Virus record (IMG/VR): IMGVR_UViG_3300028920_000022
Location: 1-64,000 of that record
Strand: one strand, 5' to 3'
DNA length: 64,000 nt
The number at the start of each line of letters is the position of its first letter. Position 1 is the first letter of the stretch. The translations under genes were made by a program, and so were the position numbers. A model generated the notes under the pieces. That model was not told where the DNA came from, ran no database searches, and saw only the letters and a program-made list of their open reading frames with translations. Shown piece by piece: positions 1 through 64,000 of this stretch.

Positions 1-1349
1 TCTTCTAATAGAGGAACGATATCACTGAACGCAGTATGATTTAATCTTTCAATATCATGTGTGGCATTCTGCAAATCCGACACCCAACTATTTAAATCAT
101 GTTTTCCCCACCAGACGGAATTTCCCCGCATGTGCTGGAAGATATTATAAAACGAATTTGCTCCACGGATTACACTATCGTTTTTTATCAAATAATTCAA
201 CTGCTCTTCAGTGGCATCACCATATTCCTCTTTTATTTTTTTCACTTGTTTTTCTGCAATATCCTTAACAATGGCACGTATTTTGTTTTCTACCGAAATA
301 ATGTTTTTATAAATGAAGCTTTTTAATTCTCCATACTTTACATCTTGGTGTTCCATTGTAGAAGAGCTGTGTTGAGAATAAGCCGGGAGATGTCTTACCT
401 CTGTTTTCACCGTATCAGGCGCAACACTATCCAGTTGGAGTGCTGTTTGTTTTGCTTCATCAACTCCACCTTTGTCCACGAAAACGATAATTTTATCCAA
501 ATCCGATTCGTCAAATTTAAATGGTAGTGGAAGAACCCATTCTTGTTCGTAACGATATATTTCTGAAATAAATGGGGATTTGTAATTTTCTGATTGTAGA
601 CCTTTTTCAAACATTTCCAGATATTCTTTTTCCGGAAGATAACGTTGTTTTTTAGCTTTACGTCGTTGTATTACTTTAGGATCAAAAGCAAAAATGACAT
701 TACCAAACTTGGCAGCTACAGTCAATTCAGAAGTCAACGACAACACATCAAACGCGCTAGATTTGAAAAATTCTCTATTCACTAACACCGAATAGGCATC
801 TGCTGGATTTGTACCATGATACAGGTGTGATTTTGGTTGAGCAAATTCCCGACGAGGCATATTTAGGAACTGTCGATAATATTCCCTACTGTTTTCTCCG
901 AACTGGTTTAATTTGTTGTATTCTCTTTGTAATATTCCCTCAGCCCATCTATTACCTTGGCGCATAAAATATTTACGCAAATTATACAGTTCCTGAAGAA
1001 TATCTTTAATATCTTCCTGTGCCGTTTGCCAATTAATTTGGCGTGGTTTTGCTAATAACTCTTCTATCTTTCCAAAGATTGGATCATTATCTGCTATAAA
1101 TTTTAAACCACTTATAGTTTGTCTAAGATAATCAAATCTATCTTTTAATTCTGCTGCAAAGGCAAATAATGTTGCTACCTTTACTAGCGGCGCAAAACAT
1201 GCCTTTTTCTTACGCTTGCGCTTTTTCTTATTTTTAGTGGCACGTTCTGGAAGGTTGGTACCTTTGGGGGTATGGGCTTCCCATTTCTCAGCCATTTCAG
1301 GCTTGTTAGCATACATCCATCGGCGCTGTTGTTTAGATTTGAACGGCAT
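1..1349 (-). CDS. ADP-ribosyltransferase-like protein, possibly virion-packaged (3' partial, runs off window)
   Basis: Translated by hand from ATG at 1349 and open to the window edge (not in ORF track). N-term MPFKSKQQRRWMYANKPEMAEKW; ART-like motifs LYHGT, LSLTSE, YRYEQEW. Confidence 0.65.
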   Translation of the reverse strand, partial: MPFKSKQQRRWMYANKPEMAEKWEAHTPKGTNLPERATKNKKKRKRKKKACFAPLVKVATLFAFAAELKDRFDYLRQTISGLKFIADNDPIFGKIEELLAKPRQINWQTAQEDIKDILQELYNLRKYFMRQGNRWAEGILQREYNKLNQFGENSREYYRQFLNMPRREFAQPKSHLYHGTNPADAYSVLVNREFFKSSAFDVLSLTSELTVAAKFGNVIFAFDPKVIQRRKAKKQRYLPEKEYLEMFEKGLQSENYKSPFISEIYRYEQEWVLPLPFKFDESDLDKIIVFVDKGGVDEAKQTALQLDSVAPDTVKTEVRHLPAYSQHSSSTMEHQDVKYGELKSFIYKNIISVENKIRAIVKDIAEKQVKKIKEEYGDATEEQLNYLIKNDSVIRGANSFYNIFQHMRGNSVWWGKHDLNSWVSDLQNATHDIERLNHTAFSDIVPLLE

Positions 1350-1364
1350 TACCGATATGCATAA

Positions 1365-1619
1365 TTATCGCCTGAGCATAATAAACCGGGTTAAATCAAC
1401 AAATAACAATCTGGCACAAACGGTTACGCCCAACCAGTATATTATGTTTTGGAAGGAAAAATCAGAACCTATTACGAAAAATACCCACACGAAAGCCGTC
1501 AATGATCCTGTCCATACAGCAGTGGCAACACTATTCATTTCTTTTTGAATAGCAATATTATAGCTGACCGGAAGATTAGAACTTACCGGCGTTCGTTTTT
1601 TGTTTCTAAAGCTGACCAT
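1365..1619 (-). CDS. small membrane protein
   Basis: two hydrophobic segments; start corrected to MVSFRN. Confidence 0.55.
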   Translation of the reverse strand: MVSFRNKKRTPVSSNLPVSYNIAIQKEMNSVATAVWTGSLTAFVWVFFVIGSDFSFQNIIYWLGVTVCARLLFVDLTRFIMLRR

Positions 1620-1831
1620 TATTCTATAATATCCTTGATTATCCACTCATCGTCTGTCATTTTGCAAGGAAAAGCTGAGCTTATCAACTCTTCCCTTTTC
1701 TCCGGATGTTCTTTTATCAACTGCCATATATGCGGATCTCGATGGTTTTTGACTATGAAATTAATAAACATTTCTCTAGTTCTACATTTGATGCAGACAC
1801 CGTTTTCGAATCTATGTATCTTTTTTTGCAC
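1619..1831 (-). CDS. ZnF-IIE family protein
   Basis: H..CIKC..C, ends EWIIKDIIE. Confidence 0.75.
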   Translation of the reverse strand: MQKKIHRFENGVCIKCRTREMFINFIVKNHRDPHIWQLIKEHPEKREELISSAFPCKMTDDEWIIKDIIE

Positions 1832-1835
1832 AGTA

Positions 1836-2120
1836 TTATTCGATAATATTCCAAATTATCATCTCGGCGCAAGTTTCCTCGCCGGTTAATTCTCTGTGAG
1901 GTAATGCTGGATTAGGATACACCACTACTAATTTGTTTTTTTCGTTTTTTCTAGCCATTAATCCACACTTGGAACACCGATACATTAGTTGTTCAACCCA
2001 GTTGCGCCCAACACATTCGAAGTCATGGTGTGCTTTGATTTCTGTTTCTTTGAGTATAACAGTGCCATACAAAACGCCTGGGATTGAGTATCCTCCGGGA
2101 AAATTTGGCATACATACCAC
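1836..2120 (-). CDS. ZnF-IIE family protein
   Basis: HHDF..CSKCG..TCAEMIIWNIIE. Confidence 0.75.
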   Translation of the reverse strand: MVCMPNFPGGYSIPGVLYGTVILKETEIKAHHDFECVGRNWVEQLMYRCSKCGLMARKNEKNKLVVVYPNPALPHRELTGEETCAEMIIWNIIE

Positions 2121-2125
2121 CTGTT

Positions 2126-2329
2126 TTACTCAATAATTTCGCGAATTATAATTTCTTCGCAAGTTTCTTTTCCGGTTATATTTTTTGGAGTAATTTCTAT
2201 CTCAATACCAACGAGGAGTGGCATTCGTTTTTGTCCTGGAGTCCACGTTCGTTTAAGATTTTTAATAATATCATCCGTCGGCATCAGTTCGCTACTGTAA
2301 CAACGTTTAAGATTTCTAAGTTTAGTCAT
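2126..2329 (-). CDS. IIE-tail protein
   Basis: ends TCEEIIIREIIE. Confidence 0.7.
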   Translation of the reverse strand: MTKLRNLKRCYSSELMPTDDIIKNLKRTWTPGQKRMPLLVGIEIEITPKNITGKETCEEIIIREIIE

Positions 2330-2573
2330 TCCACCTTTTTATCACCAGCTGATATTCGTCTAAACCCTCACAACATACTGCAATAAGTTTTCCTTCGTTT
2401 TTTTCGCAAATTATGTGTTTATGTCCTTTGCACATGTGTTCGCATTGATCTTGACGTATACGGTAATGTCTTTCTGACCTACCAATATCAGAACACGCAG
2501 CGAATAAAAGCAATATTACAACTGATATTGTAACAAATAATATCATCCATGTGCTAACATCTCCTTTTTCCAT
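2322..2573 (-). CDS. Cys-rich membrane-anchored/lipoprotein-like protein
   Basis: N-terminal hydrophobic helix, LFAAC, several Cys. Confidence 0.6.
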   Translation of the reverse strand: MEKGDVSTWMILFVTISVVILLLFAACSDIGRSERHYRIRQDQCEHMCKGHKHIICEKNEGKLIAVCCEGLDEYQLVIKRWND

Positions 2574-2580
2574 GACATCC

Positions 2581-3501
2581 TCACAGTGACAGCATAGCTG
2601 CGGCTTCTTCTACATTAATTCTGTTAGCAGCCAAATCTGACAATACATGTCTTAATGTACGAACTTGCCATCCGTCGTAAACAATCCCATCGTAATACAA
2701 AACCTGTTTCGAAAACTGAACCGGATTGATAGGCTGTTTTCTAAACGGGGTCTGTAACCCACACATTTGTCGGAAATTAACCGGCACGTCATCAATTACC
2801 GTGTCATGATTGCATCCGTCAATAAAAGGATCTTGCGTTAACCCATGTTTGTTTTCGTAAATGTCGCACAAATCTACAAATTTTTCCCCGTCAAATTTAA
2901 GTTCCGCAAACCTAACATTTGTGGCGCCCAAGTTTTTAGCAAAATTAATATATTTGGCTATTTCTTTTTCTGAGTCTATTGCGTTTTTGATTAGATTACA
3001 ATTCAACCTAATTCTTCCACCAATATTACGAATTTTCTGGATAGATTCTTTTAGTTCGATTTCTTTTAGATTAACCCCTACAATATTACGATTTTTATTC
3101 AAATCATAATGGTGGATAGATATATTTACACCAGCTATTTGATCAAGAAAATCAACCGTTCTTTTCAATAAAGATCCGTTAGTAGTAATCCAAACAGAGC
3201 GGTTTGCCTCATTTAACATTCGAATTAGGGGTTCTAAATCTTTATATAAGGTAGGTTCTCCGCCTAAAAGGATTATGTTTTGTTTTCCGGTATTAATTGC
3301 TGCTTGTCCAATTTCCCGCCAGGTAGCTTTATGATCTGGGTGCCATCCACGTTTTTCTACACACCAGCTACATTTACCATTGCATTCGGGTAATAGGTTA
3401 ACTTCCAACCAATCTTGGAAATTACCTCCGCAAAAATTGGATGGATGAGGATATGTTTTAGTAGACGCATCCACGTGGTTGTTCTTGCACATTGATGACA
3501 C
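2581..3501 (-). CDS. radical SAM protein
   Basis: CNGKCSWC (CxxxCxxC), GGEP, TTNG; start uncertain. Confidence 0.9.
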   Translation of the reverse strand: MSSMCKNNHVDASTKTYPHPSNFCGGNFQDWLEVNLLPECNGKCSWCVEKRGWHPDHKATWREIGQAAINTGKQNIILLGGEPTLYKDLEPLIRMLNEANRSVWITTNGSLLKRTVDFLDQIAGVNISIHHYDLNKNRNIVGVNLKEIELKESIQKIRNIGGRIRLNCNLIKNAIDSEKEIAKYINFAKNLGATNVRFAELKFDGEKFVDLCDIYENKHGLTQDPFIDGCNHDTVIDDVPVNFRQMCGLQTPFRKQPINPVQFSKQVLYYDGIVYDGWQVRTLRHVLSDLAANRINVEEAAAMLSL

Positions 3502-3607
3502 AATTAACTTCTGGAGTCGCTAGCTTTTTGATTAAAGCTTCTGCTTTTTCAACAGAAATTTTGCCAGACTGTACGTCCTTCAGTATGTCTTTGATTTGTT
3601 TTTCCAT
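3458..3607 (-). CDS. 49-aa peptide with SHOCT-like helix pair
   Basis: hand translation MEKQIKDILKDVQSGKISVEKAEALIKKLA...GCVY. Confidence 0.55.
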   Translation of the reverse strand: MEKQIKDILKDVQSGKISVEKAEALIKKLATPEVNCVINVQEQPRGCVY

Positions 3608-3609
3608 AG

Positions 3610-3683
3610 TGACTCCAGTGGGACTTGAACCCAACATTTCTAGAGTGAGAGTCTAGTTGCCTATCCTGTTAGCAGATGGAGCC
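3610..3683 (-). tRNA. tRNA-Glu(CTC)
   Basis: GGCTCCA/TGGAGTC acceptor, CTAGA-CTCTCAC-TCTAG anticodon arm, GGTTCAAGTCC T arm; no CCA. Confidence 0.9.
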
Positions 3684-4003
3684 TATTCTATTATCTCTTT
3701 AATATCCCAATCGTTATCTGTATATTGACAAGGTAGAATTCTTTTGATTACTTTTCCCCACTCACCAACTTTGTAAAACGAATATGAAACTCTAAATCTA
3801 TTCAAACCACATTTAATACAATTATTATCATCTCCCCATGTATGTTTGAATTTTTCTGCGTGGCTTCTAGATTCGAATTTACATTCTGGTTCTTCAATTT
3901 TTTCGCTAGACCATTTTGTACATTTTAAACAGATATATTTGCGTCCCGGAATTTGAGAAGTTGTTCTGCACCAATCATGAAAATACATACTACTATTATT
4001 CAA
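3683..4003 (-). CDS. ZnF-IIE family protein (two zinc knuckles)
   Basis: HDW..CLKC, HTW..CIKC, ends WDIKEIIE. Confidence 0.8.
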   Translation of the reverse strand: MNNSSMYFHDWCRTTSQIPGRKYICLKCTKWSSEKIEEPECKFESRSHAEKFKHTWGDDNNCIKCGLNRFRVSYSFYKVGEWGKVIKRILPCQYTDNDWDIKEIIE

Positions 4004-4259
4004 TAATATTCTTGATTATTACTTCTCGACAAGTATCTTCAGAATCATATGGCAAAATATCCTCGGTCCATTCTCCCATTTCGTCATTCCAGCGCTGGTA
4101 CCCAGATGTACCACATTCCGTGCAGTAATACCACCTAATTGTACCTTCCGCCGTATGGTTGTCCGAATCTTCCACAAAATGGTGTGTTTTTGATGCGGCT
4201 AATCTCTTTCGTATTGTTTCCACCAAAAAAATAAAGTCTTTGTTTTCCTTCAGTTTCAT
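3996..4259 (-). CDS. ZnF-IIE family protein
   Basis: HHF..CTECG..TCREVIIKNIIE. Confidence 0.8.
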   Translation of the reverse strand: MKLKENKDFIFLVETIRKRLAASKTHHFVEDSDNHTAEGTIRWYYCTECGTSGYQRWNDEMGEWTEDILPYDSEDTCREVIIKNIIE

Positions 4260-4615
4260 ATAATATCTCGAATGATTAATTCAGAACAAGTATATTTTTC
4301 AGCGAAACCATCTGCTGGCGAAAACTTCCCAGGTTTAGAAACCCTAAGTTTTTCATTATAATCTTTATAAAACATATTTTCGCACTCAGGACATATAATA
4401 ATTAAATCGCTTGATAATATTAAATATGAGAAGTAATCTCTTTTTATTTGGACACGATGCCCTAGCTTTTCTAGTAATTTAATCTCATCCCACAGTTTGT
4501 ATTTTCCATAACCAAATCTTATTATTCTGTATAACGTACAAGAGGAATGAAAGATTAGCTTCCATAAAGGCTTCAAACATAGGGAAAAAAACAATATGAT
4601 TAAAAGTTCAATCAT
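4256..4615 (-). CDS. ZnF-IIE family protein with N-terminal hydrophobic segment
   Basis: LGH..CPEC..TCSELIIRDII; ATGA-coupled start. Confidence 0.75.
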   Translation of the reverse strand: MIELLIILFFSLCLKPLWKLIFHSSCTLYRIIRFGYGKYKLWDEIKLLEKLGHRVQIKRDYFSYLILSSDLIIICPECENMFYKDYNEKLRVSKPGKFSPADGFAEKYTCSELIIRDII

Positions 4616-4878
4616 TCTATTATATCTTTCGTTGCAAACTCTCCACAAGTCATATCTGGATAATCAAACCACATATTGTTTTCCAAATAGTAAATGTTCA
4701 AATAAGTACGAAAATTATTGTACCAAGCAATATCTTTATCCCAGCCGCCGGTTACAGTAAAAATGGTACCACAGTTTTCGCATATCATATCATAATGGTT
4801 TGCCAGTATATGTCTTTTGACCAGTTTGTGTCCTAAATTCTCTAACTTTTCTATGGCGTGGTGAGGATATTTGATCAT
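4612..4878 (-). CDS. ZnF-IIE family protein (CGTIFTxxGGW subfamily)
   Basis: LGH..CENCGTIFTVTGGW..TCGEFATKDIIE. Confidence 0.8.
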   Translation of the reverse strand: MIKYPHHAIEKLENLGHKLVKRHILANHYDMICENCGTIFTVTGGWDKDIAWYNNFRTYLNIYYLENNMWFDYPDMTCGEFATKDIIE

Positions 4879-5171
4879 TTGATTACATCCATAATAATAC
4901 ATTCGTCACAAGTAATATCAGTGTAATATTCCCACATCAAATCACCACCAACCCAATAATGTAAACGTATGAGCAGATCAGATTTTGCGTACCACTCTTG
5001 ATCTCTATACCATCCGCCATTGATAGTAAAGATTGTACCACATTTAGAACAAGTGATTTCCAACACTTTATCTTCTGGTGGCATACAAGCCCTCCAAGGA
5101 AATTCTATTTCAGCCAAAGAATGCCCCAAACGTATTAATTGGTTTTTGAATTTGTTGCGACAATCTTTCAT
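4875..5171 (-). CDS. ZnF-IIE family protein (CGTIFTxxGGW subfamily)
   Basis: LGH..CSKCGTIFTINGGW..TCDECIIMDVIK. Confidence 0.8.
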   Translation of the reverse strand: MKDCRNKFKNQLIRLGHSLAEIEFPWRACMPPEDKVLEITCSKCGTIFTINGGWYRDQEWYAKSDLLIRLHYWVGGDLMWEYYTDITCDECIIMDVIK

Positions 5172-5479
5172 TCAATTATTTCCTTGATAATACATTCTTT
5201 ACAGGTCAAGTTAGGATACTTTCGCCAGTTGGTGAAGCGTCCTACCTTGTTGGTGCTCCAGTAGTATAAAAGCACAGGCTCTCCGATTTTGATATACCAC
5301 GAATTGTCTCTTTCCCATCCGCCAGTAATGGTGAAAATAGTTTTGCAATTATTACATACAAAAACAGCATGGTCTTTATAGATGTCAATACCAACATCCA
5401 TACGTGATTTTTTGATTAGATCGTGCCCCAGATTCTTTAGAATCATTTTGAAATCTTCTGGATATTTTGGCGTGGTCAT
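5168..5479 (-). CDS. ZnF-IIE family protein (CGTIFTxxGGW subfamily)
   Basis: LGH..CNNC..TCKECIIKEIIE. Confidence 0.8.
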   Translation of the reverse strand: MTTPKYPEDFKMILKNLGHDLIKKSRMDVGIDIYKDHAVFVCNNCKTIFTITGGWERDNSWYIKIGEPVLLYYWSTNKVGRFTNWRKYPNLTCKECIIKEIIE

Positions 5480-5499
5480 GTGATTATTTAGAAATTATT

Positions 5500-5772
5500 T
5501 CATTCAATTACGCCCTTAATTATACACTCATCACATGTTTCGTTTTCATAATGAAGCCAATCATCCTTTTTGATATTCCAATAATACATAAAATTACTTT
5601 CGTTGCTGTTGCTGTAAAATGCACCAGGAGTTACAAAAACAGTGGAACACTTTTCGCACACAAAAACAGTGTAATGTAAACCTTTTTTATTGCACAAAAC
5701 TTCGTCAACCAGTTTTTCAACTACTTTGTGTTCAAGGTTTTCTAATATTACTACGAGTTGTGCTTTAGTCAT
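5500..5772 (-). CDS. ZnF-IIE family protein
   Basis: LEH..CEKC..TCDECIIKGVIE. Confidence 0.8.
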   Translation of the reverse strand: MTKAQLVVILENLEHKVVEKLVDEVLCNKKGLHYTVFVCEKCSTVFVTPGAFYSNSNESNFMYYWNIKKDDWLHYENETCDECIIKGVIE

Positions 5773-6050
5773 TGTATAATGTTTCTGATTATAAAGTCTT
5801 TACATGTGTCTTTAGGATAATATTTCCAACCAACCATATTTCCTCCCCAATACAATATATCCTTTACGAACATGTTGTTACCACCCCACTGACCTCCGCT
5901 CGTAGTAAAAATCGTTCCACAATTATTACAAACGAAAAGCGAGTTATCAGGGAACACGTTATCTTTAAACACATCATCCCATGGTTTTTCAACCGGATGA
6001 TGACCAAGGCTTTGTAATGCCTTCACAAATTTTTGTTTTTTGGTGGTCAT
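5769..6050 (-). CDS. ZnF-IIE family protein
   Basis: LGH..CNNCG..TCKDFIIRNIIQ. Confidence 0.8.
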   Translation of the reverse strand: MTTKKQKFVKALQSLGHHPVEKPWDDVFKDNVFPDNSLFVCNNCGTIFTTSGGQWGGNNMFVKDILYWGGNMVGWKYYPKDTCKDFIIRNIIQ

Positions 6051-6319
6051 TTGATGATATTTCTAACAATCGTTTCGTTGCAAGTATATTCATTATCTTT
6101 TTGCCAACCGTTCCATTTTCCGCCCCAATATATAATAGTTATTTCAGATATATCACCTTCAAATGTACCACCCAATATAGTAAAAATTGTGCCGCAACTG
6201 CGGCAAACAAAAACATTAAATCTCATACCTTTAATATCAAGCGCTTTGCTCGCTGGTGTTTCAATAACCTGATGACCACGCAACTTTAATTTTTCTACAA
6301 ATTTTTGCTTTTTAGTCAT
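6047..6319 (-). CDS. ZnF-IIE family protein
   Basis: RGH..CRSCG..TCNETIVRNIIK. Confidence 0.8.
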   Translation of the reverse strand: MTKKQKFVEKLKLRGHQVIETPASKALDIKGMRFNVFVCRSCGTIFTILGGTFEGDISEITIIYWGGKWNGWQKDNEYTCNETIVRNIIK

Positions 6320-6600
6320 TGAATAATGCTTCTAATAATAGTTTCATCGCATGTTAAGTTATTATAATCCTCCCACTTATCTGTAACATAATTAAATATT
6401 TGCCATTCTGCTCTTGGAAGATTACAAAACCAACCACCGTTTACAGTAAAAATAGTTCCACACTTGGTACATATTTTTTCTTTAATTTTCCCTTTCTCAT
6501 CGTAAGATAGGGGTTGCCTCCATGGAAACACAATCCATTTTAGCGTGTGACCTTTGCCACATAAATATTCCAAACATTCGTTGGAGCTTGAGAAATTCAT
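6316..6600 (-). CDS. ZnF-IIE family protein
   Basis: KGH..CTKCG..TCDETIIRSIIQ. Confidence 0.8.
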   Translation of the reverse strand: MNFSSSNECLEYLCGKGHTLKWIVFPWRQPLSYDEKGKIKEKICTKCGTIFTVNGGWFCNLPRAEWQIFNYVTDKWEDYNNLTCDETIIRSIIQ

Positions 6601-6881
6601 TGGATTATATTTCGGATAATCATTTCTTTACAGGTTATCATGGGATATTCTTCCCAAAATCCGGTCCAATAATATATACAGTACGGATATAATCCATAAA
6701 ATTCATCATCTCTATCCCAGCCACCGTTGAGAGTAAAAACAGTGCCACAATTAATGCACTCAAAATTTCGATTGGGCGAATATAACAATGTAACGCTAGG
6801 AAATGACGTTGATGTTCTTACCAAATGATGACCAAGCTTACCCAACTTTTCTTTATATTTTTGTGGGACAGTTGCCAGCAT
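6597..6881 (-). CDS. ZnF-IIE family protein
   Basis: LGH..CINCG..TCKEMIIRNIIQ. Confidence 0.8.
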   Translation of the reverse strand: MLATVPQKYKEKLGKLGHHLVRTSTSFPSVTLLYSPNRNFECINCGTVFTLNGGWDRDDEFYGLYPYCIYYWTGFWEEYPMITCKEMIIRNIIQ

Positions 6882-7138
6882 TACTCTATTACTTCCCGAA
6901 TTATAAACTCATCACATGTTTCGTTTTTATATTCTAACCATTCTGTGTAACTGTGTCGATAATATATTTTGATACCAAAACCGATTGTAGAAAATGCTGC
7001 ACCACAACCATCACATATTGTTATTTTAGAACGCCTTGGGCTAGAATGCAATATTTCCTTCGCGGATTTTTCTATTAAACTATGACCACGTGTTTCTAAT
7101 TGTTTTCGGTATCTTTGAGGTAGTGGTCTTATATTCAT
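6881..7138 (-). CDS. ZnF-IIE family protein
   Basis: RGH..CDGCG..TCDEFIIREVIE. Confidence 0.8.
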   Translation of the reverse strand: MNIRPLPQRYRKQLETRGHSLIEKSAKEILHSSPRRSKITICDGCGAAFSTIGFGIKIYYRHSYTEWLEYKNETCDEFIIREVIE

Positions 7139-7177
7139 GCCGCATCCTACCGCACCAAGCGAAAAATGTCTAGAACA

Positions 7178-7615
7178 TTATTCTATAATATTTTGTATAA
7201 TTGCTTCTTTTTCAATTAGAAATATTTTTCTCAAATCTTCTACACTATCAGCAAATCTGGGCCACTCGTCAGTACCGCCTATCTCATATATATATTTTCT
7301 ATCGAAAATACTAATAATTGAAAACACATTAATTGACGTACCTTTGAACTTTTGTTCAGAATCGATAAGCCCAGTATCTGCGAAATATTGGTATTTCGAA
7401 CCAATATATTTCCATGTTTCTAACATTGCTTTGTTTTCCTCGCAATTAAATGTTTCGTATTTTCCACTCCTAAATACTGCTTTGTATATATTTGATACGT
7501 CAACCTCTGGCGAAAGCAACAAATTAACAACTTTAACCAATACACCCTGACAGTACATCCCATCAGTGTCTTCTGGGTCTTTCAAACTATTATGTACTAT
7601 GACGTAATACTTCAT
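7178..7615 (-). CDS. IIE-tail protein without zinc finger
   Basis: ends EAIIQNIIE. Confidence 0.7.
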   Translation of the reverse strand: MKYYVIVHNSLKDPEDTDGMYCQGVLVKVVNLLLSPEVDVSNIYKAVFRSGKYETFNCEENKAMLETWKYIGSKYQYFADTGLIDSEQKFKGTSINVFSIISIFDRKYIYEIGGTDEWPRFADSVEDLRKIFLIEKEAIIQNIIE

Positions 7616-7628
7616 AGTTTACCTTGAG

Positions 7629-7701
7629 CAGGGCAGTCCGGATTCGAACCGAAATCGGCGGAGTTGGAAACCACAATGCTTGCCATTTGCACCACTGCCC
7701 T
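7629..7701 (-). tRNA. tRNA-Trp(CCA)
   Basis: AGGGCAG/CTGCCCT acceptor, anticodon loop TTCCAAC, GGTTCGAATCC. Confidence 0.85.
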
Positions 7702-7753
7702 GGGTCGGTTATGCAACCTCAGTTATCAAATTAACCTTTCGGTCAAGCTTCAG

Positions 7754-7836
7754 TGCTTTGGGAGAGACTCGAACTCTCACGCCCGGAGGGCATCAAATTT
7801 TGAATTTGACATGTCTTCCTGTTCCATCACCAAAGC
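7754..7836 (-). tRNA. tRNA-Leu(CAA)
   Basis: GCTTTGG/CCAAAGC acceptor, TCAAA-TTCAAAA-TTTGA, long variable arm. Confidence 0.9.
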
Positions 7837-7841
7837 GGTTG

Positions 7842-7870
7842 TGAGTCAGGTCGGGATCGAACCCAACCGT
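7842..7870 (-). pseudogene. tRNA 3'-half remnant (T arm plus acceptor 3' strand)
   Basis: GGTTGGGTTCGATCCCGACCTGACTCA; no matching 5' strand found. Confidence 0.4.
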
Positions 7871-7934
7871 TTTACTTTGCCGCTAGCCTTAACAACGTTT
7901 AGAATTTGTTGTCTCAGTTTTTCCTCTTGTTCTG

Positions 7935-8165
7935 TCATTTCTTGTCCAAAATCTTTTCTAAGTCCTCTGCGACTTGTTCTATTCTTATTTCTCTATCAAG
8001 CTCTATTTTGATCGGATCGATAACCACCAGTTCACCCTCTATATTTTTCCTAACTTCTTCCTCTTTCTTTTTTAAAACTTTTCTTACGGATTCATCAAAA
8101 CCCCTAAGTTCGTACCTAGAAATTTCTTTAGCCCAAGTCAAACCCTCGTATTTTGCCTTTTCCAT
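7935..8165 (-). CDS. hypothetical coiled-coil protein
   Basis: start corrected to MEKAKY, just 3' of tRNA-Pro. Confidence 0.65.
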   Translation of the reverse strand: MEKAKYEGLTWAKEISRYELRGFDESVRKVLKKKEEEVRKNIEGELVVIDPIKIELDREIRIEQVAEDLEKILDKK

Positions 8166-8167
8166 AG

Positions 8168-8240
8168 TCCGGGATGCATGATTCGAACATGCGTCTCGTG
8201 GTCCCAAACCACGTGCTAAACCAAACTCAGCTAAACCCGG
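8168..8240 (-). tRNA. tRNA-Pro(TGG)
   Basis: CGTGG-TTTGGGA-CCACG anticodon arm, GTTCGAATC T loop. Confidence 0.9.
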
Positions 8241-8474
8241 TTATTCAATTATCTCTTTAATTAAGAAATCTTCGTCTGACATCTTACAGGGTAAAAACTC
8301 CTGGATCCTTTCTTTTGTTTCTTGAATTGAACAATGTACATCGTATTTCCCAGTTTTGACAAACAGTTGCAGATGTAAATGTTGTAATGGCTGCCTACAC
8401 TTTTTACAAATTATAGTCGGTGGCTCATCGTATGCCGGCGGTAACTCCTCCCAAATGTGTCTGTATCCGCTCAT
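8241..8474 (-). CDS. ZnF-IIE family protein
   Basis: HIW..CKKC..PCKMSDEDFLIKEIIE. Confidence 0.8.
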   Translation of the reverse strand: MSGYRHIWEELPPAYDEPPTIICKKCRQPLQHLHLQLFVKTGKYDVHCSIQETKERIQEFLPCKMSDEDFLIKEIIE

Positions 8475-8755
8475 TCATCCATCCATTGTTCAATATATAC
8501 AGGTCCCATTTCCCATATTTTCTTAAAACATTCGTTGAGCAAGTTCGCATCGTCTTCTTCGCAAAAATGATACATTAAAGTGTCGTTAGTGCTCCAATTC
8601 ATACACCCATCCCACTTTAAATGTCCTTTTACCCTGGTTATAGAAACGTCCTTACCATTTTCTCTCCTGTTTTCTTTTATGCTAAAATCCATACTATACT
8701 CTCCAGGAATGATTTCTAGAAAATGATATTTGCGTATGTTAACAACTTCACTCAT
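8471..8755 (-). CDS. hypothetical protein
   Basis: coupled ORF, KWDGC..HFC motif. Confidence 0.7.
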   Translation of the reverse strand: MSEVVNIRKYHFLEIIPGEYSMDFSIKENRRENGKDVSITRVKGHLKWDGCMNWSTNDTLMYHFCEEDDANLLNECFKKIWEMGPVYIEQWMDE

Positions 8756-8928
8756 TCTATTATGTCCTTGATTATCATTTCCCTCACTATTTTTTCAACA
8801 TCAACACCATTTTTGATAGCTTCTTCGCATATGAATTTAAACTCTTCTTCGTAAAATGAAGACGCTCCGTCCGGCGACAATGTTTTGGCTTTTGGTCTCT
8901 TTTTAATCCGCGAACATGGTTTATTCAT
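8752..8928 (-). CDS. 58-aa IIE-tail protein
   Basis: hand translation MNKPCSR...IVREMIIKDIIE; ATGA overlaps on both sides. Confidence 0.7.
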   Translation of the reverse strand: MNKPCSRIKKRPKAKTLSPDGASSFYEEEFKFICEEAIKNGVDVEKIVREMIIKDIIE

Positions 8929-9215
8929 CGAACCAACCCTCTTTCCCTCAAAGTTTGATAAGCAAATTCCATCGCCTCCCCCTCGGATCCTATAAAAATA
9001 TAGTTTAACTCATCATCGTCTGTTTCGTATACACCATACAAATCGTCTTCAATCATCCGGTAATCCACCCATCTACCATCTTCTCCAGAAACAATAGACT
9101 TTAGCATTGGCTTAATATAAGCAGGACGTACACTAAAAGTACCCTTAGTATATTGGGCTTGAATTCCGCTAAAATAGTTTAATTCATTTGCAATTTGTTC
9201 AAATGGGTGGGTCAT
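8925..9215 (-). CDS. hypothetical protein
   Basis: AAGGAGG SD upstream of ATG. Confidence 0.7.
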   Translation of the reverse strand: MTHPFEQIANELNYFSGIQAQYTKGTFSVRPAYIKPMLKSIVSGEDGRWVDYRMIEDDLYGVYETDDDELNYIFIGSEGEAMEFAYQTLRERGLVR

Positions 9216-9250
9216 GATTCCTCCTTATGTCATTTAATGGTTCCTTTCGT

Positions 9251-9324
9251 TGGGGTGATCGACGGGTAACGCTCCCGCTACAACAGTGCCACAAACTGTC
9301 CGCTCACTTTTTGCGTTCGATCAC
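9251..9324 (-). tRNA. tRNA-His(GTG), C73 plus encoded CCA, no encoded G-1
   Basis: GTGATCG/CGATCAC acceptor, ACAGT-TTGTGGC-ACTGT; atypical T loop AGCGTTA. Confidence 0.85.
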
Positions 9325-9326
9325 AG

Positions 9327-9399
9327 CTCCCCGAGTTGAGATTCGAACTCACGACCACGCGGTTAACAGCCGCGCGCTCTACCACTGAGCTATCGGGGA
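9327..9399 (-). tRNA. tRNA-Asn(GTT)
   Basis: TCCCCGA/TCGGGGA acceptor, loop CTGTTAA, canonical D and T arms. Confidence 0.95.
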
Positions 9400-9406
9400 A
9401 TATTCT

Positions 9407-9751
9407 TCATTCTATCACTTCTTTTATTATTACCTCCTTACAACTGCATTTTACTAGTGTATTTAAATTGTCAAAATCTTTTTTACTAAAATATCCATAC
9501 GCAGTGAAAACAGATTTCTTAAAACCAAATGTACTGTTTATGTAATCCCAAGTTGTTTCTATTTTTAGATTCAGATCATTGCTTTCCAAAACTTCTTCAA
9601 CAAAATTAATTTTTGATCTTAATCCGCGCATATCGTACAATTTAGCTAAATTCGTCAAATAAAACCCTACACCTCGGCAGCATAAACATCTGTAATATAC
9701 TGCAGGACCTGAAACGTGGTCTAAAATTAGTTTATGATTCTTATCTATCAT
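9407..9751 (-). CDS. ZnF-IIE family protein
   Basis: NHKL..CLCC..SCKEVIIKEVIE. Confidence 0.75.
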   Translation of the reverse strand: MIDKNHKLILDHVSGPAVYYRCLCCRGVGFYLTNLAKLYDMRGLRSKINFVEEVLESNDLNLKIETTWDYINSTFGFKKSVFTAYGYFSKKDFDNLNTLVKCSCKEVIIKEVIE

Positions 9752-9762
9752 AGTGTTTCCAG

Positions 9763-9835
9763 TGGTACGGGTCGGAGTCGAACCAACGACGCTCGCCTCT
9801 TCGGGGCGACGCTCTACCTGCTGAGCTACCGTACC
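9763..9835 (-). tRNA. tRNA-Phe(GAA)
   Basis: GGTACGG/CCGTACC acceptor, TCGCC-CCGAAGA-GGCGA (C33, G37). Confidence 0.85.
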
Positions 9836-9880
9836 ATGATTGTTTTATACGCATGTTTTTGTGTTATCTCCTAACTTTAG

Positions 9881-9955
9881 CGCCCATACCGAAATTCGAA
9901 TTCGGGATCTCTTGATTGACAATCAAGCGTCTTAACCTAGCTGGACCATATGGGC
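9881..9955 (-). tRNA. tRNA-Asp(GTC)
   Basis: GCCCATA/TATGGGC acceptor, CTTGA-TTGTCAA-TCAAG. Confidence 0.9.
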
Positions 9956-9956
9956 A

Positions 9957-10034
9957 TGGCTGGGATGGCAAGGATTGAACTTGCAACCTCCAAATTCAGA
10001 GTCTGGCGCTCTGTTCCAATTGAGCTACATCCCA
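9957..10034 (-). tRNA. tRNA-Gln(CTG), encoded CCA
   Basis: TGGGATG/CATCCCA acceptor, CCAGA-CTCTGAA-TTTGG. Confidence 0.9.
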
Positions 10035-10051
10035 TTATTAACCTACTTAAA

Positions 10052-10087
10052 ACCAAAAAACCCGGCTAGCCATTTTTGCTGCCGGGT
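10052..10087 (-). terminator. intrinsic terminator (candidate attenuator) upstream of tRNA cluster
   Basis: minus strand CCCGGCAGC-AAAAATG-GCTAGCCGGG followed by TTTTTT. Confidence 0.8.
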
Positions 10088-10114
10088 CGTGCCATCGAAT
10101 TAAATTAAAAGATC

Positions 10115-10246
10115 TTAGAACCACATATCTTTTGGCACGATCTGGCTGGGCTGATTATTAAATTGCCGTGGATCGCCAGGCGCATTACAATCCAACCACT
10201 TATCCAAATGATTAAAAGAATGTAATTTTTGTGCCAAAATACTCAT
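10115..10246 (-). CDS. 43-aa candidate leader peptide
   Basis: MSILAQKLHSFNHLDKWLDCNAPGDPRQFNNQPSQIVPKDMWF, ending just before the terminator. Confidence 0.6.
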   Translation of the reverse strand: MSILAQKLHSFNHLDKWLDCNAPGDPRQFNNQPSQIVPKDMWF

Positions 10247-10368
10247 GATTGTGTCTCTATATGTTTAAATGCCTATCTGTGCTCGACTTTTTTGAAACGT
10301 TATTTAAAAGCTCCCTGTGTCCAGTATGGAAGATCATGGACACGCTATTTGCGTATCCACTGAACACA

Positions 10369-10510
10369 GGGAAAATCTAAACGATCCCCCGGTATCCGGC
10401 TCATCTGGCGGAAAAATCAGATACCAGGGGGACCAAACTAGGAAAAATTTAAGCGATCCCCCGGTATCCAATCTTGGGGGGGAAAGAAGAATACCGGGGA
10501 ACCAAACCAA
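10369..10510. repeat. two ~70-bp tandem hairpin-forming units
   Basis: GGAAAA..CGATCCCCCGGTATCC...ATACC(A)GGGG..ACCAAAC occurs twice. Confidence 0.75.
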
Positions 10511-10712
10511 CGCCAACCAACTTGAGTAGCAACAAACACCCTACAACACCACTAAACGAAGGTCAAGAAGAATCGGGAGCCGCCCAAAAATGCGGGTCCC
10601 AGACCAGCTGGGACCCTACCCTCACCGCAATGTGCAGGATGCCTATATTTATAAAGGAGCAGGACGAATTTGTCAAGCCATTTTCTCCCAGGCAATATCT
10701 AAACATATTAAC

Positions 10713-11120
10713 ATGGATCCTAGAAATTTAAACAAAATCGTACGAATGGCAGAAGATTTCGAAAAAATGGCTCAGCTCAATTCCCAGAGCGGATTAGTTA
10801 TGGATGTGCTGAAAGCTGCGAAACTAGCGTACCAACAGGGAAGAGATGTTCTACCAAGTTGGCTGCGTCCAGATCTAGAAAAGGTAAGAAGTGCTGTTCG
10901 TGTGTTTTATGGCGCGGTTCATGCCGGCAATACCAAACCACAAGAGTTGTCTAAATTCCTGGGCAATGTTGCACAACAATCAAACGCTCTTGCTTCTCGA
11001 ATTCAACAAAACGAAGACAACCCATATGCAGATCAAACGGCAATGACGGCATCTCAGATTGTGGTTCCATACCTTAACGCACTTAGTCAGTTCGCCCACA
11101 CAATGCGCCGGATGATGTGA
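10713..11120 (+). CDS. hypothetical protein, possibly virion-associated
   Basis: start corrected to MDPRNLNKIVRMAEDFEKMAQ. Confidence 0.65.
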   Translation: MDPRNLNKIVRMAEDFEKMAQLNSQSGLVMDVLKAAKLAYQQGRDVLPSWLRPDLEKVRSAVRVFYGAVHAGNTKPQELSKFLGNVAQQSNALASRIQQNEDNPYADQTAMTASQIVVPYLNALSQFAHTMRRMM

Positions 11121-11183
11121 AGATTCCAACTGATACAATCACGCCTTCAAAACCACAGCCTCGCGATGTAGCCCGGGTTCTGC

Positions 11184-11531
11184 CTACAAAGTAACATTAT
11201 AGATACAGAGCTTGCCCCAGGTTAAACTGTCCACAGGATAGGTAATACCTGGCGGACCAAACTTGTTGGCTTCAATTGTAACCGTGGCATGGGCAACAAA
11301 TATCACCACATCTGCCAAGTCACGATTATCCTCTTCCTCAAAAGAACGAATAACCATAATGCGCTGGTTTAGCTGTTTCACCTTGTCTGGATAATCTGGA
11401 TCTGCAGCAATAATAGCGTCAAATTCGCTGCCTGACATATAATCATTGATATACAGCTGTTTAACCAATGCATTTCTTACACTGGCAGTAAGATCGTTAT
11501 TAACAAAGATTATAGCGGCGGGAAGACCCAT
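11184..11531 (-). CDS. hypothetical protein
   Basis: ORF with protein-like composition. Confidence 0.7.
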   Translation of the reverse strand: MGLPAAIIFVNNDLTASVRNALVKQLYINDYMSGSEFDAIIAADPDYPDKVKQLNQRIMVIRSFEEEDNRDLADVVIFVAHATVTIEANKFGPPGITYPVDSLTWGKLCIYNVTL

Positions 11532-11533
11532 TT

Positions 11534-11995
11534 TTAGAGCGTAACCTCGAAACCTTCGTTTAACTGATCGTCAGCGTCACTGACATCTTCGGGCTTTTCT
11601 TCCTCTTTTTGTTCTTTTTGCCACTTTGAGAAGGATTCGGTAGAACCGTCTTCATGGGCTTTCATCCATTTTCCATCACACGAATAAGCAATATCCTGGT
11701 TATCTTTTACCTTAACTTCGTTGGCTCCGACCATATCCATTTTCTTCATAATTTCGTAACAAGCCAAGATAGCTTCTCGTGAGGATTCTACACCTTCTCG
11801 GTATTCGTCTGCTAGCTGAGTAAGATTAGACAGGTTACTTTCGGCGTCCTGCAATTTTGCTTTAAGATCCGAATAGGTTTTTTTAATCTTTCCCAAGTGT
11901 TTTTCTACACTTTTACGGGAGTGTTTACCATTCAGTTTTTCTGGTCTTTTAGCCGCCAATGAGATAAGAATACGTTTTCTTTGGATAGATTTCAT
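11534..11995 (-). CDS. coiled-coil hypothetical protein
   Basis: heptad-rich centre, acidic C-terminus. Confidence 0.7.
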   Translation of the reverse strand: MKSIQRKRILISLAAKRPEKLNGKHSRKSVEKHLGKIKKTYSDLKAKLQDAESNLSNLTQLADEYREGVESSREAILACYEIMKKMDMVGANEVKVKDNQDIAYSCDGKWMKAHEDGSTESFSKWQKEQKEEEKPEDVSDADDQLNEGFEVTL

Positions 11996-12085
11996 AAAAA
12001 GCCTAAAAATAACAATCTTATCTGTATGCGGCGATATTACCCTGGAATTTTGTCGATGACAGCGCTGAGAATGACCGAGCTATAT

Positions 12086-12505
12086 ATGGCAAAAATAGAC
12101 CCAAAGAAAATGGAAGCCTTTATCAAAAAGAGTTTGAATCAAGTTTTGGCGCCATTTTGTGGAGAAAAACTAACAGAAACAACCGAAGATATTATTAGAC
12201 ACCAGCTGATAAACAAACTACAAACCCTAAAAACGGCTAGAACAATAGATGATTTTGATATTCGTGGAATTAGTTTTTCAGATGATGGGCGTGTAGATGT
12301 TTCTTGTGATATCCAACCCAGCATTCTTGGCTGCGAACTTCTATCCCCAGAAAATTATGTTACACATGACTGGGTGGATGATTGTGTTATCAAGCGATGT
12401 CATACCTGTGGTTTGGTTATTCAAATAAATGATGGAGAATATTTGGTATCTATTGGAGACAATTTGAGCTGCCAAGAATATGCTATCAGAGAAATAATCG
12501 AGTGA
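12086..12505 (+). CDS. ZnF-IIE module fused to a tail-sheath-C-like domain
   Basis: start MAKIDPKK; HDW..CHTCG..SCQEYAIREIIE; sheath resemblance judged by eye only. Confidence 0.65.
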   Translation: MAKIDPKKMEAFIKKSLNQVLAPFCGEKLTETTEDIIRHQLINKLQTLKTARTIDDFDIRGISFSDDGRVDVSCDIQPSILGCELLSPENYVTHDWVDDCVIKRCHTCGLVIQINDGEYLVSIGDNLSCQEYAIREIIE

Positions 12506-13086
12506 AAATATCATCCAGAAAAATTAGAAAAGTTCCTTACGAAGCACGCAAAGAATTAATTAAATGCATGGAAGGAAACGAGTTTGATGTAGAAGCCAGC
12601 GCTTTGCTTAATGATTTTCCGGATACCGATCATTCTGACTTAATATTGGTGGCGGCAGAAAAGAAAGAAAAGAATTTTCTATTGAGGCTTCTTGAAAACC
12701 CAAAAACCGATATAATAAGTGTGGTTACGGTACTTGTGGGATATCAGTTGGTGGGTAGAAGCAGTATTAGTATTTTATATGATTTGAAAAAGCATCATTT
12801 GCGCAATCCGGCTCTACCGGAAGCTTTTAGGATAATGGAAGATTATATAGTTGAGTGTTATGAGCGCGCGGCTCATCAACCATATCCTTCGCCATATAAC
12901 TACTACGCCCTGACCTTCTTTTTCGAACAAAATATTCCTCATCGAGATGAGAAAAAACTTATCCGAGCATTATTTTCAACTCCTGCTGGTGTAGAGTGGG
13001 TGCGCAGATTCGCGATAAAACTTCCCGTTCAGGATCCGCTGCGAAAATTTATAGATAATATGATGGCTATTTACGACATTATCTAG
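12502..13086 (+). CDS. helical hypothetical protein with IIE-like tail
   Basis: GTGA-coupled, ends MAIYDII. Confidence 0.65.
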   Translation: MKISSRKIRKVPYEARKELIKCMEGNEFDVEASALLNDFPDTDHSDLILVAAEKKEKNFLLRLLENPKTDIISVVTVLVGYQLVGRSSISILYDLKKHHLRNPALPEAFRIMEDYIVECYERAAHQPYPSPYNYYALTFFFEQNIPHRDEKKLIRALFSTPAGVEWVRRFAIKLPVQDPLRKFIDNMMAIYDII

Positions 13087-13107
13087 CGTTAACAAGACAT
13101 TAAAGTA

Positions 13108-14631
13108 ATGTCTTCTTTTGGTGGAATTAGTACAGTTTCAACTAATGAAGTTGAAGAGTTACAGGAATCTGTTGCGGAAATACAATCCGTGGTTACACCC
13201 ACAACGTTAGATTACAATTCTGTTATAACGTTATCCCAATCCGGAAGCATGATATATAATGGTGCAGATACTTCTGTAGAGCTTTCTGCCCTACCTCCTC
13301 ATGTACCGGGAGCAACTTTGGTAATTCTTTTTCCGTCGGGAACAATTACTGGAGATAACACTGTTACATTAGCTGATTCTCTAAATCCACCAGCTTCTGT
13401 CGCAAATGGAGAAATATTCGATTCTAGTTTGCATTATCGGGTTTGGGTTACTGCCGTATCCACTACTATGGTGGTATCTACAGTAACGGTATGTGTTGAT
13501 ACTGATTTTATAAATCCAACTATAACTGATGCCGCAATCGATGGTTATGTTGATATAATCGATGTCACTTTTTCAGAATCAGTTAATTGGTTAAATGCCT
13601 CGGGATTTAGTATTGCCAACCACACTATCGACAGTATTAGTGGATCTGGCACCGATTGGTCTATACAATTAGTAGACCCATTTTCGGTAGATGAAAGTCG
13701 TTCTTTAGTGTGGACTAGTGATAACACCGTATATGATTTAGCTTCCAATCAATTATTAGCGTCATCTATTGCGATAACGAATACACTAGGATACCCCACT
13801 ATAAGTTCCGCTGAAGTTACCGATGATGCACTGACCATTGTTTTTTCAGAAGCTGTTGATGTTACAGGTGTTACTGGATTAACTCTTGTTGGAACTTCGG
13901 CAGTTTTTGCCTCGGTTACTAGTGGAAGTGGAACAACTACGGTTATATTTGCTTTGGATACCCCTGTTGATGAAGCGGACACCATAACATTAACAATAAC
14001 AACCCCTAATGACATAGAGTCTTCTATTTCTGGGGTCTCACTTCAGGCGGCGTCCGGAATTAGCGTAATAAATAATACTACCAGTTATATTTGGCAAGAT
14101 ACTTTTGATGTTGATGATGGAAGTTGGCACGCGCTTAATTCTGCAGTATTTACTATAGCTGGTGGTGTATTAAATAGGTCTGATGTTGGTGGTTATAGAA
14201 TTGTGTACAACGATACTGATGTAACACTTCCAGCTGCGTATACTGTCACAGCTACAGTACCTCATAGCACATTAAGCACTAATTATTGGGGATTAGCGGC
14301 ATTGTTTGATTCCGGAGATAATAGCGGAATTCGTGTCATTGTAACAAATCCGTCAAATGTTATCACTGCCGGAAGCTCTACAGATTGGAATAATGGTGAT
14401 GTGGAGGTTACAGTAACCGGAGGTTTCCCGGCATCTTGGAGCACAGATCAGAATCATACTTTTGGGTTTACAGTGAATGCCGATGGAAGTTGCATTATAT
14501 TGCTGGATGGTTTTGAGTATGGTACTTTTACTTGTACTAATAACCAGGGGGAAACGGGGTTAGGTATAGCTATCGTGGGTGAAGGTAACGACCGTGATTG
14601 GCTTAGCATAGAAGTTACCTCAATAAGTTAA
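13108..14631 (+). CDS. virion surface/fibre protein with Ig-like repeats and lectin-like C-terminal domain
   Basis: S/T/V/D-rich beta composition, repeated PTI..A.....vtFSE.V; WQDTF..W start of beta-sandwich. Confidence 0.65.
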   Translation: MSSFGGISTVSTNEVEELQESVAEIQSVVTPTTLDYNSVITLSQSGSMIYNGADTSVELSALPPHVPGATLVILFPSGTITGDNTVTLADSLNPPASVANGEIFDSSLHYRVWVTAVSTTMVVSTVTVCVDTDFINPTITDAAIDGYVDIIDVTFSESVNWLNASGFSIANHTIDSISGSGTDWSIQLVDPFSVDESRSLVWTSDNTVYDLASNQLLASSIAITNTLGYPTISSAEVTDDALTIVFSEAVDVTGVTGLTLVGTSAVFASVTSGSGTTTVIFALDTPVDEADTITLTITTPNDIESSISGVSLQAASGISVINNTTSYIWQDTFDVDDGSWHALNSAVFTIAGGVLNRSDVGGYRIVYNDTDVTLPAAYTVTATVPHSTLSTNYWGLAALFDSGDNSGIRVIVTNPSNVITAGSSTDWNNGDVEVTVTGGFPASWSTDQNHTFGFTVNADGSCIILLDGFEYGTFTCTNNQGETGLGIAIVGEGNDRDWLSIEVTSIS

Positions 14632-14633
14632 TT

Positions 14634-15653
14634 ATGTCACTTTTGCCATTTATCTCTTCTATACAAATAGAAAATAATTCAATCGTGTTTATAACGGAGG
14701 GAAGTAGCTTTTCTCCTATAATCAATATAGAGGGCGGAGCGGATGTTCTTTGGAGGTTTCCCGGAAATATTACATCCAATAGCACAACTCCAACTGTTGA
14801 TTTCGGTTCATCAGCCACTAGACGCACAGAACTTGCTGTTAGCCCATTTTCCGCATTACAATCAATTAATGTTGGATATGATGGTGATGATGGCGGTAGT
14901 TCCTCAACTGTGCAACCTGATCTTATGGATTTACTTTCACAACAAAACGTTTCATCGATAACTGGTTTAGATAAAGCCACCAACTTACTAGCATTGATGT
15001 GTTCAAATAACCCTATAACGTCAATAGATTTAAGTAATTTATTGTTTCTGGAGCGGTTTGAGGCGTATAATGCCTCTTTAACTACGTTAACAACAGCATT
15101 GCCGTCATTAAAGCGTCTTTGTATTGAAAATAATTCTATTACTGGTACGCTAGACCTAGGCGCCATGACTGATATAGAAGATATTCGTGCAGCCTCAAAT
15201 TCTTTTGATTCTATTATCTGGCCAGAGGAAGAGTTATCATCTCTATGGCACATTTGTATTAGAGAAATGCCAAATTTAGATGAATCAGATTTCCCACCAA
15301 TGTCTCAAATTCCAGCAATTAGTCAATTGTGGATATCTGAAAATAATATTTCAGGCGCATACTCATTATCTGGGGCGTTTCCTGAAGGTCGTAACGGAAG
15401 TGTTTGGTTATATGGAAACCCCATAACAGAGGTAGATCTTACTGATTGTCCTGGTTTGATTCAAGCTAATTTACGTAACATGTCTTTAGATCAAGATGCC
15501 GTAGATTATGTATTAATAACTCTAGCTGGTTATGGTTACGACGGTGGCGGAAGCTATGTATACGTAAATGGTAACACCGCCCCATCGGCTGCAGGATTAG
15601 AAGCCGTAGATACTTTAGAAGGGCTAGGGTGGACTGTTTTAGTCAGTCCGTGA
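14634..15653 (+). CDS. leucine-rich repeat protein
   Basis: repeated LxxLxxxNNxI (LLALMCSNNPITSIDLS, LKRLCIENNSITGTLDL, ISQLWISENNIS). Confidence 0.8.
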   Translation: MSLLPFISSIQIENNSIVFITEGSSFSPIINIEGGADVLWRFPGNITSNSTTPTVDFGSSATRRTELAVSPFSALQSINVGYDGDDGGSSSTVQPDLMDLLSQQNVSSITGLDKATNLLALMCSNNPITSIDLSNLLFLERFEAYNASLTTLTTALPSLKRLCIENNSITGTLDLGAMTDIEDIRAASNSFDSIIWPEEELSSLWHICIREMPNLDESDFPPMSQIPAISQLWISENNISGAYSLSGAFPEGRNGSVWLYGNPITEVDLTDCPGLIQANLRNMSLDQDAVDYVLITLAGYGYDGGGSYVYVNGNTAPSAAGLEAVDTLEGLGWTVLVSP

Positions 15654-16422
15654 TGTCATCATCAGCGTCAACAATCCTATCCTCGCTACTGTATAGATTG
15701 GATTTTGTTACACCCCTGCGTCTGTTGTCAAAATAGCTACCGTAGGCATCGTTAGTCATAGCGGTGCCTCTGGTTACACTTTGGGCGTTTGCGGCAAACT
15801 TTAGCATGTTTCCTTTGGAAATTCCCGTGCTGTCAGACAGCGCCGCCAAATCAATGTTGGCGCCCATTACAGAAAATGTCCAACGGTCTGTTGCTTTCAG
15901 CCGAGAAATCATACCAGAAACATCTTCGTTGGTAAATGTCTTGGATGAATTCTCCTGCCCATCAGTAATGATTAACATTAGAACGGCAACCTGAGGTTCG
16001 TTGATATCTGGTAAATCCTCAAGTTTACGAATAGTAGAACAAACCGCATCATAGAATGCTGTCATTCCACTAGGCTCGTAATCCTTTTGCTCTAATGTTG
16101 GTAATTGGTCTACATCTTCATCAAACTTAACGAAATTCACATCATGGTTGAAGATGGTGAGACAAATTCTGGTTTCTAAGTCTTGGGATTCTTTCTGAAT
16201 TCTTTTTACCTGTTCGTTGAAGGATGTTCGAGCTTCTTCCTGAAGTGTGCCCATAGAACCGCTTTTATCCAGAACTATGGCAACGTATGTTTTTGTAGCT
16301 TTGAAGGTTTTTTCTGGATCCTTCTTGGGCTTATCTTTCTTTTTTGGCATTTTCTTTTTTCTCTTTTTGGTTGTCTTTTTTGTTGAACGATTTCTATGAT
16401 TAATTTTTAGAGGTGTTCTCAT
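15643..16422 (-). CDS. von Willebrand factor A domain protein
   Basis: MIDAS: VLDKSGSM, GMTAFYDAV, IITDGQENSS. Confidence 0.9.
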   Translation of the reverse strand: MRTPLKINHRNRSTKKTTKKRKKKMPKKKDKPKKDPEKTFKATKTYVAIVLDKSGSMGTLQEEARTSFNEQVKRIQKESQDLETRICLTIFNHDVNFVKFDEDVDQLPTLEQKDYEPSGMTAFYDAVCSTIRKLEDLPDINEPQVAVLMLIITDGQENSSKTFTNEDVSGMISRLKATDRWTFSVMGANIDLAALSDSTGISKGNMLKFAANAQSVTRGTAMTNDAYGSYFDNRRRGVTKSNLYSSEDRIVDADDDITD

Positions 16423-17000
16423 CTAAGTCCATGTGTTTTCATAAAGGTATGACACGTTTCATTATCAAATATTCCGCTATACTTTTTGAATATAAAATGT
16501 CCCAATTCATGTGCTAACGCAGTATCATCTAAATTATCTTTGTATCCCACAACTACCGCATCGCCCATCGCAAACCCTGCCAGTTTTCCCAGCCTGTCAT
16601 GTTTAATTGGGAACCTTTTGAACACAACAAATAAATCGTCAATTGCGTTTTCACACATTGTTTGGTATTTCTTAGGATAATTTATTTTAGAAAGTGCAAA
16701 GTTCCAAGAATTGATTGTACTCGTAGTGACGTTTTCTACATCATCCTTTAAGACTGGGAACCCGTTTGTTATTATATGCAAATTATGTTTTGTGGTATAG
16801 GTTATGGTGCTAACAAACTTCCATCTATATGCAACAAAAGCCAAAAATACACTAGCAAAGACAATCGACAATACTATTAATAATGCTAGTGGCTCCCCTC
16901 TGAGTCCATTAAAATAACCGTACATGGTTATTGCGGTTGAAATAATTGCTGGGACTAGAAATGTTAAATCCAGCGGTCTTACTACAGATAATTTATTCAT
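16419..17000 (-). CDS. membrane-anchored HExxH metallopeptidase-like protein
   Basis: two TM helices, ALAHELGH..H. Confidence 0.6.
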   Translation of the reverse strand: MNKLSVVRPLDLTFLVPAIISTAITMYGYFNGLRGEPLALLIVLSIVFASVFLAFVAYRWKFVSTITYTTKHNLHIITNGFPVLKDDVENVTTSTINSWNFALSKINYPKKYQTMCENAIDDLFVVFKRFPIKHDRLGKLAGFAMGDAVVVGYKDNLDDTALAHELGHFIFKKYSGIFDNETCHTFMKTHGLR

Positions 17001-17404
17001 TCTATTATTTCCTTAATATTAAGCTCTGTATATTCTTTCTCTAAAAGTTTATACAAATCGTGGTCAACTATAATTTTATGTTTTTCTTTGAATTCGAATG
17101 GAATATCTGCGTTAGGAAATTTTGGATTATTTTCAAAAGAATGAAATAATTGACAAGCGGTTCCTTGACCAACCAATACTCTCCATATATAATATTCGTT
17201 TTTGTATTCTAAATATAATCTGGCGTCATAAAACATATCCGAACAATCGTCTAATTGGTTTTGATATGTTTTGTGAAAATATTCCCATAGTACTAAAAAC
17301 TCACTTTGGGAAAATGGATAATCATTCGGGTAGTATGCCATAGATTCATCATCTATCACGCCATACTTTTTAGCATATTCGAAAATCTGATCTACAATAT
17401 TCAC
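16997..17404 (-). CDS. IIE-tail protein without zinc finger
   Basis: ends ELNIKEIIE. Confidence 0.7.
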   Translation of the reverse strand: MNIVDQIFEYAKKYGVIDDESMAYYPNDYPFSQSEFLVLWEYFHKTYQNQLDDCSDMFYDARLYLEYKNEYYIWRVLVGQGTACQLFHSFENNPKFPNADIPFEFKEKHKIIVDHDLYKLLEKEYTELNIKEIIE

Positions 17405-17901
17405 TCGATTATTTCCTTAATTATATTTTCTTTTTTGGCAATTTTGATTGATTTAGGAAGGTCAAATAGTCGACATTTAGTTAACATCAAAAAGAATTTT
17501 ACAGAGTTGGTGAAAATGGCACGATCTATTTCTTTTAAACCATGGTCCTGGATGTCTGGATATAAATCATCAGGATCAGCATCAGTATATACCACAAAAC
17601 CCCGATCTGTATTTTTTATTATTGCGCACCGCGATGAGTTAACTAACCGCACACCCTCTGCCATATATTCTCCGTTTAACCATATTTCTGAGTTCACTAT
17701 CTTAAACGGAGAAAAATACGAGTTATAACGACAAATGCCAGCACCACCTACTGGTATTTTATCCACAGTATAGATAAATTTTTCTATTTTACAACTGTTT
17801 TTCTGCCTACAATAAACATCTGGCGTTTCAAACAGCTTTCCTATTATAACAAAAATAGCAAAAACAACAGGAATGCCCAAACAGACCCAAACGTATATCA
17901 T
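17401..17901 (-). CDS. IIE-tail protein with N-terminal TM helix
   Basis: ends ENIIKEIIE. Confidence 0.7.
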   Translation of the reverse strand: MIYVWVCLGIPVVFAIFVIIGKLFETPDVYCRQKNSCKIEKFIYTVDKIPVGGAGICRYNSYFSPFKIVNSEIWLNGEYMAEGVRLVNSSRCAIIKNTDRGFVVYTDADPDDLYPDIQDHGLKEIDRAIFTNSVKFFLMLTKCRLFDLPKSIKIAKKENIIKEIIE

Positions 17902-18086
17902 TTGCTGCTGTATCCCTCTTTAGACCAACCACCACCTGAGAGAATAAAGCCTGTGCCACCAGAAATTAAGCGTTTTGCTGTTTCTTTTCCACACTTAGGA
18001 CACTTATCTAAAGGCTGATCTTTAATGCTTTGATCTGCCTCCCACTCGTGTTTGCAATTGGTACATAAATATTCATAGGTGGGCAT
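17898..18086 (-). CDS. FmdB-family zinc ribbon protein
   Basis: MPTYEYLCTNC..CPKCG..RLISGG.GF.L.G.GW. Confidence 0.9.
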   Translation of the reverse strand: MPTYEYLCTNCKHEWEADQSIKDQPLDKCPKCGKETAKRLISGGTGFILSGGGWSKEGYSSK

Positions 18087-18262
18087 GATTCAGATTCCCC
18101 TAATTGTTTCCTTTATAGCTTTATTTTGTTCTTCTGCAGATGTGTTTGTTTCTAATATTTCTTTAATTTCGTCAACCACAAATTTGAGTTGAAAATTGTT
18201 TTGTTCTGCAGCTTCTAGTTTTGCCAACAAACTAGCGTATTCTTCGTAATACATTGTGTGCC

Positions 18263-18502
18263 TCAGTCATTCCATAATTCTGGGATAGAATTAGACCAAC
18301 AGTCGTGTCCTGAAGCTTTCATCGCTTTACAAATTTCTTCTTGAACATTTTCGAATTCACGGAATACTTTTTTCCAGCGTTTATAGGTTTTATGATCGAT
18401 TTCTAATTGTCCATGCCAATCGTATTCCGCATCATAAACGAAATATATCGGAAAAGCTTCGGTGCCATGTATACTAATTTTGAGTTTCATTTTTCGCCTC
18501 AA
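18263..18502 (-). CDS. hypothetical protein
   Basis: coupled ORF. Confidence 0.6.
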   Translation of the reverse strand: MRRKMKLKISIHGTEAFPIYFVYDAEYDWHGQLEIDHKTYKRWKKVFREFENVQEEICKAMKASGHDCWSNSIPELWND

Positions 18503-19110
18503 ACAACTATATCCTCTATTATTTTTTCTTCACAAGTAAGCAGTTTATCTGGGCAAATTGCGGATTTAACCCGCATGTGATTTGCGGTGTAGAATTTACC
18601 TCTACCAATCATTCCACAATTTGAACATTTAAACATATTTGCGTCTCTATTGTTCTTCACTTTTTCCCAAATATGACCAAATATTTTCATTGGTTTTATT
18701 ATATTTGAAGAAGTAACCCATGTTATGGCACTAATCGACAGATCACTGGCAGAATCATAAATAACCATATCCAACATTTCTAAATTTTCAGGCTTTCTAA
18801 TTTCTGTATATGTTTTTGCTTTTTTAGCTTCTGGCTTTAATAACCTCACCCTGGTGTTTAAATTAAAATTAATATGTTGTGTTGATGGTCTTCTAAACCA
18901 GCGATGATATTCTTGATTTATTAATAATTCTTCGTGTTTATATTTTGAAAAATTTTCTTGTACTCGGTCATACAGCCCGCCTGCAACGTAAGGCACAATC
19001 ATCCAGCTGGGAACGCAAGAAAGATTATATACTAAATCTTCACTGGCGTTTTGGTTTATTTCTGTTGCGGTACCATGCGCTTGCACCGTACCAAACGATT
19101 GCATCGTCAT
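18499..19110 (-). CDS. ZnF-IIE module fused to a ~140-aa N-terminal domain
   Basis: FGH..CSNCG..TCEEKIIEDIVV. Confidence 0.75.
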   Translation of the reverse strand: MTMQSFGTVQAHGTATEINQNASEDLVYNLSCVPSWMIVPYVAGGLYDRVQENFSKYKHEELLINQEYHRWFRRPSTQHINFNLNTRVRLLKPEAKKAKTYTEIRKPENLEMLDMVIYDSASDLSISAITWVTSSNIIKPMKIFGHIWEKVKNNRDANMFKCSNCGMIGRGKFYTANHMRVKSAICPDKLLTCEEKIIEDIVV

Positions 19111-19379
19111 ACTATTACGTCCTGAATATAGAACTCATCTATAGTTAACATTAAAATGTTTTGGTTTTTATCATCCCATACGAATTTATCATCGGGAGAT
19201 CTGCGAATGGCTTTTTGTCCGCTTTTTTGGCAACGTATTAATTGTGGATATTCGGCATCTTTGTTTTCTATCCAACTATAGCTCTCTGCAGCTTTTATAG
19301 CGCGTTGAAGCTGCGATTCGGATAGGGCAACACCAGAACCATAGCTTTTTGCTTCCCCCAACCAAACCTGATAAGCCAC
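19107..19379 (-). CDS. degenerate ZnF-IIE protein
   Basis: CQKSG, ends DEFYIQDVIV. Confidence 0.65.
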   Translation of the reverse strand: MAYQVWLGEAKSYGSGVALSESQLQRAIKAAESYSWIENKDAEYPQLIRCQKSGQKAIRRSPDDKFVWDDKNQNILMLTIDEFYIQDVIV

Positions 19380-19600
19380 TACTTTTTGACCTCGAAAGAT
19401 TCTTGAAGTTTTTGTTGGGCGTAATTTAATTCGTTTTTGTCTAGTTGATAATCTTTTGTAATGTTAGTTTTTAATATATCGCTTATTAGCCGCTCTATTT
19501 CACACGCCCATCTGTGGTCTCTAGAGCCCGGAAAATATCCTTGACGCAAATTTCTTGCAATTTCTAACGCTTCTAAAAGATATGTTCGTCCACTGTCCAC
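19379..19600 (-). CDS. hypothetical protein
   Basis: ORF in operon. Confidence 0.55.
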   Translation of the reverse strand: MDSGRTYLLEALEIARNLRQGYFPGSRDHRWACEIERLISDILKTNITKDYQLDKNELNYAQQKLQESFEVKK

Positions 19601-19636
19601 GAATTACTACTAAAAATACAGCTAGCGCCTCGACGA

Positions 19637-19891
19637 TTATACGATAATATTTCTTATTACGATCTCTTTGCAAGTTAAACCCTCGTTATCTATAAGTTCG
19701 TAATATAAAGGGATAATGTGGGTTTTTCCCATATTAGCGTTTCCCAAGCAGTCTTTTGTTACCGGCATGCCTGTAGGAATATTACTTATTCCTATTGCTT
19801 GGCAATTTTTACATTTGAAATAGGTGGCAGACATAGTTTCCCACCGATAAACCCAATCATGAGTTTCCATAATTTCCATAGGCTGAATCAT
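19637..19891 (-). CDS. ZnF-IIE family protein
   Basis: THDW..CKNC..TCKEIVIRNIIV. Confidence 0.8.
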   Translation of the reverse strand: MIQPMEIMETHDWVYRWETMSATYFKCKNCQAIGISNIPTGMPVTKDCLGNANMGKTHIIPLYYELIDNEGLTCKEIVIRNIIV

Positions 19892-20328
19892 AACAGTCTC
19901 TGTTTCTTTAGTAACGGATCTCTTTCATCCCTAAACATAGGAGGAAGAATCATCACAGTTGTGGTTTTGGGCGCAACTTCAGTTTTTCCCGCATCGATAA
20001 CTACGATAGGATTATATATTTCCTTTAGCTTAAACCAATCTTTGTCGTGAGCCCCAAGAACCAGTTTGGTGAACCCTCCATTTTCCTCCATGTTTTCCCA
20101 AAGAGTAATTCGTTGAACCAAATTTGGTAAACCAGAACCACAAACAAGAGGATCCCAAAAAGCACCATTTTCGCAAAACTTCCTATATTCCAAATCTAGC
20201 AAATGTACAGCATGACCACATTGGGCTCCAACTTTCCCGATACCCATATTAAGATCTTTTCTGACAACCAGATATACTACCAAAGAATCTTCTGGGGTAG
20301 GATTGCGAGGTAAAGGTTGAGCGTCCAT
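19888..20328 (-). CDS. pth2: peptidyl-tRNA hydrolase, PTH2 type
   Basis: VVRKDLNMGIGKVGAQCGHA and VIDAGKTEV..T motifs. Confidence 0.9.
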   Translation of the reverse strand: MDAQPLPRNPTPEDSLVVYLVVRKDLNMGIGKVGAQCGHAVHLLDLEYRKFCENGAFWDPLVCGSGLPNLVQRITLWENMEENGGFTKLVLGAHDKDWFKLKEIYNPIVVIDAGKTEVAPKTTTVMILPPMFRDERDPLLKKQRLL

Positions 20329-21360
20329 CTAATATCTCGTCAGCGTATATTCACATTCAGGTTTGCTTCCTGCAAGAATAGCGTTTCCGCAGGTAATTCT
20401 TCCCAGGTCTTCCTCCAGAGAAGGAACAAATACCAACACATCAAAACCAGCTTTTTTCAAAGAATCTTCTGCTTGCTGGTAAGGATAAAATTGCTGATAA
20501 GCGTTTTCATCCCAGAATTTGTTCTGTACGCATGCATCGGTTTTGTGCATTGGAGTAATTTTACACATAAATTTATCCGGATCAAACAGTTTTGCCAGTT
20601 TAGTCCCACTAATTGCCGCATCAGTGAGAGCAAAGTTTAGAGCAATTTTACGTCCAACAACATCGGTAATGTTAGACATAATTTTGGAAATATCTTCCAA
20701 ACCCAAAGCAGACCCACCAAAATCTTCGAATCTTCTCTGCTCATCAGTAGTATTGATGGACAACTGTAGCCCAGCATTTCCTTCCATTAAATGGTTTTTA
20801 ATATCCATCCACTGGCAAATAAAAGCTTCGAGTCTTCTATTGTTTCGGGGCATCATGGTGGAAACAACGGGATGAAAACCCCAACCTCGTTTTTCTCTAA
20901 TTTCGTGTACCATATGTGGTGTAACTGATAATACATCATTATTGAAGGTGGGCTCACCCATTCTCGCAAAATGCAGGTTTAAACGATCTGTATGTTTTAC
21001 CTCGGGATGAATGGAAATAGCCGCGCGCATTTGGTTTAATAGATCGCCGTAGGTTGCATTATATCCTGGACCTACTTTGGGAACGTCGCAGAATTTACAT
21101 TTCATAGAGCACCCATATTGAGAAGAAATAGTAATCACCCATTTCTTTTCTAGTGGCATTAGCTTGCCATGAGGCACTCCGTTTATTTGATCTTTTAACC
21201 CCATAAAATCGGCTTTGACATTCTTTTCTTTACCATAATCGCCAAGAGAAAGACACTCCAGTTTTCTACCAGGATCAAAAAGAGATCTTTCGCCTTCAAC
21301 GATCAAGATGGTGCCGGTTGGAACAGCGATTTTTTCTTTGATTATAGAAAACATATTCAA
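20329..21360 (-). CDS. RlmN/Cfr-like radical SAM enzyme (putative RNA methyltransferase)
   Basis: ISSQYGCSMKCKFC, RMGEP, LQLSIN, C-terminal ITCG. Confidence 0.8.
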   Translation of the reverse strand: MNMFSIIKEKIAVPTGTILIVEGERSLFDPGRKLECLSLGDYGKEKNVKADFMGLKDQINGVPHGKLMPLEKKWVITISSQYGCSMKCKFCDVPKVGPGYNATYGDLLNQMRAAISIHPEVKHTDRLNLHFARMGEPTFNNDVLSVTPHMVHEIREKRGWGFHPVVSTMMPRNNRRLEAFICQWMDIKNHLMEGNAGLQLSINTTDEQRRFEDFGGSALGLEDISKIMSNITDVVGRKIALNFALTDAAISGTKLAKLFDPDKFMCKITPMHKTDACVQNKFWDENAYQQFYPYQQAEDSLKKAGFDVLVFVPSLEEDLGRITCGNAILAGSKPECEYTLTRY

Positions 21361-21476
21361 CCCTTATGTAGAGTGGGTAGGGTGTTCTCACAGCCCTCGC
21401 GATTGCCACCCCTCCGTGAAGGTTCCCGAGCGGCGAGGATTACTACACGAATACGAAGGTTTCCCACAGTGAGTCT

Positions 21477-22004
21477 TCAGTTAGGATCGTCCTCAATGAA
21501 AACGATTTTGGCGGCAACAATGTCTTTTCTAAGCTGGTCTCTCACAAACAGACAAATATAACTTCCATCGCCGTAGCCTGATGAACTAACCACACCACCA
21601 TCCATAATGCCGGCTCTACCACTATTTAGCGTTTTGTCGCACGCTTTTCCGTAGAACGTATTAAGATCCCCATATTCACCCTCGCCATTACCATACTTTG
21701 GATCGTCCCAAAACCCAGCTTGTCCCGAATCTACACCAACATCTATTCCTGAGTTTTCCCAACATTCGTTCAAAGCGTTAGGTAAACCATCTATGTCGGC
21801 ATGACGTATCTCAAGTTCAACAACTCTCTCATCATTAACGCGAATATAAGCTGTCCACTTGCCATTACGAACATCTTTCAAAGAACCAGCACACCAAGTA
21901 CCTCGGCTGTAACAAGGATCTGAAACAATAAGCGTTCCCGAAGTAATCTCGAACGTTCCTAGTTTATTGTCTACCATATCTTTCAAATGGGCTGTGTATA
22001 CCAT
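21477..22004 (-). CDS. DUF4241-like protein
   Basis: VSDPCY, GVDSGQAG, SGYGDGSY motifs. Confidence 0.75.
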   Translation of the reverse strand: MVYTAHLKDMVDNKLGTFEITSGTLIVSDPCYSRGTWCAGSLKDVRNGKWTAYIRVNDERVVELEIRHADIDGLPNALNECWENSGIDVGVDSGQAGFWDDPKYGNGEGEYGDLNTFYGKACDKTLNSGRAGIMDGGVVSSSGYGDGSYICLFVRDQLRKDIVAAKIVFIEDDPN

Positions 22005-22017
22005 ATGTTTTGTCTTT

Positions 22018-22239
22018 CTAGTTTATATCGTAAACACAAGGTTCCGGAATTTTAACTGGCTCTTTCTTTTCGTTTACACACTTTGCGTTACATGCTTGGC
22101 AAGTATACGTATGCATCAAGCCTTCATGCAACAATGTGCCCTGAAGTTTTACTAGGGGGTCTTTATCTATTACAGGACCGTTTGGTGTTTCAACCGTGTA
22201 AAGATACTCGGATCCAGTATATTTCCAAACGTGTGTCAT
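22018..22239 (-). CDS. small zinc-binding protein
   Basis: THVW..CQAC..PC. Confidence 0.6.
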   Translation of the reverse strand: MTHVWKYTGSEYLYTVETPNGPVIDKDPLVKLQGTLLHEGLMHTYTCQACNAKCVNEKKEPVKIPEPCVYDIN

Positions 22240-22673
22240 GATGGTACTATTTTCCAGCCCAAATATTCTAGGTGAGCATTCGTCAGAACTATATTTGCAT
22301 CGCTGGCTTCGAGTTCAGGAACCAACGTGTCAGAATATGTGGGCGTTTTCCAAGTCAAAATTTCCTCAGCTCTTCCCAAACGTAGCTTCATTCCATTATC
22401 TCTTAGGAGCCTCCCAACCTTTCTTAGAATGGCTCTCTTGGCACGATGACCTATATCTGGGTTTGATACAGAAACGCCGTCAGGTAAAATCCTAATATTA
22501 ATAACACCGGCTTCTGGACGGAATCCAAAAACCAGCCTAGCAGTGTTCTTAGTATAATTACAGGTTTCAGAAAATGCCAAATCTGCAGCTTCCCAAAAAT
22601 GACGGTTGAAAACTGCCTTGTTTAAACCATTTCTAATTCTTCGCCAACTGATTTTTTTCATGCCGAACCTCAT
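22236..22673 (-). CDS. hypothetical protein
   Basis: start corrected to MRFG, downstream of promoter. Confidence 0.6.
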   Translation of the reverse strand: MRFGMKKISWRRIRNGLNKAVFNRHFWEAADLAFSETCNYTKNTARLVFGFRPEAGVINIRILPDGVSVSNPDIGHRAKRAILRKVGRLLRDNGMKLRLGRAEEILTWKTPTYSDTLVPELEASDANIVLTNAHLEYLGWKIVPS

Positions 22674-22683
22674 TTTCAACAGT

Positions 22684-22712
22684 ATTTTATATGACACGCT
22701 GCGTCATGTCAA
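22684..22712 (-). promoter_or_regulatory. sigma70-like promoter
   Basis: TTGACA-17 nt-TAAAAT. Confidence 0.65.
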
Positions 22713-22720
22713 GAAAAAGC

Positions 22721-23464
22721 TCACTCTTCTTTTTGAATTAAGAATTTCCCAATATATTCGCGATCTTGGGAGAAGATAGGTATATCCCAATCTTGATCAA
22801 GTTCGGTTCTAAACGTATCATCAGAAAATTTAATTGTTTTTCTAACTACACACCAGCCTCGCTTTTGAAAGGTAGCGCATTGATTCCAATCAATATTCTT
22901 ATGGCGAAGAAGCATTTCTTTCATACGTTTTGTATTCTTTTTGTGAAGCTCTTTGTGGGAGAAGTGTTTTTGGGCAAGCCCAGATATAGAATTTCTGATG
23001 GCATCAATCTGTCTCCAGTAAAAATAATTAACCACATCTTCTCTAGGAATAGTGAAACTACGGGCATCAAATATTGCTTTTTTATTAGGACGTTCTCCTT
23101 GTGCTAGCATAGCATAATTGAAAGCAACCGTAGCAGTACTAGCACTTACGCTGCTCATTTTTTGAACATTTTTATCAAACCACGGAGAAGTATCAAACTT
23201 TTCATAATCGTTGATTAACACCGAAATTTCGTCAGATTGGCAGTAGGCAATTTTGCTACCTTGTATACTATCTAGCAAATCTCTTGCAGCAGAAGACATT
23301 GCTTCTATTATTCTTAGATCCCAGGGTTTATCACATCCGCGAGTATAGGAGTGGAAGCTCTTACCATCTACTCTAACTATAGTTGGCATTCTTGGGGTAA
23401 TATAGATACGAGAAACATTCTCGTATCGTTTCATACGGTTGCCTAAGTCGGAATGATCAGTCAT
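22721..23464 (-). CDS. thg1: tRNA(His) guanylyltransferase (Thg1-like)
   Basis: RMKRYE, RVDGKSFH, YCQSDEIS, FDAR, YFYWRQ.DA.RNS. Confidence 0.95.
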   Translation of the reverse strand: MTDHSDLGNRMKRYENVSRIYITPRMPTIVRVDGKSFHSYTRGCDKPWDLRIIEAMSSAARDLLDSIQGSKIAYCQSDEISVLINDYEKFDTSPWFDKNVQKMSSVSASTATVAFNYAMLAQGERPNKKAIFDARSFTIPREDVVNYFYWRQIDAIRNSISGLAQKHFSHKELHKKNTKRMKEMLLRHKNIDWNQCATFQKRGWCVVRKTIKFSDDTFRTELDQDWDIPIFSQDREYIGKFLIQKEE

Positions 23465-23946
23465 GCTGTTAGTAATTCTTTGGGTATATTTTTAGTTACT
23501 ATTTTTCGTATATATTGTCTATGTTTGTAATATTCCTCATTAGTTTGTTGACCATCTACTAATTCTCTCGTCCACTTTTCTCTAAGATCTAGCCACTCTA
23601 TATAATTATTAGCCTCTAATTTTGGTTCCCATTTATCGTCCACACCTTCGTCGCTACGAATTCCTTTCAAGGATATTCCAAGAGTGTTGGCTAACCAATA
23701 TTGCAAATAAGAAGAAAACTCGGAATGTCCTTGCAGAAAAGCAAGTTTTCTTTTGCTAAGAATAGAGATGTATAAACTGCCTATATGTTGTTTTGCTTCC
23801 AAACTAATTTCTATATATTTAGAATCATCACTAATATCTATACGACCATGTTTTCCGAATTTGTTCCTAACCAAATCGCTAATATAATTAGCAACAGTTT
23901 CTGGTTCTATATTACGCTTAAAAGTAATAAATGAGTGATTAGTCAT
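23461..23946 (-). CDS. hypothetical protein
   Basis: coupled ORF. Confidence 0.65.
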   Translation of the reverse strand: MTNHSFITFKRNIEPETVANYISDLVRNKFGKHGRIDISDDSKYIEISLEAKQHIGSLYISILSKRKLAFLQGHSEFSSYLQYWLANTLGISLKGIRSDEGVDDKWEPKLEANNYIEWLDLREKWTRELVDGQQTNEEYYKHRQYIRKIVTKNIPKELLTA

Positions 23947-24128
23947 CTTTGCTGTGACTCACTATTGCTGTTGTTATATTAGCACACCCTAGTAAAATTG
24001 ACAAGCATATCATAGCCCCAATAGCTCGAAATAAAAATTCGTCAGGAGATAAGTATATTGCTAAAGTCTCCGTTGGTACAACGAAAAGTAAAGTAATACC
24101 ATTGATGTGTATAATTTTTAGTTTGTGA

Positions 24129-24326
24129 TCAGTGTTTTTTGACACGTTTATACTCCGTAAGATAGTACGACAATGGACCAGCAACCAACATTCCAACGCA
24201 CATTCCTGCAAAGATTTTGCAGTAACCTACTGCGGTAGGCTCAACCCACGACAAAAACAAAATAAAAAGCAACATCAACCCTAATGCCACAAAAATAAAA
24301 TATAGGTTCATTTTGATATCTTTCAT
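24129..24326 (-). CDS. small two-TM membrane protein
   Basis: hydrophobic helices. Confidence 0.6.
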   Translation of the reverse strand: MKDIKMNLYFIFVALGLMLLFILFLSWVEPTAVGYCKIFAGMCVGMLVAGPLSYYLTEYKRVKKH

Positions 24327-24544
24327 TTTAGCCCCCTTAACATTCCAAGAACACGTTGCCTAGCCGCCAACTCATTTTCCCATCGCCTAACAATAGCCGT
24401 TTCTTTCTGTCTAAAATGAGGGTATAACTCTACCCGCTCGTTAGCAGCTTCTAACATGTTTTGGGCATGTTGAACCTGTTGCTCTAAACGTGTCTGTAGC
24501 TCTTTGACAATAAGAGTTACTTTGTTGTTGATCTTGTCAGTCAT
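24323..24544 (-). CDS. coiled-coil hypothetical protein
   Basis: start corrected to MTDK. Confidence 0.55.
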   Translation of the reverse strand: MTDKINNKVTLIVKELQTRLEQQVQHAQNMLEAANERVELYPHFRQKETAIVRRWENELAARQRVLGMLRGLK

Positions 24545-25460
24545 TGAAAAACCTATCCGCATAACAAAACTGAAAACCACACCTGGAAGCAAACGTTTCG
24601 TCCGCCTTCAGATCTCCCACCATTAAACATAACGCTGGGTTTAATTTATATTTGACGATAAAATATACTCCGATACCAGGCATCGGCTTTCTACTCCACG
24701 TTCTAATCGGTGGTACTCCAGAAGGATCGAATTTGTAATCAATATCATGACCCAGTAGTTTATTGGTATATTCAAACAACTCAGTAGCTTTTTCCAACGT
24801 CAGGTCTTTTTTAGCAACTCCGGATTGATTTGATGCCCCACACAAAATGAACCCATTATTTTTGAATTCGGTTAACTTTTCTGCGCGCTCCGGGAGTATT
24901 TTTATTTGACTTTTTTCGGTTGGAAACTTACCATTTCCCCCAACACAATCTCTCAATGTTCCATCGTAATCCAAGATTAGTGCTTTGTTTTTGAATGATG
25001 AATTCCAATTCCTTTTGAATGGCACCTTAACTATTGAATCAAAACCTTCTTCCGTAGTGGGTTTTTGAAATTCCTTACGATATTTGAAAATAACAGCAGG
25101 CGGAAAAATGCCCGGGTCATTAGATTGAGATTCTAATATTTGATTATATTTATTCATGGATCGCAAACAATAATTAACCTGAGAGTCTTCAATTGAGGTT
25201 TGCATCCAATGGCATTCTACATTAGCTTTGTATTTCTTGGCTAGGTCAATAAATGGTTTTCTAGACGTTTGAGTAGCAAATAGGTTGTCCAACACTATAT
25301 TTGAACCGTTTTTGAGTTGCCGTTCCATTTCTGGCAACAGGGAGTTTAATTTGCCGCCGACTGTATCTCTGTTCAAACGAAAATATCCCTCATTCAGAAA
25401 CTGTTCTGTGACGGTAGTTTTTCCTGAGGCGGGAAAACCCAAAACTAATATTACGTTCAC
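24537..25460 (-). CDS. polynucleotide 5'-kinase/3'-phosphatase (PNKP-like; P-loop plus HAD-IIIA)
   Basis: GFPASGKTT, LDYDGTLR, SNQSG, RKPMPG, MVGD..D. Confidence 0.9.
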   Translation of the reverse strand: MNVILVLGFPASGKTTVTEQFLNEGYFRLNRDTVGGKLNSLLPEMERQLKNGSNIVLDNLFATQTSRKPFIDLAKKYKANVECHWMQTSIEDSQVNYCLRSMNKYNQILESQSNDPGIFPPAVIFKYRKEFQKPTTEEGFDSIVKVPFKRNWNSSFKNKALILDYDGTLRDCVGGNGKFPTEKSQIKILPERAEKLTEFKNNGFILCGASNQSGVAKKDLTLEKATELFEYTNKLLGHDIDYKFDPSGVPPIRTWSRKPMPGIGVYFIVKYKLNPALCLMVGDLKADETFASRCGFQFCYADRFFND

Positions 25461-25729
25461 TTTTCTCTACACCTTAGCAACTGTCGTTCGTAACCTTCGA
25501 CCCACACCCAACCGTGCGGACATACAGATTGTATATAGTCTGTACAATTCACACCAACACCATAACACTCAAAAACCATAGCTGGTTGCCCATCTGCAGC
25601 CATGGTTTCCTCAACACTATGATGTGGATAACTTGCCCAAACACCAAAGCATATGATGCCTATAAGCGTTATACTGAAAAATGAAAAACACAGTAGTTCC
25701 TGGTAGTCCCTCATACATCCAATCTCCAA
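25457..25729 (-). CDS. small membrane-anchored Cys-containing protein
   Basis: TM helix plus C..C..CPHG. Confidence 0.55.
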   Translation of the reverse strand: MEIGCMRDYQELLCFSFFSITLIGIICFGVWASYPHHSVEETMAADGQPAMVFECYGVGVNCTDYIQSVCPHGWVWVEGYERQLLRCREK

Positions 25730-25776
25730 TCACCTTCCAGTAACGTTTTCCTTACCCAAATAGTGAGTGCGAATAA

Positions 25777-26442
25777 TTACTCTTGCACCCATGGGGACTG
25801 GTTTGTGTAGGGTTGGTTGCATTGTATACTCCTCTTGAATTGTTCCAACCTATCATAAAACCGCGGCTCCCACAAGTTCAAATAATCTTTTCCTTTTTGA
25901 GATGGATTATTGATTAATTCAAAATATATTTCGCCGCATTTTTGATAATCTAATATTTTTCCGTGCTTTGTAATTTGTGTGCCAAAATCTAAAACCCTCA
26001 TGGCATGAAATAATGATTTCTTTGCCTTCTCCAGACTGCCGGCAGTAAAACGCACCTCAGCTTTTTCAAAGTCTAATCTGGATTTTCTACATATGTTGTT
26101 CGCAAGTACGGTTTTGTTTGGAGTAAAACTAAAAACAGCCGTATTCAGTAGCAACAACTCTTCTGGTAAGAAAATACATTCCATTGCGGAGATAGAATGT
26201 TCCTTTAGTTTTTGAGAAAAAGATTGGGTATCGTACACTATGGCACTGAATTGCCTACCTAAGTATTCTCCCTTCAAATTTAGGCAATCTATTTCTATTG
26301 GTTTAATATATGTATTACCCACAACAATATAATCGTAGTCTGATTTGTGGGAGTTTGTACCATATACACGTGACCCAAACGGATATACATTGAGCACATC
26401 CGCATTATTGAGGTTCAGGGCTTTAATCAAATGACCATACAT
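25777..26442 (-). CDS. Pol-beta superfamily nucleotidyltransferase
   Basis: YPFGSRVYGT..SDYDYIVV; KKSLFHAMRVL. Confidence 0.85.
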   Translation of the reverse strand: MYGHLIKALNLNNADVLNVYPFGSRVYGTNSHKSDYDYIVVGNTYIKPIEIDCLNLKGEYLGRQFSAIVYDTQSFSQKLKEHSISAMECIFLPEELLLLNTAVFSFTPNKTVLANNICRKSRLDFEKAEVRFTAGSLEKAKKSLFHAMRVLDFGTQITKHGKILDYQKCGEIYFELINNPSQKGKDYLNLWEPRFYDRLEQFKRSIQCNQPYTNQSPWVQE

Positions 26443-26720
26443 TAATTTGTTTTTTGTCTTTGTCTAAGAGCGGAACGAAAAACGAAATCGTATACATCCA
26501 TATACTCTCGTGTTCCGCCGGAAACTACTCCTTCTATTTCAAAATCTCCCTCACCACTCTGCGCCCCAACTGTCACTGCGCATATCGCCAAACATTTCAT
26601 CATTTTTAAGGCGTCCTCTTCCTTTTCTAGATCTATAGAGAGTTTTTTCGCCGTACGTTTCAAACTTTTTAGCATTTCGTTTACGAGGTTTTCTTCCCAA
26701 ATCTGTTCTTGTTCTTTCAC
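26442..26720 (-). CDS. hypothetical protein
   Basis: coupled to nucleotidyltransferase gene. Confidence 0.55.
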   Translation of the reverse strand: MKEQEQIWEENLVNEMLKSLKRTAKKLSIDLEKEEDALKMMKCLAICAVTVGAQSGEGDFEIEGVVSGGTREYMDVYDFVFRSALRQRQKTN

Positions 26721-26916
26721 TAATAGAAACCTTTCTTTTTCTAATTTCCTTTTTAGCCATTTGCTCGCATATTAAACAAGCACGACATTCGTACTGTATT
26801 TCTTGTTTGTTTTTGTAAATCGTATGTTTGAATCGTATTACTGGGTGCCCGGCATGATCCGTGTCCCATTCTTCCGTTAAATTGTGTTCTTTGCAATCTG
26901 TTCCGGATATTTTCAT
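26551..26916 (-). CDS. hypothetical protein
   Basis: ATGA-coupled start; 3' part overlaps next ORF. Confidence 0.4.
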   Translation of the reverse strand: MKISGTDCKEHNLTEEWDTDHAGHPVIRFKHTIYKNKQEIQYECRACLICEQMAKKEIRKRKVSISERTRTDLGRKPRKRNAKKFETYGEKTLYRSRKGRGRLKNDEMFGDMRSDSWGAEW

Positions 26917-27500
26917 TTGGAAAGCACCACCACCATGTGACCATTAACCCAATCAAACGAAAATTTTCTTGCCCCGCATTCTTTACACATATCAATCATA
27001 TTTTGTTTACTAAAATAATGTAAATGATGGGGATTATTATCTGGTTTGGATGGTACCGAAATTATTGAATATTTTGTGGAAACCCTAACAATTTCTTGCA
27101 AAGCCTTTGTGGGGTTTTCTAGGTGCTCTATGACTTCCAGAGCAGTAACGACATCAAAAGAATCGTTGTGAAAAGGTATTGCGGAAATACTACCAAGAAC
27201 GAGAGAAATGTTAACCCCTCCGTTTTGTAGCTTGGATAAGATTTCAATTTTGCTAGGGTCGTTGTCCAAAACAGTGACTGATGTTTCTGGAAATTCCTCT
27301 AACAAAGGGTACAGGAAGCCACCGCGACCATAACCTATATCTAAGATAGAAGCCGGACACAAGCCTTTAATGATGCCGAGGCACTTTTTTACCCTGGGAA
27401 GTATATTTTTCCTTTTGAAGTCTAATAATATTTCTTTTCCGCCACCTTGTATAAAACAATTGGCAAAGCGCATATAATGTGTTTTGTCATTCAATGACAT
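26913..27500 (-). CDS. class I SAM-dependent methyltransferase
   Basis: ILDIGYGRG, SFDVVTALEVIEHL; start uncertain. Confidence 0.9.
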   Translation of the reverse strand: MSLNDKTHYMRFANCFIQGGGKEILLDFKRKNILPRVKKCLGIIKGLCPASILDIGYGRGGFLYPLLEEFPETSVTVLDNDPSKIEILSKLQNGGVNISLVLGSISAIPFHNDSFDVVTALEVIEHLENPTKALQEIVRVSTKYSIISVPSKPDNNPHHLHYFSKQNMIDMCKECGARKFSFDWVNGHMVVVLSK

Positions 27501-27840
27501 CACGAATGATACAATTTCTACAGGAATACTCTTCAATATTGTCGCTGGCTTTTCCAAGCCAGCGAAATGGAGAGCCCTGATACCAGTGCCAAATATTTCC
27601 GGTACATGTTACAGAGAATTTATTTTTACAGTTTGGACAAACAAAAACAATATCAGTAAAACCAAATTTAATTCTTTTCCAGAAAGGGATTTTGTGACCA
27701 ACACGAAGTATTTCTTTTATGGCAAAATCTTTATTCTTAAAAATTTCTTTGTAGTGTAGAGCGTTCAAATCTCCTATGTCGTATGCCCAGCACAACATCT
27801 GTGCCGTTTGTTTTTTAGTTTTTATTTCTTGTGGGGTCAT
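27487..27840 (-). CDS. ZnF-IIE family protein
   Basis: VGH..CPNC..SCRNCIIRDVIE. Confidence 0.8.
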   Translation of the reverse strand: MTPQEIKTKKQTAQMLCWAYDIGDLNALHYKEIFKNKDFAIKEILRVGHKIPFWKRIKFGFTDIVFVCPNCKNKFSVTCTGNIWHWYQGSPFRWLGKASDNIEEYSCRNCIIRDVIE

Positions 27841-28145
27841 TTGATAATATCCTTAATAATCAAATCATCACAACGAGCAGGTTCTGGTGTTTTATGTTCC
27901 ATTGGTCCGCGAACTGGTTTGCATATATAGTCTTGGAAAAATGCGCCAACTCCGTCTAAATATTCGCTAAACAAATATATGTCATTACTATTGTCAACGG
28001 CAAATATATTTTCACACCTTTTGCATTTATAGAAAACATATTCGATGCAACAATCTTTTACATCCGAAGACATTTCAGTACGTACCACATTATGTCCGAG
28101 ATCTTCCATTTCACGGGCAACAAACATGTCCATAAAGGAATTCAT
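27837..28145 (-). CDS. ZnF-IIE family protein
   Basis: LGH..CKRC..RCDDLIIKDIIK. Confidence 0.8.
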   Translation of the reverse strand: MNSFMDMFVAREMEDLGHNVVRTEMSSDVKDCCIEYVFYKCKRCENIFAVDNSNDIYLFSEYLDGVGAFFQDYICKPVRGPMEHKTPEPARCDDLIIKDIIK

Positions 28146-28618
28146 GTGATTATTTCCGCGATATCGTTCATTTTTTCAAGATCGCTGTACTTCATTATCG
28201 AATTAGCGAATTCATTCAACAAATTAAGATCAGCTTGTTGTTCTTCCTGATTACTTTCAAAAATTGGCATAAACAACATTTCATTTTTGTGTGGAAATAA
28301 ACGAACTGTAAAATCTAAATTCAAAGATTTATATTTTTTGTAATTATCAGAAAAGTAATAATAATCTCTTCCGCACAACTCAAAATACTTTTGTTGATTG
28401 TCAACTCGATCTTTGATTATGATCACGTATCGTTTATAAGGTTGCTGTTTGTTACAATAACCACATTTTCTATCGCAACCTATCACGACGGTATGATTCC
28501 AGTTAAGTTCGTGCACATAATATCTATATGGGGTAGAAATTATTCTAAATGTTGATCCATATACTGGCACAAATATAGGCAACGGTGGTTTTGTTTTCAA
28601 CGTAGTGGGGACAATCAT
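28142..28618 (-). CDS. gp32/SSB-core-like domain with IIE tail
   Basis: FRII..YYVH..C...CGYC..RYVIIIKDR; ends DIAEIIT; SSB resemblance by eye. Confidence 0.55.
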   Translation of the reverse strand: MIVPTTLKTKPPLPIFVPVYGSTFRIISTPYRYYVHELNWNHTVVIGCDRKCGYCNKQQPYKRYVIIIKDRVDNQQKYFELCGRDYYYFSDNYKKYKSLNLDFTVRLFPHKNEMLFMPIFESNQEEQQADLNLLNEFANSIMKYSDLEKMNDIAEIIT

Positions 28619-28875
28619 TCGATTATTTCCCGAATAGTTTCTTCGTTTTGGGTAGAAACAATTATTTTAGCATTACGTATGCCCAACTGCCAATCTCTGC
28701 GTACTACAGTTCCGCATCGTATACAAACAAACTTGTCAATAGTATCACCTTCGTTGCATTCAAATTGCCCGTAATATTCCCACACATGACTGCAACCGTT
28801 GTTTAGTTTTTGTTTATCAATATCTGAAAGAGAATTAATACTGTATTGTAGAATGTTCTCGAAAACCAATTTCAT
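28615..28875 (-). CDS. ZnF-IIE family protein
   Basis: CSHVW..CIRCG, ends TIREIIE. Confidence 0.75.
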   Translation of the reverse strand: MKLVFENILQYSINSLSDIDKQKLNNGCSHVWEYYGQFECNEGDTIDKFVCIRCGTVVRRDWQLGIRNAKIIVSTQNEETIREIIE

Positions 28876-29339
28876 TCAATTATGTCCTTGATATCAAGCT
28901 CTTCTTTGGTTAGATAGGTGTGTTGTTGCCAATAATGAACAAATCTGACGGCATCCATTATATTAACAACATTATCGAGTACATTATCAAATGTTTGAAT
29001 AAGAGGAGCTTTGTCACCGAGATTAATCCATTCGTTCCACTGGTCTAGTACCCAAAAACTGGCTTTAGCCAACTTAATTCTTTTTCGGTCACGGGCACGA
29101 TACCAATCTTTTGATAATATTTCCTCTAAACACATGTCAATTTTTTCGCACGACATTTTGTTCCTATCAGTAGTAATAGGACTACGCCCATATCCTACGA
29201 TAATTGTCTGGCTTTGGTTATTATCGCCTATTATTTCTTTACTTTTCCACACACCACACTTATTACATCGAAACAGAATCTGTGTCACATTAGGTGCAAT
29301 GTCGTGCACAACAATTTGTCGAAATGCGTGTTTAGACAT
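28872..29339 (-). CDS. ZnF-IIE family protein with extra domain
   Basis: KHAF..CNKCG..SC, ends LDIKDIIE. Confidence 0.75.
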   Translation of the reverse strand: MSKHAFRQIVVHDIAPNVTQILFRCNKCGVWKSKEIIGDNNQSQTIIVGYGRSPITTDRNKMSCEKIDMCLEEILSKDWYRARDRKRIKLAKASFWVLDQWNEWINLGDKAPLIQTFDNVLDNVVNIMDAVRFVHYWQQHTYLTKEELDIKDIIE

Positions 29340-29826
29340 ACAAATTATTTTCCTTAATATATTTTAGAACAGCTGGAAGCAGGTAGTGTTTGTGATTTTC
29401 AAAATCTTTTCTAATCCGGGTTGATGATATGGAGCTACGTTTTACAGGAAAAAGAGTTACCTCTTTTATAAGATCGGGGTATTTGTGCCAATTAGGAAGA
29501 TCGTGTACTACATCTTCCCCAACCAGTAGATGAATATCATCCATGATGCCCTGTTGACGCAGATACATTACCACATCATAGGAATACACTTTTTGTTTTG
29601 TTTTCTCCGTTAATATTTTCTCTATATCAGAAACCTCTATATTATCGAACGCCAATTTACACATTGCCATTCGGTGTTCAAAAGAAACTAGGCTTTTGCC
29701 ATACGGGTGTTGGTATACAGGGAACACTATAGCACGAGAGAACCCTCTTGCCGCTTGAAAAAGAGCTTCCGTATGTCCTACATGAGGAGGGTTGAAACTA
29801 CCACCAAATATCAATAACTTATTCAC
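29332..29826 (-). CDS. nadD: nicotinate/nicotinamide mononucleotide adenylyltransferase
   Basis: FGGSFNPPHVGH, HRMAM, LVGED..L.NW, ISSTRIR. Confidence 0.92.
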   Translation of the reverse strand: MNKLLIFGGSFNPPHVGHTEALFQAARGFSRAIVFPVYQHPYGKSLVSFEHRMAMCKLAFDNIEVSDIEKILTEKTKQKVYSYDVVMYLRQQGIMDDIHLLVGEDVVHDLPNWHKYPDLIKEVTLFPVKRSSISSTRIRKDFENHKHYLLPAVLKYIKENNLYV

Positions 29827-30203
29827 TCTATTATCGACTTGATGTAGCCTTCTTTATGGCTCATGGTACACGGAAACTTAATTGATGGGTTGTACATTCT
29901 TGTTTCGTAATTTTTTATACTGCCAGCAGAACATGCCCAATCTATCAACTCTTTTTTGTTCCAAGAATGTCTCCCACTTTTAGTTAATTTGGTTATACGA
30001 TAGCGTCTAACAACGTCACCATATCTAATGCCACATTTAACGCAGCAATAGCCAACTTTCGTGTGTTCAAACATATGTGAGTAGTTTTGTTTCCATGTTT
30101 TATCTGTCATGATACAGGGTTTGGTTTTTGCGTACCACCGCGCCATACCACATTTTACACAAAAAGTCCATTGTTTTCCGTAGTGTTTCCATTTATGTTT
30201 CAT
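29823..30203 (-). CDS. ZnF-IIE protein, two zinc knuckles
   Basis: HKW..CVKCG..HMF..CVKCG..PCTMSHKEGYIKSIIE. Confidence 0.8.
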   Translation of the reverse strand: MKHKWKHYGKQWTFCVKCGMARWYAKTKPCIMTDKTWKQNYSHMFEHTKVGYCCVKCGIRYGDVVRRYRITKLTKSGRHSWNKKELIDWACSAGSIKNYETRMYNPSIKFPCTMSHKEGYIKSIIE

Positions 30204-30577
30204 TCGATCACCGATTTGATGTAGCCCTCTTTATGGCTCATGGTACAAGGAATTTTGATTGACGGGGTATGTCTTTTTGGGTACGCACAGCAAGCGATCC
30301 AAGGTGAGCAAGGTTCGTGTTCTCTTTTAATATTATTGAATTTGTAATGCAATACTATATAATGTTTTATTATTTCTGATCGAAGCAGTCCACATTTTAC
30401 ACACCGATGTTTTCCGTTTTGTTTTTCGAACATATGCGGAAAGTTTTGTTTCCATACTGCATCACTCATCGTACAGGGGCGTTTGTTGAATCGATCTTGC
30501 ATTAGACATTTGTAGAAGCCACATTTGACACAAAAAGATGAATCCTTTCCGTACCATTTCCATTTGTGTCGATTCAT
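30200..30577 (-). CDS. ZnF-IIE protein, two zinc knuckles (paralog of 29823)
   Basis: same architecture, PCTMSHKEGYIKSVIE. Confidence 0.8.
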   Translation of the reverse strand: MNRHKWKWYGKDSSFCVKCGFYKCLMQDRFNKRPCTMSDAVWKQNFPHMFEKQNGKHRCVKCGLLRSEIIKHYIVLHYKFNNIKREHEPCSPWIACCAYPKRHTPSIKIPCTMSHKEGYIKSVIE

Positions 30578-30798
30578 TTAATTACCTCAGCAATGCATAT
30601 TTCTCTGCATGGCATTTGACTGGTGTAAAAAGCTTTTTTAGTATTATCCCAATATCTAACCGCGGTTCCCACACCATACATCAATGTGCCACAACTTTTG
30701 CACAAATATGCCTGGTGTTCTTCGTTATATACCAAACGATAATGACCCAACTTTCTAAACAAATGTTTTTGCTGTCTCTGTGGTGGAACAGTTTTCAT
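30574..30798 (-). CDS. ZnF-IIE family protein
   Basis: LGH..CKSCG..PCREICIAEVIK. Confidence 0.8.
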   Translation of the reverse strand: MKTVPPQRQQKHLFRKLGHYRLVYNEEHQAYLCKSCGTLMYGVGTAVRYWDNTKKAFYTSQMPCREICIAEVIK

Positions 30799-31115
30799 TC
30801 TATTATATCTTTTACTAAATAATCGCGACAAGATATTTCGTTTCCTATCCAACGTATGTATCTATGTTTAGAAGTGGACCATACATACAGATCACTATCT
30901 TTTACAAACACTCCGTTTTTTCGATATTCTGTTATTTTGAATAACGCATAACACTTTATACATTTCCAGCATGTTGAAATCTCTGTATACGCATTACCAC
31001 ATACAAAGGCAGTGTCCATAAGCTGGTATGTATATTCGTATTCTACTTCGTGCCCCTCGCACCGAAATAGTGTTGTAAGAGCCTCTACGCTCGGAACCAC
31101 CAAATCGTTGCTCAT
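30795..31115 (-). CDS. ZnF-IIE family protein
   Basis: EGH..CIKC..SCRDYLVKDIIE. Confidence 0.8.
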   Translation of the reverse strand: MSNDLVVPSVEALTTLFRCEGHEVEYEYTYQLMDTAFVCGNAYTEISTCWKCIKCYALFKITEYRKNGVFVKDSDLYVWSTSKHRYIRWIGNEISCRDYLVKDIIE

Positions 31116-31324
31116 GTAATTATTTCTAAACCAGCCAAAGCGCTACATGAAATATAAGATATACGTGCAGCAATTCCTACATTGTCGATATGAGCGGCAC
31201 ATAATTCCCCAGAAGAATTGTTCCAGAAAATAAATCCACAATCGTAGCAATGGTATACATTGTCTACTACTTTGACAAAATCTTTGTGATGATTAACACA
31301 TAGATATTTGGGCAAGTCTGTCAT
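31112..31324 (-). CDS. ZnF-IIE family protein
   Basis: CYDCG..SC..LEIIT. Confidence 0.75.
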   Translation of the reverse strand: MTDLPKYLCVNHHKDFVKVVDNVYHCYDCGFIFWNNSSGELCAAHIDNVGIAARISYISCSALAGLEIIT

Positions 31325-31584
31325 TTTATTATATCCATAATAATCTGGTTCTTACATGTGGTGACGCTAAAATTCCAACTATCTAGATCAAAATTTTTGT
31401 TTGAAGTCACCCATACGCACCCATGGTGTCCAACTGCAAAATACGACAAACACCCCGGACACCAGTATGTGCTGTATGCAAAACTACATTTCTTCACAGA
31501 CGGCTGTATGGCGTGTCCAAGAGATTTGAGATATCGTATCCCTTGTTTTCTGATCGCATAACGTCTGTCTTTAAAGGAAACCAT
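31321..31584 (-). CDS. ZnF-IIE family protein
   Basis: LGH..CPGC..TCKNQIIMDIIK. Confidence 0.8.
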   Translation of the reverse strand: MVSFKDRRYAIRKQGIRYLKSLGHAIQPSVKKCSFAYSTYWCPGCLSYFAVGHHGCVWVTSNKNFDLDSWNFSVTTCKNQIIMDIIK

Positions 31585-31842
31585 TTATTCGATAATATTT
31601 TTGATTATCAACTCTTTGCAAGGAATTTTGGCATTTTCTGTTTGCACATTTCTCCTATGCGAAGGACTATAATATGATCTGGAATAATTTTCTAATTCAA
31701 TTTCGTTGTTCCAATTAATCGTGAAAAAATAATCGCATTTTACACAATGGAATTGTCTTTCGGCAACATATTCTACATCATGTCCCAACTTTTTAAGTTG
31801 GCGCAAAGGTGCGTCTCTGCCGGTAGAAAAGAAGCTTGTCAT
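31585..31842 (-). CDS. ZnF-IIE family protein
   Basis: LGH..CVKC..PCKELIIKNIIE. Confidence 0.8.
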   Translation of the reverse strand: MTSFFSTGRDAPLRQLKKLGHDVEYVAERQFHCVKCDYFFTINWNNEIELENYSRSYYSPSHRRNVQTENAKIPCKELIIKNIIE

Positions 31843-32078
31843 TCGATAATGTCCATTACAATCATTTCGCTACATTTCATTCCGGCAAACTTGCTAGTTG
31901 CTACACTAGATTGCCCGTCCGATATAGTAAAATATACATCGTTGTTTGGTACAATTACAGCCTGAAAACGATTTACCACAAACTGAAATCCACAGTTACG
32001 ACATCGCATGGTAGGGTCAATGTCGTGTCCTAGGTTTTTTAATTGACGTAGCACTAGGTTTTCAAAATATTTTTGCAT
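31839..32078 (-). CDS. ZnF-IIE family protein
   Basis: LGH..CRNCG..KCSEMIVMDIIE; start uncertain. Confidence 0.75.
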   Translation of the reverse strand: MQKYFENLVLRQLKNLGHDIDPTMRCRNCGFQFVVNRFQAVIVPNNDVYFTISDGQSSVATSKFAGMKCSEMIVMDIIE

Positions 32079-32116
32079 AACGTAGCTTATAACACAGTTG
32101 CGCAATAATTGCAACA

Positions 32117-32350
32117 CTATTCGATAATATTTTTGATCACCAGCTCGTCGCATGTTTCTCCGTTGTAATCAGCGAATTTATAAAAATAATCTGGGAAAAC
32201 ACCAAAAGCTCGTGAGCTTACACCAATAGAATTGAAACGAATTGAAAAATAATATCCACATTTGTTACAAAAATATAAATCACACTTTATGTGTGGTGTT
32301 AAATGGTGTCCTCTCATGCGTAGGAAATCTATGTTCTGATCAATCTTCAC
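32117..32350 (-). CDS. ZnF-IIE family protein
   Basis: RGH..CNKCG..TCDELVIKNIIE. Confidence 0.8.
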   Translation of the reverse strand: MKIDQNIDFLRMRGHHLTPHIKCDLYFCNKCGYYFSIRFNSIGVSSRAFGVFPDYFYKFADYNGETCDELVIKNIIE

Positions 32351-32805
32351 TCGATTATGTCCTGTATTTCCGATAGATGATTAAGGTGTTCTAGTCGAAG
32401 ATTAAGATTTTCCGTATAATGACGAAATCTATCGACTTCAGATTGCATCTCGTTGATGGCGTTTTCTATGTATATTTTTTGTTCTATTGGATTCCAATAT
32501 ACACTATCATCCTTGACAGGTAATAATATACGACTACCATCAAATCCTCTACCGGATGCGGTTGTTGACCACCGATCGTGCCAGGGTCGGTTGTCTACCC
32601 TGATATCAATTGTACCAATTGATGCGTTTCTCTCCTCAAAATATGGCACTATAACATAGGCGTATATTTTCTCTTTTGGTAGCCACAACCTGCTTACCAT
32701 AGGATTCTCCAGCCAACGTGCGCCAGGCAGCGGCTCTACGTCTTCCGGCACAGAAATGATGTCAAAGTCGTCACCAAAAAGAGTAACACAATCATAAACT
32801 CTCAT
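32347..32805 (-). CDS. IIE-tail protein without zinc finger
   Basis: ends EIQDIIE after a coiled coil. Confidence 0.7.
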   Translation of the reverse strand: MRVYDCVTLFGDDFDIISVPEDVEPLPGARWLENPMVSRLWLPKEKIYAYVIVPYFEERNASIGTIDIRVDNRPWHDRWSTTASGRGFDGSRILLPVKDDSVYWNPIEQKIYIENAINEMQSEVDRFRHYTENLNLRLEHLNHLSEIQDIIE

Positions 32806-33035
32806 GTAATTATCTCCCAAATATAAGTATCCTTACAAGGAATATCGGTACAATTGGGGTCTCCATATCTAAACCTTCCTTTTGAATCTAAAATCCTTGC
32901 ATACAGTATACCTTCTCCGTCTGTATCGAATTCACGCTTGCATTCCGTACATTTGTATACTATTCGTCCGGAAGTGGAATCTACAGTAATGGTATGTCCC
33001 TTGTTTTTCAAGTATGTAACCCATGGGCTATTCAT
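32802..33035 (-). CDS. ZnF-IIE family protein
   Basis: KGH..CTEC..PCKDTYIWEIIT. Confidence 0.8.
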   Translation of the reverse strand: MNSPWVTYLKNKGHTITVDSTSGRIVYKCTECKREFDTDGEGILYARILDSKGRFRYGDPNCTDIPCKDTYIWEIIT

Positions 33036-33280
33036 TTGATAATATCCCTTACTATAAAGTCATCACAGGTTTTTAAATTAGGACCACTTAATATTGTCCC
33101 ACCCGCCGGGCTGTAACAAATGTATGCCATATTTGTTTCTCCGATAGCAAGTATATAAATGCGCCTGTTTAATTTTTGTATTCTAAATTTATGATTGCAA
33201 TTAGAGCAAACCAAATGTTGTGGTGTTCCACTAATATTGTGACCACGGTCTTCTAAAAATATTTGCCAGAGTTTTTTCAT
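33032..33280 (-). CDS. ZnF-IIE family protein
   Basis: RGH..CSNC..TCDDFIVRDIIK. Confidence 0.8.
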   Translation of the reverse strand: MKKLWQIFLEDRGHNISGTPQHLVCSNCNHKFRIQKLNRRIYILAIGETNMAYICYSPAGGTILSGPNLKTCDDFIVRDIIK

Positions 33281-33314
33281 TCGAGTCTTTTTGTTTTTAT
33301 TTTGTAATTTACTT

Positions 33315-33725
33315 ATGACTCATAACATTTATTCGGGAACTGCTACTCAGCCAATAGCAGCTTATCCTACAGTAAACGGCGGAAACGTTACTATAACGGC
33401 TGGAACCACAACCAGTTGGAATTCTGGTAATACAATCGTTGTGGGTGGAATGACTACTGATGGGTACATGAATTTTGCCGCGCAAGAAACAAAAACAATC
33501 ACCGAGGAAATTAAGCCGTGGAAAAGATTATGGTGTTCTATTTTCGGACACAAAGAGGTAAAACCACAAAATTCAGTTTCCATATATGTAATGGATAACG
33601 ATGGAAATAGATATCAAAAAGATTTCAAGTGTTGTTCTAGGTGCGGATTGTACGAAAAGTATTCTATTGAAAGGGCTGTTCCCTTGACCGAAAACGAACA
33701 AATTATCAAAGATATTATAACTTGA
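33315..33725 (+). CDS. inverted ZnF-IIE protein (C-x3-GH..CSRC type)
   Basis: start MTHNIY; WCSIFGH..CSRCG; ends QIIKDIIT. Confidence 0.7.
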   Translation: MTHNIYSGTATQPIAAYPTVNGGNVTITAGTTTSWNSGNTIVVGGMTTDGYMNFAAQETKTITEEIKPWKRLWCSIFGHKEVKPQNSVSIYVMDNDGNRYQKDFKCCSRCGLYEKYSIERAVPLTENEQIIKDIIT

Positions 33726-34020
33726 GGTTTTTGTTTTCCTTTTGTAAGAAGTCTTCTACTTCTTCCATATCTTCGTTAGTATAATTGGTGTCTATTCTAG
33801 TTTTCGGTTGAACAATTTTTTGTGCGATAACACTAGTAAGTTTGGAAAGACCCGTTGGTATTACGGCGATAATTAAGAAAAACAATGCAAGTGGCCAAAG
33901 TATCATAGTCATAGCCAACTCTTCGTCATCATCTGTTGGACGTTCGTGTCGCAAATCGTACCAACGCATTATAACACCTACAGGAATTATACCAGCCAAC
34001 CAAATTATCAAGAAAATCAT
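33715..34020 (-). CDS. two-TM membrane protein
   Basis: TM helices, ILWPL motif. Confidence 0.7.
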   Translation of the reverse strand: MIFLIIWLAGIIPVGVIMRWYDLRHERPTDDDEELAMTMILWPLALFFLIIAVIPTGLSKLTSVIAQKIVQPKTRIDTNYTNEDMEEVEDFLQKENKNLKL

Positions 34021-34286
34021 TTTATTACCTCGCGGATAATGAAATCTTTGCAGCTAATCATACGTCTTGCGAAAATTCCCTTATGTTCGTAGCCGGGGTT
34101 CACCTTTGATATCACAAATTCATCAGGATATTTTATTTTTCTTTTGTTTGTCTTAAGAGCGATCATGCTACATTTTCTACAATGATAATATTGTGCTTGG
34201 TAGGCAATATATGCAAGCCTATCTCCGGCAAGCTTTTCTAATTCTTTATAAGAAATCTTTCTAAAACGATGACCAAGAAGATTCAT
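34017..34286 (-). CDS. ZnF-IIE family protein
   Basis: LGH..CRKC..SCKDFIIREVIK. Confidence 0.8.
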   Translation of the reverse strand: MNLLGHRFRKISYKELEKLAGDRLAYIAYQAQYYHCRKCSMIALKTNKRKIKYPDEFVISKVNPGYEHKGIFARRMISCKDFIIREVIK

Positions 34287-34528
34287 TCTATTATCCCGCG
34301 AATAATACAATTGTTACAATTCATAGTGTCGTCTAATGGTTTTAGTTCGTAAAATCCGTTGCACCTTGACGCCTTCAACTGTGACTCTTTGTCGTATACA
34401 ATCAAGCCACACGTTTCACACCTGTAATAATCGCAACAAGATGGTATGGTTCCCGACCCTTGTTTATGAAAAATTTTTAGCACCACACCCCTTTCTATCG
34501 GAGAAAAGTTGTGCCCAAACATTTTCAT
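34283..34528 (-). CDS. ZnF-IIE family protein
   Basis: FGH..CETCG..CNNCIIRGIIE. Confidence 0.8.
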   Translation of the reverse strand: MKMFGHNFSPIERGVVLKIFHKQGSGTIPSCCDYYRCETCGLIVYDKESQLKASRCNGFYELKPLDDTMNCNNCIIRGIIE

Positions 34529-34764
34529 ACGATTATATCTTCCACGATGTAATCAGCACAGGTTAATGTTCCATCATAATCGTTCCAAAAACTAATAGTT
34601 GGATAGGTTAATATTTGTACTTTTCCGTTGTAAATTCTAAAACATCGTCCACAATTTCCGCAAGTTATTCCTAAACCAAACACCATATGATTAATAGAAA
34701 ATTTTCCATGACCATATTCTTGTAACCACATGATCCATAGATTGTCTATAATTTGGTCTGTCAC
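34525..34764 (-). CDS. ZnF-IIE family protein
   Basis: YGH..CGNCG..TCADYIVEDIIV. Confidence 0.8.
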   Translation of the reverse strand: MTDQIIDNLWIMWLQEYGHGKFSINHMVFGLGITCGNCGRCFRIYNGKVQILTYPTISFWNDYDGTLTCADYIVEDIIV

Positions 34765-35024
34765 GTCAAAACTTCTTTTATAACTATTTCAGCGCAAGGT
34801 GTGTTTGGTTTGATGTCGTATCTGGTTTTGTAACTGTTTTGATATAAGTTTATCACATAGGTTCCATCATAATCAGTGGTGCCTACGCAAAAATGATAGC
34901 CACATGTTTCGCATTTGTACACTATTCTGTCGTCATAATCGTCTTCAGCATGCCAAAATCTACGTTTCCCAATTTTGGTCAAGACATGACCTAAAGACTC
35001 TAATTTTTCTTTTTCTATTCTCAT
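34761..35024 (-). CDS. ZnF-IIE family protein
   Basis: LGH..CETCG..PCAEIVIKEVLT; alternative start 35057. Confidence 0.75.
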   Translation of the reverse strand: MRIEKEKLESLGHVLTKIGKRRFWHAEDDYDDRIVYKCETCGYHFCVGTTDYDGTYVINLYQNSYKTRYDIKPNTPCAEIVIKEVLT

Positions 35025-35053
35025 GTTATTACCGCTGTGACTATCCCAAGCAC

Positions 35054-35311
35054 TCATTTGATTACGTCTTCCACACAAACATCGTTGCAAAGTGGTAGAA
35101 ACCCACCATCTATTTCAGATCCTTTTATGTACAAACAATCCAAGCGCTTGAAACGATGGGTTTCTATTCTTACATAAAATGTTTCAAATGGGCTGTATAT
35201 GCCGAATACACATCCACAAATAACACATTCCCAGTACGTTTTGTTGTATTGCAAATCATGACCGTGCAGTTCAATAACACTTATTGCGTGTTTTAGTTGT
35301 ATGTCGTTCAT
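35054..35311 (-). CDS. ZnF-IIE family protein
   Basis: HGH..CVICG..LCNDVCVEDVIK. Confidence 0.8.
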   Translation of the reverse strand: MNDIQLKHAISVIELHGHDLQYNKTYWECVICGCVFGIYSPFETFYVRIETHRFKRLDCLYIKGSEIDGGFLPLCNDVCVEDVIK

Positions 35312-35520
35312 TCTATTACGTCTTTGATACAAAGCAAATTGCACTCAAGTAGTTTCTTGGTTTTTACAATTCTGCCTTGGTATATAGCGTTGAATGATTT
35401 TGTTGGAGCACCGCGTCCTTTGAACATTTCTGTTCCACAATTCTCGCAGGTATACCATTCAAATTTGCTGTTTGTTCTTGTGTGGCGCAACAAGTGCCCT
35501 TTGTATTTGATAACTATCAA
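35308..35520 (-). CDS. ZnF-IIE family protein
   Basis: KGH..CENCG..ECNLLCIKDVIE. Confidence 0.8.
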   Translation of the reverse strand: MIVIKYKGHLLRHTRTNSKFEWYTCENCGTEMFKGRGAPTKSFNAIYQGRIVKTKKLLECNLLCIKDVIE

Positions 35521-35720
35521 TGTTCGATTATGTGTTTGATTATGTATTCATTGCAATTGATTTTTTCAATAAGTGTACCCAACAGCGGGTGCACTTTTTT
35601 ATCCTCGGTGAAAATTGATAATTTGAATGTGCCATCGATAGTTTTGTAGAATACTAAGCCACAATTTTCGCACTTAAACAGATCGTGGCCTCTGTATAAC
35701 TTTAGATCATGCCCGTTCAT
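35517..35720 (-). CDS. ZnF-IIE family protein
   Basis: NGH..CENCG..NCNEYIIKHIIEH. Confidence 0.8.
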   Translation of the reverse strand: MNGHDLKLYRGHDLFKCENCGLVFYKTIDGTFKLSIFTEDKKVHPLLGTLIEKINCNEYIIKHIIEH

Positions 35721-35929
35721 TTGATTATGCTCTGAATGAGAAATTCGTTACAGGTTATAAGTCCAAAATGACACTCTTCACACATATCTTCCGTATAAAC
35801 AATAACCTTATTTCCAAACGTATAAAACATATTATTAAACCGGAAGTCTGCGCAAATACCACAGGTTTTGCATTTATAACACCAGTCTTCGTCCGTTGCC
35901 TCCCAACTATGAGTGTCCCAAGCGTTCAT
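35717..35929 (-). CDS. ZnF-IIE family protein
   Basis: DTH..CKTCG..TCNEFLIQSIIK. Confidence 0.8.
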   Translation of the reverse strand: MNAWDTHSWEATDEDWCYKCKTCGICADFRFNNMFYTFGNKVIVYTEDMCEECHFGLITCNEFLIQSIIK

Positions 35930-36285
35930 TCTAAATTCCTTAACAAATCTTCCACTTCTTGTGGAGATCTGGTTTCTGACGCTTTGGTTCGGCATTTTTG
36001 AAACAATTCTTTTCTGTTTTTGTATTCTTTCCTACACAACTTTGGCATTTGTCCAGACGCTATTCCTCCCAGCACATTAGATACTACCGACTTATCCCAT
36101 AAGGTGAAAGACAGAACCCACACCATATCGCTAACTTCTAATCTAGAATCTTCGTTGGCAGTTTTGATTAGTTCTTCAATTTCTACAAAATTTTGTGCTT
36201 CCGTTAAATCGTCTATGGTTTCAAGCAGAAAATCAATTTTTTCTGTACTGGTTTCTAACGCAAAATATTTGTCCCAAAAATTCAT
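35926..36285 (-). CDS. non-family helical protein inserted in the array
   Basis: ATGA-coupled on both sides, no motif. Confidence 0.7.
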   Translation of the reverse strand: MNFWDKYFALETSTEKIDFLLETIDDLTEAQNFVEIEELIKTANEDSRLEVSDMVWVLSFTLWDKSVVSNVLGGIASGQMPKLCRKEYKNRKELFQKCRTKASETRSPQEVEDLLRNLE

Positions 36286-36497
36286 TCGATTATTTCCCTG
36301 ATCAGAAAATCGTTGCAACTCACTTCAGATAATAGTTTTCCACCAAATGGTTGATTCAAATATATATTCCTAGAAACGAAATATGCACCGTTTTTATAAA
36401 TTTTATCATGCCAAACTACAATACCACACACATCACATTTGTAATATTCTAAATCTCCCAAGTACTCCGCATCAAAACGTCTAAGTTTGTGAGTCAT
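36282..36497 (-). CDS. ZnF-IIE family protein
   Basis: THKL..CDVCG..SCNDFLIREIIE. Confidence 0.8.
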   Translation of the reverse strand: MTHKLRRFDAEYLGDLEYYKCDVCGIVVWHDKIYKNGAYFVSRNIYLNQPFGGKLLSEVSCNDFLIREIIE

Positions 36498-36751
36498 TCT
36501 ATTATATCACGAATCGTCAAATCGTTATTAGAAATACAGGGCTGTACTTTGGAAATATAATCAACGTATATTTGATACTTTTTCCATGGAGTTTTCCGTT
36601 GCTCTTCTCGCATTTTCCCGAAACCCTCTGGGTCTTTTTCTAACGCAAGTTTGTTTAGTTCCTGAGTTGTGCATCGACATCTCAAACAAGCATAATTATG
36701 CTCGTCATAAAACTGTGCTTTCGGAACCCAAAATGCGTGGAAAATTGTCAT
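36494..36751 (-). CDS. ZnF-IIE family protein
   Basis: FHAF..CLRC..PC..LTIRDIIE. Confidence 0.8.
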   Translation of the reverse strand: MTIFHAFWVPKAQFYDEHNYACLRCRCTTQELNKLALEKDPEGFGKMREEQRKTPWKKYQIYVDYISKVQPCISNNDLTIRDIIE

Positions 36752-36969
36752 TCTATAACGTTTTTGATGATAAACTCGTCACAGCTAATGCTTTCCAGTG
36801 GTGTTACGTGCGGTTGATGTCCATTCAAAGTAGAAACGAAGTTGTTTCCCCCAGATTGGTACACTATAATACCACAATTTTCGCAAATTCTGTAAGCACC
36901 CCCGGCGCCCATATGTCCTTTGAATTTATCCATTTCTTGGATAGTAACATGTCTAAGTTTGTGACTCAT
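36748..36969 (-). CDS. ZnF-IIE family protein
   Basis: SHKL..CENCG..SCDEFIIKNVIE. Confidence 0.8.
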   Translation of the reverse strand: MSHKLRHVTIQEMDKFKGHMGAGGAYRICENCGIIVYQSGGNNFVSTLNGHQPHVTPLESISCDEFIIKNVIE

Positions 36970-37108
36970 TCTATGATATCCTTAATGATTTGCTCAGCAC
37001 AATTAATTGAATCGACAGATGTCACAGAAAACCAATTGTTGCGATCATGAACCTCTGTTGGTCTCATGCCCATTTTGTACCACACTTTTTGAAAAATGTC
37101 AACATCTG
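36966..37108 (-). pseudogene. 5'-truncated ZnF-IIE remnant
   Basis: frame ends INCAEQIIKDIIE but lacks the H/CxxC half. Confidence 0.55.
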
Positions 37109-37363
37109 TTATTCAATAATATATTTGATAATTTCTTCGTCTTGAATTGTTTGGCACGGTCTTAAATCATCTTTCCCACCAGTGCCAGGAAAACCATATA
37201 GGTGTATTTCCGAAAACACTTTTCCATCGTAAATTGAAGATAATATGTGCATATGAATACCACAGTTGCGACACGTGTAATATCTTTTGAAATTTGTTTC
37301 GATAAATTGGTGCCCCAGCTCATGCAAAAACTTTTCTGTGTATATTTCGCGAATCTTTTTCAT
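37109..37363 (-). CDS. ZnF-IIE family protein
   Basis: LGH..CRNCG..PC..IIKYIIE. Confidence 0.8.
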   Translation of the reverse strand: MKKIREIYTEKFLHELGHQFIETNFKRYYTCRNCGIHMHILSSIYDGKVFSEIHLYGFPGTGGKDDLRPCQTIQDEEIIKYIIE

Positions 37364-37578
37364 TCTATGATGTCCTTAATCATCACCTCTGTACAAGTCA
37401 TAAACCCATCAAATATATCGTTTCCTACTGTTGTTACATTATAATAGCTTTTCCAAGGTGTAAGCAATTCTTTCCATAAACGTGCTCCGCAATTGCGACA
37501 TAAATAGTTGGTGCCGTTTGGATAAACTATTATGGGAGTAAGATTATGTCCCAAATTTTCAAATTCCTTCAAGGTCAT
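37360..37578 (-). CDS. ZnF-IIE family protein
   Basis: LGH..CRNCG..TCTEVMIKDIIE. Confidence 0.8.
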   Translation of the reverse strand: MTLKEFENLGHNLTPIIVYPNGTNYLCRNCGARLWKELLTPWKSYYNVTTVGNDIFDGFMTCTEVMIKDIIE

Positions 37579-37820
37579 TCTATTATTTCTCTAATTATAT
37601 CTTCTGCCATAATCTTTTTGAATGTGGCGCAATCTACCTCTTCTGCATAATCGCAATCTATTTTTTTCCTGTGAATACCTGAGATTACGTTGTTGCTACA
37701 AACTAATAACATACATTTTTTGCATATTCTATACTGCAAATCGGGACCAATAATACCTTTGTTGTGTTTGTGTAAATAATTCAATTCTTTTTTAGTAATA
37801 TCTCTAAATTTGTGGCTCAT
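37575..37820 (-). CDS. ZnF-IIE family protein
   Basis: MSHKFRDITK..CKKC..IIREIIE. Confidence 0.8.
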   Translation of the reverse strand: MSHKFRDITKKELNYLHKHNKGIIGPDLQYRICKKCMLLVCSNNVISGIHRKKIDCDYAEEVDCATFKKIMAEDIIREIIE

Positions 37821-38044
37821 GTGATTATGTCCTTAATTATTACTTCGTTACATTTGATAGAAGATAAAAAGACCCGGTTGCCTTTGCTGTTTAGATTACT
37901 ACGCGACCATCGCATAGATATAAGCCATGTTTTGTGGCTTGTTCCCCAAAACACCTCTACACCACAATGTTGGCATCTATAATATTGCACAGACGTACCA
38001 GGATCATAATATGTGGCAAGCACATGATTTTCAACCTTAATCAT
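37817..38044 (-). CDS. ZnF-IIE family protein
   Basis: NH..CQHCG..KCNEVIIKDIIT. Confidence 0.8.
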   Translation of the reverse strand: MIKVENHVLATYYDPGTSVQYYRCQHCGVEVFWGTSHKTWLISMRWSRSNLNSKGNRVFLSSIKCNEVIIKDIIT

Positions 38045-38289
38045 TCTATTATTTCCCTGATTATATCATTTAACATGGTGCGTTTAAATGTGTCGCAATT
38101 TACCTCATCTATTCTTCTGTGCAAACCCAGCTTATCCGCATGAATATTTGAAACCCAATTTGTCCCATGGACTAACAGCAAACACTTATCACATATTTGG
38201 TATTGCAAACGACAACCAATTATTTTAGGGTAGTGCCTGGAAAAATAGTTCAATTCTTCTTTGGTAATATCTCTAAACTTGTGACTCAT
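38041..38289 (-). CDS. ZnF-IIE family protein (close paralog of 37575)
   Basis: MSHKFRDITK..CDKC..IIREIIE. Confidence 0.8.
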   Translation of the reverse strand: MSHKFRDITKEELNYFSRHYPKIIGCRLQYQICDKCLLLVHGTNWVSNIHADKLGLHRRIDEVNCDTFKRTMLNDIIREIIE

Positions 38290-38495
38290 TCTATTATTTC
38301 CTTGATGATCACATCATCACACCGCAGATCCTTTAGATATACTTGGAAAACCTTATGCGATCCCCGCCACCACTCACCAATAACCCAAGTATTTTTGCTG
38401 TTCTTAAACACCTCAATCCCACAATTAACACAGTAATAATATGTCTCAAATGGATGTGACATTTTCACCAAATTATGATTTTTAAACCTAATCAT
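38286..38495 (-). CDS. ZnF-IIE family protein
   Basis: NH..CVNCG..RCDDVIIKEIIE. Confidence 0.8.
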   Translation of the reverse strand: MIRFKNHNLVKMSHPFETYYYCVNCGIEVFKNSKNTWVIGEWWRGSHKVFQVYLKDLRCDDVIIKEIIE

Positions 38496-38705
38496 TTGAT
38501 TATTCCCAAAACAATAATATCGTTACAGTTGAGTTGTTCCAAACTGCTAGAATAGGTTTTGTTTGCGACACACCAATGCGTTGATATACGCCACCTTTTC
38601 GAGCCTTTATATACCTCTACGCCACAATTGCGACAGACAAAATATTGGATACCTAGCGCCTCCGCGCAGCGTGATTTGATCAAATCATGCCCAAAATATC
38701 TTCAT
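38492..38705 (-). pseudogene. frameshifted ZnF-IIE gene
   Basis: ATG AAG ATA TTT TGG GCA TGA; removing one T restores MKIFGHDLIKSRC.. Confidence 0.7.
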
Positions 38706-38929
38706 TTAATTATCCCCATGATAATGTAATCGTTGCATGTTATAGTTTCTGCAAAATCGTTTTGATATTTATATGCAATCGGATCGTCCATAGAAACATA
38801 TATTTTGTTCCTAACACAACCAGCTATGAGTCCTTTGTTGTGCCAACACATCATGCCGCATATAGAACAAATTAATTTATCCTCTTGCGTAAATAGTTTG
38901 TGTGTACCACACTGGATTGTTTTTGTCAT
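38702..38929 (-). CDS. ZnF-IIE family protein
   Basis: GTH..CSICG..TCNDYIIMGIIK. Confidence 0.8.
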   Translation of the reverse strand: MTKTIQCGTHKLFTQEDKLICSICGMMCWHNKGLIAGCVRNKIYVSMDDPIAYKYQNDFAETITCNDYIIMGIIK

Positions 38930-39177
38930 TTGATTATGTCAGCTATGATAACATCATCACAGGTTATACACTCTGGGCTTTCAAATTTGCTGCTTTTTAT
39001 TTGATTCACTCCGGATATTGAAAGTGTTTCTGCAAAAGAATAGGCGATTAAACCACATGTATCACAAATAAAATACATAGCAGTGTGGCTTCCGGCGCAC
39101 CAGTTGTATGTTGGATGTTTCACCTTTGCCTGTTTAAGGCACCCTATTTCGTGAAAATTATGTGTACCTATTTTCAC
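38926..39177 (-). CDS. ZnF-IIE family protein (MKIGTH subfamily)
   Basis: CDTCG..TCDDVIIADIIK. Confidence 0.82.
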   Translation of the reverse strand: MKIGTHNFHEIGCLKQAKVKHPTYNWCAGSHTAMYFICDTCGLIAYSFAETLSISGVNQIKSSKFESPECITCDDVIIADIIK

Positions 39178-39428
39178 CTGATTATGCTCTCCACAATAAT
39201 ATCATTACAAGTAACATTTTCTAGTTTTGTGGTTCTTCCTATGCCGTTCCTGTTTATACCGGACCAAACGAACGTATCCTCTTTTAAACGAAAACACGCC
39301 ACCCCACACGTTTCGCAAATAAAATATTCAGATCCGCCAGACGCCTCGTTCCAATTGTATTCTGGATATTTGGTTTCAGCTATCTCGGCTTTACCAACTG
39401 AGTAGAATATGTGTGTGCCTATCTTCAT
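39174..39428 (-). CDS. ZnF-IIE family protein (MKIGTH subfamily)
   Basis: CETCG..TCNDIIVESIIR. Confidence 0.82.
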   Translation of the reverse strand: MKIGTHIFYSVGKAEIAETKYPEYNWNEASGGSEYFICETCGVACFRLKEDTFVWSGINRNGIGRTTKLENVTCNDIIVESIIR

Positions 39429-39650
39429 ACGATTATTTCCCGGATTATTACATCAGTACAGGTCGTATCTTCAATGGAAGAAAATGTTTTTTTGGAATCC
39501 GTTGCTATAAGAAATTAACTCTGGAGAATTATACCCATATACAACCAAACCACAGTTAGCACATTTGTAATATTTGTCATGCTTCGATATAAAATAATTG
39601 GGTAGAGATTTTGGATCTATTTCCACAAAATTATGTGTGCCAATTTTCAT
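39425..39650 (-). pseudogene. frameshifted ZnF-IIE gene (A7 tract)
   Basis: A7 at 39487-39493; A6 restores ..QKTFSSIEDTTCTDVIIREIIV. Confidence 0.75.
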
Positions 39651-39886
39651 TCGATTATTCCCATTATAATAACTTCGTTGCATGTAACATCTGACGGTCG
39701 CATTTCTTTTTTAAATTTGTTCGCGGCGGAAATAAATATTGTTCCCTCCAATAGTGTTCCCTTGCGGGCTCTATGTATGATTAATCCACAGTTTTCACAC
39801 TTGTAATATGTGTCTAAAGGAGATACAATTTCTACTGGTAATAGTTTTTTGTCTATTTCCACAAAATTATGCGTTCCCACCTTCAT
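39647..39886 (-). CDS. ZnF-IIE family protein
   Basis: MKVGTH..CENCG..TCNEVIIMGIIE. Confidence 0.82.
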   Translation of the reverse strand: MKVGTHNFVEIDKKLLPVEIVSPLDTYYKCENCGLIIHRARKGTLLEGTIFISAANKFKKEMRPSDVTCNEVIIMGIIE

Positions 39887-40116
39887 TCAATTATTTCCTT
39901 GATTAGAAAATCATTACAGTCTATAGACGCCGGATCGTAATAGCTAGTACCCTTTATCGAAATCCTGGAAACATAATATTTATTATCGATCGAGCCTCTG
40001 AAAATAACAAGGTCACAGTTTTGGCACCGAAAATAATCGAAGTGATGGTTAACTCGTGATGGGTCCATAAGAGTGTTTTTGTCTACTTCTTGAAAAATGT
40101 GGTTGCCTATTTTCAC
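39883..40116 (-). CDS. ZnF-IIE family protein
   Basis: MKIGNH..CQNC..DCNDFLIKEIIE. Confidence 0.82.
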   Translation of the reverse strand: MKIGNHIFQEVDKNTLMDPSRVNHHFDYFRCQNCDLVIFRGSIDNKYYVSRISIKGTSYYDPASIDCNDFLIKEIIE

Positions 40117-40358
40117 GTGATTATATCCTCTATTATTTCGTTCCTGACCTTTATTTCTTCCTCAGTACAGTCTATGGATTCTGGAGAACCATCTGGCGCC
40201 TTAAACTCTCTCCAAATAGAAGAAATAACCAACGATTTATTTTCGTTTTTGTATACCAACAAATTACAACGTTCGCATCGATAATATTTACAACGACGAT
40301 TGAAAGCACGATGAAATGACATGTTCTCATGTGTTGGTATAAATTTGTGCGCTCTCAT
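40113..40358 (-). CDS. ZnF-IIE family protein
   Basis: AHKF..CERC..DC..IIEDIIT. Confidence 0.82.
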   Translation of the reverse strand: MRAHKFIPTHENMSFHRAFNRRCKYYRCERCNLLVYKNENKSLVISSIWREFKAPDGSPESIDCTEEEIKVRNEIIEDIIT

Positions 40359-40621
40359 TCGATGATTTCCTTGATTATACAGTCGTTACAATCCAAATCT
40401 TCGGGTCGCCTTCTTTGGTACGAATTTTCCATCCAAAAATCCGATACCCAATAGATGTCTTGGCATCTAACAATAATCATGCTACATTGTTTGCAAATTA
40501 GATACCGTTTTCGATATCGTTTGTTTGGTTCGGAACCTATTTTTATATTGCCGTCGGAACCTATTTTGCACCTATACTCTTCGGCGCTAATTTTTTTAAA
40601 AATATGATTGCCAATTCTCAT
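40355..40621 (-). CDS. ZnF-IIE family protein
   Basis: MRIGNH..CKQC..DCNDCIIKEIIE. Confidence 0.82.
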   Translation of the reverse strand: MRIGNHIFKKISAEEYRCKIGSDGNIKIGSEPNKRYRKRYLICKQCSMIIVRCQDIYWVSDFWMENSYQRRRPEDLDCNDCIIKEIIE

Positions 40622-40839
40622 TCAATTACCTCTTTGATAATTAGTTCTCGATATTCTTTGCAGCTTACGTTTTCCAAAGTTTCGCCAGGCACACAAAAAT
40701 TGCATTGCGAAATGTAGATTATTCCACTTCTATACCGCAGGACAATCAAACCACATGTAACACATTCAAAATAGTCAGCAGTAACTGCCCCTTTTGATGG
40801 ATTTTTTATTGGATAAAACGTATGGGTACCAAGTTTCAT
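40618..40839 (-). CDS. ZnF-IIE family protein
   Basis: MKLGTH..CVTCG..SC..LIIKEVIE; alternative start 40890. Confidence 0.8.
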   Translation of the reverse strand: MKLGTHTFYPIKNPSKGAVTADYFECVTCGLIVLRYRSGIIYISQCNFCVPGETLENVSCKEYRELIIKEVIE

Positions 40840-40886
40840 TCGATTATGTCCCTTGGCAGAATCAATTTTGAAGAATTTATCTCCAG

Positions 40887-41087
40887 TCATTTGATTATTT
40901 CTCGAATTATCCACTCATCACAACTTATTTGGTCTGGACAGATTCCCACTCCGAAATAACCCGGATCCCCATTATTAACAACCCAGTAGCCTAAATACCC
41001 ACTCCAAACATACATTCCACATTTTGTACATATATAGATCCGCTCTTTCTCCGTTCGTTCCAATATGTGTGTTCCGAGCTGTTTCAC
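40887..41087 (-). CDS. ZnF-IIE family protein
   Basis: LGTH..CTKCG..SCDEWIIREIIK. Confidence 0.82.
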   Translation of the reverse strand: MKQLGTHILERTEKERIYICTKCGMYVWSGYLGYWVVNNGDPGYFGVGICPDQISCDEWIIREIIK

Positions 41088-41302
41088 GTTATCACCGATT
41101 TGATAACATATTCGTCACAATCTATACCATCTACTTCAGTAAAACCAACAGCTAACCCACGCTCGCAACGATTGGCAATATAATAATTTAAACCAACACT
41201 TTTCCAAACCATTATACCACATACCTTGCAACGCCAAAGTTTTCCTTTAGGAAAATTAAACTCTCCGCTGTACGGCTCTAAATCGTGCGTTCCTATTTTC
41301 AT
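41084..41302 (-). CDS. ZnF-IIE family protein
   Basis: MKIGTH..CKVCG..DCDEYVIKSVIT. Confidence 0.82.
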   Translation of the reverse strand: MKIGTHDLEPYSGEFNFPKGKLWRCKVCGIMVWKSVGLNYYIANRCERGLAVGFTEVDGIDCDEYVIKSVIT

Positions 41303-41550
41303 ATTATTTCTTTAATTATCCATTCGTTGCAAGTTATGTCCTGAGGGTGTCCAAAGCTATAAGGCGAATCATTGATTTCAGAAATACATGGAAGCAGATC
41401 ATTGTGAAATACTATTATACCACAGTCTGTGCAACAAAAATAATGCCCAACAGCACGTTTCAACCATTCAGGGCTGTATCTTTTAGTTTGTGCAATATTT
41501 TCAAGCTCCATGCGCGTTATGCCCCTAAATGTATGTGTGCCATATTTCAT
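41299..41550 (-). CDS. ZnF-IIE family protein
   Basis: MKYGTH..CTDCG..TCNEWIIKEII. Confidence 0.82.
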   Translation of the reverse strand: MKYGTHTFRGITRMELENIAQTKRYSPEWLKRAVGHYFCCTDCGIIVFHNDLLPCISEINDSPYSFGHPQDITCNEWIIKEII

Positions 41551-41768
41551 TTGATTATTTCTCGAATTATCCACTCATTACATGTTATATCTTTCGCTAA
41601 AATTAATCTATTATGTTTATGCACCAATATCATGTTGAAATCGCAAACGAAATATTCCCCAGTTACATGCGATCTCCACATTACTATACCACACATCTTA
41701 CATTCCCATGACTGATTGGAAAGAACATTTGTAAGCTTGGTTATAGAATGAGTTCCAACTGTTCTCAT
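41547..41768 (-). CDS. ZnF-IIE family protein
   Basis: VGTH..CKMCG..TCNEWIIREIIK. Confidence 0.82.
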   Translation of the reverse strand: MRTVGTHSITKLTNVLSNQSWECKMCGIVMWRSHVTGEYFVCDFNMILVHKHNRLILAKDITCNEWIIREIIK

Positions 41769-41980
41769 TGGATTATACTTCGAATGATGTGGTCATTACA
41801 TTTTATTTCTTCAGCAAAATAGTTTCTTGAATTGCCCGAAATTATGTATTCTCCGTGTTTTCTAAAAACAACTAATTCACAATTTTGACATTTGTAATAT
41901 GGATACATTAAAGGACACATCCACTCTTTTGCCTCATCAGTAGGTAATGGCTCTAGTATGTGCGTTCCTGCAGTGATCAT
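41765..41980 (-). CDS. ZnF-IIE family protein
   Basis: AGTH..CQNC..KCNDHIIRSIIQ. Confidence 0.82.
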   Translation of the reverse strand: MITAGTHILEPLPTDEAKEWMCPLMYPYYKCQNCELVVFRKHGEYIISGNSRNYFAEEIKCNDHIIRSIIQ

Positions 41981-42201
41981 TCAATAATGTCCCGGATTAT
42001 TATGTTTTTATACTCTTGACAGGAAATGCGCTTTGGGTCTTCTCGCCAGGGTTCTGTGGAATATGCTGATACAATATATTGTTTATATGAGTAAAACACT
42101 ATCAAACCACAAACATTGCATTCGTAATATTTTCTGCCTTCCGGAGTTTTAGGATCCAAGTCTTCCCGTGGTATTAATTGATGAGTACCCACATTTTTCA
42201 T
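41977..42201 (-). CDS. ZnF-IIE family protein
   Basis: VGTH..CNVCG..SC..IIIRDIIE. Confidence 0.82.
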   Translation of the reverse strand: MKNVGTHQLIPREDLDPKTPEGRKYYECNVCGLIVFYSYKQYIVSAYSTEPWREDPKRISCQEYKNIIIRDIIE

Positions 42202-42434
42202 TTGATTATGCTCTCAATAATGAAATCACGGCAAGAAATGCTTTCAGGTTCAAATACGCTTTTTTTGTGAAGATCAGAAATTTTGTATTCCCCACCAATA
42301 TTGTGATAAACAATTAAATCACACTTACTGCACTTAAAATATGTAGTTTTCAGGTTTGGTCCAAAACCATCCCTTTTCAAAGCGCGTACTTCTTTGTGAG
42401 ATAACTTCAGGAAATTATGTGTTCCTATCTTCAT
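42198..42434 (-). CDS. ZnF-IIE family protein
   Basis: MKIGTH..CSKC..SCRDFIIESIIK. Confidence 0.82.
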   Translation of the reverse strand: MKIGTHNFLKLSHKEVRALKRDGFGPNLKTTYFKCSKCDLIVYHNIGGEYKISDLHKKSVFEPESISCRDFIIESIIK

Positions 42435-42649
42435 TCTATTATCTCCCGTATCACCCTCTCTAAACAATTAACTTCGTCTGGGTTCCAGGCTGTTTCGTAT
42501 GGTTCGTTTGCTCCAGAAATAATCAAAATCTTTTCGTCACCAATACATTCTAAACATAATAAACCACAAACTTCGCACCTGTAATATTCCCCTCTAGGAT
42601 CAACAATGTGACCACCCGGAGTTGGGATTTTTACGAATTTGTGGCTCAT
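42431..42649 (-). CDS. ZnF-IIE family protein
   Basis: MSHKF..CEVCG..NCLERVIREIIE. Confidence 0.82.
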   Translation of the reverse strand: MSHKFVKIPTPGGHIVDPRGEYYRCEVCGLLCLECIGDEKILIISGANEPYETAWNPDEVNCLERVIREIIE

Positions 42650-42891
42650 TCTATTATTTCACGAATGATAAAATCATCACAGCTAATTTCCTTAGCCAAT
42701 CTTCTTTTTTCTCCCCTTTCTGTTATCTTAAACGCTGTCTTGTAACCACAAATAACAGAAATGTATTTTGTATCACCAAAGGCTATTAACCCGCATTCAC
42801 AACACCTATAATATGTAAGACCAGGAGAAAACTCCTCCCGATCTTTTTCTCCGTCTTCTATTTTTCGAAATTTGTGTTCCCGTGTTGTCAT
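42646..42891 (-). CDS. ZnF-IIE family protein
   Basis: EHKF..CCECG..SCDDFIIREIIE. Confidence 0.82.
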   Translation of the reverse strand: MTTREHKFRKIEDGEKDREEFSPGLTYYRCCECGLIAFGDTKYISVICGYKTAFKITERGEKRRLAKEISCDDFIIREIIE

Positions 42892-43100
42892 TCGATTATT
42901 TCCCGTATTATCCAATCATTACAACTGATTTCTGCAGGATATACCAAAGATGAGTCGGAACTGTAGGAAATTAGATAACGATTTTTGTACTGCCATGATT
43001 CGAATACTATTATTCCACAATTGATACACCGAAAATATCTATCGTTATTACGTTTATACGGATCCAATGCCGGTTCAAACTCGTGGGTTCCTATTTTCAT
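42888..43100 (-). CDS. ZnF-IIE family protein
   Basis: MKIGTH..CINCG..SCNDWIIREIIE. Confidence 0.82.
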   Translation of the reverse strand: MKIGTHEFEPALDPYKRNNDRYFRCINCGIIVFESWQYKNRYLISYSSDSSLVYPAEISCNDWIIREIIE

Positions 43101-43318
43101 TCTATTATTTCCCGTATTATCCATTCCTTACAATCAATATCTTCTGGCTTAACATAAGGATGAAATCTCCAATCTATGTGTCCGTCAAATTTGGTTATCC
43201 AAAAATTCTCGTTACGCTCATCAAACCACAAAAACATCCCGCAAATGTCGCACCGGTAGAAGTTTTTTGACAATCCAAAACTTTTTCGCATTGTTATTTC
43301 GTGACTGCCAAGCTTCAT
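43097..43318 (-). CDS. ZnF-IIE family protein
   Basis: MKLGSH..CDICG..DCKEWIIREIIE. Confidence 0.82.
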   Translation of the reverse strand: MKLGSHEITMRKSFGLSKNFYRCDICGMFLWFDERNENFWITKFDGHIDWRFHPYVKPEDIDCKEWIIREIIE

Positions 43319-43530
43319 ACCAAAATCTCATGAATAATGAATTCTTCGCACGTCATGTCTTCAGCAAATTTGCGAGTTCCCGAATTCGTTTTGTAAACGT
43401 TCCCATTCATTAAAGATATCCAATATTCTCCCCGCGAATTACGAAATATTATCATACCACACTTTGTACAACTAAACCTCATACCAATTTCAAATTTGCG
43501 TATTCCAACTATGTGCGTCCCGATTTTCAT
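43315..43530 (-). CDS. ZnF-IIE family protein
   Basis: MKIGTH..CTKCG..TCEEFIIHEILV. Confidence 0.82.
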   Translation of the reverse strand: MKIGTHIVGIRKFEIGMRFSCTKCGMIIFRNSRGEYWISLMNGNVYKTNSGTRKFAEDMTCEEFIIHEILV

Positions 43531-43745
43531 TCGATTATACACCTTATTACGTATTCGTCACATGTTATTTCGGTCCCCAACATCCGCGTGCCATCATCTT
43601 TTATAATATTTTTCATGTCCGAATGCGCCGAAACTGCTAAGTTACCTCTAGTGTACGAATATAAAATTATACCGCACTCTGTACACTGATAATAAACATC
43701 ATCATCCTTCCATGGAATTAACTTGTGCGTCCCTACTCTCTTCAT
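43527..43745 (-). CDS. ZnF-IIE family protein
   Basis: VGTH..CTECG..TCDEYVIRCIIE. Confidence 0.82.
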   Translation of the reverse strand: MKRVGTHKLIPWKDDDVYYQCTECGIILYSYTRGNLAVSAHSDMKNIIKDDGTRMLGTEITCDEYVIRCIIE

Positions 43746-43966
43746 TTGATTATGCTCGCGATTATATACTCTTTACAGGTAATTTCGTGAGCTTCTTTCT
43801 TTATTGGTACACCGTTACAGATTTTAGAATCCAACCCAAAACCACAAAATGCTGAAATATGTAGTGTTTCGGTTGTTCCCGCGTTATACGTTATTAACCC
43901 ACACTCTTCACAAATATAATACCTTTCCATATCCCATTTCCTAAACCTGTGCGTACCGTATTTCAT
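43742..43966 (-). CDS. ZnF-IIE family protein
   Basis: MKYGTH..CEECG..TCKEYIIASIIK. Confidence 0.82.
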   Translation of the reverse strand: MKYGTHRFRKWDMERYYICEECGLITYNAGTTETLHISAFCGFGLDSKICNGVPIKKEAHEITCKEYIIASIIK

Positions 43967-44172
43967 TTAATTATCTCTCGTATTATCCATTCATTACAAC
44001 TGATTTTCTCAACTGGTATCTGCCCTATCCCATTCCCATTTCCTAAAGACGTTACAAAACCATTGCTAGTTGTGTATACAAGTAATCCACAGTTTTCACA
44101 TACAAAATAATCGTCCGGATAGCCAATCTCAAACTTGTCTTCTTTAGTTATTGGTCTGAATTCGTGAGCCAT
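43963..44172 (-). CDS. ZnF-IIE family protein
   Basis: AHEF..CENCG..SCNEWIIREIIK. Confidence 0.82.
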   Translation of the reverse strand: MAHEFRPITKEDKFEIGYPDDYFVCENCGLLVYTTSNGFVTSLGNGNGIGQIPVEKISCNEWIIREIIK

Positions 44173-44385
44173 CTATTCTATTATCTCCCGGATTATCCAT
44201 TCCTCACAATTTATGCTATCTGCACGCATATAATGATGCAGCTTATTCGTTGCACAAATGTAATACTCCCTCATTCTCGTTGACCAACAAACCATGCCAC
44301 AATGTATGCATCTGTAATATTTGACGTATATTTCATCACTGGGTTTTTCAAAAATGCGCTCCAAATTATGCGTGCCACAAATCAC
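44173..44385 (-). CDS. ZnF-IIE family protein
   Basis: CGTH..CIHCG..NCEEWIIREIIE. Confidence 0.82.
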   Translation of the reverse strand: MICGTHNLERIFEKPSDEIYVKYYRCIHCGMVCWSTRMREYYICATNKLHHYMRADSINCEEWIIREIIE

Positions 44386-44627
44386 TCAATTATCCCCCTT
44401 ATTATTACTTCTCTGCAGTTTAGATCAGCCGCCTTCCTCCTTAAACCCCCATTATGTGTGAAACTCTCTCCACCGTTTATGTTGGATATCCAAAACTCTC
44501 CGTCCTTCGAATAAACCACTAAATCGCAATCCTCACATACCCAGTAGTCTAACAATTGTGGAGCTTGTGTTCGTATATTCATCGCTTCGTTGTCAGATTC
44601 GCTTAGCTTTATTAACCTGTGACTCAT
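44382..44627 (-). CDS. ZnF-IIE family protein
   Basis: SHRL..CEDC..NCREVIIRGIIE. Confidence 0.82.
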   Translation of the reverse strand: MSHRLIKLSESDNEAMNIRTQAPQLLDYWVCEDCDLVVYSKDGEFWISNINGGESFTHNGGLRRKAADLNCREVIIRGIIE

Positions 44628-44842
44628 TTGATTACTTCCCTAATTATCCAGTCACTGCATGTCGTTTCTTCAGGAGACCACATAAATTTGTCAGAAATGT
44701 TAGATATTATATATTTACCAGTGTGTATTCCCTTGAATATAACTAAACCACACTCTTTGCATTTATAATATTCCTCCTGGTGCGGCTCTCCGGCACATAA
44801 TGGCTTGCCGGTTGACTCAAATTCATGCGTCCCGATTTTCAT
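44624..44842 (-). CDS. ZnF-IIE family protein
   Basis: MKIGTH..CKECG..TCSDWIIREVIK. Confidence 0.82.
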   Translation of the reverse strand: MKIGTHEFESTGKPLCAGEPHQEEYYKCKECGLVIFKGIHTGKYIISNISDKFMWSPEETTCSDWIIREVIK

Positions 44843-45081
44843 TCGATTATTTCTCGTATTATCCACTCATCACAACTGATTTCTTCCGCTTTTCTCCTAC
44901 GAAAATTATCCTCCATAGCTACCGCCCCACACCGACTCGAAATGTACTTCGTAGAAGACCTGCCTCTGAAGCGAAATGCTAACATTCCACACGCTTTACA
45001 CTCATAATATTCGTTTTCCTCAGGAAAATTGGCTCTAGCGAACTTTCCTTCGTGTCTTATTTTTTCGAATTTGTGTGACAC
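44839..45081 (-). CDS. ZnF-IIE family protein
   Basis: SHKF..CKACG..SCDEWIIREIIE. Confidence 0.82.
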   Translation of the reverse strand: MSHKFEKIRHEGKFARANFPEENEYYECKACGMLAFRFRGRSSTKYISSRCGAVAMEDNFRRRKAEEISCDEWIIREIIE

Positions 45082-45084
45082 TGT

Positions 45085-45282
45085 CTACTTGATTATCTCC
45101 CTCACTACCCATTCGTTACAACTTATCTCTCCAGGATCAAGTAACGCAGGATCAGACATCGTGGATATTATATGTTTTCCATCACTAGCTTCAAATATTA
45201 CAATTCCACACTCTTTGCATTTATAATATCGATATCGATATCTCCCGTTCATCTTTTCAAACTTGTGCGTTCCAATTTTCAT
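45085..45282 (-). CDS. ZnF-IIE family protein
   Basis: MKIGTH..CKECG..SCNEWVVREIIK. Confidence 0.82.
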   Translation of the reverse strand: MKIGTHKFEKMNGRYRYRYYKCKECGIVIFEASDGKHIISTMSDPALLDPGEISCNEWVVREIIK

Positions 45283-45500
45283 TCGATTATTTCCCTGATT
45301 ATCCGTTCCCGACACCCTATACTCCCTATTAATTCCTGCCTCTCCGAACAGGCTAGCGATGTCCAAAACTCTCCGTCATCATTTTCGAATATTATTATCT
45401 CACATTCCTGGCATATCCAGTACAAAGAAGAAGGTCCAATATTAAACTTTGAACGCTCTTCCTCAGATGTCTTACGAAATGTGTGATCCCCTATCTTCAT
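45279..45500 (-). CDS. ZnF-IIE family protein
   Basis: MKIGDH..CQEC..GCRERIIREIIE. Confidence 0.82.
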   Translation of the reverse strand: MKIGDHTFRKTSEEERSKFNIGPSSLYWICQECEIIIFENDDGEFWTSLACSERQELIGSIGCRERIIREIIE

Positions 45501-45736
45501 TCGATTATCTCCCGGATTATAAACTCATCGCAACTTATTATTTCAGGACTTTTACCCACAAATCTAAGCTCTAATCCGCTCAATAATGATATCCCTACTC
45601 GGTCTCTTTCCCTGTATGCTACTATCCCACATTCTGAACATTGATAATATGTTTTAAATAAATTGTGGATTTTCGGATGCTTTCGGCTTATCTTTTCTAC
45701 CTCTTCTTGGGTTAATTCTTTGAATTTATGCGTCAT
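45497..45736 (-). CDS. ZnF-IIE family protein
   Basis: THKF..CSECG..SCDEFIIREIIE. Confidence 0.82.
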   Translation of the reverse strand: MTHKFKELTQEEVEKISRKHPKIHNLFKTYYQCSECGIVAYRERDRVGISLLSGLELRFVGKSPEIISCDEFIIREIIE

Positions 45737-45966
45737 TTGATTATTTCCTGAATTATAAAATCTCGGCAGCTTATATATTCAGGGTTGTAAATGTTTTGAC
45801 GATGAAATTCTGATATACTACATTTGCCATTGAAATCATAAATTATAATACCACATTCTTCGCATTTGTAGTATTTGGCATCGTGGTTCGGTATGAATCC
45901 ATAATTACGTAACTTTTGTACCTCTCCTTTCCTCATTTCTTTGAATTTGTGCGTCCCTATCTTCAT
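45733..45966 (-). CDS. ZnF-IIE family protein
   Basis: MKIGTH..CEECG..SCRDFIIQEIIK. Confidence 0.82.
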   Translation of the reverse strand: MKIGTHKFKEMRKGEVQKLRNYGFIPNHDAKYYKCEECGIIIYDFNGKCSISEFHRQNIYNPEYISCRDFIIQEIIK

Positions 45967-46205
45967 TCGATTATCTCCCGGATTATTAATTCATTGCAGT
46001 TAATGTCCTCCGCTTTGTACCTGCCACCATCGTGAAAAGCAAATTCGTGATACCCAGATACAACTAATCTCCCAGTATCTGGTTTCTCAAATGCCACCAA
46101 TCCACATTCCTCACATTTGTAATAATCCATTTTCTCCGGTGTAAACCTGTAAGACTGTAAACCATCCCTCTCCTCAATACTTAATTTCCGAAACCTGTGA
46201 TTCAC
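45963..46205 (-). CDS. ZnF-IIE family protein
   Basis: NHRF..CEECG..NCNELIIREIIE. Confidence 0.82.
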   Translation of the reverse strand: MNHRFRKLSIEERDGLQSYRFTPEKMDYYKCEECGLVAFEKPDTGRLVVSGYHEFAFHDGGRYKAEDINCNELIIREIIE

Positions 46206-46405
46206 TTGATTATCCCCATTATTATCACATCCTCACAGCTTATCTCCTCAGGATATGTCGGTAATTCCTGATAATTGTAATTCCTTATCGATATCAACCT
46301 ACTCTTGTTCCAAAATACCCACAATCCACATTCGCTACATTGATAATACCTGTCCTCTTTCGGAAATAATCTGTGAGTCCCAGCTTTCTTCAAAATTGTG
46401 CCCAC
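46202..46405 (-). CDS. ZnF-IIE family protein
   Basis: AGTH..CSECG..SCEDVIIMGIIK. Confidence 0.8.
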   Translation of the reverse strand: MGTILKKAGTHRLFPKEDRYYQCSECGLWVFWNKSRLISIRNYNYQELPTYPEEISCEDVIIMGIIK

Positions 46406-46478
46406 ACCCTTTCTAATCCTTTTCCTAACAGCTTTTCTTTTCTTAACCCGCCCCTTGCCCTAAATATATAAAACGCCT

Positions 46479-46718
46479 TTAAATTAAAATTTCCCTTATT
46501 ATAAAATCGTCGCAACTTATGTCAGACGCTAGGATGGGAAGTGTGTCGCAAACATAGTTCGCCGCTGAAATGTGGTATTCCCCCTCATACAATACTTCGT
46601 ATATTATGAGTCCACAATTCTTACATTGATGATAATTGTTTCCCTTTAAATGTCTGTACCTTTCTCCTAATTCTTCTAAATCCATTCTCCTACATTCATG
46701 CGTTCCAATCTTCTTCAC
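46479..46718 (-). CDS. ZnF-IIE family protein
   Basis: GTG start; IGTH..CKNCG..SCDDFIIREILI. Confidence 0.8.
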   Translation of the reverse strand: MKKIGTHECRRMDLEELGERYRHLKGNNYHQCKNCGLIIYEVLYEGEYHISAANYVCDTLPILASDISCDDFIIREILI

Positions 46719-46918
46719 TTGATTATTTCCCGTATTATCCATTCATTACAACTGATTTGCTCTATCGGTATCTGCCCTATTCCTTTTTGGTTCTCAAGTG
46801 AGGTAAGATATTCTTTCCCGTATTTGAAAAGTATTAATCCGCATTCTTTGCACCTGTAATATTTGTAACAATCATCCCCCGTTGTTATTTCGGTCAAATT
46901 GTGCCCGTTTATCTTCAT
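46715..46918 (-). CDS. ZnF-IIE family protein
   Basis: NGH..CKECG..SCNEWIIREIIK. Confidence 0.82.
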   Translation of the reverse strand: MKINGHNLTEITTGDDCYKYYRCKECGLILFKYGKEYLTSLENQKGIGQIPIEQISCNEWIIREIIK

Positions 46919-47163
46919 TTAATTATCTCCCTTATAATTATCTCCTCACAACTCATATCCTTAACCTCGTACCATCTGATTTCGTTTAATTCGGAAATTC
47001 CCCAATTTTTGCTTTTCTTGCTTTTGTATATTATTATCCCACATTCCTTACACCTGTAATAATACTTGGTTAAATCATGTACACCAAATCCATGCGCTTT
47101 ACATATCTCCACTAACTCTTTGTTCCTTATTAATTTGCACTTTTCGTGTGTCCCTATCCTCAT
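46915..47163 (-). CDS. ZnF-IIE family protein
   Basis: MRIGTH..CKECG..SCEEIIIREIIK. Confidence 0.82.
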   Translation of the reverse strand: MRIGTHEKCKLIRNKELVEICKAHGFGVHDLTKYYYRCKECGIIIYKSKKSKNWGISELNEIRWYEVKDMSCEEIIIREIIK

Positions 47164-47405
47164 TTTATTATTCCCATCACTATCCAATCGTTACATGTTA
47201 TCCCCTCAGGTCTTCTATAAGTAAATTCGTGATTGCCATTTAAATCTGAAATGTAATATTGTAGCACTCCCTCTAATAAAATAATTCCACAAATAGTACA
47301 TTTATAATAACGCTCGCCTTCTGGTACTCCGCTAAATCCTAAACTTTTTGCCAATGCATCTACATCTTGTACTGGCTTTAATTCGTGCGTACCAAGTTTC
47401 TTCAT
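47160..47405 (-). CDS. ZnF-IIE family protein
   Basis: LGTH..CTICG..TCNDWIVMGIIK. Confidence 0.82.
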   Translation of the reverse strand: MKKLGTHELKPVQDVDALAKSLGFSGVPEGERYYKCTICGIILLEGVLQYYISDLNGNHEFTYRRPEGITCNDWIVMGIIK

Positions 47406-47638
47406 TTAATAATCTCCAGGATTATAAACTCATTGCAGCTTATATTCTTCGCAAAATTATACTTTGTTACCCCAGATATCATGAACTCGCCTTCCTTAGT
47501 CTCAAATGCTATCATCCCACATTCTGCGCATCGGTAATATTTGAATGTTCTGTCCATCCATATGTATCCGTTATCCTTTAAATAATCGAACTCTGCCCCG
47601 CTTATCCCCTCCAAATTGTGCGTTCCCACCGCTTTCAC
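47402..47638 (-). CDS. ZnF-IIE family protein
   Basis: VGTH..CAECG..SCNEFIILEIIK. Confidence 0.82.
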   Translation of the reverse strand: MKAVGTHNLEGISGAEFDYLKDNGYIWMDRTFKYYRCAECGMIAFETKEGEFMISGVTKYNFAKNISCNEFIILEIIK

Positions 47639-47859
47639 TCTATTATCTCCCGTATGATTATCTCTTCACAACTTATCTCTTCAGGTCTTTTAGGTAAATC
47701 TCTCCCGTTTAATTCGGAAATAACCATCCTCCCTAATCCGTCACTCTCGTCATATACCAATAATCCGCATTCGCTACACCTGTAATAATAATCCTCAAAT
47801 ACTACTCCGTTATAAAACTCCCTGTCCTCGTCAGTTAATTCCTTGAATCTGTGATTCAT
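47635..47859 (-). CDS. ZnF-IIE family protein
   Basis: NHRF..CSECG..SCEEIIIREIIE. Confidence 0.82.
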   Translation of the reverse strand: MNHRFKELTDEDREFYNGVVFEDYYYRCSECGLLVYDESDGLGRMVISELNGRDLPKRPEEISCEEIIIREIIE

Positions 47860-48122
47860 TCGATTATCTCTCTTATTACTAATTCGTTGTATTTTATTGC
47901 GTATTCATCACAAGTTATTACTTCAGAACTCTTGCCAATAAATACCACACTTAATCCGCTCATCCATGATATTAGAAATTCACCGTATTCTTCGTATACT
48001 ACTAATCCACATTCCTTACATTTATAATAATTTTCCAATATCTCCGGATTACAGAAACCTAAAGCTTGTGTTTGTAATTCCTTTACCTCATCCTCCTCCA
48101 TCTTTTCGAAATTGTGCCTCAT
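47856..48122 (-). CDS. ZnF-IIE family protein
   Basis: RHNF..CKECG..TC..LVIREIIE. Confidence 0.82.
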   Translation of the reverse strand: MRHNFEKMEEDEVKELQTQALGFCNPEILENYYKCKECGLVVYEEYGEFLISWMSGLSVVFIGKSSEVITCDEYAIKYNELVIREIIE

Positions 48123-48319
48123 TCGATTATTCCCCGTATTATCCATTCGTTACAACTTATTAAAGATGGATCTTTTCCAAGATATTCAAGGCTGTTATTA
48201 AAATGGGACATTAACATTTTATCGTCCTCTAAATATAATACCATCCCACATTCTTCGCATTTGTAATGGTATTGTGATAATTCAGCGATTTTCTTCATCC
48301 TGTGCGTCCCTATCTTCAT
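48119..48319 (-). CDS. ZnF-IIE family protein
   Basis: MKIGTH..CEECG..SCNEWIIRGIIE. Confidence 0.82.
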   Translation of the reverse strand: MKIGTHRMKKIAELSQYHYKCEECGMVLYLEDDKMLMSHFNNSLEYLGKDPSLISCNEWIIRGIIE

Positions 48320-48348
48320 CGGAAAAACCTACATCCCGTTTTATATAT

Positions 48349-48573
48349 TTACACTATTATCTCACCTATGATAAAATCATCGCAACTTATCTTCAAAGGA
48401 TTTTGTGGGTATGAACCGTTGATACGCGAAACTACAAACTCTTCGCTAAGATAGTATAAAATTATCCCACATGTGCTGCATTTGTAATATGTCCAATTTG
48501 TTTTGGGACATTGTGGGTGGTATGGATCTTTTATTTCTATTAATTCGTGCGTCCCTACCTCGATTACTTGCAT
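48349..48573 (-). CDS. ZnF-IIE family protein (first gene of array)
   Basis: VGTH..CSTCG..SCDDFIIGEIIV. Confidence 0.8.
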   Translation of the reverse strand: MQVIEVGTHELIEIKDPYHPQCPKTNWTYYKCSTCGIILYYLSEEFVVSRINGSYPQNPLKISCDDFIIGEIIV

Positions 48574-48889
48574 ATTCAACCCCGTTCTCGAATTTTAAAA
48601 GCTTGAAACGTAGTTTCTTTTTTATTTTTTCTTATCGTAATCCAATATTTTAAAACATTTTTGGGCATCTAAGTGCTCGAAATTAAAGGACTTTTTCACT
48701 TGGCTATGAGAGCTTATCACAGTTTGTAGGAAAAAACAAGGGGTTTTGTGAAGGGGGATTATTATAAGTTTGTAGAGAGATTGGTTTTAAATAATTGTAC
48801 AGGGTTTTTGCTTCGGTTATTCCCCAAGGTTTCAGGTTTCCCCAGTTTCTACGGCTTCTTCAGCTCTGGTTTCTACGGTTTACTCCAGT

Positions 48890-49046
48890 TTCTTTTTCGG
48901 TTGCCGCCGTTTCGGTTGCCATATTTCGATTGCCCCCGTTTCGGTTTCTTATTCGTTTTCGGTTTCTTATTCGGTTTCGGTTGCCATATTTCGGTTTTCT
49001 TATTCGGTTTCGGTTGCTTATTCGGTTGCTACATATTCGTTTGCCA
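48890..49046. repeat. iteron-like short tandem repeats (TTCGGTT core)
   Basis: about 10 exact TTCGGTT copies plus 3 variants, as TTTCGGTTGCC / TTCGGTTTCTTA units. Confidence 0.8.
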
Positions 49047-49511
49047 TAACACAGGTGGAGGGGGCGCCCGCCAGGGCGCGGCTGTCAACCCTTTATTGCG
49101 ATTCCAATATCCCCACAAACTATCCCACTTTCCACCCAAACTCTATTACCTTTCCATTCACTCTTTAATTCTTTTCCCCACTTTCTATTCTTACTGTTTT
49201 CTTTTTCTTCTCTCATCGAATATTCTTAAACCTTCGTTATTATTAGTTAAAACAAAACACTTTCAAAACTTAAATGTTTTCCAATACTTATAACTTGTTA
49301 CAGAAAAAAACGAATGATTCTCGACAATTATCTGGCAACACCAAACAACTATTGACAACCTTAAACCCCTCATGCTTTATTATCCGCTTTCTTATTCCTG
49401 CCATAGCTAACCCCGTGGAATCATTGAGGAATGTAAAAGAAGGAATAAGGAAGTTGACATAGTAGGAGGGATTGGGGTAAGGTTTGAGTCAATCGAACGG
49501 AGGCAAAGACA

Positions 49512-49829
49512 ATGGTTGTCAGTTTTGCAACGAAGGGTGGAGGCTCACAGCGAGCGCGGCGCCGGAGGCGAGCGGAGCGGAAAACCAGGCGGTATCCTCA
49601 GATTGAGGCACGAATGGCGCGGAACAATCGTCCGAGCCGGAAGCCAGAGAAGCAGCGGGAAAAGCCGGTCAATCTGACAGGACCGTGGACGATTCGGGAG
49701 GCGCGGGTGGCATTGCGTCGGCATGCAGAGTCGGGGCTGAGTCAACGTGCGTTTGCGGAAGCGGAAGGGTTCCCGGTGGGAAGGTTGTCAACGTGGCGGA
49801 AGCGATTGGAGGTTGACAGAGCCAGCTAA
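49512..49829 (+). CDS. HTH protein, IS66 TnpA-like, basic N-terminus
   Basis: WT..EAR..L....SGLSQRAFA...G....RLSTWRKRL; GGAGG SD. Confidence 0.65.
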   Translation: MVVSFATKGGGSQRARRRRRAERKTRRYPQIEARMARNNRPSRKPEKQREKPVNLTGPWTIREARVALRRHAESGLSQRAFAEAEGFPVGRLSTWRKRLEVDRAS

Positions 49830-50306
49830 TTGTGCGAATATAGGCTTAGTCAGTCAGCGAGAAAAGAGTTACGACCATGTGGGATCTTTGGGTAGAATAT
49901 GGCGGGCTGGTATCATTCTTAGTCCTTGTCAACGGTTGGATTCTTTTCATTGCGCGGATGATTAGGCGCCTTGAAAAGGCAGACATTCAAGAGGGTAATT
50001 CCTCCACTTGTTACTGTCATAGTTTGCCTTTTTATGTTTTCTTCCGTTGACAGAGCCGGTTAATTCTGGCATAAAGGGAACATCCTTAAAACATAACTTT
50101 TCCGGGTTCAATCCCTGAACGCCCCAAACAGTTCGGCTGCTGGGGCTTTTGGGGTAGGAATAGTTTCTCTCTCTTGAAAGGATCATCAGGAGTCCACGGA
50201 AAGACAATCGGAATTGGACTTTCGATTGAGAGGTTCCCGCAGGCGCAACGCGGGGATTGATTAATTCCGCCTGATGGTTCTTTCAAGGCAGAGGAAGGCA
50301 ATTCCA

Positions 50307-50735
50307 ATGTATAGAATTCCGATCTATGAATGCCAGTTGGTTCAATGTGGTGAGCAAGTTCACAGCGTGGATCGGGTGGATTGTTTCGAGCAAGCGACCC
50401 GAATCATTCACGGGATGACCAAACATTCCCCTTGTGAACGGATCATTGTGGTCTATCTGAACGGTGCCAACGGGCTCATGGGAGCGGAGCAGGTTTCTCA
50501 GGGTGGGCTGCATGGGTGTGCCATTATGCCGCGGGATGTAGTCCGTGGCGCCCTGGTGGCAAACGCTAGTGCGATCGTTATCGGACACAATCATCCTTCT
50601 GGTGATCCGACTCCCAGCGTGGAGGATATTCGGATGACCGAAGAGTTGGCGAAAGTCTGCGATATGATTGGGGTTCCGCTGCTGGACCATGTGATTGTCA
50701 CCCGGGACGGCAAGTCGCGGTCAATATTGTCTTGA
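50307..50735 (+). CDS. RadC-like JAB-domain protein
   Basis: E..., PRDV, HNHPSGDPTPSVED, LLDHVIV. Confidence 0.9.
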   Translation: MYRIPIYECQLVQCGEQVHSVDRVDCFEQATRIIHGMTKHSPCERIIVVYLNGANGLMGAEQVSQGGLHGCAIMPRDVVRGALVANASAIVIGHNHPSGDPTPSVEDIRMTEELAKVCDMIGVPLLDHVIVTRDGKSRSILS

Positions 50736-50814
50736 CATAACTTTTTGGCTGTGGTATTCTCGCGTTGCTTTCGACGCATACAGCGGCGAAGCAACGCGAG
50801 AAAGGTTGATTAGA

Positions 50815-51060
50815 ATGTTTGCAATTCACCTATGCGCGTCCAACGATCTGAACGGCAATGCTCGGCGATGTTTCCTGGTTTTCGATCGGGAGGTTCCGGT
50901 TGCCTGCGTTGACGAGGGTTGTGCTGGCAGAGGCGCCCTGAAACGAGCGGGATTCGAGGATTGTCCGGTCCAAGCCAGTTTCCAGGTTCCGCCGGCAGAA
51001 TATCGCAGCTGTCTCAAGTTTTACCCCAACCGGAAGGTTGACATTCGTTCGATAGTGTGA
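50815..51060 (+). CDS. hypothetical protein
   Basis: start MFAIHL; NDLNGNARR..VDEG motif. Confidence 0.7.
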   Translation: MFAIHLCASNDLNGNARRCFLVFDREVPVACVDEGCAGRGALKRAGFEDCPVQASFQVPPAEYRSCLKFYPNRKVDIRSIV

Positions 51061-51078
51061 GAGAATCTGGAACATATC

Positions 51079-51363
51079 ATGCCACGCGAATATTACTTTG
51101 AGGGGTTGGAACCTAGCGGCACCCTTGCAGATCACTGTTATGGCAGGCGTATCTACATACACCGAAACGGGCTGATTCCAGAGACAGTGAAAAAGGTGCT
51201 AGACTTCGTCTCAGTGTGGGGAGGGTGGGACAAGAATATTGACGGTTGGTTGGGGTGGGAATTACCCATTAACCGGGCGGAAGCAGAAAACGCTTTCTTT
51301 CTGGCACGGAAAGTATTAGAACACGAAAGGTTCCGCCGGCTATCGAATCGACCTTGGAAGTAA
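51079..51363 (+). CDS. hypothetical protein
   Basis: follows a promoter. Confidence 0.65.
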   Translation: MPREYYFEGLEPSGTLADHCYGRRIYIHRNGLIPETVKKVLDFVSVWGGWDKNIDGWLGWELPINRAEAENAFFLARKVLEHERFRRLSNRPWK

Positions 51364-51400
51364 CATTGACATTCGCCTTTTGGTGTGAGATAATCTGACC

Positions 51401-51574
51401 ATGAAGCACTATCAATCTGGTATCGAGTGGAGAACCGGTGCAGTCAACCAATTACAGCACCGCGGTAACAAGTGGTTTCTGATCACTTGTCAAAACGGGA
51501 ACACGAACGAAACTCCCGTGTCCAAGAAGATAGCGAAGTCTCTCCTGGCGGGAGGCATGAGCTACGGGTCATGA
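51401..51574 (+). CDS. 57-aa hypothetical protein (leaderless)
   Basis: ATG 6 nt after GATAAT; MKHYQSGIEW..GMSYGS. Confidence 0.6.
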   Translation: MKHYQSGIEWRTGAVNQLQHRGNKWFLITCQNGNTNETPVSKKIAKSLLAGGMSYGS

Positions 51575-51638
51575 CAGACTTTCGGCACGGGTTTTTGGTG
51601 GGGGCAACGTTAGCATTCCTACTGATGGGGATCATGTT

Positions 51639-51824
51639 GTGAAAGACTTCGGGTTAGTGGAGCTGGAGGAGAGGTTTCCGGCGGCATATGGGGCGTTGTC
51701 GGAACCGTACCGAAACGATTCCTGTTTGGTGTTTTTCGTTGACATAAACGGGAATCTATGTGCGGAGCTGGACATAGGGGGAGAATATCTCTGGACGGGG
51801 GAAAAGTGGGTTACAATCGGGTAA
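51639..51824 (+). CDS. hypothetical protein
   Basis: ORF. Confidence 0.55.
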   Translation: MKDFGLVELEERFPAAYGALSEPYRNDSCLVFFVDINGNLCAELDIGGEYLWTGEKWVTIG

Positions 51825-51844
51825 AAGCCTGATAGGGTAAAGCT

Positions 51845-52240
51845 ATGAAAAAGATTATTGACGGAATGGCTCGCGCCATGTACGTATGCTGGTGGGCGGA
51901 CCGGGAGGAAGAGAGGGGACGCAGCCACGGAGGGGAGGAGTTAACCGAGGTTGCTCCTGCAACGAACCGGCACGCCAAGGATCGAGCGTGGCTATTGTGC
52001 GGGATGTTCGAGCAACTGAACGGATTGAGCATCATGTCCCTTTTCGTGCGAGCCATGATTGCTGATGGCATCCTGCCGAGTTGGGAGTATACGGACGACC
52101 AGTTTCGGGAGGCATACGAGCGATATTCGGGGGAATTCGGGCATTACTTGGCAATGAGGGCAACCGGCACGGGGTGTGCGTGGGAGGACGATCACGCCAA
52201 GTTTGAGATTGAGTACCCGAATTACGAATATTACGCTTGA
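51845..52240 (+). CDS. hypothetical protein
   Basis: FGHYLAM...G.G..W.D motif; stop lies in TTGACA. Confidence 0.7.
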   Translation: MKKIIDGMARAMYVCWWADREEERGRSHGGEELTEVAPATNRHAKDRAWLLCGMFEQLNGLSIMSLFVRAMIADGILPSWEYTDDQFREAYERYSGEFGHYLAMRATGTGCAWEDDHAKFEIEYPNYEYYA

Positions 52241-52524
52241 CACGTGTTTCTAAACGTGCGAACATGGGTTTCATCAAAAGGAGAGAATAAGACTTATCAA
52301 GAAAAACCGCCAGGGTAGCTCCTCCGACGTTCAAGGTTTAGCTAACTTTTGGGCGACTTAAACTGGCAATCTCAGGAAAGCACCTGGGGAGCCTAGATAA
52401 AAGGACCAGAGAATAATGGTTTAGGGTTTTCTGGTGGCGGTTTTACTTGGTTAAAAAAGGGTTTTACAATGTCAGACTGGGAAAAAGGTTGACAGTCCCT
52501 CTTAATTGAGGTAAAAAGGGAACA

Positions 52525-52782
52525 ATGAACAAGCGGCAGTGGACACACTACTTCAAGGTACAGGGGCACGGACGTTTTCCCTACGATATGCTTCGGTATG
52601 ATCGGTGTTATCCGGCATACGAAGATGAATCATACAAGCTGGACACCACGGATATGCCCATAGCCAAGTATCTGGAGGATCGGGTGGTAGAATTGGTGCA
52701 TGTGGGCTCGCCGGACTGGCGCCCCATGAAAGCCCGTTGGACTTCGTTCGGCTGGCATGTGGTAGAAACCAGAAAAGCTTGA
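52525..52782 (+). CDS. conserved phage hypothetical protein
   Basis: F.V.G.G.FP.DMLRYD.C.P..RW.SFGW. Confidence 0.75.
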   Translation: MNKRQWTHYFKVQGHGRFPYDMLRYDRCYPAYEDESYKLDTTDMPIAKYLEDRVVELVHVGSPDWRPMKARWTSFGWHVVETRKA

Positions 52783-52813
52783 CAATCGGTTCTAAAAGAG
52801 GTAAAAGGGAACA

Positions 52814-53002
52814 ATGAAGCACACGGACAGAAAGAGTCGAGCGGACACAATCCCGGTTATCTGTGACAAGTGCGGAGCGGAAGCCAGAGGATTCCCGGGG
52901 ATGAGTCACCGAAGGTGTTCCGGGCAGGGAGACCAGGGACCGCGGGAAAAGCGAGCTGAGCGGCTGGCGCCCAAGAATCGAGGAGTCTGGCGAGCCGGCT
53001 GA
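52814..53002 (+). CDS. small zinc-binding protein
   Basis: CDKCG..H..C; own promoter. Confidence 0.65.
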   Translation: MKHTDRKSRADTIPVICDKCGAEARGFPGMSHRRCSGQGDQGPREKRAERLAPKNRGVWRAG

Positions 53003-53268
53003 GAGGACTAATCAACCAAAAACCGCCAAAGAGCAGAAAGAGGTTGTTTATAGGATAGAATAAGAGTAAACTCGGGGCGTGAGGGATCAAACGGGATCAA
53101 ACGGGTCTCTCACGCCTCGAATAGGGCACAGCAGAATAGTTTAGGCAGCGCGGCAACATAACCCTCACCGCCCCTGATTCCTTCTGTGCCGTATTCGGGG
53201 AGCCGCCCGAGCCCTATCGCGCCAGGGGTAATACTGGCGCTTAGATTAAACCCAGAGTAATTCTGAGG

Positions 53269-53538
53269 ATGACTACCGACAAGCAAAACGTTCTTTTTCG
53301 GAATATTCAGAAAAGACTGAATACGCTCGATGAAGCAAAACAGGATGATGACACAATCATTGTCTCGTTTTATTCGGATCAAAACCATCAAAAACTGGTT
53401 CTGACCCTATGGATTCGCAACCATACCGCCACGGTAGCCACTTCGGTTGCGGCGCCGGTTCACGGCTGGAAACAGCATGCAGCGGCTTGGCAACGGGCGG
53501 AAGAATTGGTATACTACCACAACCTAACGGATGGTTGA
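53269..53538 (+). CDS. hypothetical protein
   Basis: ORF. Confidence 0.55.
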   Translation: MTTDKQNVLFRNIQKRLNTLDEAKQDDDTIIVSFYSDQNHQKLVLTLWIRNHTATVATSVAAPVHGWKQHAAAWQRAEELVYYHNLTDG

Positions 53539-53588
53539 TTCCGGTAAAAAAGGCTTGACAATTTTTTCAATTGATGTAGGATACTGTC

Positions 53589-53813
53589 ATGAAACTTCAA
53601 GAAGTCGTGGACGCATTCACTCGCGGGGAAGTTGGTTCTGGAAACAACGTAATGTCGACTGGGGATAGGGTATATTCCTATCAGATGTTGATTGCGCAGC
53701 GGATTGATGGGAAGGTTCGCGTGGTGAATCCGAAGTGCAGTCCAAGCCGGACGACCAGCAAACACATCAATGCGGTTCTGCGGGCGTGTCCGGGTGCAGG
53801 GGTGGGCATCTGA
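53589..53813 (+). CDS. conserved phage hypothetical protein
   Basis: VYSY..LIA..S.TTSKH; own promoter. Confidence 0.7.
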   Translation: MKLQEVVDAFTRGEVGSGNNVMSTGDRVYSYQMLIAQRIDGKVRVVNPKCSPSRTTSKHINAVLRACPGAGVGI

Positions 53814-53883
53814 AGGTAAACAATGGCAATCAAGTACACAACCACAGTTGACGTTCAGTCAGCATCGATGAAAGGGTAGCAAC

Positions 53884-54120
53884 ATGGCAAAAACGAGAAA
53901 GAAGATGCCGCAAGATGCGGTCTTGTTCAAGTCTGAGAGCGTGTGCGCCGGCGGGACGATCATTGGCCCAGTATGGGTTCGGCGGAAAGGCAAGATTAGC
54001 AACTACAAGGACAGCGACCTACTGATCAGCGGGACCAAGAAGTTCTACCCGGAGTGGTTCACGCTGGGTGAGGCTCGTCGCCTCGCCAAGGTTTTGGATC
54101 TTGAATTCGAGGATGCCTGA
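53884..54120 (+). CDS. hypothetical protein
   Basis: ORF with SD. Confidence 0.6.
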   Translation: MAKTRKKMPQDAVLFKSESVCAGGTIIGPVWVRRKGKISNYKDSDLLISGTKKFYPEWFTLGEARRLAKVLDLEFEDA

Positions 54121-54184
54121 CTGGCAAGGACCGGCGAAAACGGATAATAAAGAGGTCGCTTTTACTTCGGTAGAAAAGAAGACA

Positions 54185-54367
54185 ATGAATAACACCCTAG
54201 CCCACTGTCCTACGGTTGCCCTTATCAACCGAATAAGGAACGCACCTATGGGTATGACCATGCGTGAGGTTGCGGATCAGTTGGTTGACGCTGGCGAGGA
54301 TCCTGGTACGGTTTTTCTGGCATATACTGCCGCAAAGATACTTGACAAGGACCAGGCTAAAAGGTAG
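54185..54367 (+). CDS. hypothetical protein
   Basis: start MNNTL. Confidence 0.55.
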   Translation: MNNTLAHCPTVALINRIRNAPMGMTMREVADQLVDAGEDPGTVFLAYTAAKILDKDQAKR

Positions 54368-54377
54368 AATAACACTC

Positions 54378-54584
54378 ATGAATGACGCAGAACGCGAAAA
54401 CTGGATTCTTAACGATGAAGGTCTCTATCACTGGTGGAAGTCCTCACGTCTGAGCATGCGCAGGTTTATCCGCGAAAACAGGGAAACCCTCACTTCCGCT
54501 ATCGAGGCTGCCGGTTCCGGCGGTGCTCCCGACCCACACCTGACCGAAGCTCAACGCGCTTCTGTTTGGTGTATGTCCATGTAG
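54378..54584 (+). CDS. hypothetical protein (leaderless)
   Basis: MNDAERENWILNDEGLY; TTGACA-17-TAGAAT. Confidence 0.7.
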   Translation: MNDAERENWILNDEGLYHWWKSSRLSMRRFIRENRETLTSAIEAAGSGGAPDPHLTEAQRASVWCMSM

Positions 54585-54591
54585 GTGTATA

Positions 54592-54960
54592 ATGTCTGAA
54601 TATAAAGCAACCTGTATTATTACGGGAAAAACGTTCACGGATCAAGAAGCCGAGGAACACATTGCGGAAACTTCTTTGGGTCCTGTGTGGGCGGCTCTTT
54701 GGGATTCGGATATTCAGTTCGATGAATATGGTATGGCTCTTATTCCTCGAAAGTGGAAGGAACGGTTTCGAATTCTTGAGAATGCTTCGGAAGATGCTTT
54801 TGAGAAGGAATGTCCACACGACCAGTTGATTGAATGTTATTCTCAAGAGTGGGTGTCTGGGGACTGTCTTCGATTGGATCTTCAGTGTAGCCAATGTGGG
54901 AAAAAGGGAACAATGTCAGTTCTATTGGACCCTAAAAACATTCTTTGGGAAAAAGATTGA
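54592..54960 (+). CDS. zinc-binding hypothetical protein
   Basis: CPH..CSQCG. Confidence 0.65.
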   Translation: MSEYKATCIITGKTFTDQEAEEHIAETSLGPVWAALWDSDIQFDEYGMALIPRKWKERFRILENASEDAFEKECPHDQLIECYSQEWVSGDCLRLDLQCSQCGKKGTMSVLLDPKNILWEKD

Positions 54961-54991
54961 CATTACCTAAAACCTGGAGTATAATCTTTTC

Positions 54992-55300
54992 ATGAATCTT
55001 TTCGTAGAAGAGTCGCACGTCGATGCCACCCGAGGGGTCAATTACGGCTCATCCGGCGTTCAGGAAAGTTTTACCAATAATGTTGGGCGTCTTTTCCGCT
55101 CCTGTCAGAGTCACTTCGGGCGCTGCACTTCCAGCGTCTATATCGACACCCCACAAGGGTCCAAAAAGATCGGTTGGGTTTTCGAGAAACAGGAAAAGTA
55201 CACTGACACTGGAGAGCCCTACCTGAGCGAAACGTGGGTAACAGTACACAAGTGCGCACCTGAACGTATGGTCAGATACGATTATCAGTTTTTGGATTGA
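54992..55300 (+). CDS. hypothetical protein (leaderless)
   Basis: GRCTSSVYID..IGWVFEK..ETWV. Confidence 0.75.
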   Translation: MNLFVEESHVDATRGVNYGSSGVQESFTNNVGRLFRSCQSHFGRCTSSVYIDTPQGSKKIGWVFEKQEKYTDTGEPYLSETWVTVHKCAPERMVRYDYQFLD

Positions 55301-55348
55301 CACATGGGGATCTGATAAGATATAAGGGAGCTACAAGGAAACGAAAAC

Positions 55349-55684
55349 ATGAACGAACCAGAAACCATTAGTGTAAATAATGTGGAATATGTGCGCAAAG
55401 ATGCTCAGCCGCCTCCGAACGGCAAGCGTGCTGTGGTCGTGGTTGACCGGGGTTGGATTTTTGCCGGCGATGTAGCTGAAGAAAACGGCAGAATTCGGCT
55501 CAGTCGTGCAGTGTTGGTGTTCAATTGGAGTCAGATTGGGTTTGATGGCGTGCTGAGGAATCCTAGAAGTGAGAAGGTGAACATCCGGAAGTTGTCACAC
55601 GACGTGGACTTGCCGTGTGATGCTGAGGTTTTTCGTATTCCAGTAGCTGATAACTGGGGACTGTTTTCGTATTCCAGTAGCTGA
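55349..55684 (+). CDS. Sm-like (DUF6948-like) protein
   Basis: VVVVDRGWIFAG..L..A....W; typically linked to GYG repeats. Confidence 0.6.
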   Translation: MNEPETISVNNVEYVRKDAQPPPNGKRAVVVVDRGWIFAGDVAEENGRIRLSRAVLVFNWSQIGFDGVLRNPRSEKVNIRKLSHDVDLPCDAEVFRIPVADNWGLFSYSSS

Positions 55685-55697
55685 TAACTGGGGACTG
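55630..55697. repeat. perfect 34-bp tandem duplication
   Basis: TTTTCGTATTCCAGTAGCTGATAACTGGGGACTG x2. Confidence 0.9.
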
Positions 55698-55699
55698 TG

Positions 55700-55933
55700 A
55701 TGGATGTTAATCCGATAGGTGACGGCTACGGCAGCGGCTACGGCGACGGCTACGGCAGCGGCTACGGCGACGGCTACGGCGACGGCTACGGCGACGGCTA
55801 CGGCGACGGCAGCGGCTACGGCTACGGCAACGGCAACGGCGACGGCAGCGGCTACGGCAACGGCTACGGCGACGGCGACGGCAGCGGCTACGGCTACGGT
55901 ACAATTAGACGCCGCATTAGAAGAAAACCTTGA
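55700..55933 (+). CDS. glycine-rich (GYGDG/GSG) repeat protein
   Basis: GGC-NAC tandem repeats; stop lies in TTGACA. Confidence 0.75.
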   Translation: MDVNPIGDGYGSGYGDGYGSGYGDGYGDGYGDGYGDGSGYGYGNGNGDGSGYGNGYGDGDGSGYGYGTIRRRIRRKP

Positions 55934-55964
55934 CAGCCATCTATCCTTTCTGATACACTGTATT

Positions 55965-56135
55965 CATCAAGCGGTCAGGAACCGAGGAGAATACTCTGGA
56001 ATACTGGACGAAGCAGGGACGCTTCGGGGGGATCCGTTTTATCTAGGCAACCCCAAACGGATCCCTCCGCACTCATGGTCCAACAGAGCCTCACGTTGAT
56101 CCTTCAGCCTTGGGCTTTCTCCGGCTGAACTCCCG
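55965..56135 (+). ncRNA. candidate structured non-coding RNA
   Basis: own promoter; nested stems GAGG/CCTC, CTCTG/CAGAG, TGGAC/GTCCA, CGAAGC/GCTTCG, GGATCCGTTT/AAACGGATCC. Confidence 0.55.
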
Positions 56136-56279
56136 ATTTCGTAAACGGTATCTGTTTCGTGGCTTTCCTTTCCTTGATTATGTTAAGGGTTATATCATGG
56201 GTCGGGATGGTTGTCAACCGGTTTTTTGATGGCAAGAAACTATTGACATTATCAAAAAAGTAAGATATAACCCTAGACC

Positions 56280-56531
56280 ATGAAAACAGCGATTATTGAG
56301 GTTGCTTACCTGTATGAGGACGGCACGTTTCTTACCCAGGTAATTGAGGTAAAAGCGGACCCGAAGGACAACGAAGCGGTCGAGCGAGCAAAGGACGAGT
56401 ATGCCCGTAAAAACCGAAATAAGGAGTGTGTCTGGTGTGTCACGCTTACCAACCACTTTGCGCTAGCAGAGATTCTGGAGGGGTTGAACCCTCGGGATCT
56501 GGTTGGACATAGCCGTCACGGAAACTATTGA
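56280..56531 (+). CDS. hypothetical protein
   Basis: own promoter. Confidence 0.65.
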   Translation: MKTAIIEVAYLYEDGTFLTQVIEVKADPKDNEAVERAKDEYARKNRNKECVWCVTLTNHFALAEILEGLNPRDLVGHSRHGNY

Positions 56532-56801
56532 CTTTGCCTGAAAACTAAGATATAACTCTGACTGCAAAAGCGGAGATAACATCACATGCAGATTTCGTTT
56601 GCTACTCTACACGTTTTGGCGTCGTTTTCGGTAGATGCAAAACGAACGCGGACTCGGTGGTTGGATCTAGTGGATTTGTATCCTGGGCAAGAAGTATCTT
56701 GTTTCTTTACCAATCACGAATTCAATCTTTTGGTATTCCCGGTTTTCGCGGATAAAAGGAAATAGTTGACATTATCCTAAAAACCCAATATAATCCTTCT
56801 C

Positions 56802-57950
56802 ATGTCTCAATACACAATCATGGCACACCGGCTCGACGAGCTGGAGAAACGAATCCGGCGCCTCAATAAAAAAGGTGGGAATATCGTCCTAGATGCCGGC
56901 TGTGAACGGGTCGAAGAATGGACCGACCCGGAAACCAATACCAAACATTCCCGCGTCGTGGTTGATATTGAGCTGGACGGGCTTGCCCCTGTCATTGATG
57001 GCTGGACCTTCATTGCCGCCCTGGAATGGCTGGAAACCGCCAATGTGGTCACTTCTGCCCCGGATACCCAGGTGCCCGAAAAGTACCGCCTGGCTGAGCC
57101 TATCTGCGAACATTGCGGCTGGGACCGTAAACGAATCTATACCTTCGTGCTTCGCTCGGAAACCGGGGAATATAAGCAGGTTGGCAAAACCTGCCTCCAA
57201 GACTTCCTCCGCTCCTCTGATCCCGGCTGGGCGGTCAACGTATTCAACCTCATGGGCGATCTGTCCCGGTGGGCTGAGTTGGACCGAGAAGAGTGTCTTG
57301 GGGGCGGTGGACCCCGGGGCTACAGTGCTCTGCGATTGCTGGCGGTTACTAGCAAGGTAATTCGGGAATATGGGTGGAAGGCGCGCAGCAAGGTTGTAGG
57401 CAACGAAGCAGCTACCGCTGACATTGCCTTGGCTTTTTTGGAAGATAACCCCTTTTCCGAGCTGGACCCTAAAGATCTCGAAAAGGCTACTGCGGTCCTC
57501 GATTGGGCGCCCACTATTGAACCCAAGTCGGATTATGAGCATAATCTCAAAACGGTATTAGGTGACGGACCTGACGGGCTAGTGAGGTACAAGCATGCTG
57601 GAATTGCGTGCAGCGGGATTATTGCGTACAATCGGGTACACGAGCAACCGAAGAGCAAGATTGAGTCAACCTATTTTGGTGAGATTGGAAAGCGATATCG
57701 TGGGGTTGCGGCTACGGTAAGCCGGGTGAGGTACACAGAGGGGATGTACGGGACCACGACTGTGGTATCGATGGTAACGCCGGAGGGGCAGGAATTGGTG
57801 TGGTTTGCTTCTGGAGGGGTCAAGGGGGTAGATGAGGATGAGCTGGTGGGAAAGGCGATCAAGCTGGACGGAACGGTAAAGAAGCATGATGAATTTCGGG
57901 GAGTAAAGCAAACGAAGCTGAACCGGTGTAAGATAGTGGTTGACGGGTGA
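56802..57950 (+). CDS. conserved phage protein with zinc finger and C-terminal OB-fold-like domain
   Basis: CEHCG..R..QVGKTC; G.IGKR..LVWFAS..GTVKKH.EF.G.KQT.L.R. Confidence 0.75.
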   Translation: MSQYTIMAHRLDELEKRIRRLNKKGGNIVLDAGCERVEEWTDPETNTKHSRVVVDIELDGLAPVIDGWTFIAALEWLETANVVTSAPDTQVPEKYRLAEPICEHCGWDRKRIYTFVLRSETGEYKQVGKTCLQDFLRSSDPGWAVNVFNLMGDLSRWAELDREECLGGGGPRGYSALRLLAVTSKVIREYGWKARSKVVGNEAATADIALAFLEDNPFSELDPKDLEKATAVLDWAPTIEPKSDYEHNLKTVLGDGPDGLVRYKHAGIACSGIIAYNRVHEQPKSKIESTYFGEIGKRYRGVAATVSRVRYTEGMYGTTTVVSMVTPEGQELVWFASGGVKGVDEDELVGKAIKLDGTVKKHDEFRGVKQTKLNRCKIVVDG

Positions 57951-58362
57951 GGTAAAGGTTGATATAAAGGATCTGTATCGCACGGGAGTAAAACATGGCA
58001 AAGCTAGTTGTATATTGCGGTAATGACGAAATTATTGTCACCACCAAGAAAAACGAAGCCCGAATGTTGGCGGAATATTTCCATGCCAAAACCGGTCGAA
58101 AGGTGGAGGACTACGATCGGAATGTCAAAATGACAATCCGTATTGCTAGTGAGGTAGTCGTCTCTGGTGATTAGAGGTGAGACGCTACTCCAAAGATCCT
58201 CATTGGTGGGTTGAGGTAAAGTTTAGTATAGGACGTTAGTGGGATGTGTATATTCAGTAAATGTAATTGGCAAGAGATTGCGCGCACATACGCGCCGCCG
58301 CTTAAAGTTGCGTTTGAGATTAAGGGTCCTTCTTACGCGGATGCGGCTGATAAGGTAATAGC

Positions 58363-58578
58363 ATGAATTGGGAATGCAGACTTTACGGAAAGATCAACAT
58401 TCAATCCGGAGCAATCCGCCGAGTAGACCGCAAGTTTGACGGGTCAGGGGACGTATATGCTGCTGCGTTGAGAGAGCTGAGCAAGCGGAAGGACCAAGGG
58501 GAACCGTGGTATGGGGATGCTGTCACGGTGATCACGCCACTAGGGCAGAAGCTCATTGTGGAAGTACCTTACCCTTGA
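58363..58578 (+). CDS. hypothetical protein
   Basis: SD; stop lies in TTGACA. Confidence 0.6.
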   Translation: MNWECRLYGKINIQSGAIRRVDRKFDGSGDVYAAALRELSKRKDQGEPWYGDAVTVITPLGQKLIVEVPYP

Positions 58579-58869
58579 CAGGTAGAATCAAGGGAAAAGA
58601 AACATATTGACATTGTTCCCTAAATACTGTAAGATCTTATCTTCAAATCGAAAACCAAGTTAAGTACCCGCTCGGAATGGTTCCGGGGCGGAACGAAGGT
58701 TAACACATATGAATCTAAAGCGATCGAGGTATCCTCCGCTTTCTTAACTTTTCGCTTGATAAAACTGTTGAATTTAATATGTTGATTGACTAAGTCCCCG
58801 TCCTGTTTGATAGAAGATTTCGCCGTCCTCTTGAAACACAGGGCGGGGCAACTTTTAGCGAAGGAAACC

Positions 58870-59121
58870 ATGACAGACAAGAAAAAGGGAATTTGGATTA
58901 TTGAGCGCCGGGATGGGGTTGAATATCTGGCGTGCGAGGTAGAATTCGCGCAAGGAATTGTTTATGTTCGCAAGCCGGTAAGAGCGAACGGCACTCACTG
59001 GGAAAAACTTTGTACTTCGGCGCTATACTTTCCCATTGACATGCTTGCGTCGTGGGGATGGACCGACGACAAAAATTATATTAAACAATATAATATTGCC
59101 GGCGCTTTTGCAGAAGAATAG
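58870..59121 (+). CDS. hypothetical protein
   Basis: AAGGA SD, MTDKKK. Confidence 0.6.
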   Translation: MTDKKKGIWIIERRDGVEYLACEVEFAQGIVYVRKPVRANGTHWEKLCTSALYFPIDMLASWGWTDDKNYIKQYNIAGAFAEE

Positions 59122-59176
59122 GGCAATCTGAGGCGCAATCATTCGCAGCTGCCGTCTGGGATGAGGAAAACAACCG

Positions 59177-59362
59177 ATGTCTCTAAAAACCGTCATAAAA
59201 GAAGAAAAGGATCTAATAAGCCTCACTATTGAAGGGATGAGCAAGGATCAGTTTCTGACGTTGTTTTATGCTCTTGAGAACCACGAAACTATGGATGGTC
59301 AAGACTTGTACGCCCGTATACGTTCAGCCATGCCGCAGGAATTGAGGGTTAAAATCTGGTAA
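59177..59362 (+). CDS. hypothetical protein
   Basis: GAGGA SD. Confidence 0.6.
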   Translation: MSLKTVIKEEKDLISLTIEGMSKDQFLTLFYALENHETMDGQDLYARIRSAMPQELRVKIW

Positions 59363-59403
59363 AAGAGATTGACAACCTGTTTTAAGTTTGGTATAAGGGT
59401 GAC

Positions 59404-59679
59404 ATGACAAAGCAAGAAATTATCACGGAGTTGGCGGGTGGACGTTGGAGTCACGAAGACATTCAGGATTTTGCCAGTGCTCTGAAGGGTTGTCGAGCAG
59501 CGGCTGATGCTGTTGCTAAGTGGCAATTTAATGTCGGGGATAAGGTCAAGTTTACGGGACGTCGGGGCAACGTAGTGGTTGGCACGGTAGTCAAGCGAAT
59601 GACCAAGAACCTGCAAGTTCGGGAGGATGAAAAGTTTCGTACCTGGACCGTTCCGCCGAGCATGTTGGAAAAGGTTTGA
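59404..59679 (+). CDS. KOW/SH3-like barrel protein
   Basis: FNVGDKVKF..G.V.K..K..WTVPPSML. Confidence 0.7.
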   Translation: MTKQEIITELAGGRWSHEDIQDFASALKGCRAAADAVAKWQFNVGDKVKFTGRRGNVVVGTVVKRMTKNLQVREDEKFRTWTVPPSMLEKV

Positions 59680-59710
59680 CAATTTGGGTAAAGTCTAGTA
59701 TAAAGATTTT

Positions 59711-60001
59711 ATGATTCACTTTAACGAACCTGGCGATCTCACGGAGTGGGCATTAGGGATATACCAGCAATTACGCTGGCAGCCCTGGGAGCCATTCGAT
59801 TCCGGCTCTAGGTTTCGTTGTATTGAGATTCCGATGCCCGCGACACAGAAAGCGTGGGAGGATCTGGAAACTAAGGTATTGACAGAATTACACTCTGACT
59901 GTTTTCTTGCACCTTCGGGGGAAAGCAGAGAAAAGGCGTTAATTGTCGAGATGGAGAATATTGTGGGATTTAGGACAATTCCATATCCGGGGCAACCTTG
60001 A
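59711..60001 (+). CDS. hypothetical protein (leaderless)
   Basis: own promoter. Confidence 0.65.
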   Translation: MIHFNEPGDLTEWALGIYQQLRWQPWEPFDSGSRFRCIEIPMPATQKAWEDLETKVLTELHSDCFLAPSGESREKALIVEMENIVGFRTIPYPGQP

Positions 60002-60032
60002 CAAGCGGATTTAATTAGAAAAAGGTTGACAA

Positions 60033-60383
60033 ATGCGAGTTTTAGGGCTAGACTTCACGGAACTTAAAACACATATTAACCAATCGGTTACGTCCGATCT
60101 AGCAAAAGGGGACCAAGTTTTCGAATATAAGGTTGGAGGGGCATCTTTGCTACTATTCCACCGGGCTGAAGATTGTCCTGAATATTCGGGGATGTGGTAC
60201 GTTTTATGGACTTTAGACTCCTGCGTGACGCAACTTCGAGGTTTTCCGGTGCCATTCGCTACACCGGAGGAGGCTCTTAATTTTCAAAAAGACTTAATTT
60301 TCGGGGAGCTTAAAACCAAGAAAAAGCAGATTATTGCTATTGAAAAACTATTAGCTCCTTTTGAGGATAAAGTTTTTAATTGA
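60033..60383 (+). CDS. hypothetical protein
   Basis: stop lies in TTGACA. Confidence 0.6.
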   Translation: MRVLGLDFTELKTHINQSVTSDLAKGDQVFEYKVGGASLLLFHRAEDCPEYSGMWYVLWTLDSCVTQLRGFPVPFATPEEALNFQKDLIFGELKTKKKQIIAIEKLLAPFEDKVFN

Positions 60384-60414
60384 CAGATTTTTTTAGTTAA
60401 GGTATAAGGGGACC

Positions 60415-60846
60415 ATGAATTACCGAGACGAAGCCGTTTACGACGCAAAGACGCTGGTCAAAGAGCAGCTAGCTGAACCCATTTTGGAACAGCTCGGACC
60501 GAATGGAAACCTAATGCGGGTTTTTGATCACGATTCGGTGTATACCTGGGTTCACGAATATTGTATTGATAAGTCGTACACGCTATTGGAAGCGGCAACG
60601 TTGCTTGACCAATTGCGAGATTATACCGAAACTGACTATGGACTTTGGCATTGTCTTGAGCCTAAAGATGCCATCGCCGTCCAGGCGGCATATACTTACG
60701 GGAATGCGGTGCAAAGTCTTGCCAGGAGTTTGGTGGAGAATATTGGGGAAGAATACGACACGCTAGAGCAGGGGGACGACGAGGCTGACGAAGCGTGGGA
60801 TGAGCGGGCACGAAAGCATATTGTCGAGTATATTGAGAACTTGTAG
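60415..60846 (+). CDS. acidic helical protein (possible Ocr-like DNA mimic)
   Basis: D/E-rich; leaderless early gene. Confidence 0.5.
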   Translation: MNYRDEAVYDAKTLVKEQLAEPILEQLGPNGNLMRVFDHDSVYTWVHEYCIDKSYTLLEAATLLDQLRDYTETDYGLWHCLEPKDAIAVQAAYTYGNAVQSLARSLVENIGEEYDTLEQGDDEADEAWDERARKHIVEYIENL

Positions 60847-60850
60847 GATC

Positions 60851-61219
60851 ATGACAGTAATTGATTTCAAAAAGGCACGAACCAGACAGCTAAAAGGCAA
60901 GAGTGTGGATGCCAATGGTATGTTCGTACCAGTACGAAAGGCTAAGGAAACCACAGAAGCAGATTGTTTCGTTTATCTAAACGGTGGCGACGGGGTGGTG
61001 CTATTACCGATAAGTGAAAGTTTGGATAATCTAAAACGATGTCTTGCAAAGTTTGATTTTAGCGACGACATGGAGATTGTGGAAATCGATGATATGCAAG
61101 GGTTTATGGAGATGGTACCTAAAGAGCTGGACGGAAAGCCAGTAAAGATAATTCTCAATCCTTTTCCAGTAGTGGGGGCAGAGAAGGTTGTATGTGGGAT
61201 GTTGTTAGATAAGGTTTGA
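60851..61219 (+). CDS. hypothetical protein
   Basis: start MTVIDF. Confidence 0.65.
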   Translation: MTVIDFKKARTRQLKGKSVDANGMFVPVRKAKETTEADCFVYLNGGDGVVLLPISESLDNLKRCLAKFDFSDDMEIVEIDDMQGFMEMVPKELDGKPVKIILNPFPVVGAEKVVCGMLLDKV

Positions 61220-61250
61220 CAACGGCTTATAATTGGGGTATAAAGAGACC

Positions 61251-61556
61251 ATGAATGACAAGGAATTTGAGGTTGGGTATGACGACTCCAATTGTTGGGG
61301 AGTTTTCGGTGTAGACTCAGGGCACTGTTATTCGCTTTATTCGGACAAGGGAGAAGCTGAGCTGGACGCGGTAAAGCGAGAGATTAACCGACTGGAGACT
61401 ATTGACAGCGGCTCGGATGAAATTCTCCGAACCATTCACAACGAATGGGTGGACACCTTGAGGGCTACGGAGGGGGACGCGGATGTTTCAGTATTGAAAC
61501 GACATATTCGGTTCGTTAAGAAGCTTTCGGAGGCAATTGAGATTCTCAAAGGATAG
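61251..61556 (+). CDS. hypothetical protein (leaderless)
   Basis: start MNDKEF 6 nt after TATAAA. Confidence 0.65.
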   Translation: MNDKEFEVGYDDSNCWGVFGVDSGHCYSLYSDKGEAELDAVKREINRLETIDSGSDEILRTIHNEWVDTLRATEGDADVSVLKRHIRFVKKLSEAIEILKG

Positions 61557-61558
61557 CT

Positions 61559-61888
61559 ATGCTTAAGTACATCAATGGACGTTGGCAGAGATTGCCTGAC
61601 AAAATGCCTGAGCCGAATATCGATTACATGAGTTTCGATCTTGACGAACTAATTGGGGCGGTTTATAATTGGTGTCATAATAGTGCCGAGGGGCTACGTT
61701 TTGACGCTGGGAATCTGATCCATCGCGTAGATCCTGGTGAAAAAGATTATTTACTTTCGGCAGCGAAAGATTGTGACACTGTAAAGGCAAAGATGGCAGA
61801 GGCTCTTGAAGTGATGTTTCCGGGGCTTCTACAGGAATTCTGGGAAGCACAAGAGGAAATCAAAATCAACCGATGCATGGCATTGTAA
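61559..61888 (+). CDS. hypothetical protein
   Basis: ORF in operon. Confidence 0.6.
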   Translation: MLKYINGRWQRLPDKMPEPNIDYMSFDLDELIGAVYNWCHNSAEGLRFDAGNLIHRVDPGEKDYLLSAAKDCDTVKAKMAEALEVMFPGLLQEFWEAQEEIKINRCMAL

Positions 61889-61902
61889 AGAGGAGAATAA
61901 AA

Positions 61903-62070
61903 ATGGACCTTGAGGAAGACACGAAGAATGAATGTTTGCGCCGATTGAGAGCATTATTGTCAGAATATAGGCATCAATCAAGGGAAAACGAACTCAACGG
62001 ATTGCAACATACTGCGGCGGTAAAAGCGGGCAGGCTGGAATCTATTATTGTTGCATTAGAGCAGCTTTAA
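61903..62070 (+). CDS. hypothetical protein
   Basis: GAGGAG SD, MDLEED. Confidence 0.6.
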   Translation: MDLEEDTKNECLRRLRALLSEYRHQSRENELNGLQHTAAVKAGRLESIIVALEQL

Positions 62071-62287
62071 GGCGATAACATAGAGAGACGCCTGGGAGAG
62101 ATTCCGTCGGGGAGATCATGTCTTCTCATTGAGGACACAAAAAGTGCGGCAGATTGCTTGACTTACCGTGGAGAGTTTGGTATTGCTAAGTTCAAGTTGT
62201 ATCAGGATCTAGCGATGCTGGAGGGTTTCCAGCACGCCAGGCGAACACCGGGGCTTAAAAACCTCCCCTTTCTTCATAAGTTAGTTG

Positions 62288-62572
62288 ATGAATGATCTAA
62301 AGCAGAAATTATGGTTACGGCGCCAAGCCATTCTTGCCGAATGTCCCAGGGAGGTTGCTCGGGAACAGAATACGGAGGAAATGGTTGCGTTGGACCGTGA
62401 AGCAATTTCACACTGCGTGGATGATCGTATTGCTCGCGGGTGGGCGCCGGAGGATGTTTTGGCTTATGCTATCAATCTGGAGCATGTAAACCCTGTACTT
62501 GAGGAAGACGTGGCACTCAAGAGAATGGCAGAAGTTTCTAAAAAGTATCCTCCGATTAAGAAGAGGGGTTGA
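62288..62572 (+). CDS. hypothetical protein
   Basis: stop lies in TTGACT. Confidence 0.6.
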   Translation: MNDLKQKLWLRRQAILAECPREVAREQNTEEMVALDREAISHCVDDRIARGWAPEDVLAYAINLEHVNPVLEEDVALKRMAEVSKKYPPIKKRG

Positions 62573-62607
62573 CTTTCATATTAAGGCTTGATATAAGGAA
62601 ATTAGAT

Positions 62608-63075
62608 ATGTACTACAAACCAATCAACCGTAAATCTAGCGCCATTAGTGCATTGCTGGACGAATCCCCGGTATATCAAAAGCAAGGGGAGGTCAATGCT
62701 CGTCCTGCGAATACTGGAGAGGCAATCACTACTGAACTAAAGAGTGGTACTACGGAAACTACCAATACTGCAAAGCCCGGAGATTGGATCGTCACTAATC
62801 CGAGTGGAGAGCAGTACATTATTTCCGGGGAAAAGTTTTTCAATCGTTACCAACCGACCAGTAAAACTGGAGTTTACGCTGCCAAGGGGTTCTGCCGAGC
62901 AGTTCAGAATCCTTTTGGGGAACCGATTCAGATCATGGCATCTTGGGGTGAGGTGCAGGTAGGTGACGAACACTGTTTTATTGCGGACGTTTGCAACGCA
63001 GCCGGGGTAAGAGACGGAGAGCCGTACCTTATTGATGCTGATGCTTTTAGAGATACGTATCAAAAAGCGCATTGA
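62608..63075 (+). CDS. PGDYG-domain-like protein
   Basis: AKPGDWIV.NP.GEQY.I..EKF...Y; duplicated half domain. Confidence 0.7.
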   Translation: MYYKPINRKSSAISALLDESPVYQKQGEVNARPANTGEAITTELKSGTTETTNTAKPGDWIVTNPSGEQYIISGEKFFNRYQPTSKTGVYAAKGFCRAVQNPFGEPIQIMASWGEVQVGDEHCFIADVCNAAGVRDGEPYLIDADAFRDTYQKAH

Positions 63076-63106
63076 CAATTAGACTTTAATCGGCTATAAT
63101 TGCTTT

Positions 63107-63541
63107 ATGGAAATCGCAGAAAGTGATAAACCGCTATTCGATGCTTTACCTAAGCTAGTACAGCGAACACAGGAGCTATTGAAGGCAGCCGGGCTTACCT
63201 GTAAGATTAGTGTCAATGATGATGCCTGGTCGGATCCTTCGATTGAACTGGATACTACTGGTATTGGTGTTTGTATTTCGTGGGATTCCGATAAGGTTAC
63301 ATATGGCGCTTTTACTACGGTTTACAATCCGGGAGTGATGTACTACCCAGATGGTAGTGGGGAACCGCCGAGCGAGGATTACAGCGAACTGGGGAAAGCC
63401 AGCACGAATCCTAACGGTCCTCTCACTGAGGCAATCAAGGCATTGATTGAGTTTCGGCTTAATGATCTGTTTGAGCACGAAGCGGACGAAGAGGAAGCCA
63501 AGTATTGGGCGGAAATGGAAAGAGTGGATTTTAATCCTTGA
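63107..63541 (+). CDS. acidic hypothetical protein (leaderless)
   Basis: consensus promoter; YYPDGSGEPP motif. Confidence 0.7.
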   Translation: MEIAESDKPLFDALPKLVQRTQELLKAAGLTCKISVNDDAWSDPSIELDTTGIGVCISWDSDKVTYGAFTTVYNPGVMYYPDGSGEPPSEDYSELGKASTNPNGPLTEAIKALIEFRLNDLFEHEADEEEAKYWAEMERVDFNP

Positions 63542-63574
63542 CAATAGTCCTTATTCCGATCTATAAGGTTGGTC

Positions 63575-63814
63575 ATGACAATTATTCTAGCAAATGGTCC
63601 CAAGGTTCCGGCACACGGCACAACGGCAGCGTGGCGGAGTGTATTGGTTCAAGAGCCTACTGAGCTGGTGGTTTATGCCGAGTATTTCAATGATACTGGA
63701 TCATACTACAGTCACGGGGTGTACTTCGACAGTGCACAATGGAAGGAAGCAAAGCGGCACTTTACGCAAGCGGTATGTCGGGACCTGAGACGAATTGATG
63801 AGATTAGGGGTTGA
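63575..63814 (+). CDS. hypothetical protein
   Basis: Y.HG.YF motif; own promoter. Confidence 0.6.
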   Translation: MTIILANGPKVPAHGTTAAWRSVLVQEPTELVVYAEYFNDTGSYYSHGVYFDSAQWKEAKRHFTQAVCRDLRRIDEIRG

Positions 63815-63898
63815 CAAAAGGTTTAGATAGGGGTAGTATTCTCAACATCAAGTGACGGAAGTCACAGAAAGACACAACAAACAGGAGATTATCGAATT

Positions 63899-64000
63899 AT
63901 GGCACAGGTGAAGATTTTCAATCAGAGTTTCGTGAAGTTGGCTCGTTCGCGAGCTGAGCAGCTGATCGACGGTGGTGAGCGTGGCAGTGTGACTCGTCCG
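63899..64000 (+). CDS. hypothetical protein (partial)
   Basis: AGGAG SD, MAQVKIFNQSF, open to window edge. Confidence 0.55.
   Translation, partial: MAQVKIFNQSFVKLARSRAEQLIDGGERGSVTRP

Follow-up and report, generated by a model that had tools for sequence, protein, structure and literature searches.

The window, that is, the whole 64-kb stretch of DNA analysed here, is the first part of a 458,729-bp record from an uncultured marine-sediment phage (a 459-kb megaphage), and it opens with a minus-strand frame running stop-free from an ATG at 1347–1349 down to base 3 (449 codons). The unlisted open reading frame of at least 449 codons that the initial annotation had placed between 1349 and the window edge is a real gene. 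The last 136 bases of the record repeat window positions 1–137 apart from a single base in a C-run around position 123, and the frame crosses these arbitrary record ends in register; its continuation lies on the minus strand of L003 (18054..18596) and completes a protein of 629 amino acids. The joined product is identical to the database protein P0003, and the intact gene also occurs in independent assemblies, where both flanking neighbours are the same. The sequencing runs with matching sequence are DNA runs from marine sediment, with small shares from wetland and marsh; no RNA was found among them.

The gene, which encodes a putative ADP-ribosyltransferase (ART), is located at the margin of an array of some 60 small paralogous genes, outside any structural module, and is adjoined by radical SAM, methyltransferase and phosphoribosyltransferase genes. 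Downstream of it lies a gene for a macro-domain protein of 165 aa, and the two genes overlap by 11 nt at the ART stop codon and the macro ATG. The parts of the ART gene and of its product are the following:

1..1349, minus strand: window part of the ART gene (codons 1–449), from the list of open reading frames, the joining of the record ends and the independent assemblies
Record 458,053–458,595 (L003 18054..18596), minus strand: codons 450–629 and the stop of the ART gene, at the opposite record end
1242..1349, minus strand: residues 1–36, the conserved module MPFKSxAQRRWMYANxPEMAKxWxxHTPKGxxLPE, PHROG 1375-like (leader profile E 5e-25)
1200..1241, minus strand: residues 37–50, a K/R run with 10 of 14 residues basic and a net charge of +10, the counterpart of the basic tail closing the free-standing miniproteins
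855..1199, minus strand: residues 51–165, a helical region opening with the invariant VKVAxLxAFAAELKDxFDYLR, conserved also in family members that have no leader
465..854, minus strand: residues 166–295 (~165–295), the core modelled as an ART fold (AF2, Foldseek, VIA and a profile match to the NAD lobe of Tpt1)
816..821, minus strand: Y177-H178 of LYHGT on strand beta1, invariant, aligning with LYHGT of Tpt1/KptA
729..740, minus strand: S204-L-T206-S207 (S-x-T-S motif) on strand beta2 and its exit, with S204 at least 90% conserved
639..662, minus strand: basic stretch R230..K233-K234-x-R236-Y237, family consensus LQRRGAKKMxY, Y237 invariant
540..548, minus strand: E268-Q-E270 (ExE), both glutamates invariant; E270 opens a beta strand and E268 closes the preceding helix
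3..464, minus strand: residues 296–449, the first half of a helical C-terminal domain (296–629) conserved in about half of the family

The motifs YHGT, SLTS and EQE, which the initial annotation had read in this order, are found at residues 177–180, 204–207 and 268–270, and their codon coordinates were verified. The basic N-terminal leader, the K/R run and VKVA (residues 56–59), noted at the same time, are likewise all present, and the N-terminal segment, whose residues 1–35 read MPFKSKQQRRWMYANKPEMAEKWEAHTPKGTNLPE, turns out to be a distinct portable module.

The core domain, its family and its clade

Full-length AlphaFold2 prediction on three sequences left the core with a pLDDT below 50 and was unusable; it was replaced by a domain model computed on a 28-sequence alignment (pLDDT 90.9, pTM 0.82). 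In this model, LYHGT lies on strand 19–23 and SLTS on strand 45–49 (S204–T206), while strand 113–117 begins with E270. The model thus shows the features of the ART superfamily, i.e., a split beta-sheet fold with the histidine on beta1, the serine motif on beta2 and a glutamate opening the catalytic strand. An exhaustive VIA structure search returned ARTs for all of its best 50 chains, with Z-scores of 7.3, 6.8 and 6.3 for Tpt1, 6.5 for CC0527, 6.5 for TreX, 6.1 for pertussis toxin, 6.0 for Scabin and 5.8 for DarT. Foldseek against the PDB placed Tpt1 first (probability 1.0), followed by PARPs, cholix, diphtheria toxin and exotoxin A, all listed matches being ARTs, and the matches in BFVD and the Atlas were models of phage PARP-like proteins, DarT, Tpt1, DUF2971 and AbiGi. 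Finally, the family profile aligned with the NAD lobe of Tpt1 (E 3.5e-4), LYHGT falling on LYHGT and the conserved beta2 serine being shared. The structural Z-scores are moderate (maximum 7.3), and sequence methods detect just the first half of the fold. As modelled, residues ~165–295 adopt an ART fold; the proposal of such a fold for residues ~165–290 is therefore borne out, as the three motifs sit on the elements where they were expected and the structural matches are ARTs. The C-terminal domain (300–629) gave no usable lead against the Atlas structure library.

The family to which the core belongs is small and divergent. Only 26 relatives were found among 1.84 billion (1.84e9) representative proteins, and a tblastn search of 50,697 phage genomes, a collection which includes T4, gave no match. 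Single-sequence searches with P0001 and P0003 against Pfam, PHROGs, NCBIfam and PDB sequences returned nothing for the core, and neither Pfam nor PHROGs contains a model of the family. An orthologue, P0005, scored 23.6 bits against Pfam DRAT (E 3.4e-5; cut-off 25). The family core profile, run against the genome, re-finds record positions 450–875, and an hhalign comparison between the core and the 'MYHST' region at the N-terminus of P0061 reached E 0.0086 at a probability of only 4.7%. Overall identity within the 28-sequence alignment is just 17–53%, and Y177, H178, F215, G216, Y237, E268 and E270 are invariant in all 28 members. Since these residues are kept across such divergent members, the three motifs are more than chance. 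In 15 of the 28 relatives a Nudix domain occupies the place of the leader; these domains give generic MutT/RppH/NudE-like matches, with no subfamily assignment. The gene is thus a member of a new, rare and previously uncatalogued phage family within the ART superfamily.

We then compared the motifs with the classical ART clades. As for the R-S-E clade, the S-T-S and (E/Q)-x-E motifs are present and conserved, but the beta1 arginine is absent, with histidine in its place in 28 of 28 sequences. As for the H-Y-[EDQ] clade, His and Glu are present, and beta2 carries serine instead of tyrosine, an invariant tyrosine (Y237) being found two strands later. The H-H-h pattern is not followed either: the second histidine of Tpt1 falls on a variable column and the third position is ExE; in Pfam, the ART protein has no PF01885 match. 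Judged from sequence, the H-S-ExE signature therefore does not appear to match any of the three classical clades. The initial annotation had called the motifs typical of ART folds, and this stands for their order and for the fold; it does not for the classical R-S-E set, because an invariant histidine stands for the arginine. ADP-ribosyltransferases are already known from phages, so that as a kind of enzyme the protein is not new. The novelty lies in a tiny, uncurated family with an invariant His-Ser-ExE signature that combines traits of the H-type and R-S-E clades. The pattern of conserved residues suggests that the ART is probably an active enzyme, a catalytic competence which is extrapolated because the H-S-ExE combination fits no characterised clade.

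The leader module and delivery of the enzyme

The leader is a basic miniprotein present in at least 386 viral contigs, most of which carry it as a free-standing protein of 41–60 aa. The model phrog_1375 matches ART residues 3–48 (E 0.0011) and another leader protein (8.8e-6), and a profile of 33 leaders re-finds window positions 1233–1349 (E 5e-25). Regex and profile searches found no second copy in the phage genome, the ART fusion being the only one. Ten leader segments had no Pfam match even at E up to 10, and a literature search on the leader motif and DUF5661/DUF6321 found nothing relevant. Identification of the leader as DUF3008 was rejected, as a search for that family found no match in the genome, and matches to the cultured phages (Barnyard gp9, S-CBS2, FlowerPower gp48 and C75C1; E 2e-3 to 0.4) were too weak to be retained.

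The genes next to the free-standing miniprotein match PHROGs for terminase large subunit, portal, minor head/DNA pilot, virion structural, tail, tail-fibre and tail-spike proteins, in a listing that has no matched control and is affected by the better annotation of structural genes relative to early ones. In phage contigs of 150–200 kb, the leader lies just upstream of tail-fibre genes. Occasionally it is fused to other domains, namely lysozyme, MuF (P0031), LigD phosphoesterase, Zn-peptidases, SAM lyase, rubrerythrin/EncFtn, DnaJ and DUF5661. Carrier modules have been put forward as a concept for virion delivery of phage effectors (PMC5512222, PMC9503650); the leader module is not described in the polyvalent-protein paper (PMC5512222).

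In the mechanism that we propose, residues 1–50 would be a borrowed copy of this small basic phage protein, which is elsewhere encoded among packaging and virion genes. The fusion would take the enzyme to the site of action of the miniprotein, most plausibly the DNA-filled capsid, and an enzyme located there would therefore enter the next host along with the DNA. Packaging and injection are plausible, their sole basis being the position of the leader module in other phages, and we rate virion delivery of the ART as somewhat short of an even chance. The enzyme is thus a plausible host-modifying, possibly injected, ART. A prohead protease of the Pfam S77 or S78 type was not found in the genome; the S77 control itself matched nothing, and therefore no argument on processing sites is drawn from this absence.

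Alternatively, the ART could be active but unpackaged, i.e., an early or middle cytoplasmic enzyme whose N-terminal module is a nucleic-acid- or partner-binding tether (for instance to phage or host DNA) and not a virion signal. This possibility takes about half of our credence. The gene lies within a long co-directional minus-strand block, surrounded by small genes which look non-structural, and the module is extremely basic. Its cargo is divided: SAM lyase, DnaJ and rubrerythrin are atypical of virions, whereas MuF and lysozyme are both typical virion-associated domains. T4 ModA and ModB provide examples of ARTs that are not packaged (PMC5512222); on the other hand, an unpackaged enzyme sits less well with the terminase, portal, minor-head and tail genes that the free-standing module adjoins in other phages.

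Going further with virion delivery, the MPFKS...polyK unit of 40–50 residues could be a portable module for virion incorporation or DNA co-packaging. It would normally be a tiny internal head protein beside terminase and portal, reused in a MuF-like manner to load capsid enzymes (ART, lysozymes, peptidases, 3'-phosphoesterase, SAM lyase), and the co-translated macro domain would check the ART in the producer cell. We hold this generalisation to be rather unlikely. Under such a carrier-module reading, since the ART fusion is the only leader copy in this phage, every function of the miniprotein would bring the H-S-ExE ART, together with the DNA, into the next host. As a phage miniprotein the leader is widespread and unstudied, and if it does mark proteins for the virion, it would serve as a simple tag with which metagenomes could be searched for injected phage effectors.

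The macro-domain neighbour and the target of the enzyme

The macro gene matches the macro region of DarG in NCBIfam (E 5e-7, positions 2–138 of a 338-position model) and, below the cut-off of 22, Pfam Macro (positions 4–116 of 118, 19.6 bits, E 9e-4). It also matches macro chains in the PDB and resembles ADP-ribose-1''-phosphate phosphatase. The ART-macro neighbourhood is kept in one of two orthologue contigs (64% identity). A complex prediction with the ART core and the macro protein scored 0.00, which counts neither for nor against their pairing. The frame at 29.3 kb, which the initial annotation had taken for a NadD, is indeed NadD-like (TIGR00482, E 1e-27), and the genome further encodes a NAPRTase/NadV-like gene and three Nudix genes. 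Together with the Nudix fusions of the relatives, the macro gene and the genes for NAD+ salvage sketch out a toolkit for NAD+ and ADP-ribose that is self-contained within this 459-kb sediment phage.

The explanation that we prefer, and to which as a whole we give even chances, is that of a catalytically competent ART of a new family, with a macro-domain partner and a virion-type leader carrying the enzyme into the next host. The core would bind NAD+ through H178 on beta1 and S204, T206 and S207 on beta2, and E270, helped by E268, would transfer ADP-ribose to a host macromolecule selected by the flanking helical regions (51–165 and 296–629). The macro protein would provide an activity that removes ADP-ribose; in the producing cell, this would restrict the modification, undo it or dispose of its by-products. 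We are somewhat inclined to believe that the target is a macromolecule, and a host protein is slightly more likely than a nucleic acid. Macro domains are not known to reverse arginine ADP-ribosylation; if the macro gene encodes the cognate eraser, an Arg-specific protein ART, as ExE usually signals, is therefore unlikely.

A nucleic-acid-directed ART, not considered in the initial annotation, is a less probable alternative, which we would not expect to hold. Its substrates would be DNA bases, as for DarT, Scabin and pierisin, or phosphorylated RNA or DNA ends, as Tpt1/KptA can modify; the DarG-like macro protein would be the matching eraser, and the Nudix domain of the relatives would act on the nucleic-acid or ADP-ribose moiety, preparing or trimming it. 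By sequence and by structure the nearest proteins are Tpt1/KptA, with DarT close behind, but the catalytic lobe of Tpt1 has no counterpart here (the preceding region is all helical), Tpt1 has no ExE, a Pfam match to DarT is absent, and the Z-scores do not split nucleic-acid from protein ARTs, TreX reaching 6.5 and pertussis toxin 6.1. The best NCBIfam match of the macro neighbour is the macro domain of a DNA ADP-ribosyl glycohydrolase, DarG, although at 165 aa the protein is without the C-terminal DarT-binding domain of the latter. The Nudix fusions weakly match RNA pyrophosphohydrolase, Nudt16-like and NudE models, but these matches are generic. A nucleic-acid target is also consistent with the conserved basic stretch (QRRxAKKxRY) beside the core and with the basic N-terminal module, which could bind nucleic acid. 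The nearest structural relatives act on nucleic acids, and identification of the target would broaden the range of chemistry known for viral ARTs.

An ART-fold NAD+ glycohydrolase, or an enzyme making or consuming some soluble derivative of ADP-ribose, is an improbable alternative to a macromolecule modifier; it would manipulate NAD+-based immunity of the host, with the macro and Nudix proteins processing its small-molecule products. About 450 conserved non-catalytic residues flank the core and suggest recognition of a large target; moreover, the NAD+ salvage genes cut both ways, being in keeping with such an activity, while a phage that rebuilds NAD+ would counteract itself with an NADase. 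ExE with aromatic residues before it is, moreover, typical of transferases. Nevertheless, CC0527/DUF952 is among the best structural matches and the macro domain resembles ADP-ribose-1''-phosphate phosphatase. ART-fold NADases and small-molecule enzymes of the H-H-h clade are, in addition, common in phage-host conflict (PMC9503650).

Finally, a catalytically dead ART fold, serving only as a binding or structural module, is very improbable: the combination of His for Arg and Ser for Tyr matches no proven active clade, but H178, S204, E268 and E270 are kept across relatives down to 17% overall identity, the pattern expected of catalytic constraint.

Comparison with known systems

Tpt1/KptA, of the H-H-h clade, provides with its NAD+-binding C-terminal lobe the best match both by sequence profile and by structure. 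The N-terminal lobe of Tpt1 holds the catalytic Arg-His-Arg-Arg tetrad. The phage ART has no counterpart of this substrate and catalytic lobe, the 115 residues before its core being predicted as all-helical; furthermore, the hydrophobic third position of Tpt1 is an invariant ExE here, and the phage protein is three times longer. With the substrate lobe missing and ExE present, we rate a Tpt1 function as unlikely.

The arrangement of the locus resembles DarT-DarG: a macro-domain gene comes immediately after the ART gene, the macro domain of DarG is the best curated match of this neighbour, and DarT structures are among the top matches to the ART core (Z 5.8–4.9). The two differ in gene order and in fusion state, in the macro protein, which is without the C-terminal DarT-binding domain of DarG, and in the setting, here a lytic-looking megaphage and not a toxin-antitoxin locus. 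No DarT (DUF4433) signature was found by Pfam in P0001 or P0003.

With the R-S-E toxins and DraT (cholera/LT, pertussis, Scabin, C3/iota type), the phage ART shares the order Y-[R/H]-G ... S-x-T-S ... E-x-E, an acidic pair at the start of the catalytic strand, structural Z-scores of 5.4–6.1 and, in an orthologue, the near-threshold DRAT match. Unlike these proteins, it carries an invariant histidine in place of the beta1 arginine, and the Pfam models of the clade all remain below threshold.

T4 Alt is an ART which is packaged in the virion and injected. The initial annotation had drawn a parallel with this protein, which fails as kinship: BLASTP gave E = 2, profile-sequence hhalign a probability of 0.2% and tblastn no match, and homology to T4 Alt is rejected. 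Here histidine replaces the arginine of R-S-E, the N-terminal module is a different one and packaging is a candidate property only. The likeness consists in a phage-encoded ART fold, a similar size (629 vs 682 aa) and an ExE-type acidic motif and, as with Alt, ModA and ModB, the protein is a candidate for early host modification.

As for carrier modules, P0003 contains neither a MuF (PF04233) nor a portal domain, and the leader differs from MuF in having no Pfam family and in being usually a complete protein of 41–60 aa on its own. Like the MuF-fused polyvalent effectors and the T4 capsid-targeting sequences, it is a small N-terminal module common to unrelated enzymes.

The ART gene and its surroundings

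The virus record is 458,729 bp long and rated complete, the window being its first 64 kb. On the minus strand, a frame with its ATG at 1347-1349 is stop-free down to base 3 (449 codons). The two ends of the record repeat each other over 136 nt (window 1-137 and 458,594-458,729 of the whole record), with a C-run at about window position 123 setting the two copies apart by one base. The cuts at these ends are thus arbitrary, and the assembly is circular or terminally redundant. The record is labelled 'linear' but is evidently closed, and its linearisation cuts through the ADP-ribosyltransferase (ART) gene. Indeed, the frame carries on in register on the minus strand of L003, the stretch at the record's other end (18054..18596, a further 180 codons), and the joined 629-aa product is identical, letter for letter, to the database protein P0003. 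All motifs named in the initial annotation were found, with checked codon coordinates, at residues 1-35, 37-50, 56-59, 177-180, 204-207 and 268-270. The gene is intact in independent assemblies, where the radical SAM gene is conserved on one side, while genes for proteins of 175 and 156 aa, for a methyltransferase and for a phosphoribosyltransferase lie on the other.

Genes near the ART gene and NAD+ genes elsewhere in the genome (G000, whole record)
Window 2,581-3,501, minus strand: radical SAM enzyme, 306 aa, CxxxCxxC, ~1.2 kb upstream of the ART gene
L003 15,263-16,360, minus strand: SAM-dependent methyltransferase, 365 aa, N-terminal P-loop-like segment, downstream of the ART-macro pair
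L003 14,497-15,009, minus strand: phosphoribosyltransferase, 170 aa, also in the orthologous contig L004
Window 1,600-48,150, minus strand: small-ORF array, ~60 of ~80 packed head to tail
Window 29,332-29,826, minus strand: NadD-like nicotinate/nicotinamide-nucleotide adenylyltransferase (TIGR00482, E 1e-27)
G000 401,332-402,000: NAPRTase/NadV-family gene (E 2.6e-61)
G000 109.7, 125.1 and 274.4 kb: three separate Nudix genes

The methyltransferase and phosphoribosyltransferase genes (L003 14,497-16,360) correspond to ~454.5-456.4 kb of the whole record. Next comes a 165-aa gene, its ATG overlapping the ART stop codon (shared sequence ATGCCGGTTGA). Its product aligns with Pfam Macro from end to end, although at E 9e-4 it stays below threshold; it also matches several macro domains of known structure and has its best NCBIfam match in the macro domain of DarG (E 5e-7). 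The order ART, 61-aa ORF, macro (64% identical), 156-aa gene and phosphoribosyltransferase is kept in L004, the contig of the orthologue P0005, on which this comparison rests, since the other orthologue lies on a short contig that stops before any macro position.

The ART gene itself is located at the downstream edge of the small-ORF array. The genome holds about 80 of these ORFs, mostly of 70-110 aa, with a near-identical tail at the C-terminus ([S/T]-C-[D/N/E]-[D/E]-[W/F]-I-I-[R/K]-[E/D]-I-I-[E/K]-stop) and, in many cases, a CxxC motif upstream of it; copies outside the array lie at 385.8-388.1 kb of the record and scattered. They represent a very large paralogous expansion. The 156-aa gene after macro ends in LIKDIIE, and the gene after the orthologue P0004 in MIREVIT. 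At 48-50 kb of the window both GC skew and coding strand flip, and over ~48,000-64,000 G+C is at ~0.50, after a jump from ~0.36. This region contains just short plus-strand ORFs, one of 382 aa, and no tRNAs; among its tandem repeats are 15 copies of the 12-nt unit ACGGCTACGGCA at 55,722-55,899.

The 29.3-kb gene had correctly been named NadD from the sequence, as its TIGR00482 match indicates; it may supply the ART or offset the loss of host NAD+. Together with the NAPRTase/NadV gene and the three Nudix genes, it forms a phage set for NAD+ salvage and turnover.

Fold and family of the core

Single-sequence searches with P0003 gave no match over the core in Pfam, PHROG, NCBIfam or PDB, and no sequenced phage was matched by the single P0003 sequence. 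A word-index search returned two full-length orthologues (55-57% identity) and ~40 proteins sharing just the first ~35-50 residues. Since the core was still unexplained, an exhaustive profile search was run without this leader (alignment A3); of 1.84 billion representatives, no more than 26 proteins matched with E values of 1e-3 or below. The 28-sequence alignment defines a common core at P0003 ~165-295, in which Y177, H178, F215, G216, Y237, E268 and E270 are invariant and S204, K234 and W271 at least 90% conserved, with overall identity down to 17%. A helical region ahead of the core and a C-terminal domain are common to many members, while the N-terminus differs, carrying a Nudix domain in 15 of the 28. 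Within the family the leader is found in only the three close orthologues; for P0005 it is encoded in frame (MPFRSKQQRKW, L004 5,968-6,000) upstream of the deposited start at Met12 (MYANDPEMA...), so that this gene call is truncated. No second family member occurs elsewhere in the genome.

The relatives P0060-P0064 (936-977 aa) begin with M..MYHST..KN...I...GL...NPIFLS, so that the family core would be preceded by a second, putative ART-like domain of the His type; a profile comparison between the core and the N-terminal region of P0061 was not significant (E 0.0086, probability 4.7%).

AlphaFold2 modelled the core at pLDDT <50 with three sequences and at 90.9 (pTM 0.82) with the 28-sequence domain alignment. 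In the latter model, the first strand consists of LYHGT and the second, with a helix after it, of L-S-L-T; a short helix ends at E268, and the next strand begins at E270. ART active sites are laid out as in this predicted arrangement. The Foldseek comparison proposed in the initial annotation gave Tpt1/KptA as top PDB match (probability 1.0, E 3.5e-3), followed by PARPs, cholix toxin, diphtheria toxin and exotoxin A. In an exhaustive VIA search of 48,161 chains, the best 50 all belonged to the ART superfamily, with Z-scores that are moderate, yet in a uniform list: Tpt1 (7.3, 6.8, 6.3), CC0527 (6.5), TreX (6.5), pertussis toxin (6.1), Scabin (6.0) and DarT (5.8), then CARDS, LT, PltA, PARP16, Arr and diphtheria toxin. 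Viral and Atlas structure libraries yielded phage PARP-like, DarT, Tpt1, DUF2971 and AbiGi models. Furthermore, the family profile matches the NAD+-binding lobe of Tpt1 (E 3.5e-4), LYHGT aligned with LYHGT, and P0005 scores 23.6 bits against Pfam DRAT. Structure searches and profile matches thus agree, and the core almost certainly has the ART fold first claimed for it.

The leader as a phage miniprotein

The leader, which comprises residues 1-36 and the K/R run, recurs at the N-terminus of ~45 proteins of 250-1,100 aa, joined among others to DUF5661, zinc peptidases, LigD 3'-phosphoesterase, MuF, GH24 lysozyme, SAM lyase with DUF3293, rubrerythrin/EncFtn or DnaJ. A pattern scan of IMG/VR found its motif encoded in at least 386 viral contigs, and most copies at the 80 loci covered are whole proteins of 41-60 aa with a K/R tail at the end (45 of the 57 leader ORFs read have at most 64 aa). 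Because the motif is mostly free-standing, the leader is a common, PHROG 1375-like phage miniprotein, here fused in frame to the ART. The fused copy is the only one in the genome.

Beside 31 non-redundant leader loci (two genes each side), the families hit repeatedly included terminase large subunit (6 members), portal (2), minor head protein/DNA pilot (3), virion structural protein and several tail, tail-fibre and tail-spike families; the 25 most frequent families included none for replication, in counts to which the better annotation of structural than of early genes may contribute. A protein with the leader is encoded directly upstream of collagen-like tail-fibre genes in phage contigs of 150-200 kb. 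By these neighbours, the module belongs in other phages to the late genes for building the virion, which makes a role as carrier for fused enzymes plausible, MuF fusions being the analogue (PMC5512222; PMC9503650). We infer this role with reserve, given the lack of a control set, the annotation bias and the position of the ART gene in a block of small, non-structural-looking genes. Delivery of P0003 itself through the virion, as initially proposed, is slightly less likely than not.

A second N-terminal module, MNTEQAYINGFxKRAxxxGxSxxEA, is common to several adjacent genes in two unrelated 150-200 kb phage contigs (L008 6,103-9,535; L010 3,991-9,384) and directly follows the MPFKS leader in P0012, P0020 and P0038. 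Phages may thus keep a set of interchangeable N-terminal modules beside tail-fibre genes.

Activity, target and known ART clades

The strict conservation of H178, S204, E268 and E270 indicates that P0003 is probably catalytically active, and it is somewhat likely to modify a macromolecule rather than only NAD+. Tentatively, a protein is our first choice of target, on account of the ExE, the aromatic residues preceding it and the size of the domains flanking the core. A nucleic acid, or at least a macro-cleavable linkage, would be favoured by the structural neighbours Tpt1 and DarT, by the basic stretch that is conserved, by the macro gene of DarG type and by the Nudix fusions in relatives; a nucleic acid target is rated less likely than a protein. 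That P0003 is a NADase or acts on a small molecule is improbable.

The Tpt1 substrate lobe has no counterpart in P0003, where the region before the core is helical, and a Tpt1-like 2'-phosphotransferase role is therefore unlikely. As for T4 Alt, invoked initially as a parallel, no relationship was detected at any level compared. The P0003 family, its motif combination and its miniprotein fusion are not described in the libraries or literature searched.

Three great ART clades are distinguished, H-H-h, H-Y-[EDQ] and R-S-E (PMC9503650). Unlike R-S-E, the P0003 family has His in place of Arg; compared with H-Y-E and H-H-h, it has Ser-x-Thr-Ser for Tyr and His, respectively, and compared with H-H-h also ExE in place of the hydrophobic residue. 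As it departs from each clade in a defining feature, it is best treated as a family of its own, H-S-ExE. Phage ARTs accompanied by macro, Nudix and NAD+-salvage functions are in themselves a known kind.

What the first reader, a model, noticed from the sequence alone, without database searches (positions are those of the whole stretch)
1619..48579. About 100-member paralog repertoire: zinc-clasped hypervariable mini-proteins sharing a C-terminal 'IIREIIE' tail
Seen: roughly 105 ORFs (hand count) end in C-x-[DE]-x-[IV]-I-[RK]-[ED]-[IV]-I-[EKT]-stop. Most are 65-105 aa with an N-terminal His (GTH/LGH/HKF), a central CxxC and one Cys just before the tail, i.e. four potential Zn ligands. Everything between these anchors is highly divergent. 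About 60 lie head-to-tail from 34.0 to 48.6 kb, with further blocks at 3.7-7.1 and 27.5-33.3 kb, and local subfamilies (CGTIFTxxGGW at 4.6-6.9 kb, MKIGTH at 39-48 kb). Inference: a constant scaffold, variable loops and a constant docking helix is the logic of a binder or adaptor library (compare F-box/SOCS-box adaptors in poxviruses and giant viruses). It could be a phage anti-defence or host-takeover repertoire that routes many targets to one partner (protease, capsid or phage compartment). I know of no named family matching it.
Basis: partly seen in the sequence, partly recalled or inferred. Interest (0 to 1): 0.95.

Follow-up and report, generated by a model that had tools for sequence, protein, structure and literature searches.

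The report
Huge-phage zinc mini-proteins sharing one tail
A 459-kb uncultivated phage carries about 100 very different small zinc-binding proteins that all end in the same short isoleucine-rich helix; the same ending also sits on unrelated proteins in related phages, so it looks like a shared protein tag of unknown purpose.

Summary
About 96-104 minus-strand ORFs between 1.6 and 48.6 kb end in Φ-I-I-[KR]-[DE]-I-I-[EK]-stop. All 54 matches to the core hexapeptide in the six-frame translation lie within one residue of a stop codon. Most of these ORFs (77 of 96) have His + CxxC + a late Cys. AlphaFold2 gives a confident small β-sheet plus C-terminal helix, and the tail is that helix. No Pfam, PHROG, PDB or GenBank-phage relative was found. 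An exhaustive HMM search finds 553 cluster representatives, and pattern scans find arrays in other huge-phage contigs but none in bacterial genomes. Paralogs are old (none above 59% identity) and syntenic orthologs exist.

First, 77 of 93 tails overlap the next gene's start (ATGA), and positions -5/-4 encode its Shine-Dalgarno sequence, so part of the conservation is at RNA level. Second, the four Ile positions are under protein-level selection. The same tail also ends unrelated proteins (DUF4116 repeats, a deoxyribosyltransferase-like protein and others), so it is modular.

Best reading: a clade-specific C-terminal tag that links many diversified accessory proteins to one partner. The partner and function are untested.

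The parts
34017..48579 (-). Main head-to-tail array: 59 tail-bearing genes, mostly 65-98 aa, of the His/CxxC/Cys zinc mini-protein type. Most are joined by ATGA stop/start overlaps.
   Evidence: gene list and counts; alignment A1; overlaps.
27487..33280 (-). Second block: 14 pattern-positive members plus degenerate-tail copies (30574-30798, 31112-31324, 32347-32820). It includes larger tail-bearing proteins of 155-158 aa.
   Evidence: Orthologs of 28872-29339 and 32347-32820 in related contigs keep the tail at about 33% identity.
3683..7138 (-). Third block: 12 members, including the CGTIFTxxGGW subfamily (4875-6881).
   Evidence: Syntenic orthologs occur in L016 at 30-63% identity.
1619..2329 (-). 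Three members at the window's low end (1619-1831, 1836-2120, 2126-2329).
   Evidence: Orthologs in L016 at 47-48% identity.
7178..9751 (-). Four tail-bearing genes interleaved with tRNA genes: 7178-7615 (145 aa, no CxxC), 8241-8474, 8752-8928, 9407-9751. Three of them (7178-7615, 8241-8474, 9407-9751) are followed by a tRNA gene rather than a coupled gene, yet keep the tail.
16997..19891 (-). Tail-bearing proteins on other scaffolds or with N-terminal extensions: 16997-17341, 17401-17901 (166 aa), 18499-19110 (203 aa), 19107-19379, 19637-19891.
   Evidence: Orthologs in L020 and L009 at 25-32% identity keep the tail.
33291..33725 (+). The only plus-strand member: 144 aa, with a C-terminal GH...CxxCG...LTENEQIIKDIIT. 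It has no coupled downstream gene and no GGA in its tail codons.
45085..45282 (-). Representative 65-aa member used for the structure model. His6, Cys22, Cys25 and Cys55 are the conserved candidate zinc ligands. Strands are at residues 6-10, 18-22, 28-31 and 37-39, and the helix at 55-64 is the tail.
   Evidence: pLDDT 88.5, pTM 0.74.
45497..45532 (-). Typical junction: the last 11 codons and TGA stop of gene 45497-45736. The A of the last codon plus the TGA stop form ATGA (45500-45497), which holds the start codon of gene 45279-45500. The [KR][DE] codons (CGG GAG here) lie 8 nt upstream of that ATG and act as its Shine-Dalgarno sequence.
   Evidence: nucleotide table; codon-bias and coupling tests.
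48761..48790 (-). Sigma-70-like promoter match (TTAAAA-18-TATAAT) upstream of the first gene of the array. A second strong match at 46498-46525 precedes the internal gap at 46406-46478.
   Evidence: consensus match only; function not shown.
39425..39683 (-). Probable frameshifted member. The N-terminal part (…NNRMKI…) is in one frame (39471-39683) and a canonical tail (…TTCTDVIIREIIV-stop) ends at 39425 in another frame.

Best explanation
The region is a multigene family found so far only in huge-phage contigs. It encodes single-domain zinc mini-proteins of about 65-105 aa. The candidate zinc ligands are a His in the first strand, a CxxC knuckle, and a Cys at the N-terminus of the terminal helix.

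The family grew by old, mostly local tandem duplication. Its members are kept as distinct lineages that have orthologs in related phages.

The genes are packed into translationally coupled strings. In most cases the stop codon overlaps the next start (ATGA), and the next gene's Shine-Dalgarno sequence is written into tail positions -5/-4.

The tail is an [ST]-x-x-[DE] capping box followed by Φ-I-I-[KR]-[DE]-I-I-[EK]. It is a C-terminal helix under protein-level purifying selection, and it is modular: in this phage clade it also ends unrelated proteins.

Inferred mechanism (not shown): the tail is a common handle that connects a large, diversified set of accessory proteins to one shared partner. 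These proteins are probably expressed early from host-type promoters. The handle could serve delivery, localisation, packaging or timed removal, while the variable loops of each zinc domain provide individual target specificity.
For: Shown:
1. The motif is exclusively C-terminal and massively over-represented (54 of 54 occurrences terminal; about 96 of 144 ORFs in 1-48.7 kb).
2. The scaffold is conserved. CxxC is invariant and His and Cys are at least 90% conserved in A1. Of 375 unique tail-bearing sequences, 293 have CxxC plus Cys(-11), and 289 of those also have an upstream His.
3. The AF2 model is confident (pLDDT 88.5) with the tail as a helix at residues 55-64.
4. Selection acts on the protein.
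   - With anchors that do not use the Ile positions (n=288), position -6 is I 256/V 30, position -3 is I 249/V 35 and position -2 is I 270/L 12.
   - Other AU-rich codons (Lys, Asn, Phe, Tyr, Leu) are essentially absent there.
   - In 8 syntenic ortholog pairs, the four Ile positions show 18 synonymous changes against 8 identical codons, 2 I/V swaps and 4 other changes.
   - The tail persists on genes followed by a tRNA or an intergenic gap, and on the lone plus-strand gene.
5. The tail is modular.
   - At least 6 unrelated non-CxxC families (46 ORFs of 80 aa or more) end in the same tail.
   - They include DUF4116-repeat proteins (PF13475, E 5e-23 and 1e-32) and a nucleoside deoxyribosyltransferase-like protein.
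   - Orthologs at 25-34% identity keep the tail.
   - In the DUF4116 model the last 7 residues end a long helix with lower confidence (pLDDT 56).
6. The tail is dual-coding.
   - 77 of 93 tails have an ATGA-type overlap.
   - Lys AAG is 15/28 in the tail against 115/507 in gene bodies (p=9e-4).
   - Arg NGG is 22/40 against 88/330 (p=4e-4).
   - SD-like tetramers occur in 47/80 coupled against 3/14 uncoupled tails in the window (p=0.018), and in 88/171 against 9/40 in other contigs (p=0.0013).
7. The family is old and clade-wide.
   - No paralog pair exceeds 59% identity.
   - The best paralog tends to be nearby: median 11 genes away, against 28.9 when shuffled.
   - There is synteny with L016.
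   - The exhaustive HMM search gives 553 cluster representatives, most of the top hits from elsewhere.
   - Arrays occur in a 435-kb contig, a 38-kb contig and dozens of metagenome contigs.
   - No genuine member turned up in 185,579 prokaryotic species genomes.

Inferred: early expression, from sigma-70-like matches upstream of the array and in its gaps.
Against: - No partner was identified and no interaction, expression or phenotype data exist. The host is unknown.
- In the zinc proteins the helix carries a zinc ligand and is modelled as part of the fold. Its conservation there could be purely structural.
- Bacterial repeat units related to the core also continue with [ST]-x-x-E-x-V-I, which hints that the first half of the tail is ancestral to the domain.
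- I could not obtain model coordinates, so burial or exposure of the Ile side chains is not established.
- Only about 55% of coupled tails contain a clear SD-like tetramer, so the coupling mechanism itself is only partly explained.
- Promoter evidence is consensus matching only.
Confidence: 0.5

Rival explanations
1. Structural-only tail. The C-terminal helix is just the hydrophobic core element and fourth-ligand carrier of a tiny zinc domain. Its sequence is further narrowed by the overlapping translation signals. Each protein acts alone through its variable loops (for example as an inhibitor of a host protein), and there is no common partner.
For: - The helix is modelled with pLDDT 80-90 and begins with the conserved Cys.
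- The [ST]-C-[DN]-[ED] preceding it is a classical helix capping box (established knowledge).
- Core residues of small zinc fingers are typically about 90% conserved.
- Related bacterial repeats keep [ST]xxExVI after the knuckle.
Against: - The same 6-7 residue ending occurs on at least 6 unrelated, non-zinc families, including DUF4116 repeats, and is kept in their 25-34% identical orthologs.
- In the DUF4116 model the tail is the least confident part of the last helix.
- Near-exclusive Ile (rarely Leu or Met) at four positions across about 290 sequences that are otherwise 20-40% identical is stricter than ordinary core packing.
Confidence: 0.25
2. Nucleic-acid-level element only. The conserved ending is a translation-initiation or reinitiation cassette (AU-rich, SD, AU-rich, ATGA) for the next gene, and/or a junction homogenised by recombination or gene conversion in the array. 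On this view the peptide has no function of its own.
For: - 77 of 93 tails in the window and 158 of 211 elsewhere have ATGA-type overlaps.
- There is significant G enrichment at the third base of codon -5, and SD-like tetramers are linked to coupling.
- Positions -6 and -2 show position-specific ATC enrichment.
- The tail DNA also gives repeated promoter-like TTGTAA-18-GATAAT matches.
Against: - Synonymous sites of the Ile codons turn over freely between orthologs.
- At position -7 the Ile codon usage is no different from gene bodies (p=0.30).
- Other AU-only codons are not used.
- The I-I..I-I-E part persists where there is no downstream coupled gene, and only the SD part relaxes there to Asn or Tyr.
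- Gene bodies are saturated (none above 59% identity), so recent homogenisation would have to be confined to about 20 nt.
- A transcription start from the -10-like hexamer would fall at or after the ATG, downstream of the SD.
Confidence: 0.1
3. RiPP-like precursor peptides. The small Cys-containing ORFs would be substrates of the radical SAM enzyme at 2581-3501, and the constant tail would be a follower or recognition sequence.
For: A radical SAM protein (PF04055, E 1.7e-15) lies among family members. Weak NCBIfam similarity to peptide maturases appears among many other radical SAM classes.
Against: - The proteins are predicted to be folded domains with four conserved metal ligands.
- The radical SAM protein matches no maturase model above its cut-off; its best (sub-threshold) NCBIfam matches are MoaA and viperin-type models, and no SPASM-domain match was listed.
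- One enzyme for about 100 dispersed substrates on several scaffolds, including DUF4116 repeats, is implausible.
Confidence: 0.03

Closest known systems
Repeat module of large bacterial cell-surface proteins (for example P0011 with 30 copies, P0012, P0029 with BspA-type LRR, P0036). It is not a curated family; Pfam gives only scattered zinc-finger and DUF7128 matches.
   Same: Both share the core …[YW][YW]-x-C-x-x-C-G-x-x-F…G…I-[ST] with a preceding G-H. hhalign gives probability 94.5% and E 8e-8 over 26 columns. A few phage members also keep the extra Cys between the His and the knuckle (for example 48349-48579).
   Different: - The bacterial units are tandem repeats inside secreted 600-4600-aa proteins.
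- They use a Cys upstream of the knuckle rather than one at -11.
- They lack the [KR][DE]IIE ending.
- The profile alignment does not extend to the tail.
Small one-domain zinc-finger µ-proteins of prokaryotes (for example the C(P)XCG proteins of Haloferax volcanii, PMC10716476; Pfam DUF7128/7129/7130)
   Same: Both are proteins under 100 aa built around a zinc knuckle. There are weak sub-threshold Pfam similarities (16.5 bits against a 25.7 cut-off).
   Different: - The ligand pattern differs (His/CxxC/Cys against two CPxCG motifs).
- Those proteins have no C-terminal motif.
- They form no 100-copy arrays.
- They are not phage-borne.
Viral multigene families with a shared terminal adaptor motif (poxvirus ankyrin/PRANC F-box-like proteins, giant-virus F-box/BTB expansions).
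   Same: The logic is the same: many diversified binding modules each carry one short constant C-terminal element.
   Different: There is no sequence or profile similarity. The tail here is 7-11 aa, not a 40-50-aa box. The host is prokaryotic, with no SCF or cullin machinery. No partner is known.
Short terminal peptides that route phage or bacterial proteins: N-terminal capsid-targeting sequences of T4 internal proteins, the C-terminal ClpX-tethering peptide of SspB, and C-terminal degrons. Recalled from general knowledge; leads only.
   Same: In each case a short terminal peptide shared by otherwise unrelated proteins gives common handling (packaging, tethering to a protease, turnover).
   Different: The sequences and positions differ, and none was tested here. 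No such tag shared by about 100 paralogs is known to me in phages.
Translationally coupled operons with ATGA overlaps and a Shine-Dalgarno sequence inside the upstream gene's 3' end (established knowledge)
   Same: The geometry is the same: the stop overlaps the start, and an SD-like GGA lies about 8 nt upstream inside the last codons.
   Different: Here the arrangement recurs about 80 times in one window, and it coexists with protein-level conservation of the flanking residues.

Membership tests
Zinc ribbon / treble-clef-like zinc finger (structural class) | Four conserved Cys/His ligands, including a CxxC knuckle in a β-hairpin | tested here: met
   CxxC is invariant, and His6 and Cys55 are at least 90% conserved in A1. 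289 of 293 CxxC/Cys(-11) sequences have an upstream His. The knuckle lies between strands 18-22 and 28-31 in the model.
Zinc ribbon / treble-clef-like zinc finger (structural class) | Fold similarity to solved zinc-finger structures, and actual metal binding | tested here: inconclusive
   Foldseek against PDB and BFVD gave no match with E <= 0.001. The best zinc-finger match was a FLYWCH domain at TM 0.43, probability 0.30.
Pfam DUF7128 and related small zinc-finger DUFs | Score at or above the family's gathering threshold | tested here: not met
   The best score was 16.5 bits against a 25.7 cut-off for one member. Other members scored lower or nothing.
Bacterial surface-protein zinc repeat module | Profile-profile homology over the whole unit | tested here: inconclusive
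   hhalign probability 94.5%, E 8e-8, but only over the central 26 columns. The His region and the tail are not in the local alignment.
F-box / SOCS-box / PRANC adaptor proteins | A 40-50-aa box domain detectable by its Pfam profile | tested here: not met
   20 family members were scanned against Pfam at E <= 1 or 0.01, with no F-box, SOCS or PRANC hit. The tail is only 7-11 aa.
RiPP precursor peptides with a radical SAM maturase | An unstructured precursor with a leader or follower, plus a cognate maturase (SPASM or RRE domain) matched above threshold | tested here: not met
   Members are modelled as folded zinc domains. The neighbouring radical SAM protein matches maturase models only far below cut-off (45.5 bits against 500 and 23.3 against 340).
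PHROGs phage protein families | A match to any PHROG profile | tested here: not met
   0 families for 10 members at E <= 0.01. tblastn against 50,697 GenBank phage records found no match.
Translationally coupled gene string | Stop/start overlap and an SD-like sequence at the correct spacing inside the upstream gene | tested here: met
   77 of 93 tails have ATGA-type overlaps. There is G enrichment at the codon -5 third base, and SD-like tetramers are associated with coupling. Actual coupling was not measured.

The most novel reading that the evidence does not exclude
A previously unknown address-tag system of huge phages. A 7-11-residue Ile-rich C-terminal helix is written onto more than 100 diversified proteins per genome: zinc mini-binders, DUF4116 repeats, enzyme-like proteins. 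A single phage or host receptor would read this tag. It would send the whole set to one destination, such as packaging into the capsid for co-injection, a compartment, or a protease for delivery of bound targets or timed clearance. The same codons double as the translation-coupling signal that keeps the set co-expressed.
Probability: 0.35. Interest if true: 0.9.

Novelty: new variant of a known kind. Interest (0 to 1): 0.8.

Why it matters
Huge phages carry hundreds of genes of unknown function. Here, about 26 kb of one 459-kb genome (about 40% of this 64-kb window) goes to a single unannotated family. That family is absent from curated protein, structure and cultured-phage resources, yet it recurs in many environmental huge-phage contigs.

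A strictly C-terminal motif shared by unrelated scaffolds is a concrete, testable handle. Finding what binds it would assign a common pathway to more than 100 proteins at once, and it could reveal how such phages organise host takeover or counter-defence.

The locus is also an unusually clean natural example of dual coding. A protein motif and a ribosome-binding site share the same codons, and built-in controls (uncoupled genes) separate the two constraints.

The small, confidently modelled zinc scaffold with hypervariable loops may also be of interest as a natural mini-binder framework.

Tried and rejected
- **Curated libraries.** Pfam, PHROGs and NCBIfam gave nothing for the family.
- **Fold search.** Foldseek against PDB and BFVD found nothing significant.
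- **Word-indexed protein search.** It returned only the phage's own proteins. The loci it led to (L001-L003) are 100% identical to the window, so they are the same phage seen in other samples and not relatives.
- **The search for related loci with the alignment.** It failed for lack of a conserved 7-10-column block. I replaced it with a back-translated DNA pattern scan.
- **dN/dS between paralogs or with fetched relatives.** Abandoned because everything is at or below 59% amino-acid identity and synonymous sites are saturated. I used codon comparison of syntenic orthologs instead.
- **Tail as a sigma-70 promoter.** TTGTAA-18-GATAAT matches recur. I rejected this as the main role because the predicted transcription start would fall at or after the next ATG, downstream of its SD.
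- **Programmed frameshift making polyproteins.** No X XXY YYZ slippery site is present. The 'DNTGNNRM' extensions are just the tail read in the next gene's frame.
- **RiPP precursors.** See the rival explanations.
- **Matches in bacterial genomes.** The two hits are a 13-codon ORF and a non-family ORF, that is, chance.
- **Literature.** Searches for the motif strings, the sample accessions and huge-phage family expansions found nothing relevant.
- **Chimeric assembly.** I considered whether the abrupt GC change at 48.6-50 kb is an assembly artefact. The same junction is present in the IMG contig pieces L010 and L036, which span it, so it is not specific to the window. Those loci come from the same contig and are not an independent assembly.

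Full report
**What the window is.** The window is part of IMGVR_UViG_3300028920_000022 (also Ga0272441_10000008), a 458,729-bp viral contig. Identical DNA is present in an ENA assembly (143.5-kb contig) and in a Logan run assembly. The window has two compartments:
- Positions 1-48.6 kb have about 36% GC and are transcribed almost entirely on the minus strand. They contain 8 tRNA genes and an RNA repair/modification cluster.
- Positions 50-64 kb have about 50% GC and carry small plus-strand genes, including RadC.

A first regex pass found the strict reader motif 26 times and a looser one 45 times on the minus strand, against one on the plus strand.
- Calling ORFs with ATG only gave 79 strict and 13 loose tails.
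- Allowing GTG/TTG starts gave 97 ORFs, one of them dubious.
- Counts by block are 59, 14, 12, 4, 4 and 3.
- With degenerate, frameshifted and plus-strand copies the total is about 100-104.
- The core hexapeptide occurs 54 times in the six-frame translation, and every occurrence is within one residue of a stop codon.
- About 96 of 144 ORFs of 45 aa or more in 1-48.7 kb carry the tail, covering 25.9 kb.

**The scaffold.** In an alignment of 46 members (A1) the CxxC is invariant. His6, Cys55 and two tail Ile are at least 90% conserved, while mean column identity is only 21%.
- Across 375 unique tail-bearing sequences from the window, related contigs and the HMM search, 293 have CxxC plus Cys at -11. 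Of those, 289 also have an upstream His, usually G-H.
- Loop lengths vary widely. His to CxxC spans 6-107 residues (median 19), and CxxC to Cys spans 8-90 (median 33).
- AlphaFold2 on A1 gives pLDDT 88.5 and pTM 0.74. It predicts four short strands and a C-terminal helix at residues 55-64.
- That helix begins at the conserved Cys and is preceded by Ser/Thr. So [ST]-C-[DN]-[ED] reads as a helix capping box (established knowledge), and the tail is a three-turn helix.
- No coordinates were available, so zinc geometry and side-chain burial are inferred.

**Relatives.** Pfam, PHROGs, PDB and BFVD fold search, and tblastn against 50,697 GenBank phage records all gave nothing significant.
- The exhaustive profile search of 1.84 billion cluster representatives found 553 proteins at E <= 1e-3.
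- Of the top 131 small hits, 83 are not from this window. They have the same architecture and the same tail.
- A back-translated tail pattern found further arrays:
  - a 435,004-bp viral contig;
  - a 38-kb contig;
  - 66 loci from about a dozen metagenome projects.
- These non-window loci contain 211 unique tail ORFs in 56 loci. 39 of the 56 loci have two or more, 165 of the ORFs have the zinc pattern, and 158 have an ATGA-type overlap.
- Representative genomes of 185,579 prokaryotic species gave only two chance matches.
- The only non-phage relatives are long bacterial surface proteins with up to 30 tandem copies of a module that shares the central knuckle region. hhalign gives 94.5% probability and E 8e-8 over 26 columns. 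They lack the phage ending.

**Evolution.** No two window paralogs exceed 59% identity, and most are 20-40% identical, so the array is old rather than a recent burst.
- The best paralog tends to lie nearby: median 11 genes away, against 28.9 in shuffles with a minimum of 17 in 2000 shuffles. This indicates local tandem duplication.
- A duplicated two-gene unit is visible at 37575-38495.
- A 38-kb contig of a related phage (L016) is syntenic with window 1-7 kb. Member-by-member orthologs there are 30-63% identical, so individual members are maintained as separate lineages.

**The tail is partly an RNA signal.** Of 93 tails, 77 end …A-TGA, so that the next gene's start codon overlaps the stop.
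- The [KR][DE] codons read (A/C)GG-GA(R/Y) about 8 nt upstream of that ATG.
- Synonymous usage is shifted accordingly:
  - Lys AAG is 15/28 in the tail against 115/507 in gene bodies (p=9e-4).
  - Arg NGG is 22/40 against 88/330 (p=4e-4).
- SD-like tetramers are more frequent in coupled than in uncoupled tails. The figures are 47/80 against 3/14 in the window (p=0.018), and 88/171 against 9/40 in other contigs (p=0.0013).
- In uncoupled genes, position -4 drifts to Asn or Tyr (AAT, TAT).
- The last residue (E, K or Q) is largely set by the need for NNA before TGA.

**The tail is mainly a protein signal.**
- I anchored only on CxxC, Cys(-11) and D/E(-9), giving 288 ORFs. Position -6 is I 256/V 30, position -3 is I 249/V 35, position -2 is I 270/L 12, and position -7 is I 200/V 29.
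- Other AU-only codons (Lys, Asn, Phe, Tyr, Leu) are essentially unused, and ATC is common. AU-richness therefore does not explain the pattern.
- In eight syntenic ortholog pairs, the four positions show 18 synonymous changes, 8 identical codons, 2 I/V exchanges and 4 other changes.
- The I-I..I-I-E part persists on genes followed by tRNAs or gaps, and on the single plus-strand gene 33291-33725.

**The tail is modular.** In the window it ends proteins with no CxxC (7178-7615, 17401-17901, 28142-28618, 32347-32820 and others).
- Their orthologs in related contigs, at 25-34% identity, keep the tail.
- Across the fetched loci, 46 ORFs of 80 aa or more without CxxC carry it and fall into at least six families.
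- One of these is a DUF4116-repeat family (PF13475, E 5e-23 and 1e-32).
- Single cases carry a nucleoside deoxyribosyltransferase-like domain and an L7/L12-like segment.
- The AF2 model of a DUF4116 member (pLDDT 76) puts the tail at the end of an 18-residue terminal helix. Confidence falls to 56 over the last seven residues. This fits a less-packed, exposed end, but the evidence is weak.

**Interpretation.**
- The shown facts fit a clade-specific C-terminal helix motif that has been placed on many accessory proteins. Most of these are a hypervariable zinc mini-domain family, and the motif shares its codons with the coupling signal for the next gene.
- What the motif does is inference. I favour a common handle read by one partner, for routing, packaging, tethering to a protease, or timed removal. 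My reasons are strict terminal position, modularity across folds, and Ile-specific conservation stricter than ordinary core packing.
- The main rival is that it is only a structural helix plus a by-product of overlapping translation signals.
- The RNA-only, recombination-junction and RiPP readings are less likely, for the reasons given under each rival.
- Sigma-70-like matches upstream of the array and before internal gaps suggest transcription by host RNA polymerase, that is, early expression. These are consensus matches only.

**Novelty and limits.** I found no named family, no solved or predicted structural neighbour, no cultured-phage homolog and no literature mention.
- The general logic, a multigene family with a shared terminal motif, is known from eukaryotic large DNA viruses and from bacterial effector sets. 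I therefore rate it a new variant of a known kind rather than categorically new. The address-tag reading is the most novel case that is not excluded.
- The host, expression, metal binding and any partner remain untested.

Noticed in passing
window 48600-50300: GC content jumps abruptly from about 36% to about 50%, and the coding strand switches from minus to plus, so transcription is divergent. The two compartments look compositionally like different genomes, yet the junction is contiguous in the IMG contig pieces that span it (L010, L036; same contig, so not an independent check).
   Followed up: partly
window 48895-49039: An iteron-like array of degenerate 15-18-nt units (…TTTCGGTT…; AACCGAAA on the minus strand) lies between the two divergent gene blocks, upstream of the array's promoter-like site. 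It could be an origin of replication or a regulator-binding array.
   Followed up: partly
window 3609-10034: Eight tRNA genes (Glu, Trp, Leu, Pro, Asn, Phe, Asp, Gln) on the minus strand are interleaved with tail-bearing genes.
   Followed up: partly
window 20329-27557: An RNA repair/modification cluster: an RlmN/Cfr-like radical SAM (weak match), Thg1-type tRNA-His guanylyltransferase (22721-23464), polynucleotide kinase/phosphatase (24537-25460), a Pol-beta-type nucleotidyltransferase (25777-26442) and a SAM methyltransferase (26913-27557). None of these carries the tail.
   Followed up: partly
window 2581-3501: A radical SAM protein (its best, sub-threshold matches are MoaA and viperin-type models) is embedded among family members.
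   Followed up: partly
window 10590-15653: A plus-strand island with higher GC sits inside the minus-strand region. It includes a 507-aa protein with no family match and an LRR-containing protein (14634-15653). A VWA-like protein lies next to it on the minus strand (15643-16422).
   Followed up: no
window 55722-55899: A 12-nt tandem repeat (15 copies) encodes a Gly-Tyr-Gly/Asp-rich low-complexity stretch in a 78-aa ORF. An exact 34-nt direct repeat lies just upstream (55630-55698).
   Followed up: no
window 50274-50735: A RadC/JAB-family protein (NCBIfam E 1.7e-32) is the first recognisable gene of the high-GC plus-strand block.
   Followed up: no
proteins P0011, P0012, P0029, P0035, P0036: Large bacterial surface proteins (up to 2220 aa here, and up to 4615 aa in the hit list) hold up to 30 tandem copies of an apparently uncurated His/Cys/CxxC module related to the phage domain's core. 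Some also carry BspA-type LRRs or Listeria-Bacteroides-type repeats. This may hint at the origin of the phage family or at its host group.
   Followed up: partly
protein P0037 (135 aa): A natural fusion of two family units. The first unit's tail has degenerated (…IIKKHIG) and reads straight into the next unit's start, as expected if a stop codon at an ATGA junction was lost.
   Followed up: no
window tails, e.g. 43970-43999, 45092-45121, 46722-46751: The Cys codon region plus the E-I-I codons repeatedly form a TTGTAA/TTGTGA-18 nt-GATAAT/AATAAT pattern. This inflates sigma-70-like promoter matches (103 against 77.9±9.1 in shuffles). It is probably a by-product of the coding sequence.
   Followed up: partly
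loci L007, L008, L060 (same 458,729-bp contig, outside the window): Further tail-bearing zinc mini-protein genes occur elsewhere in the same genome, some on the other strand. The genome-wide repertoire is therefore larger than the roughly 100 in this window.
   Followed up: partly
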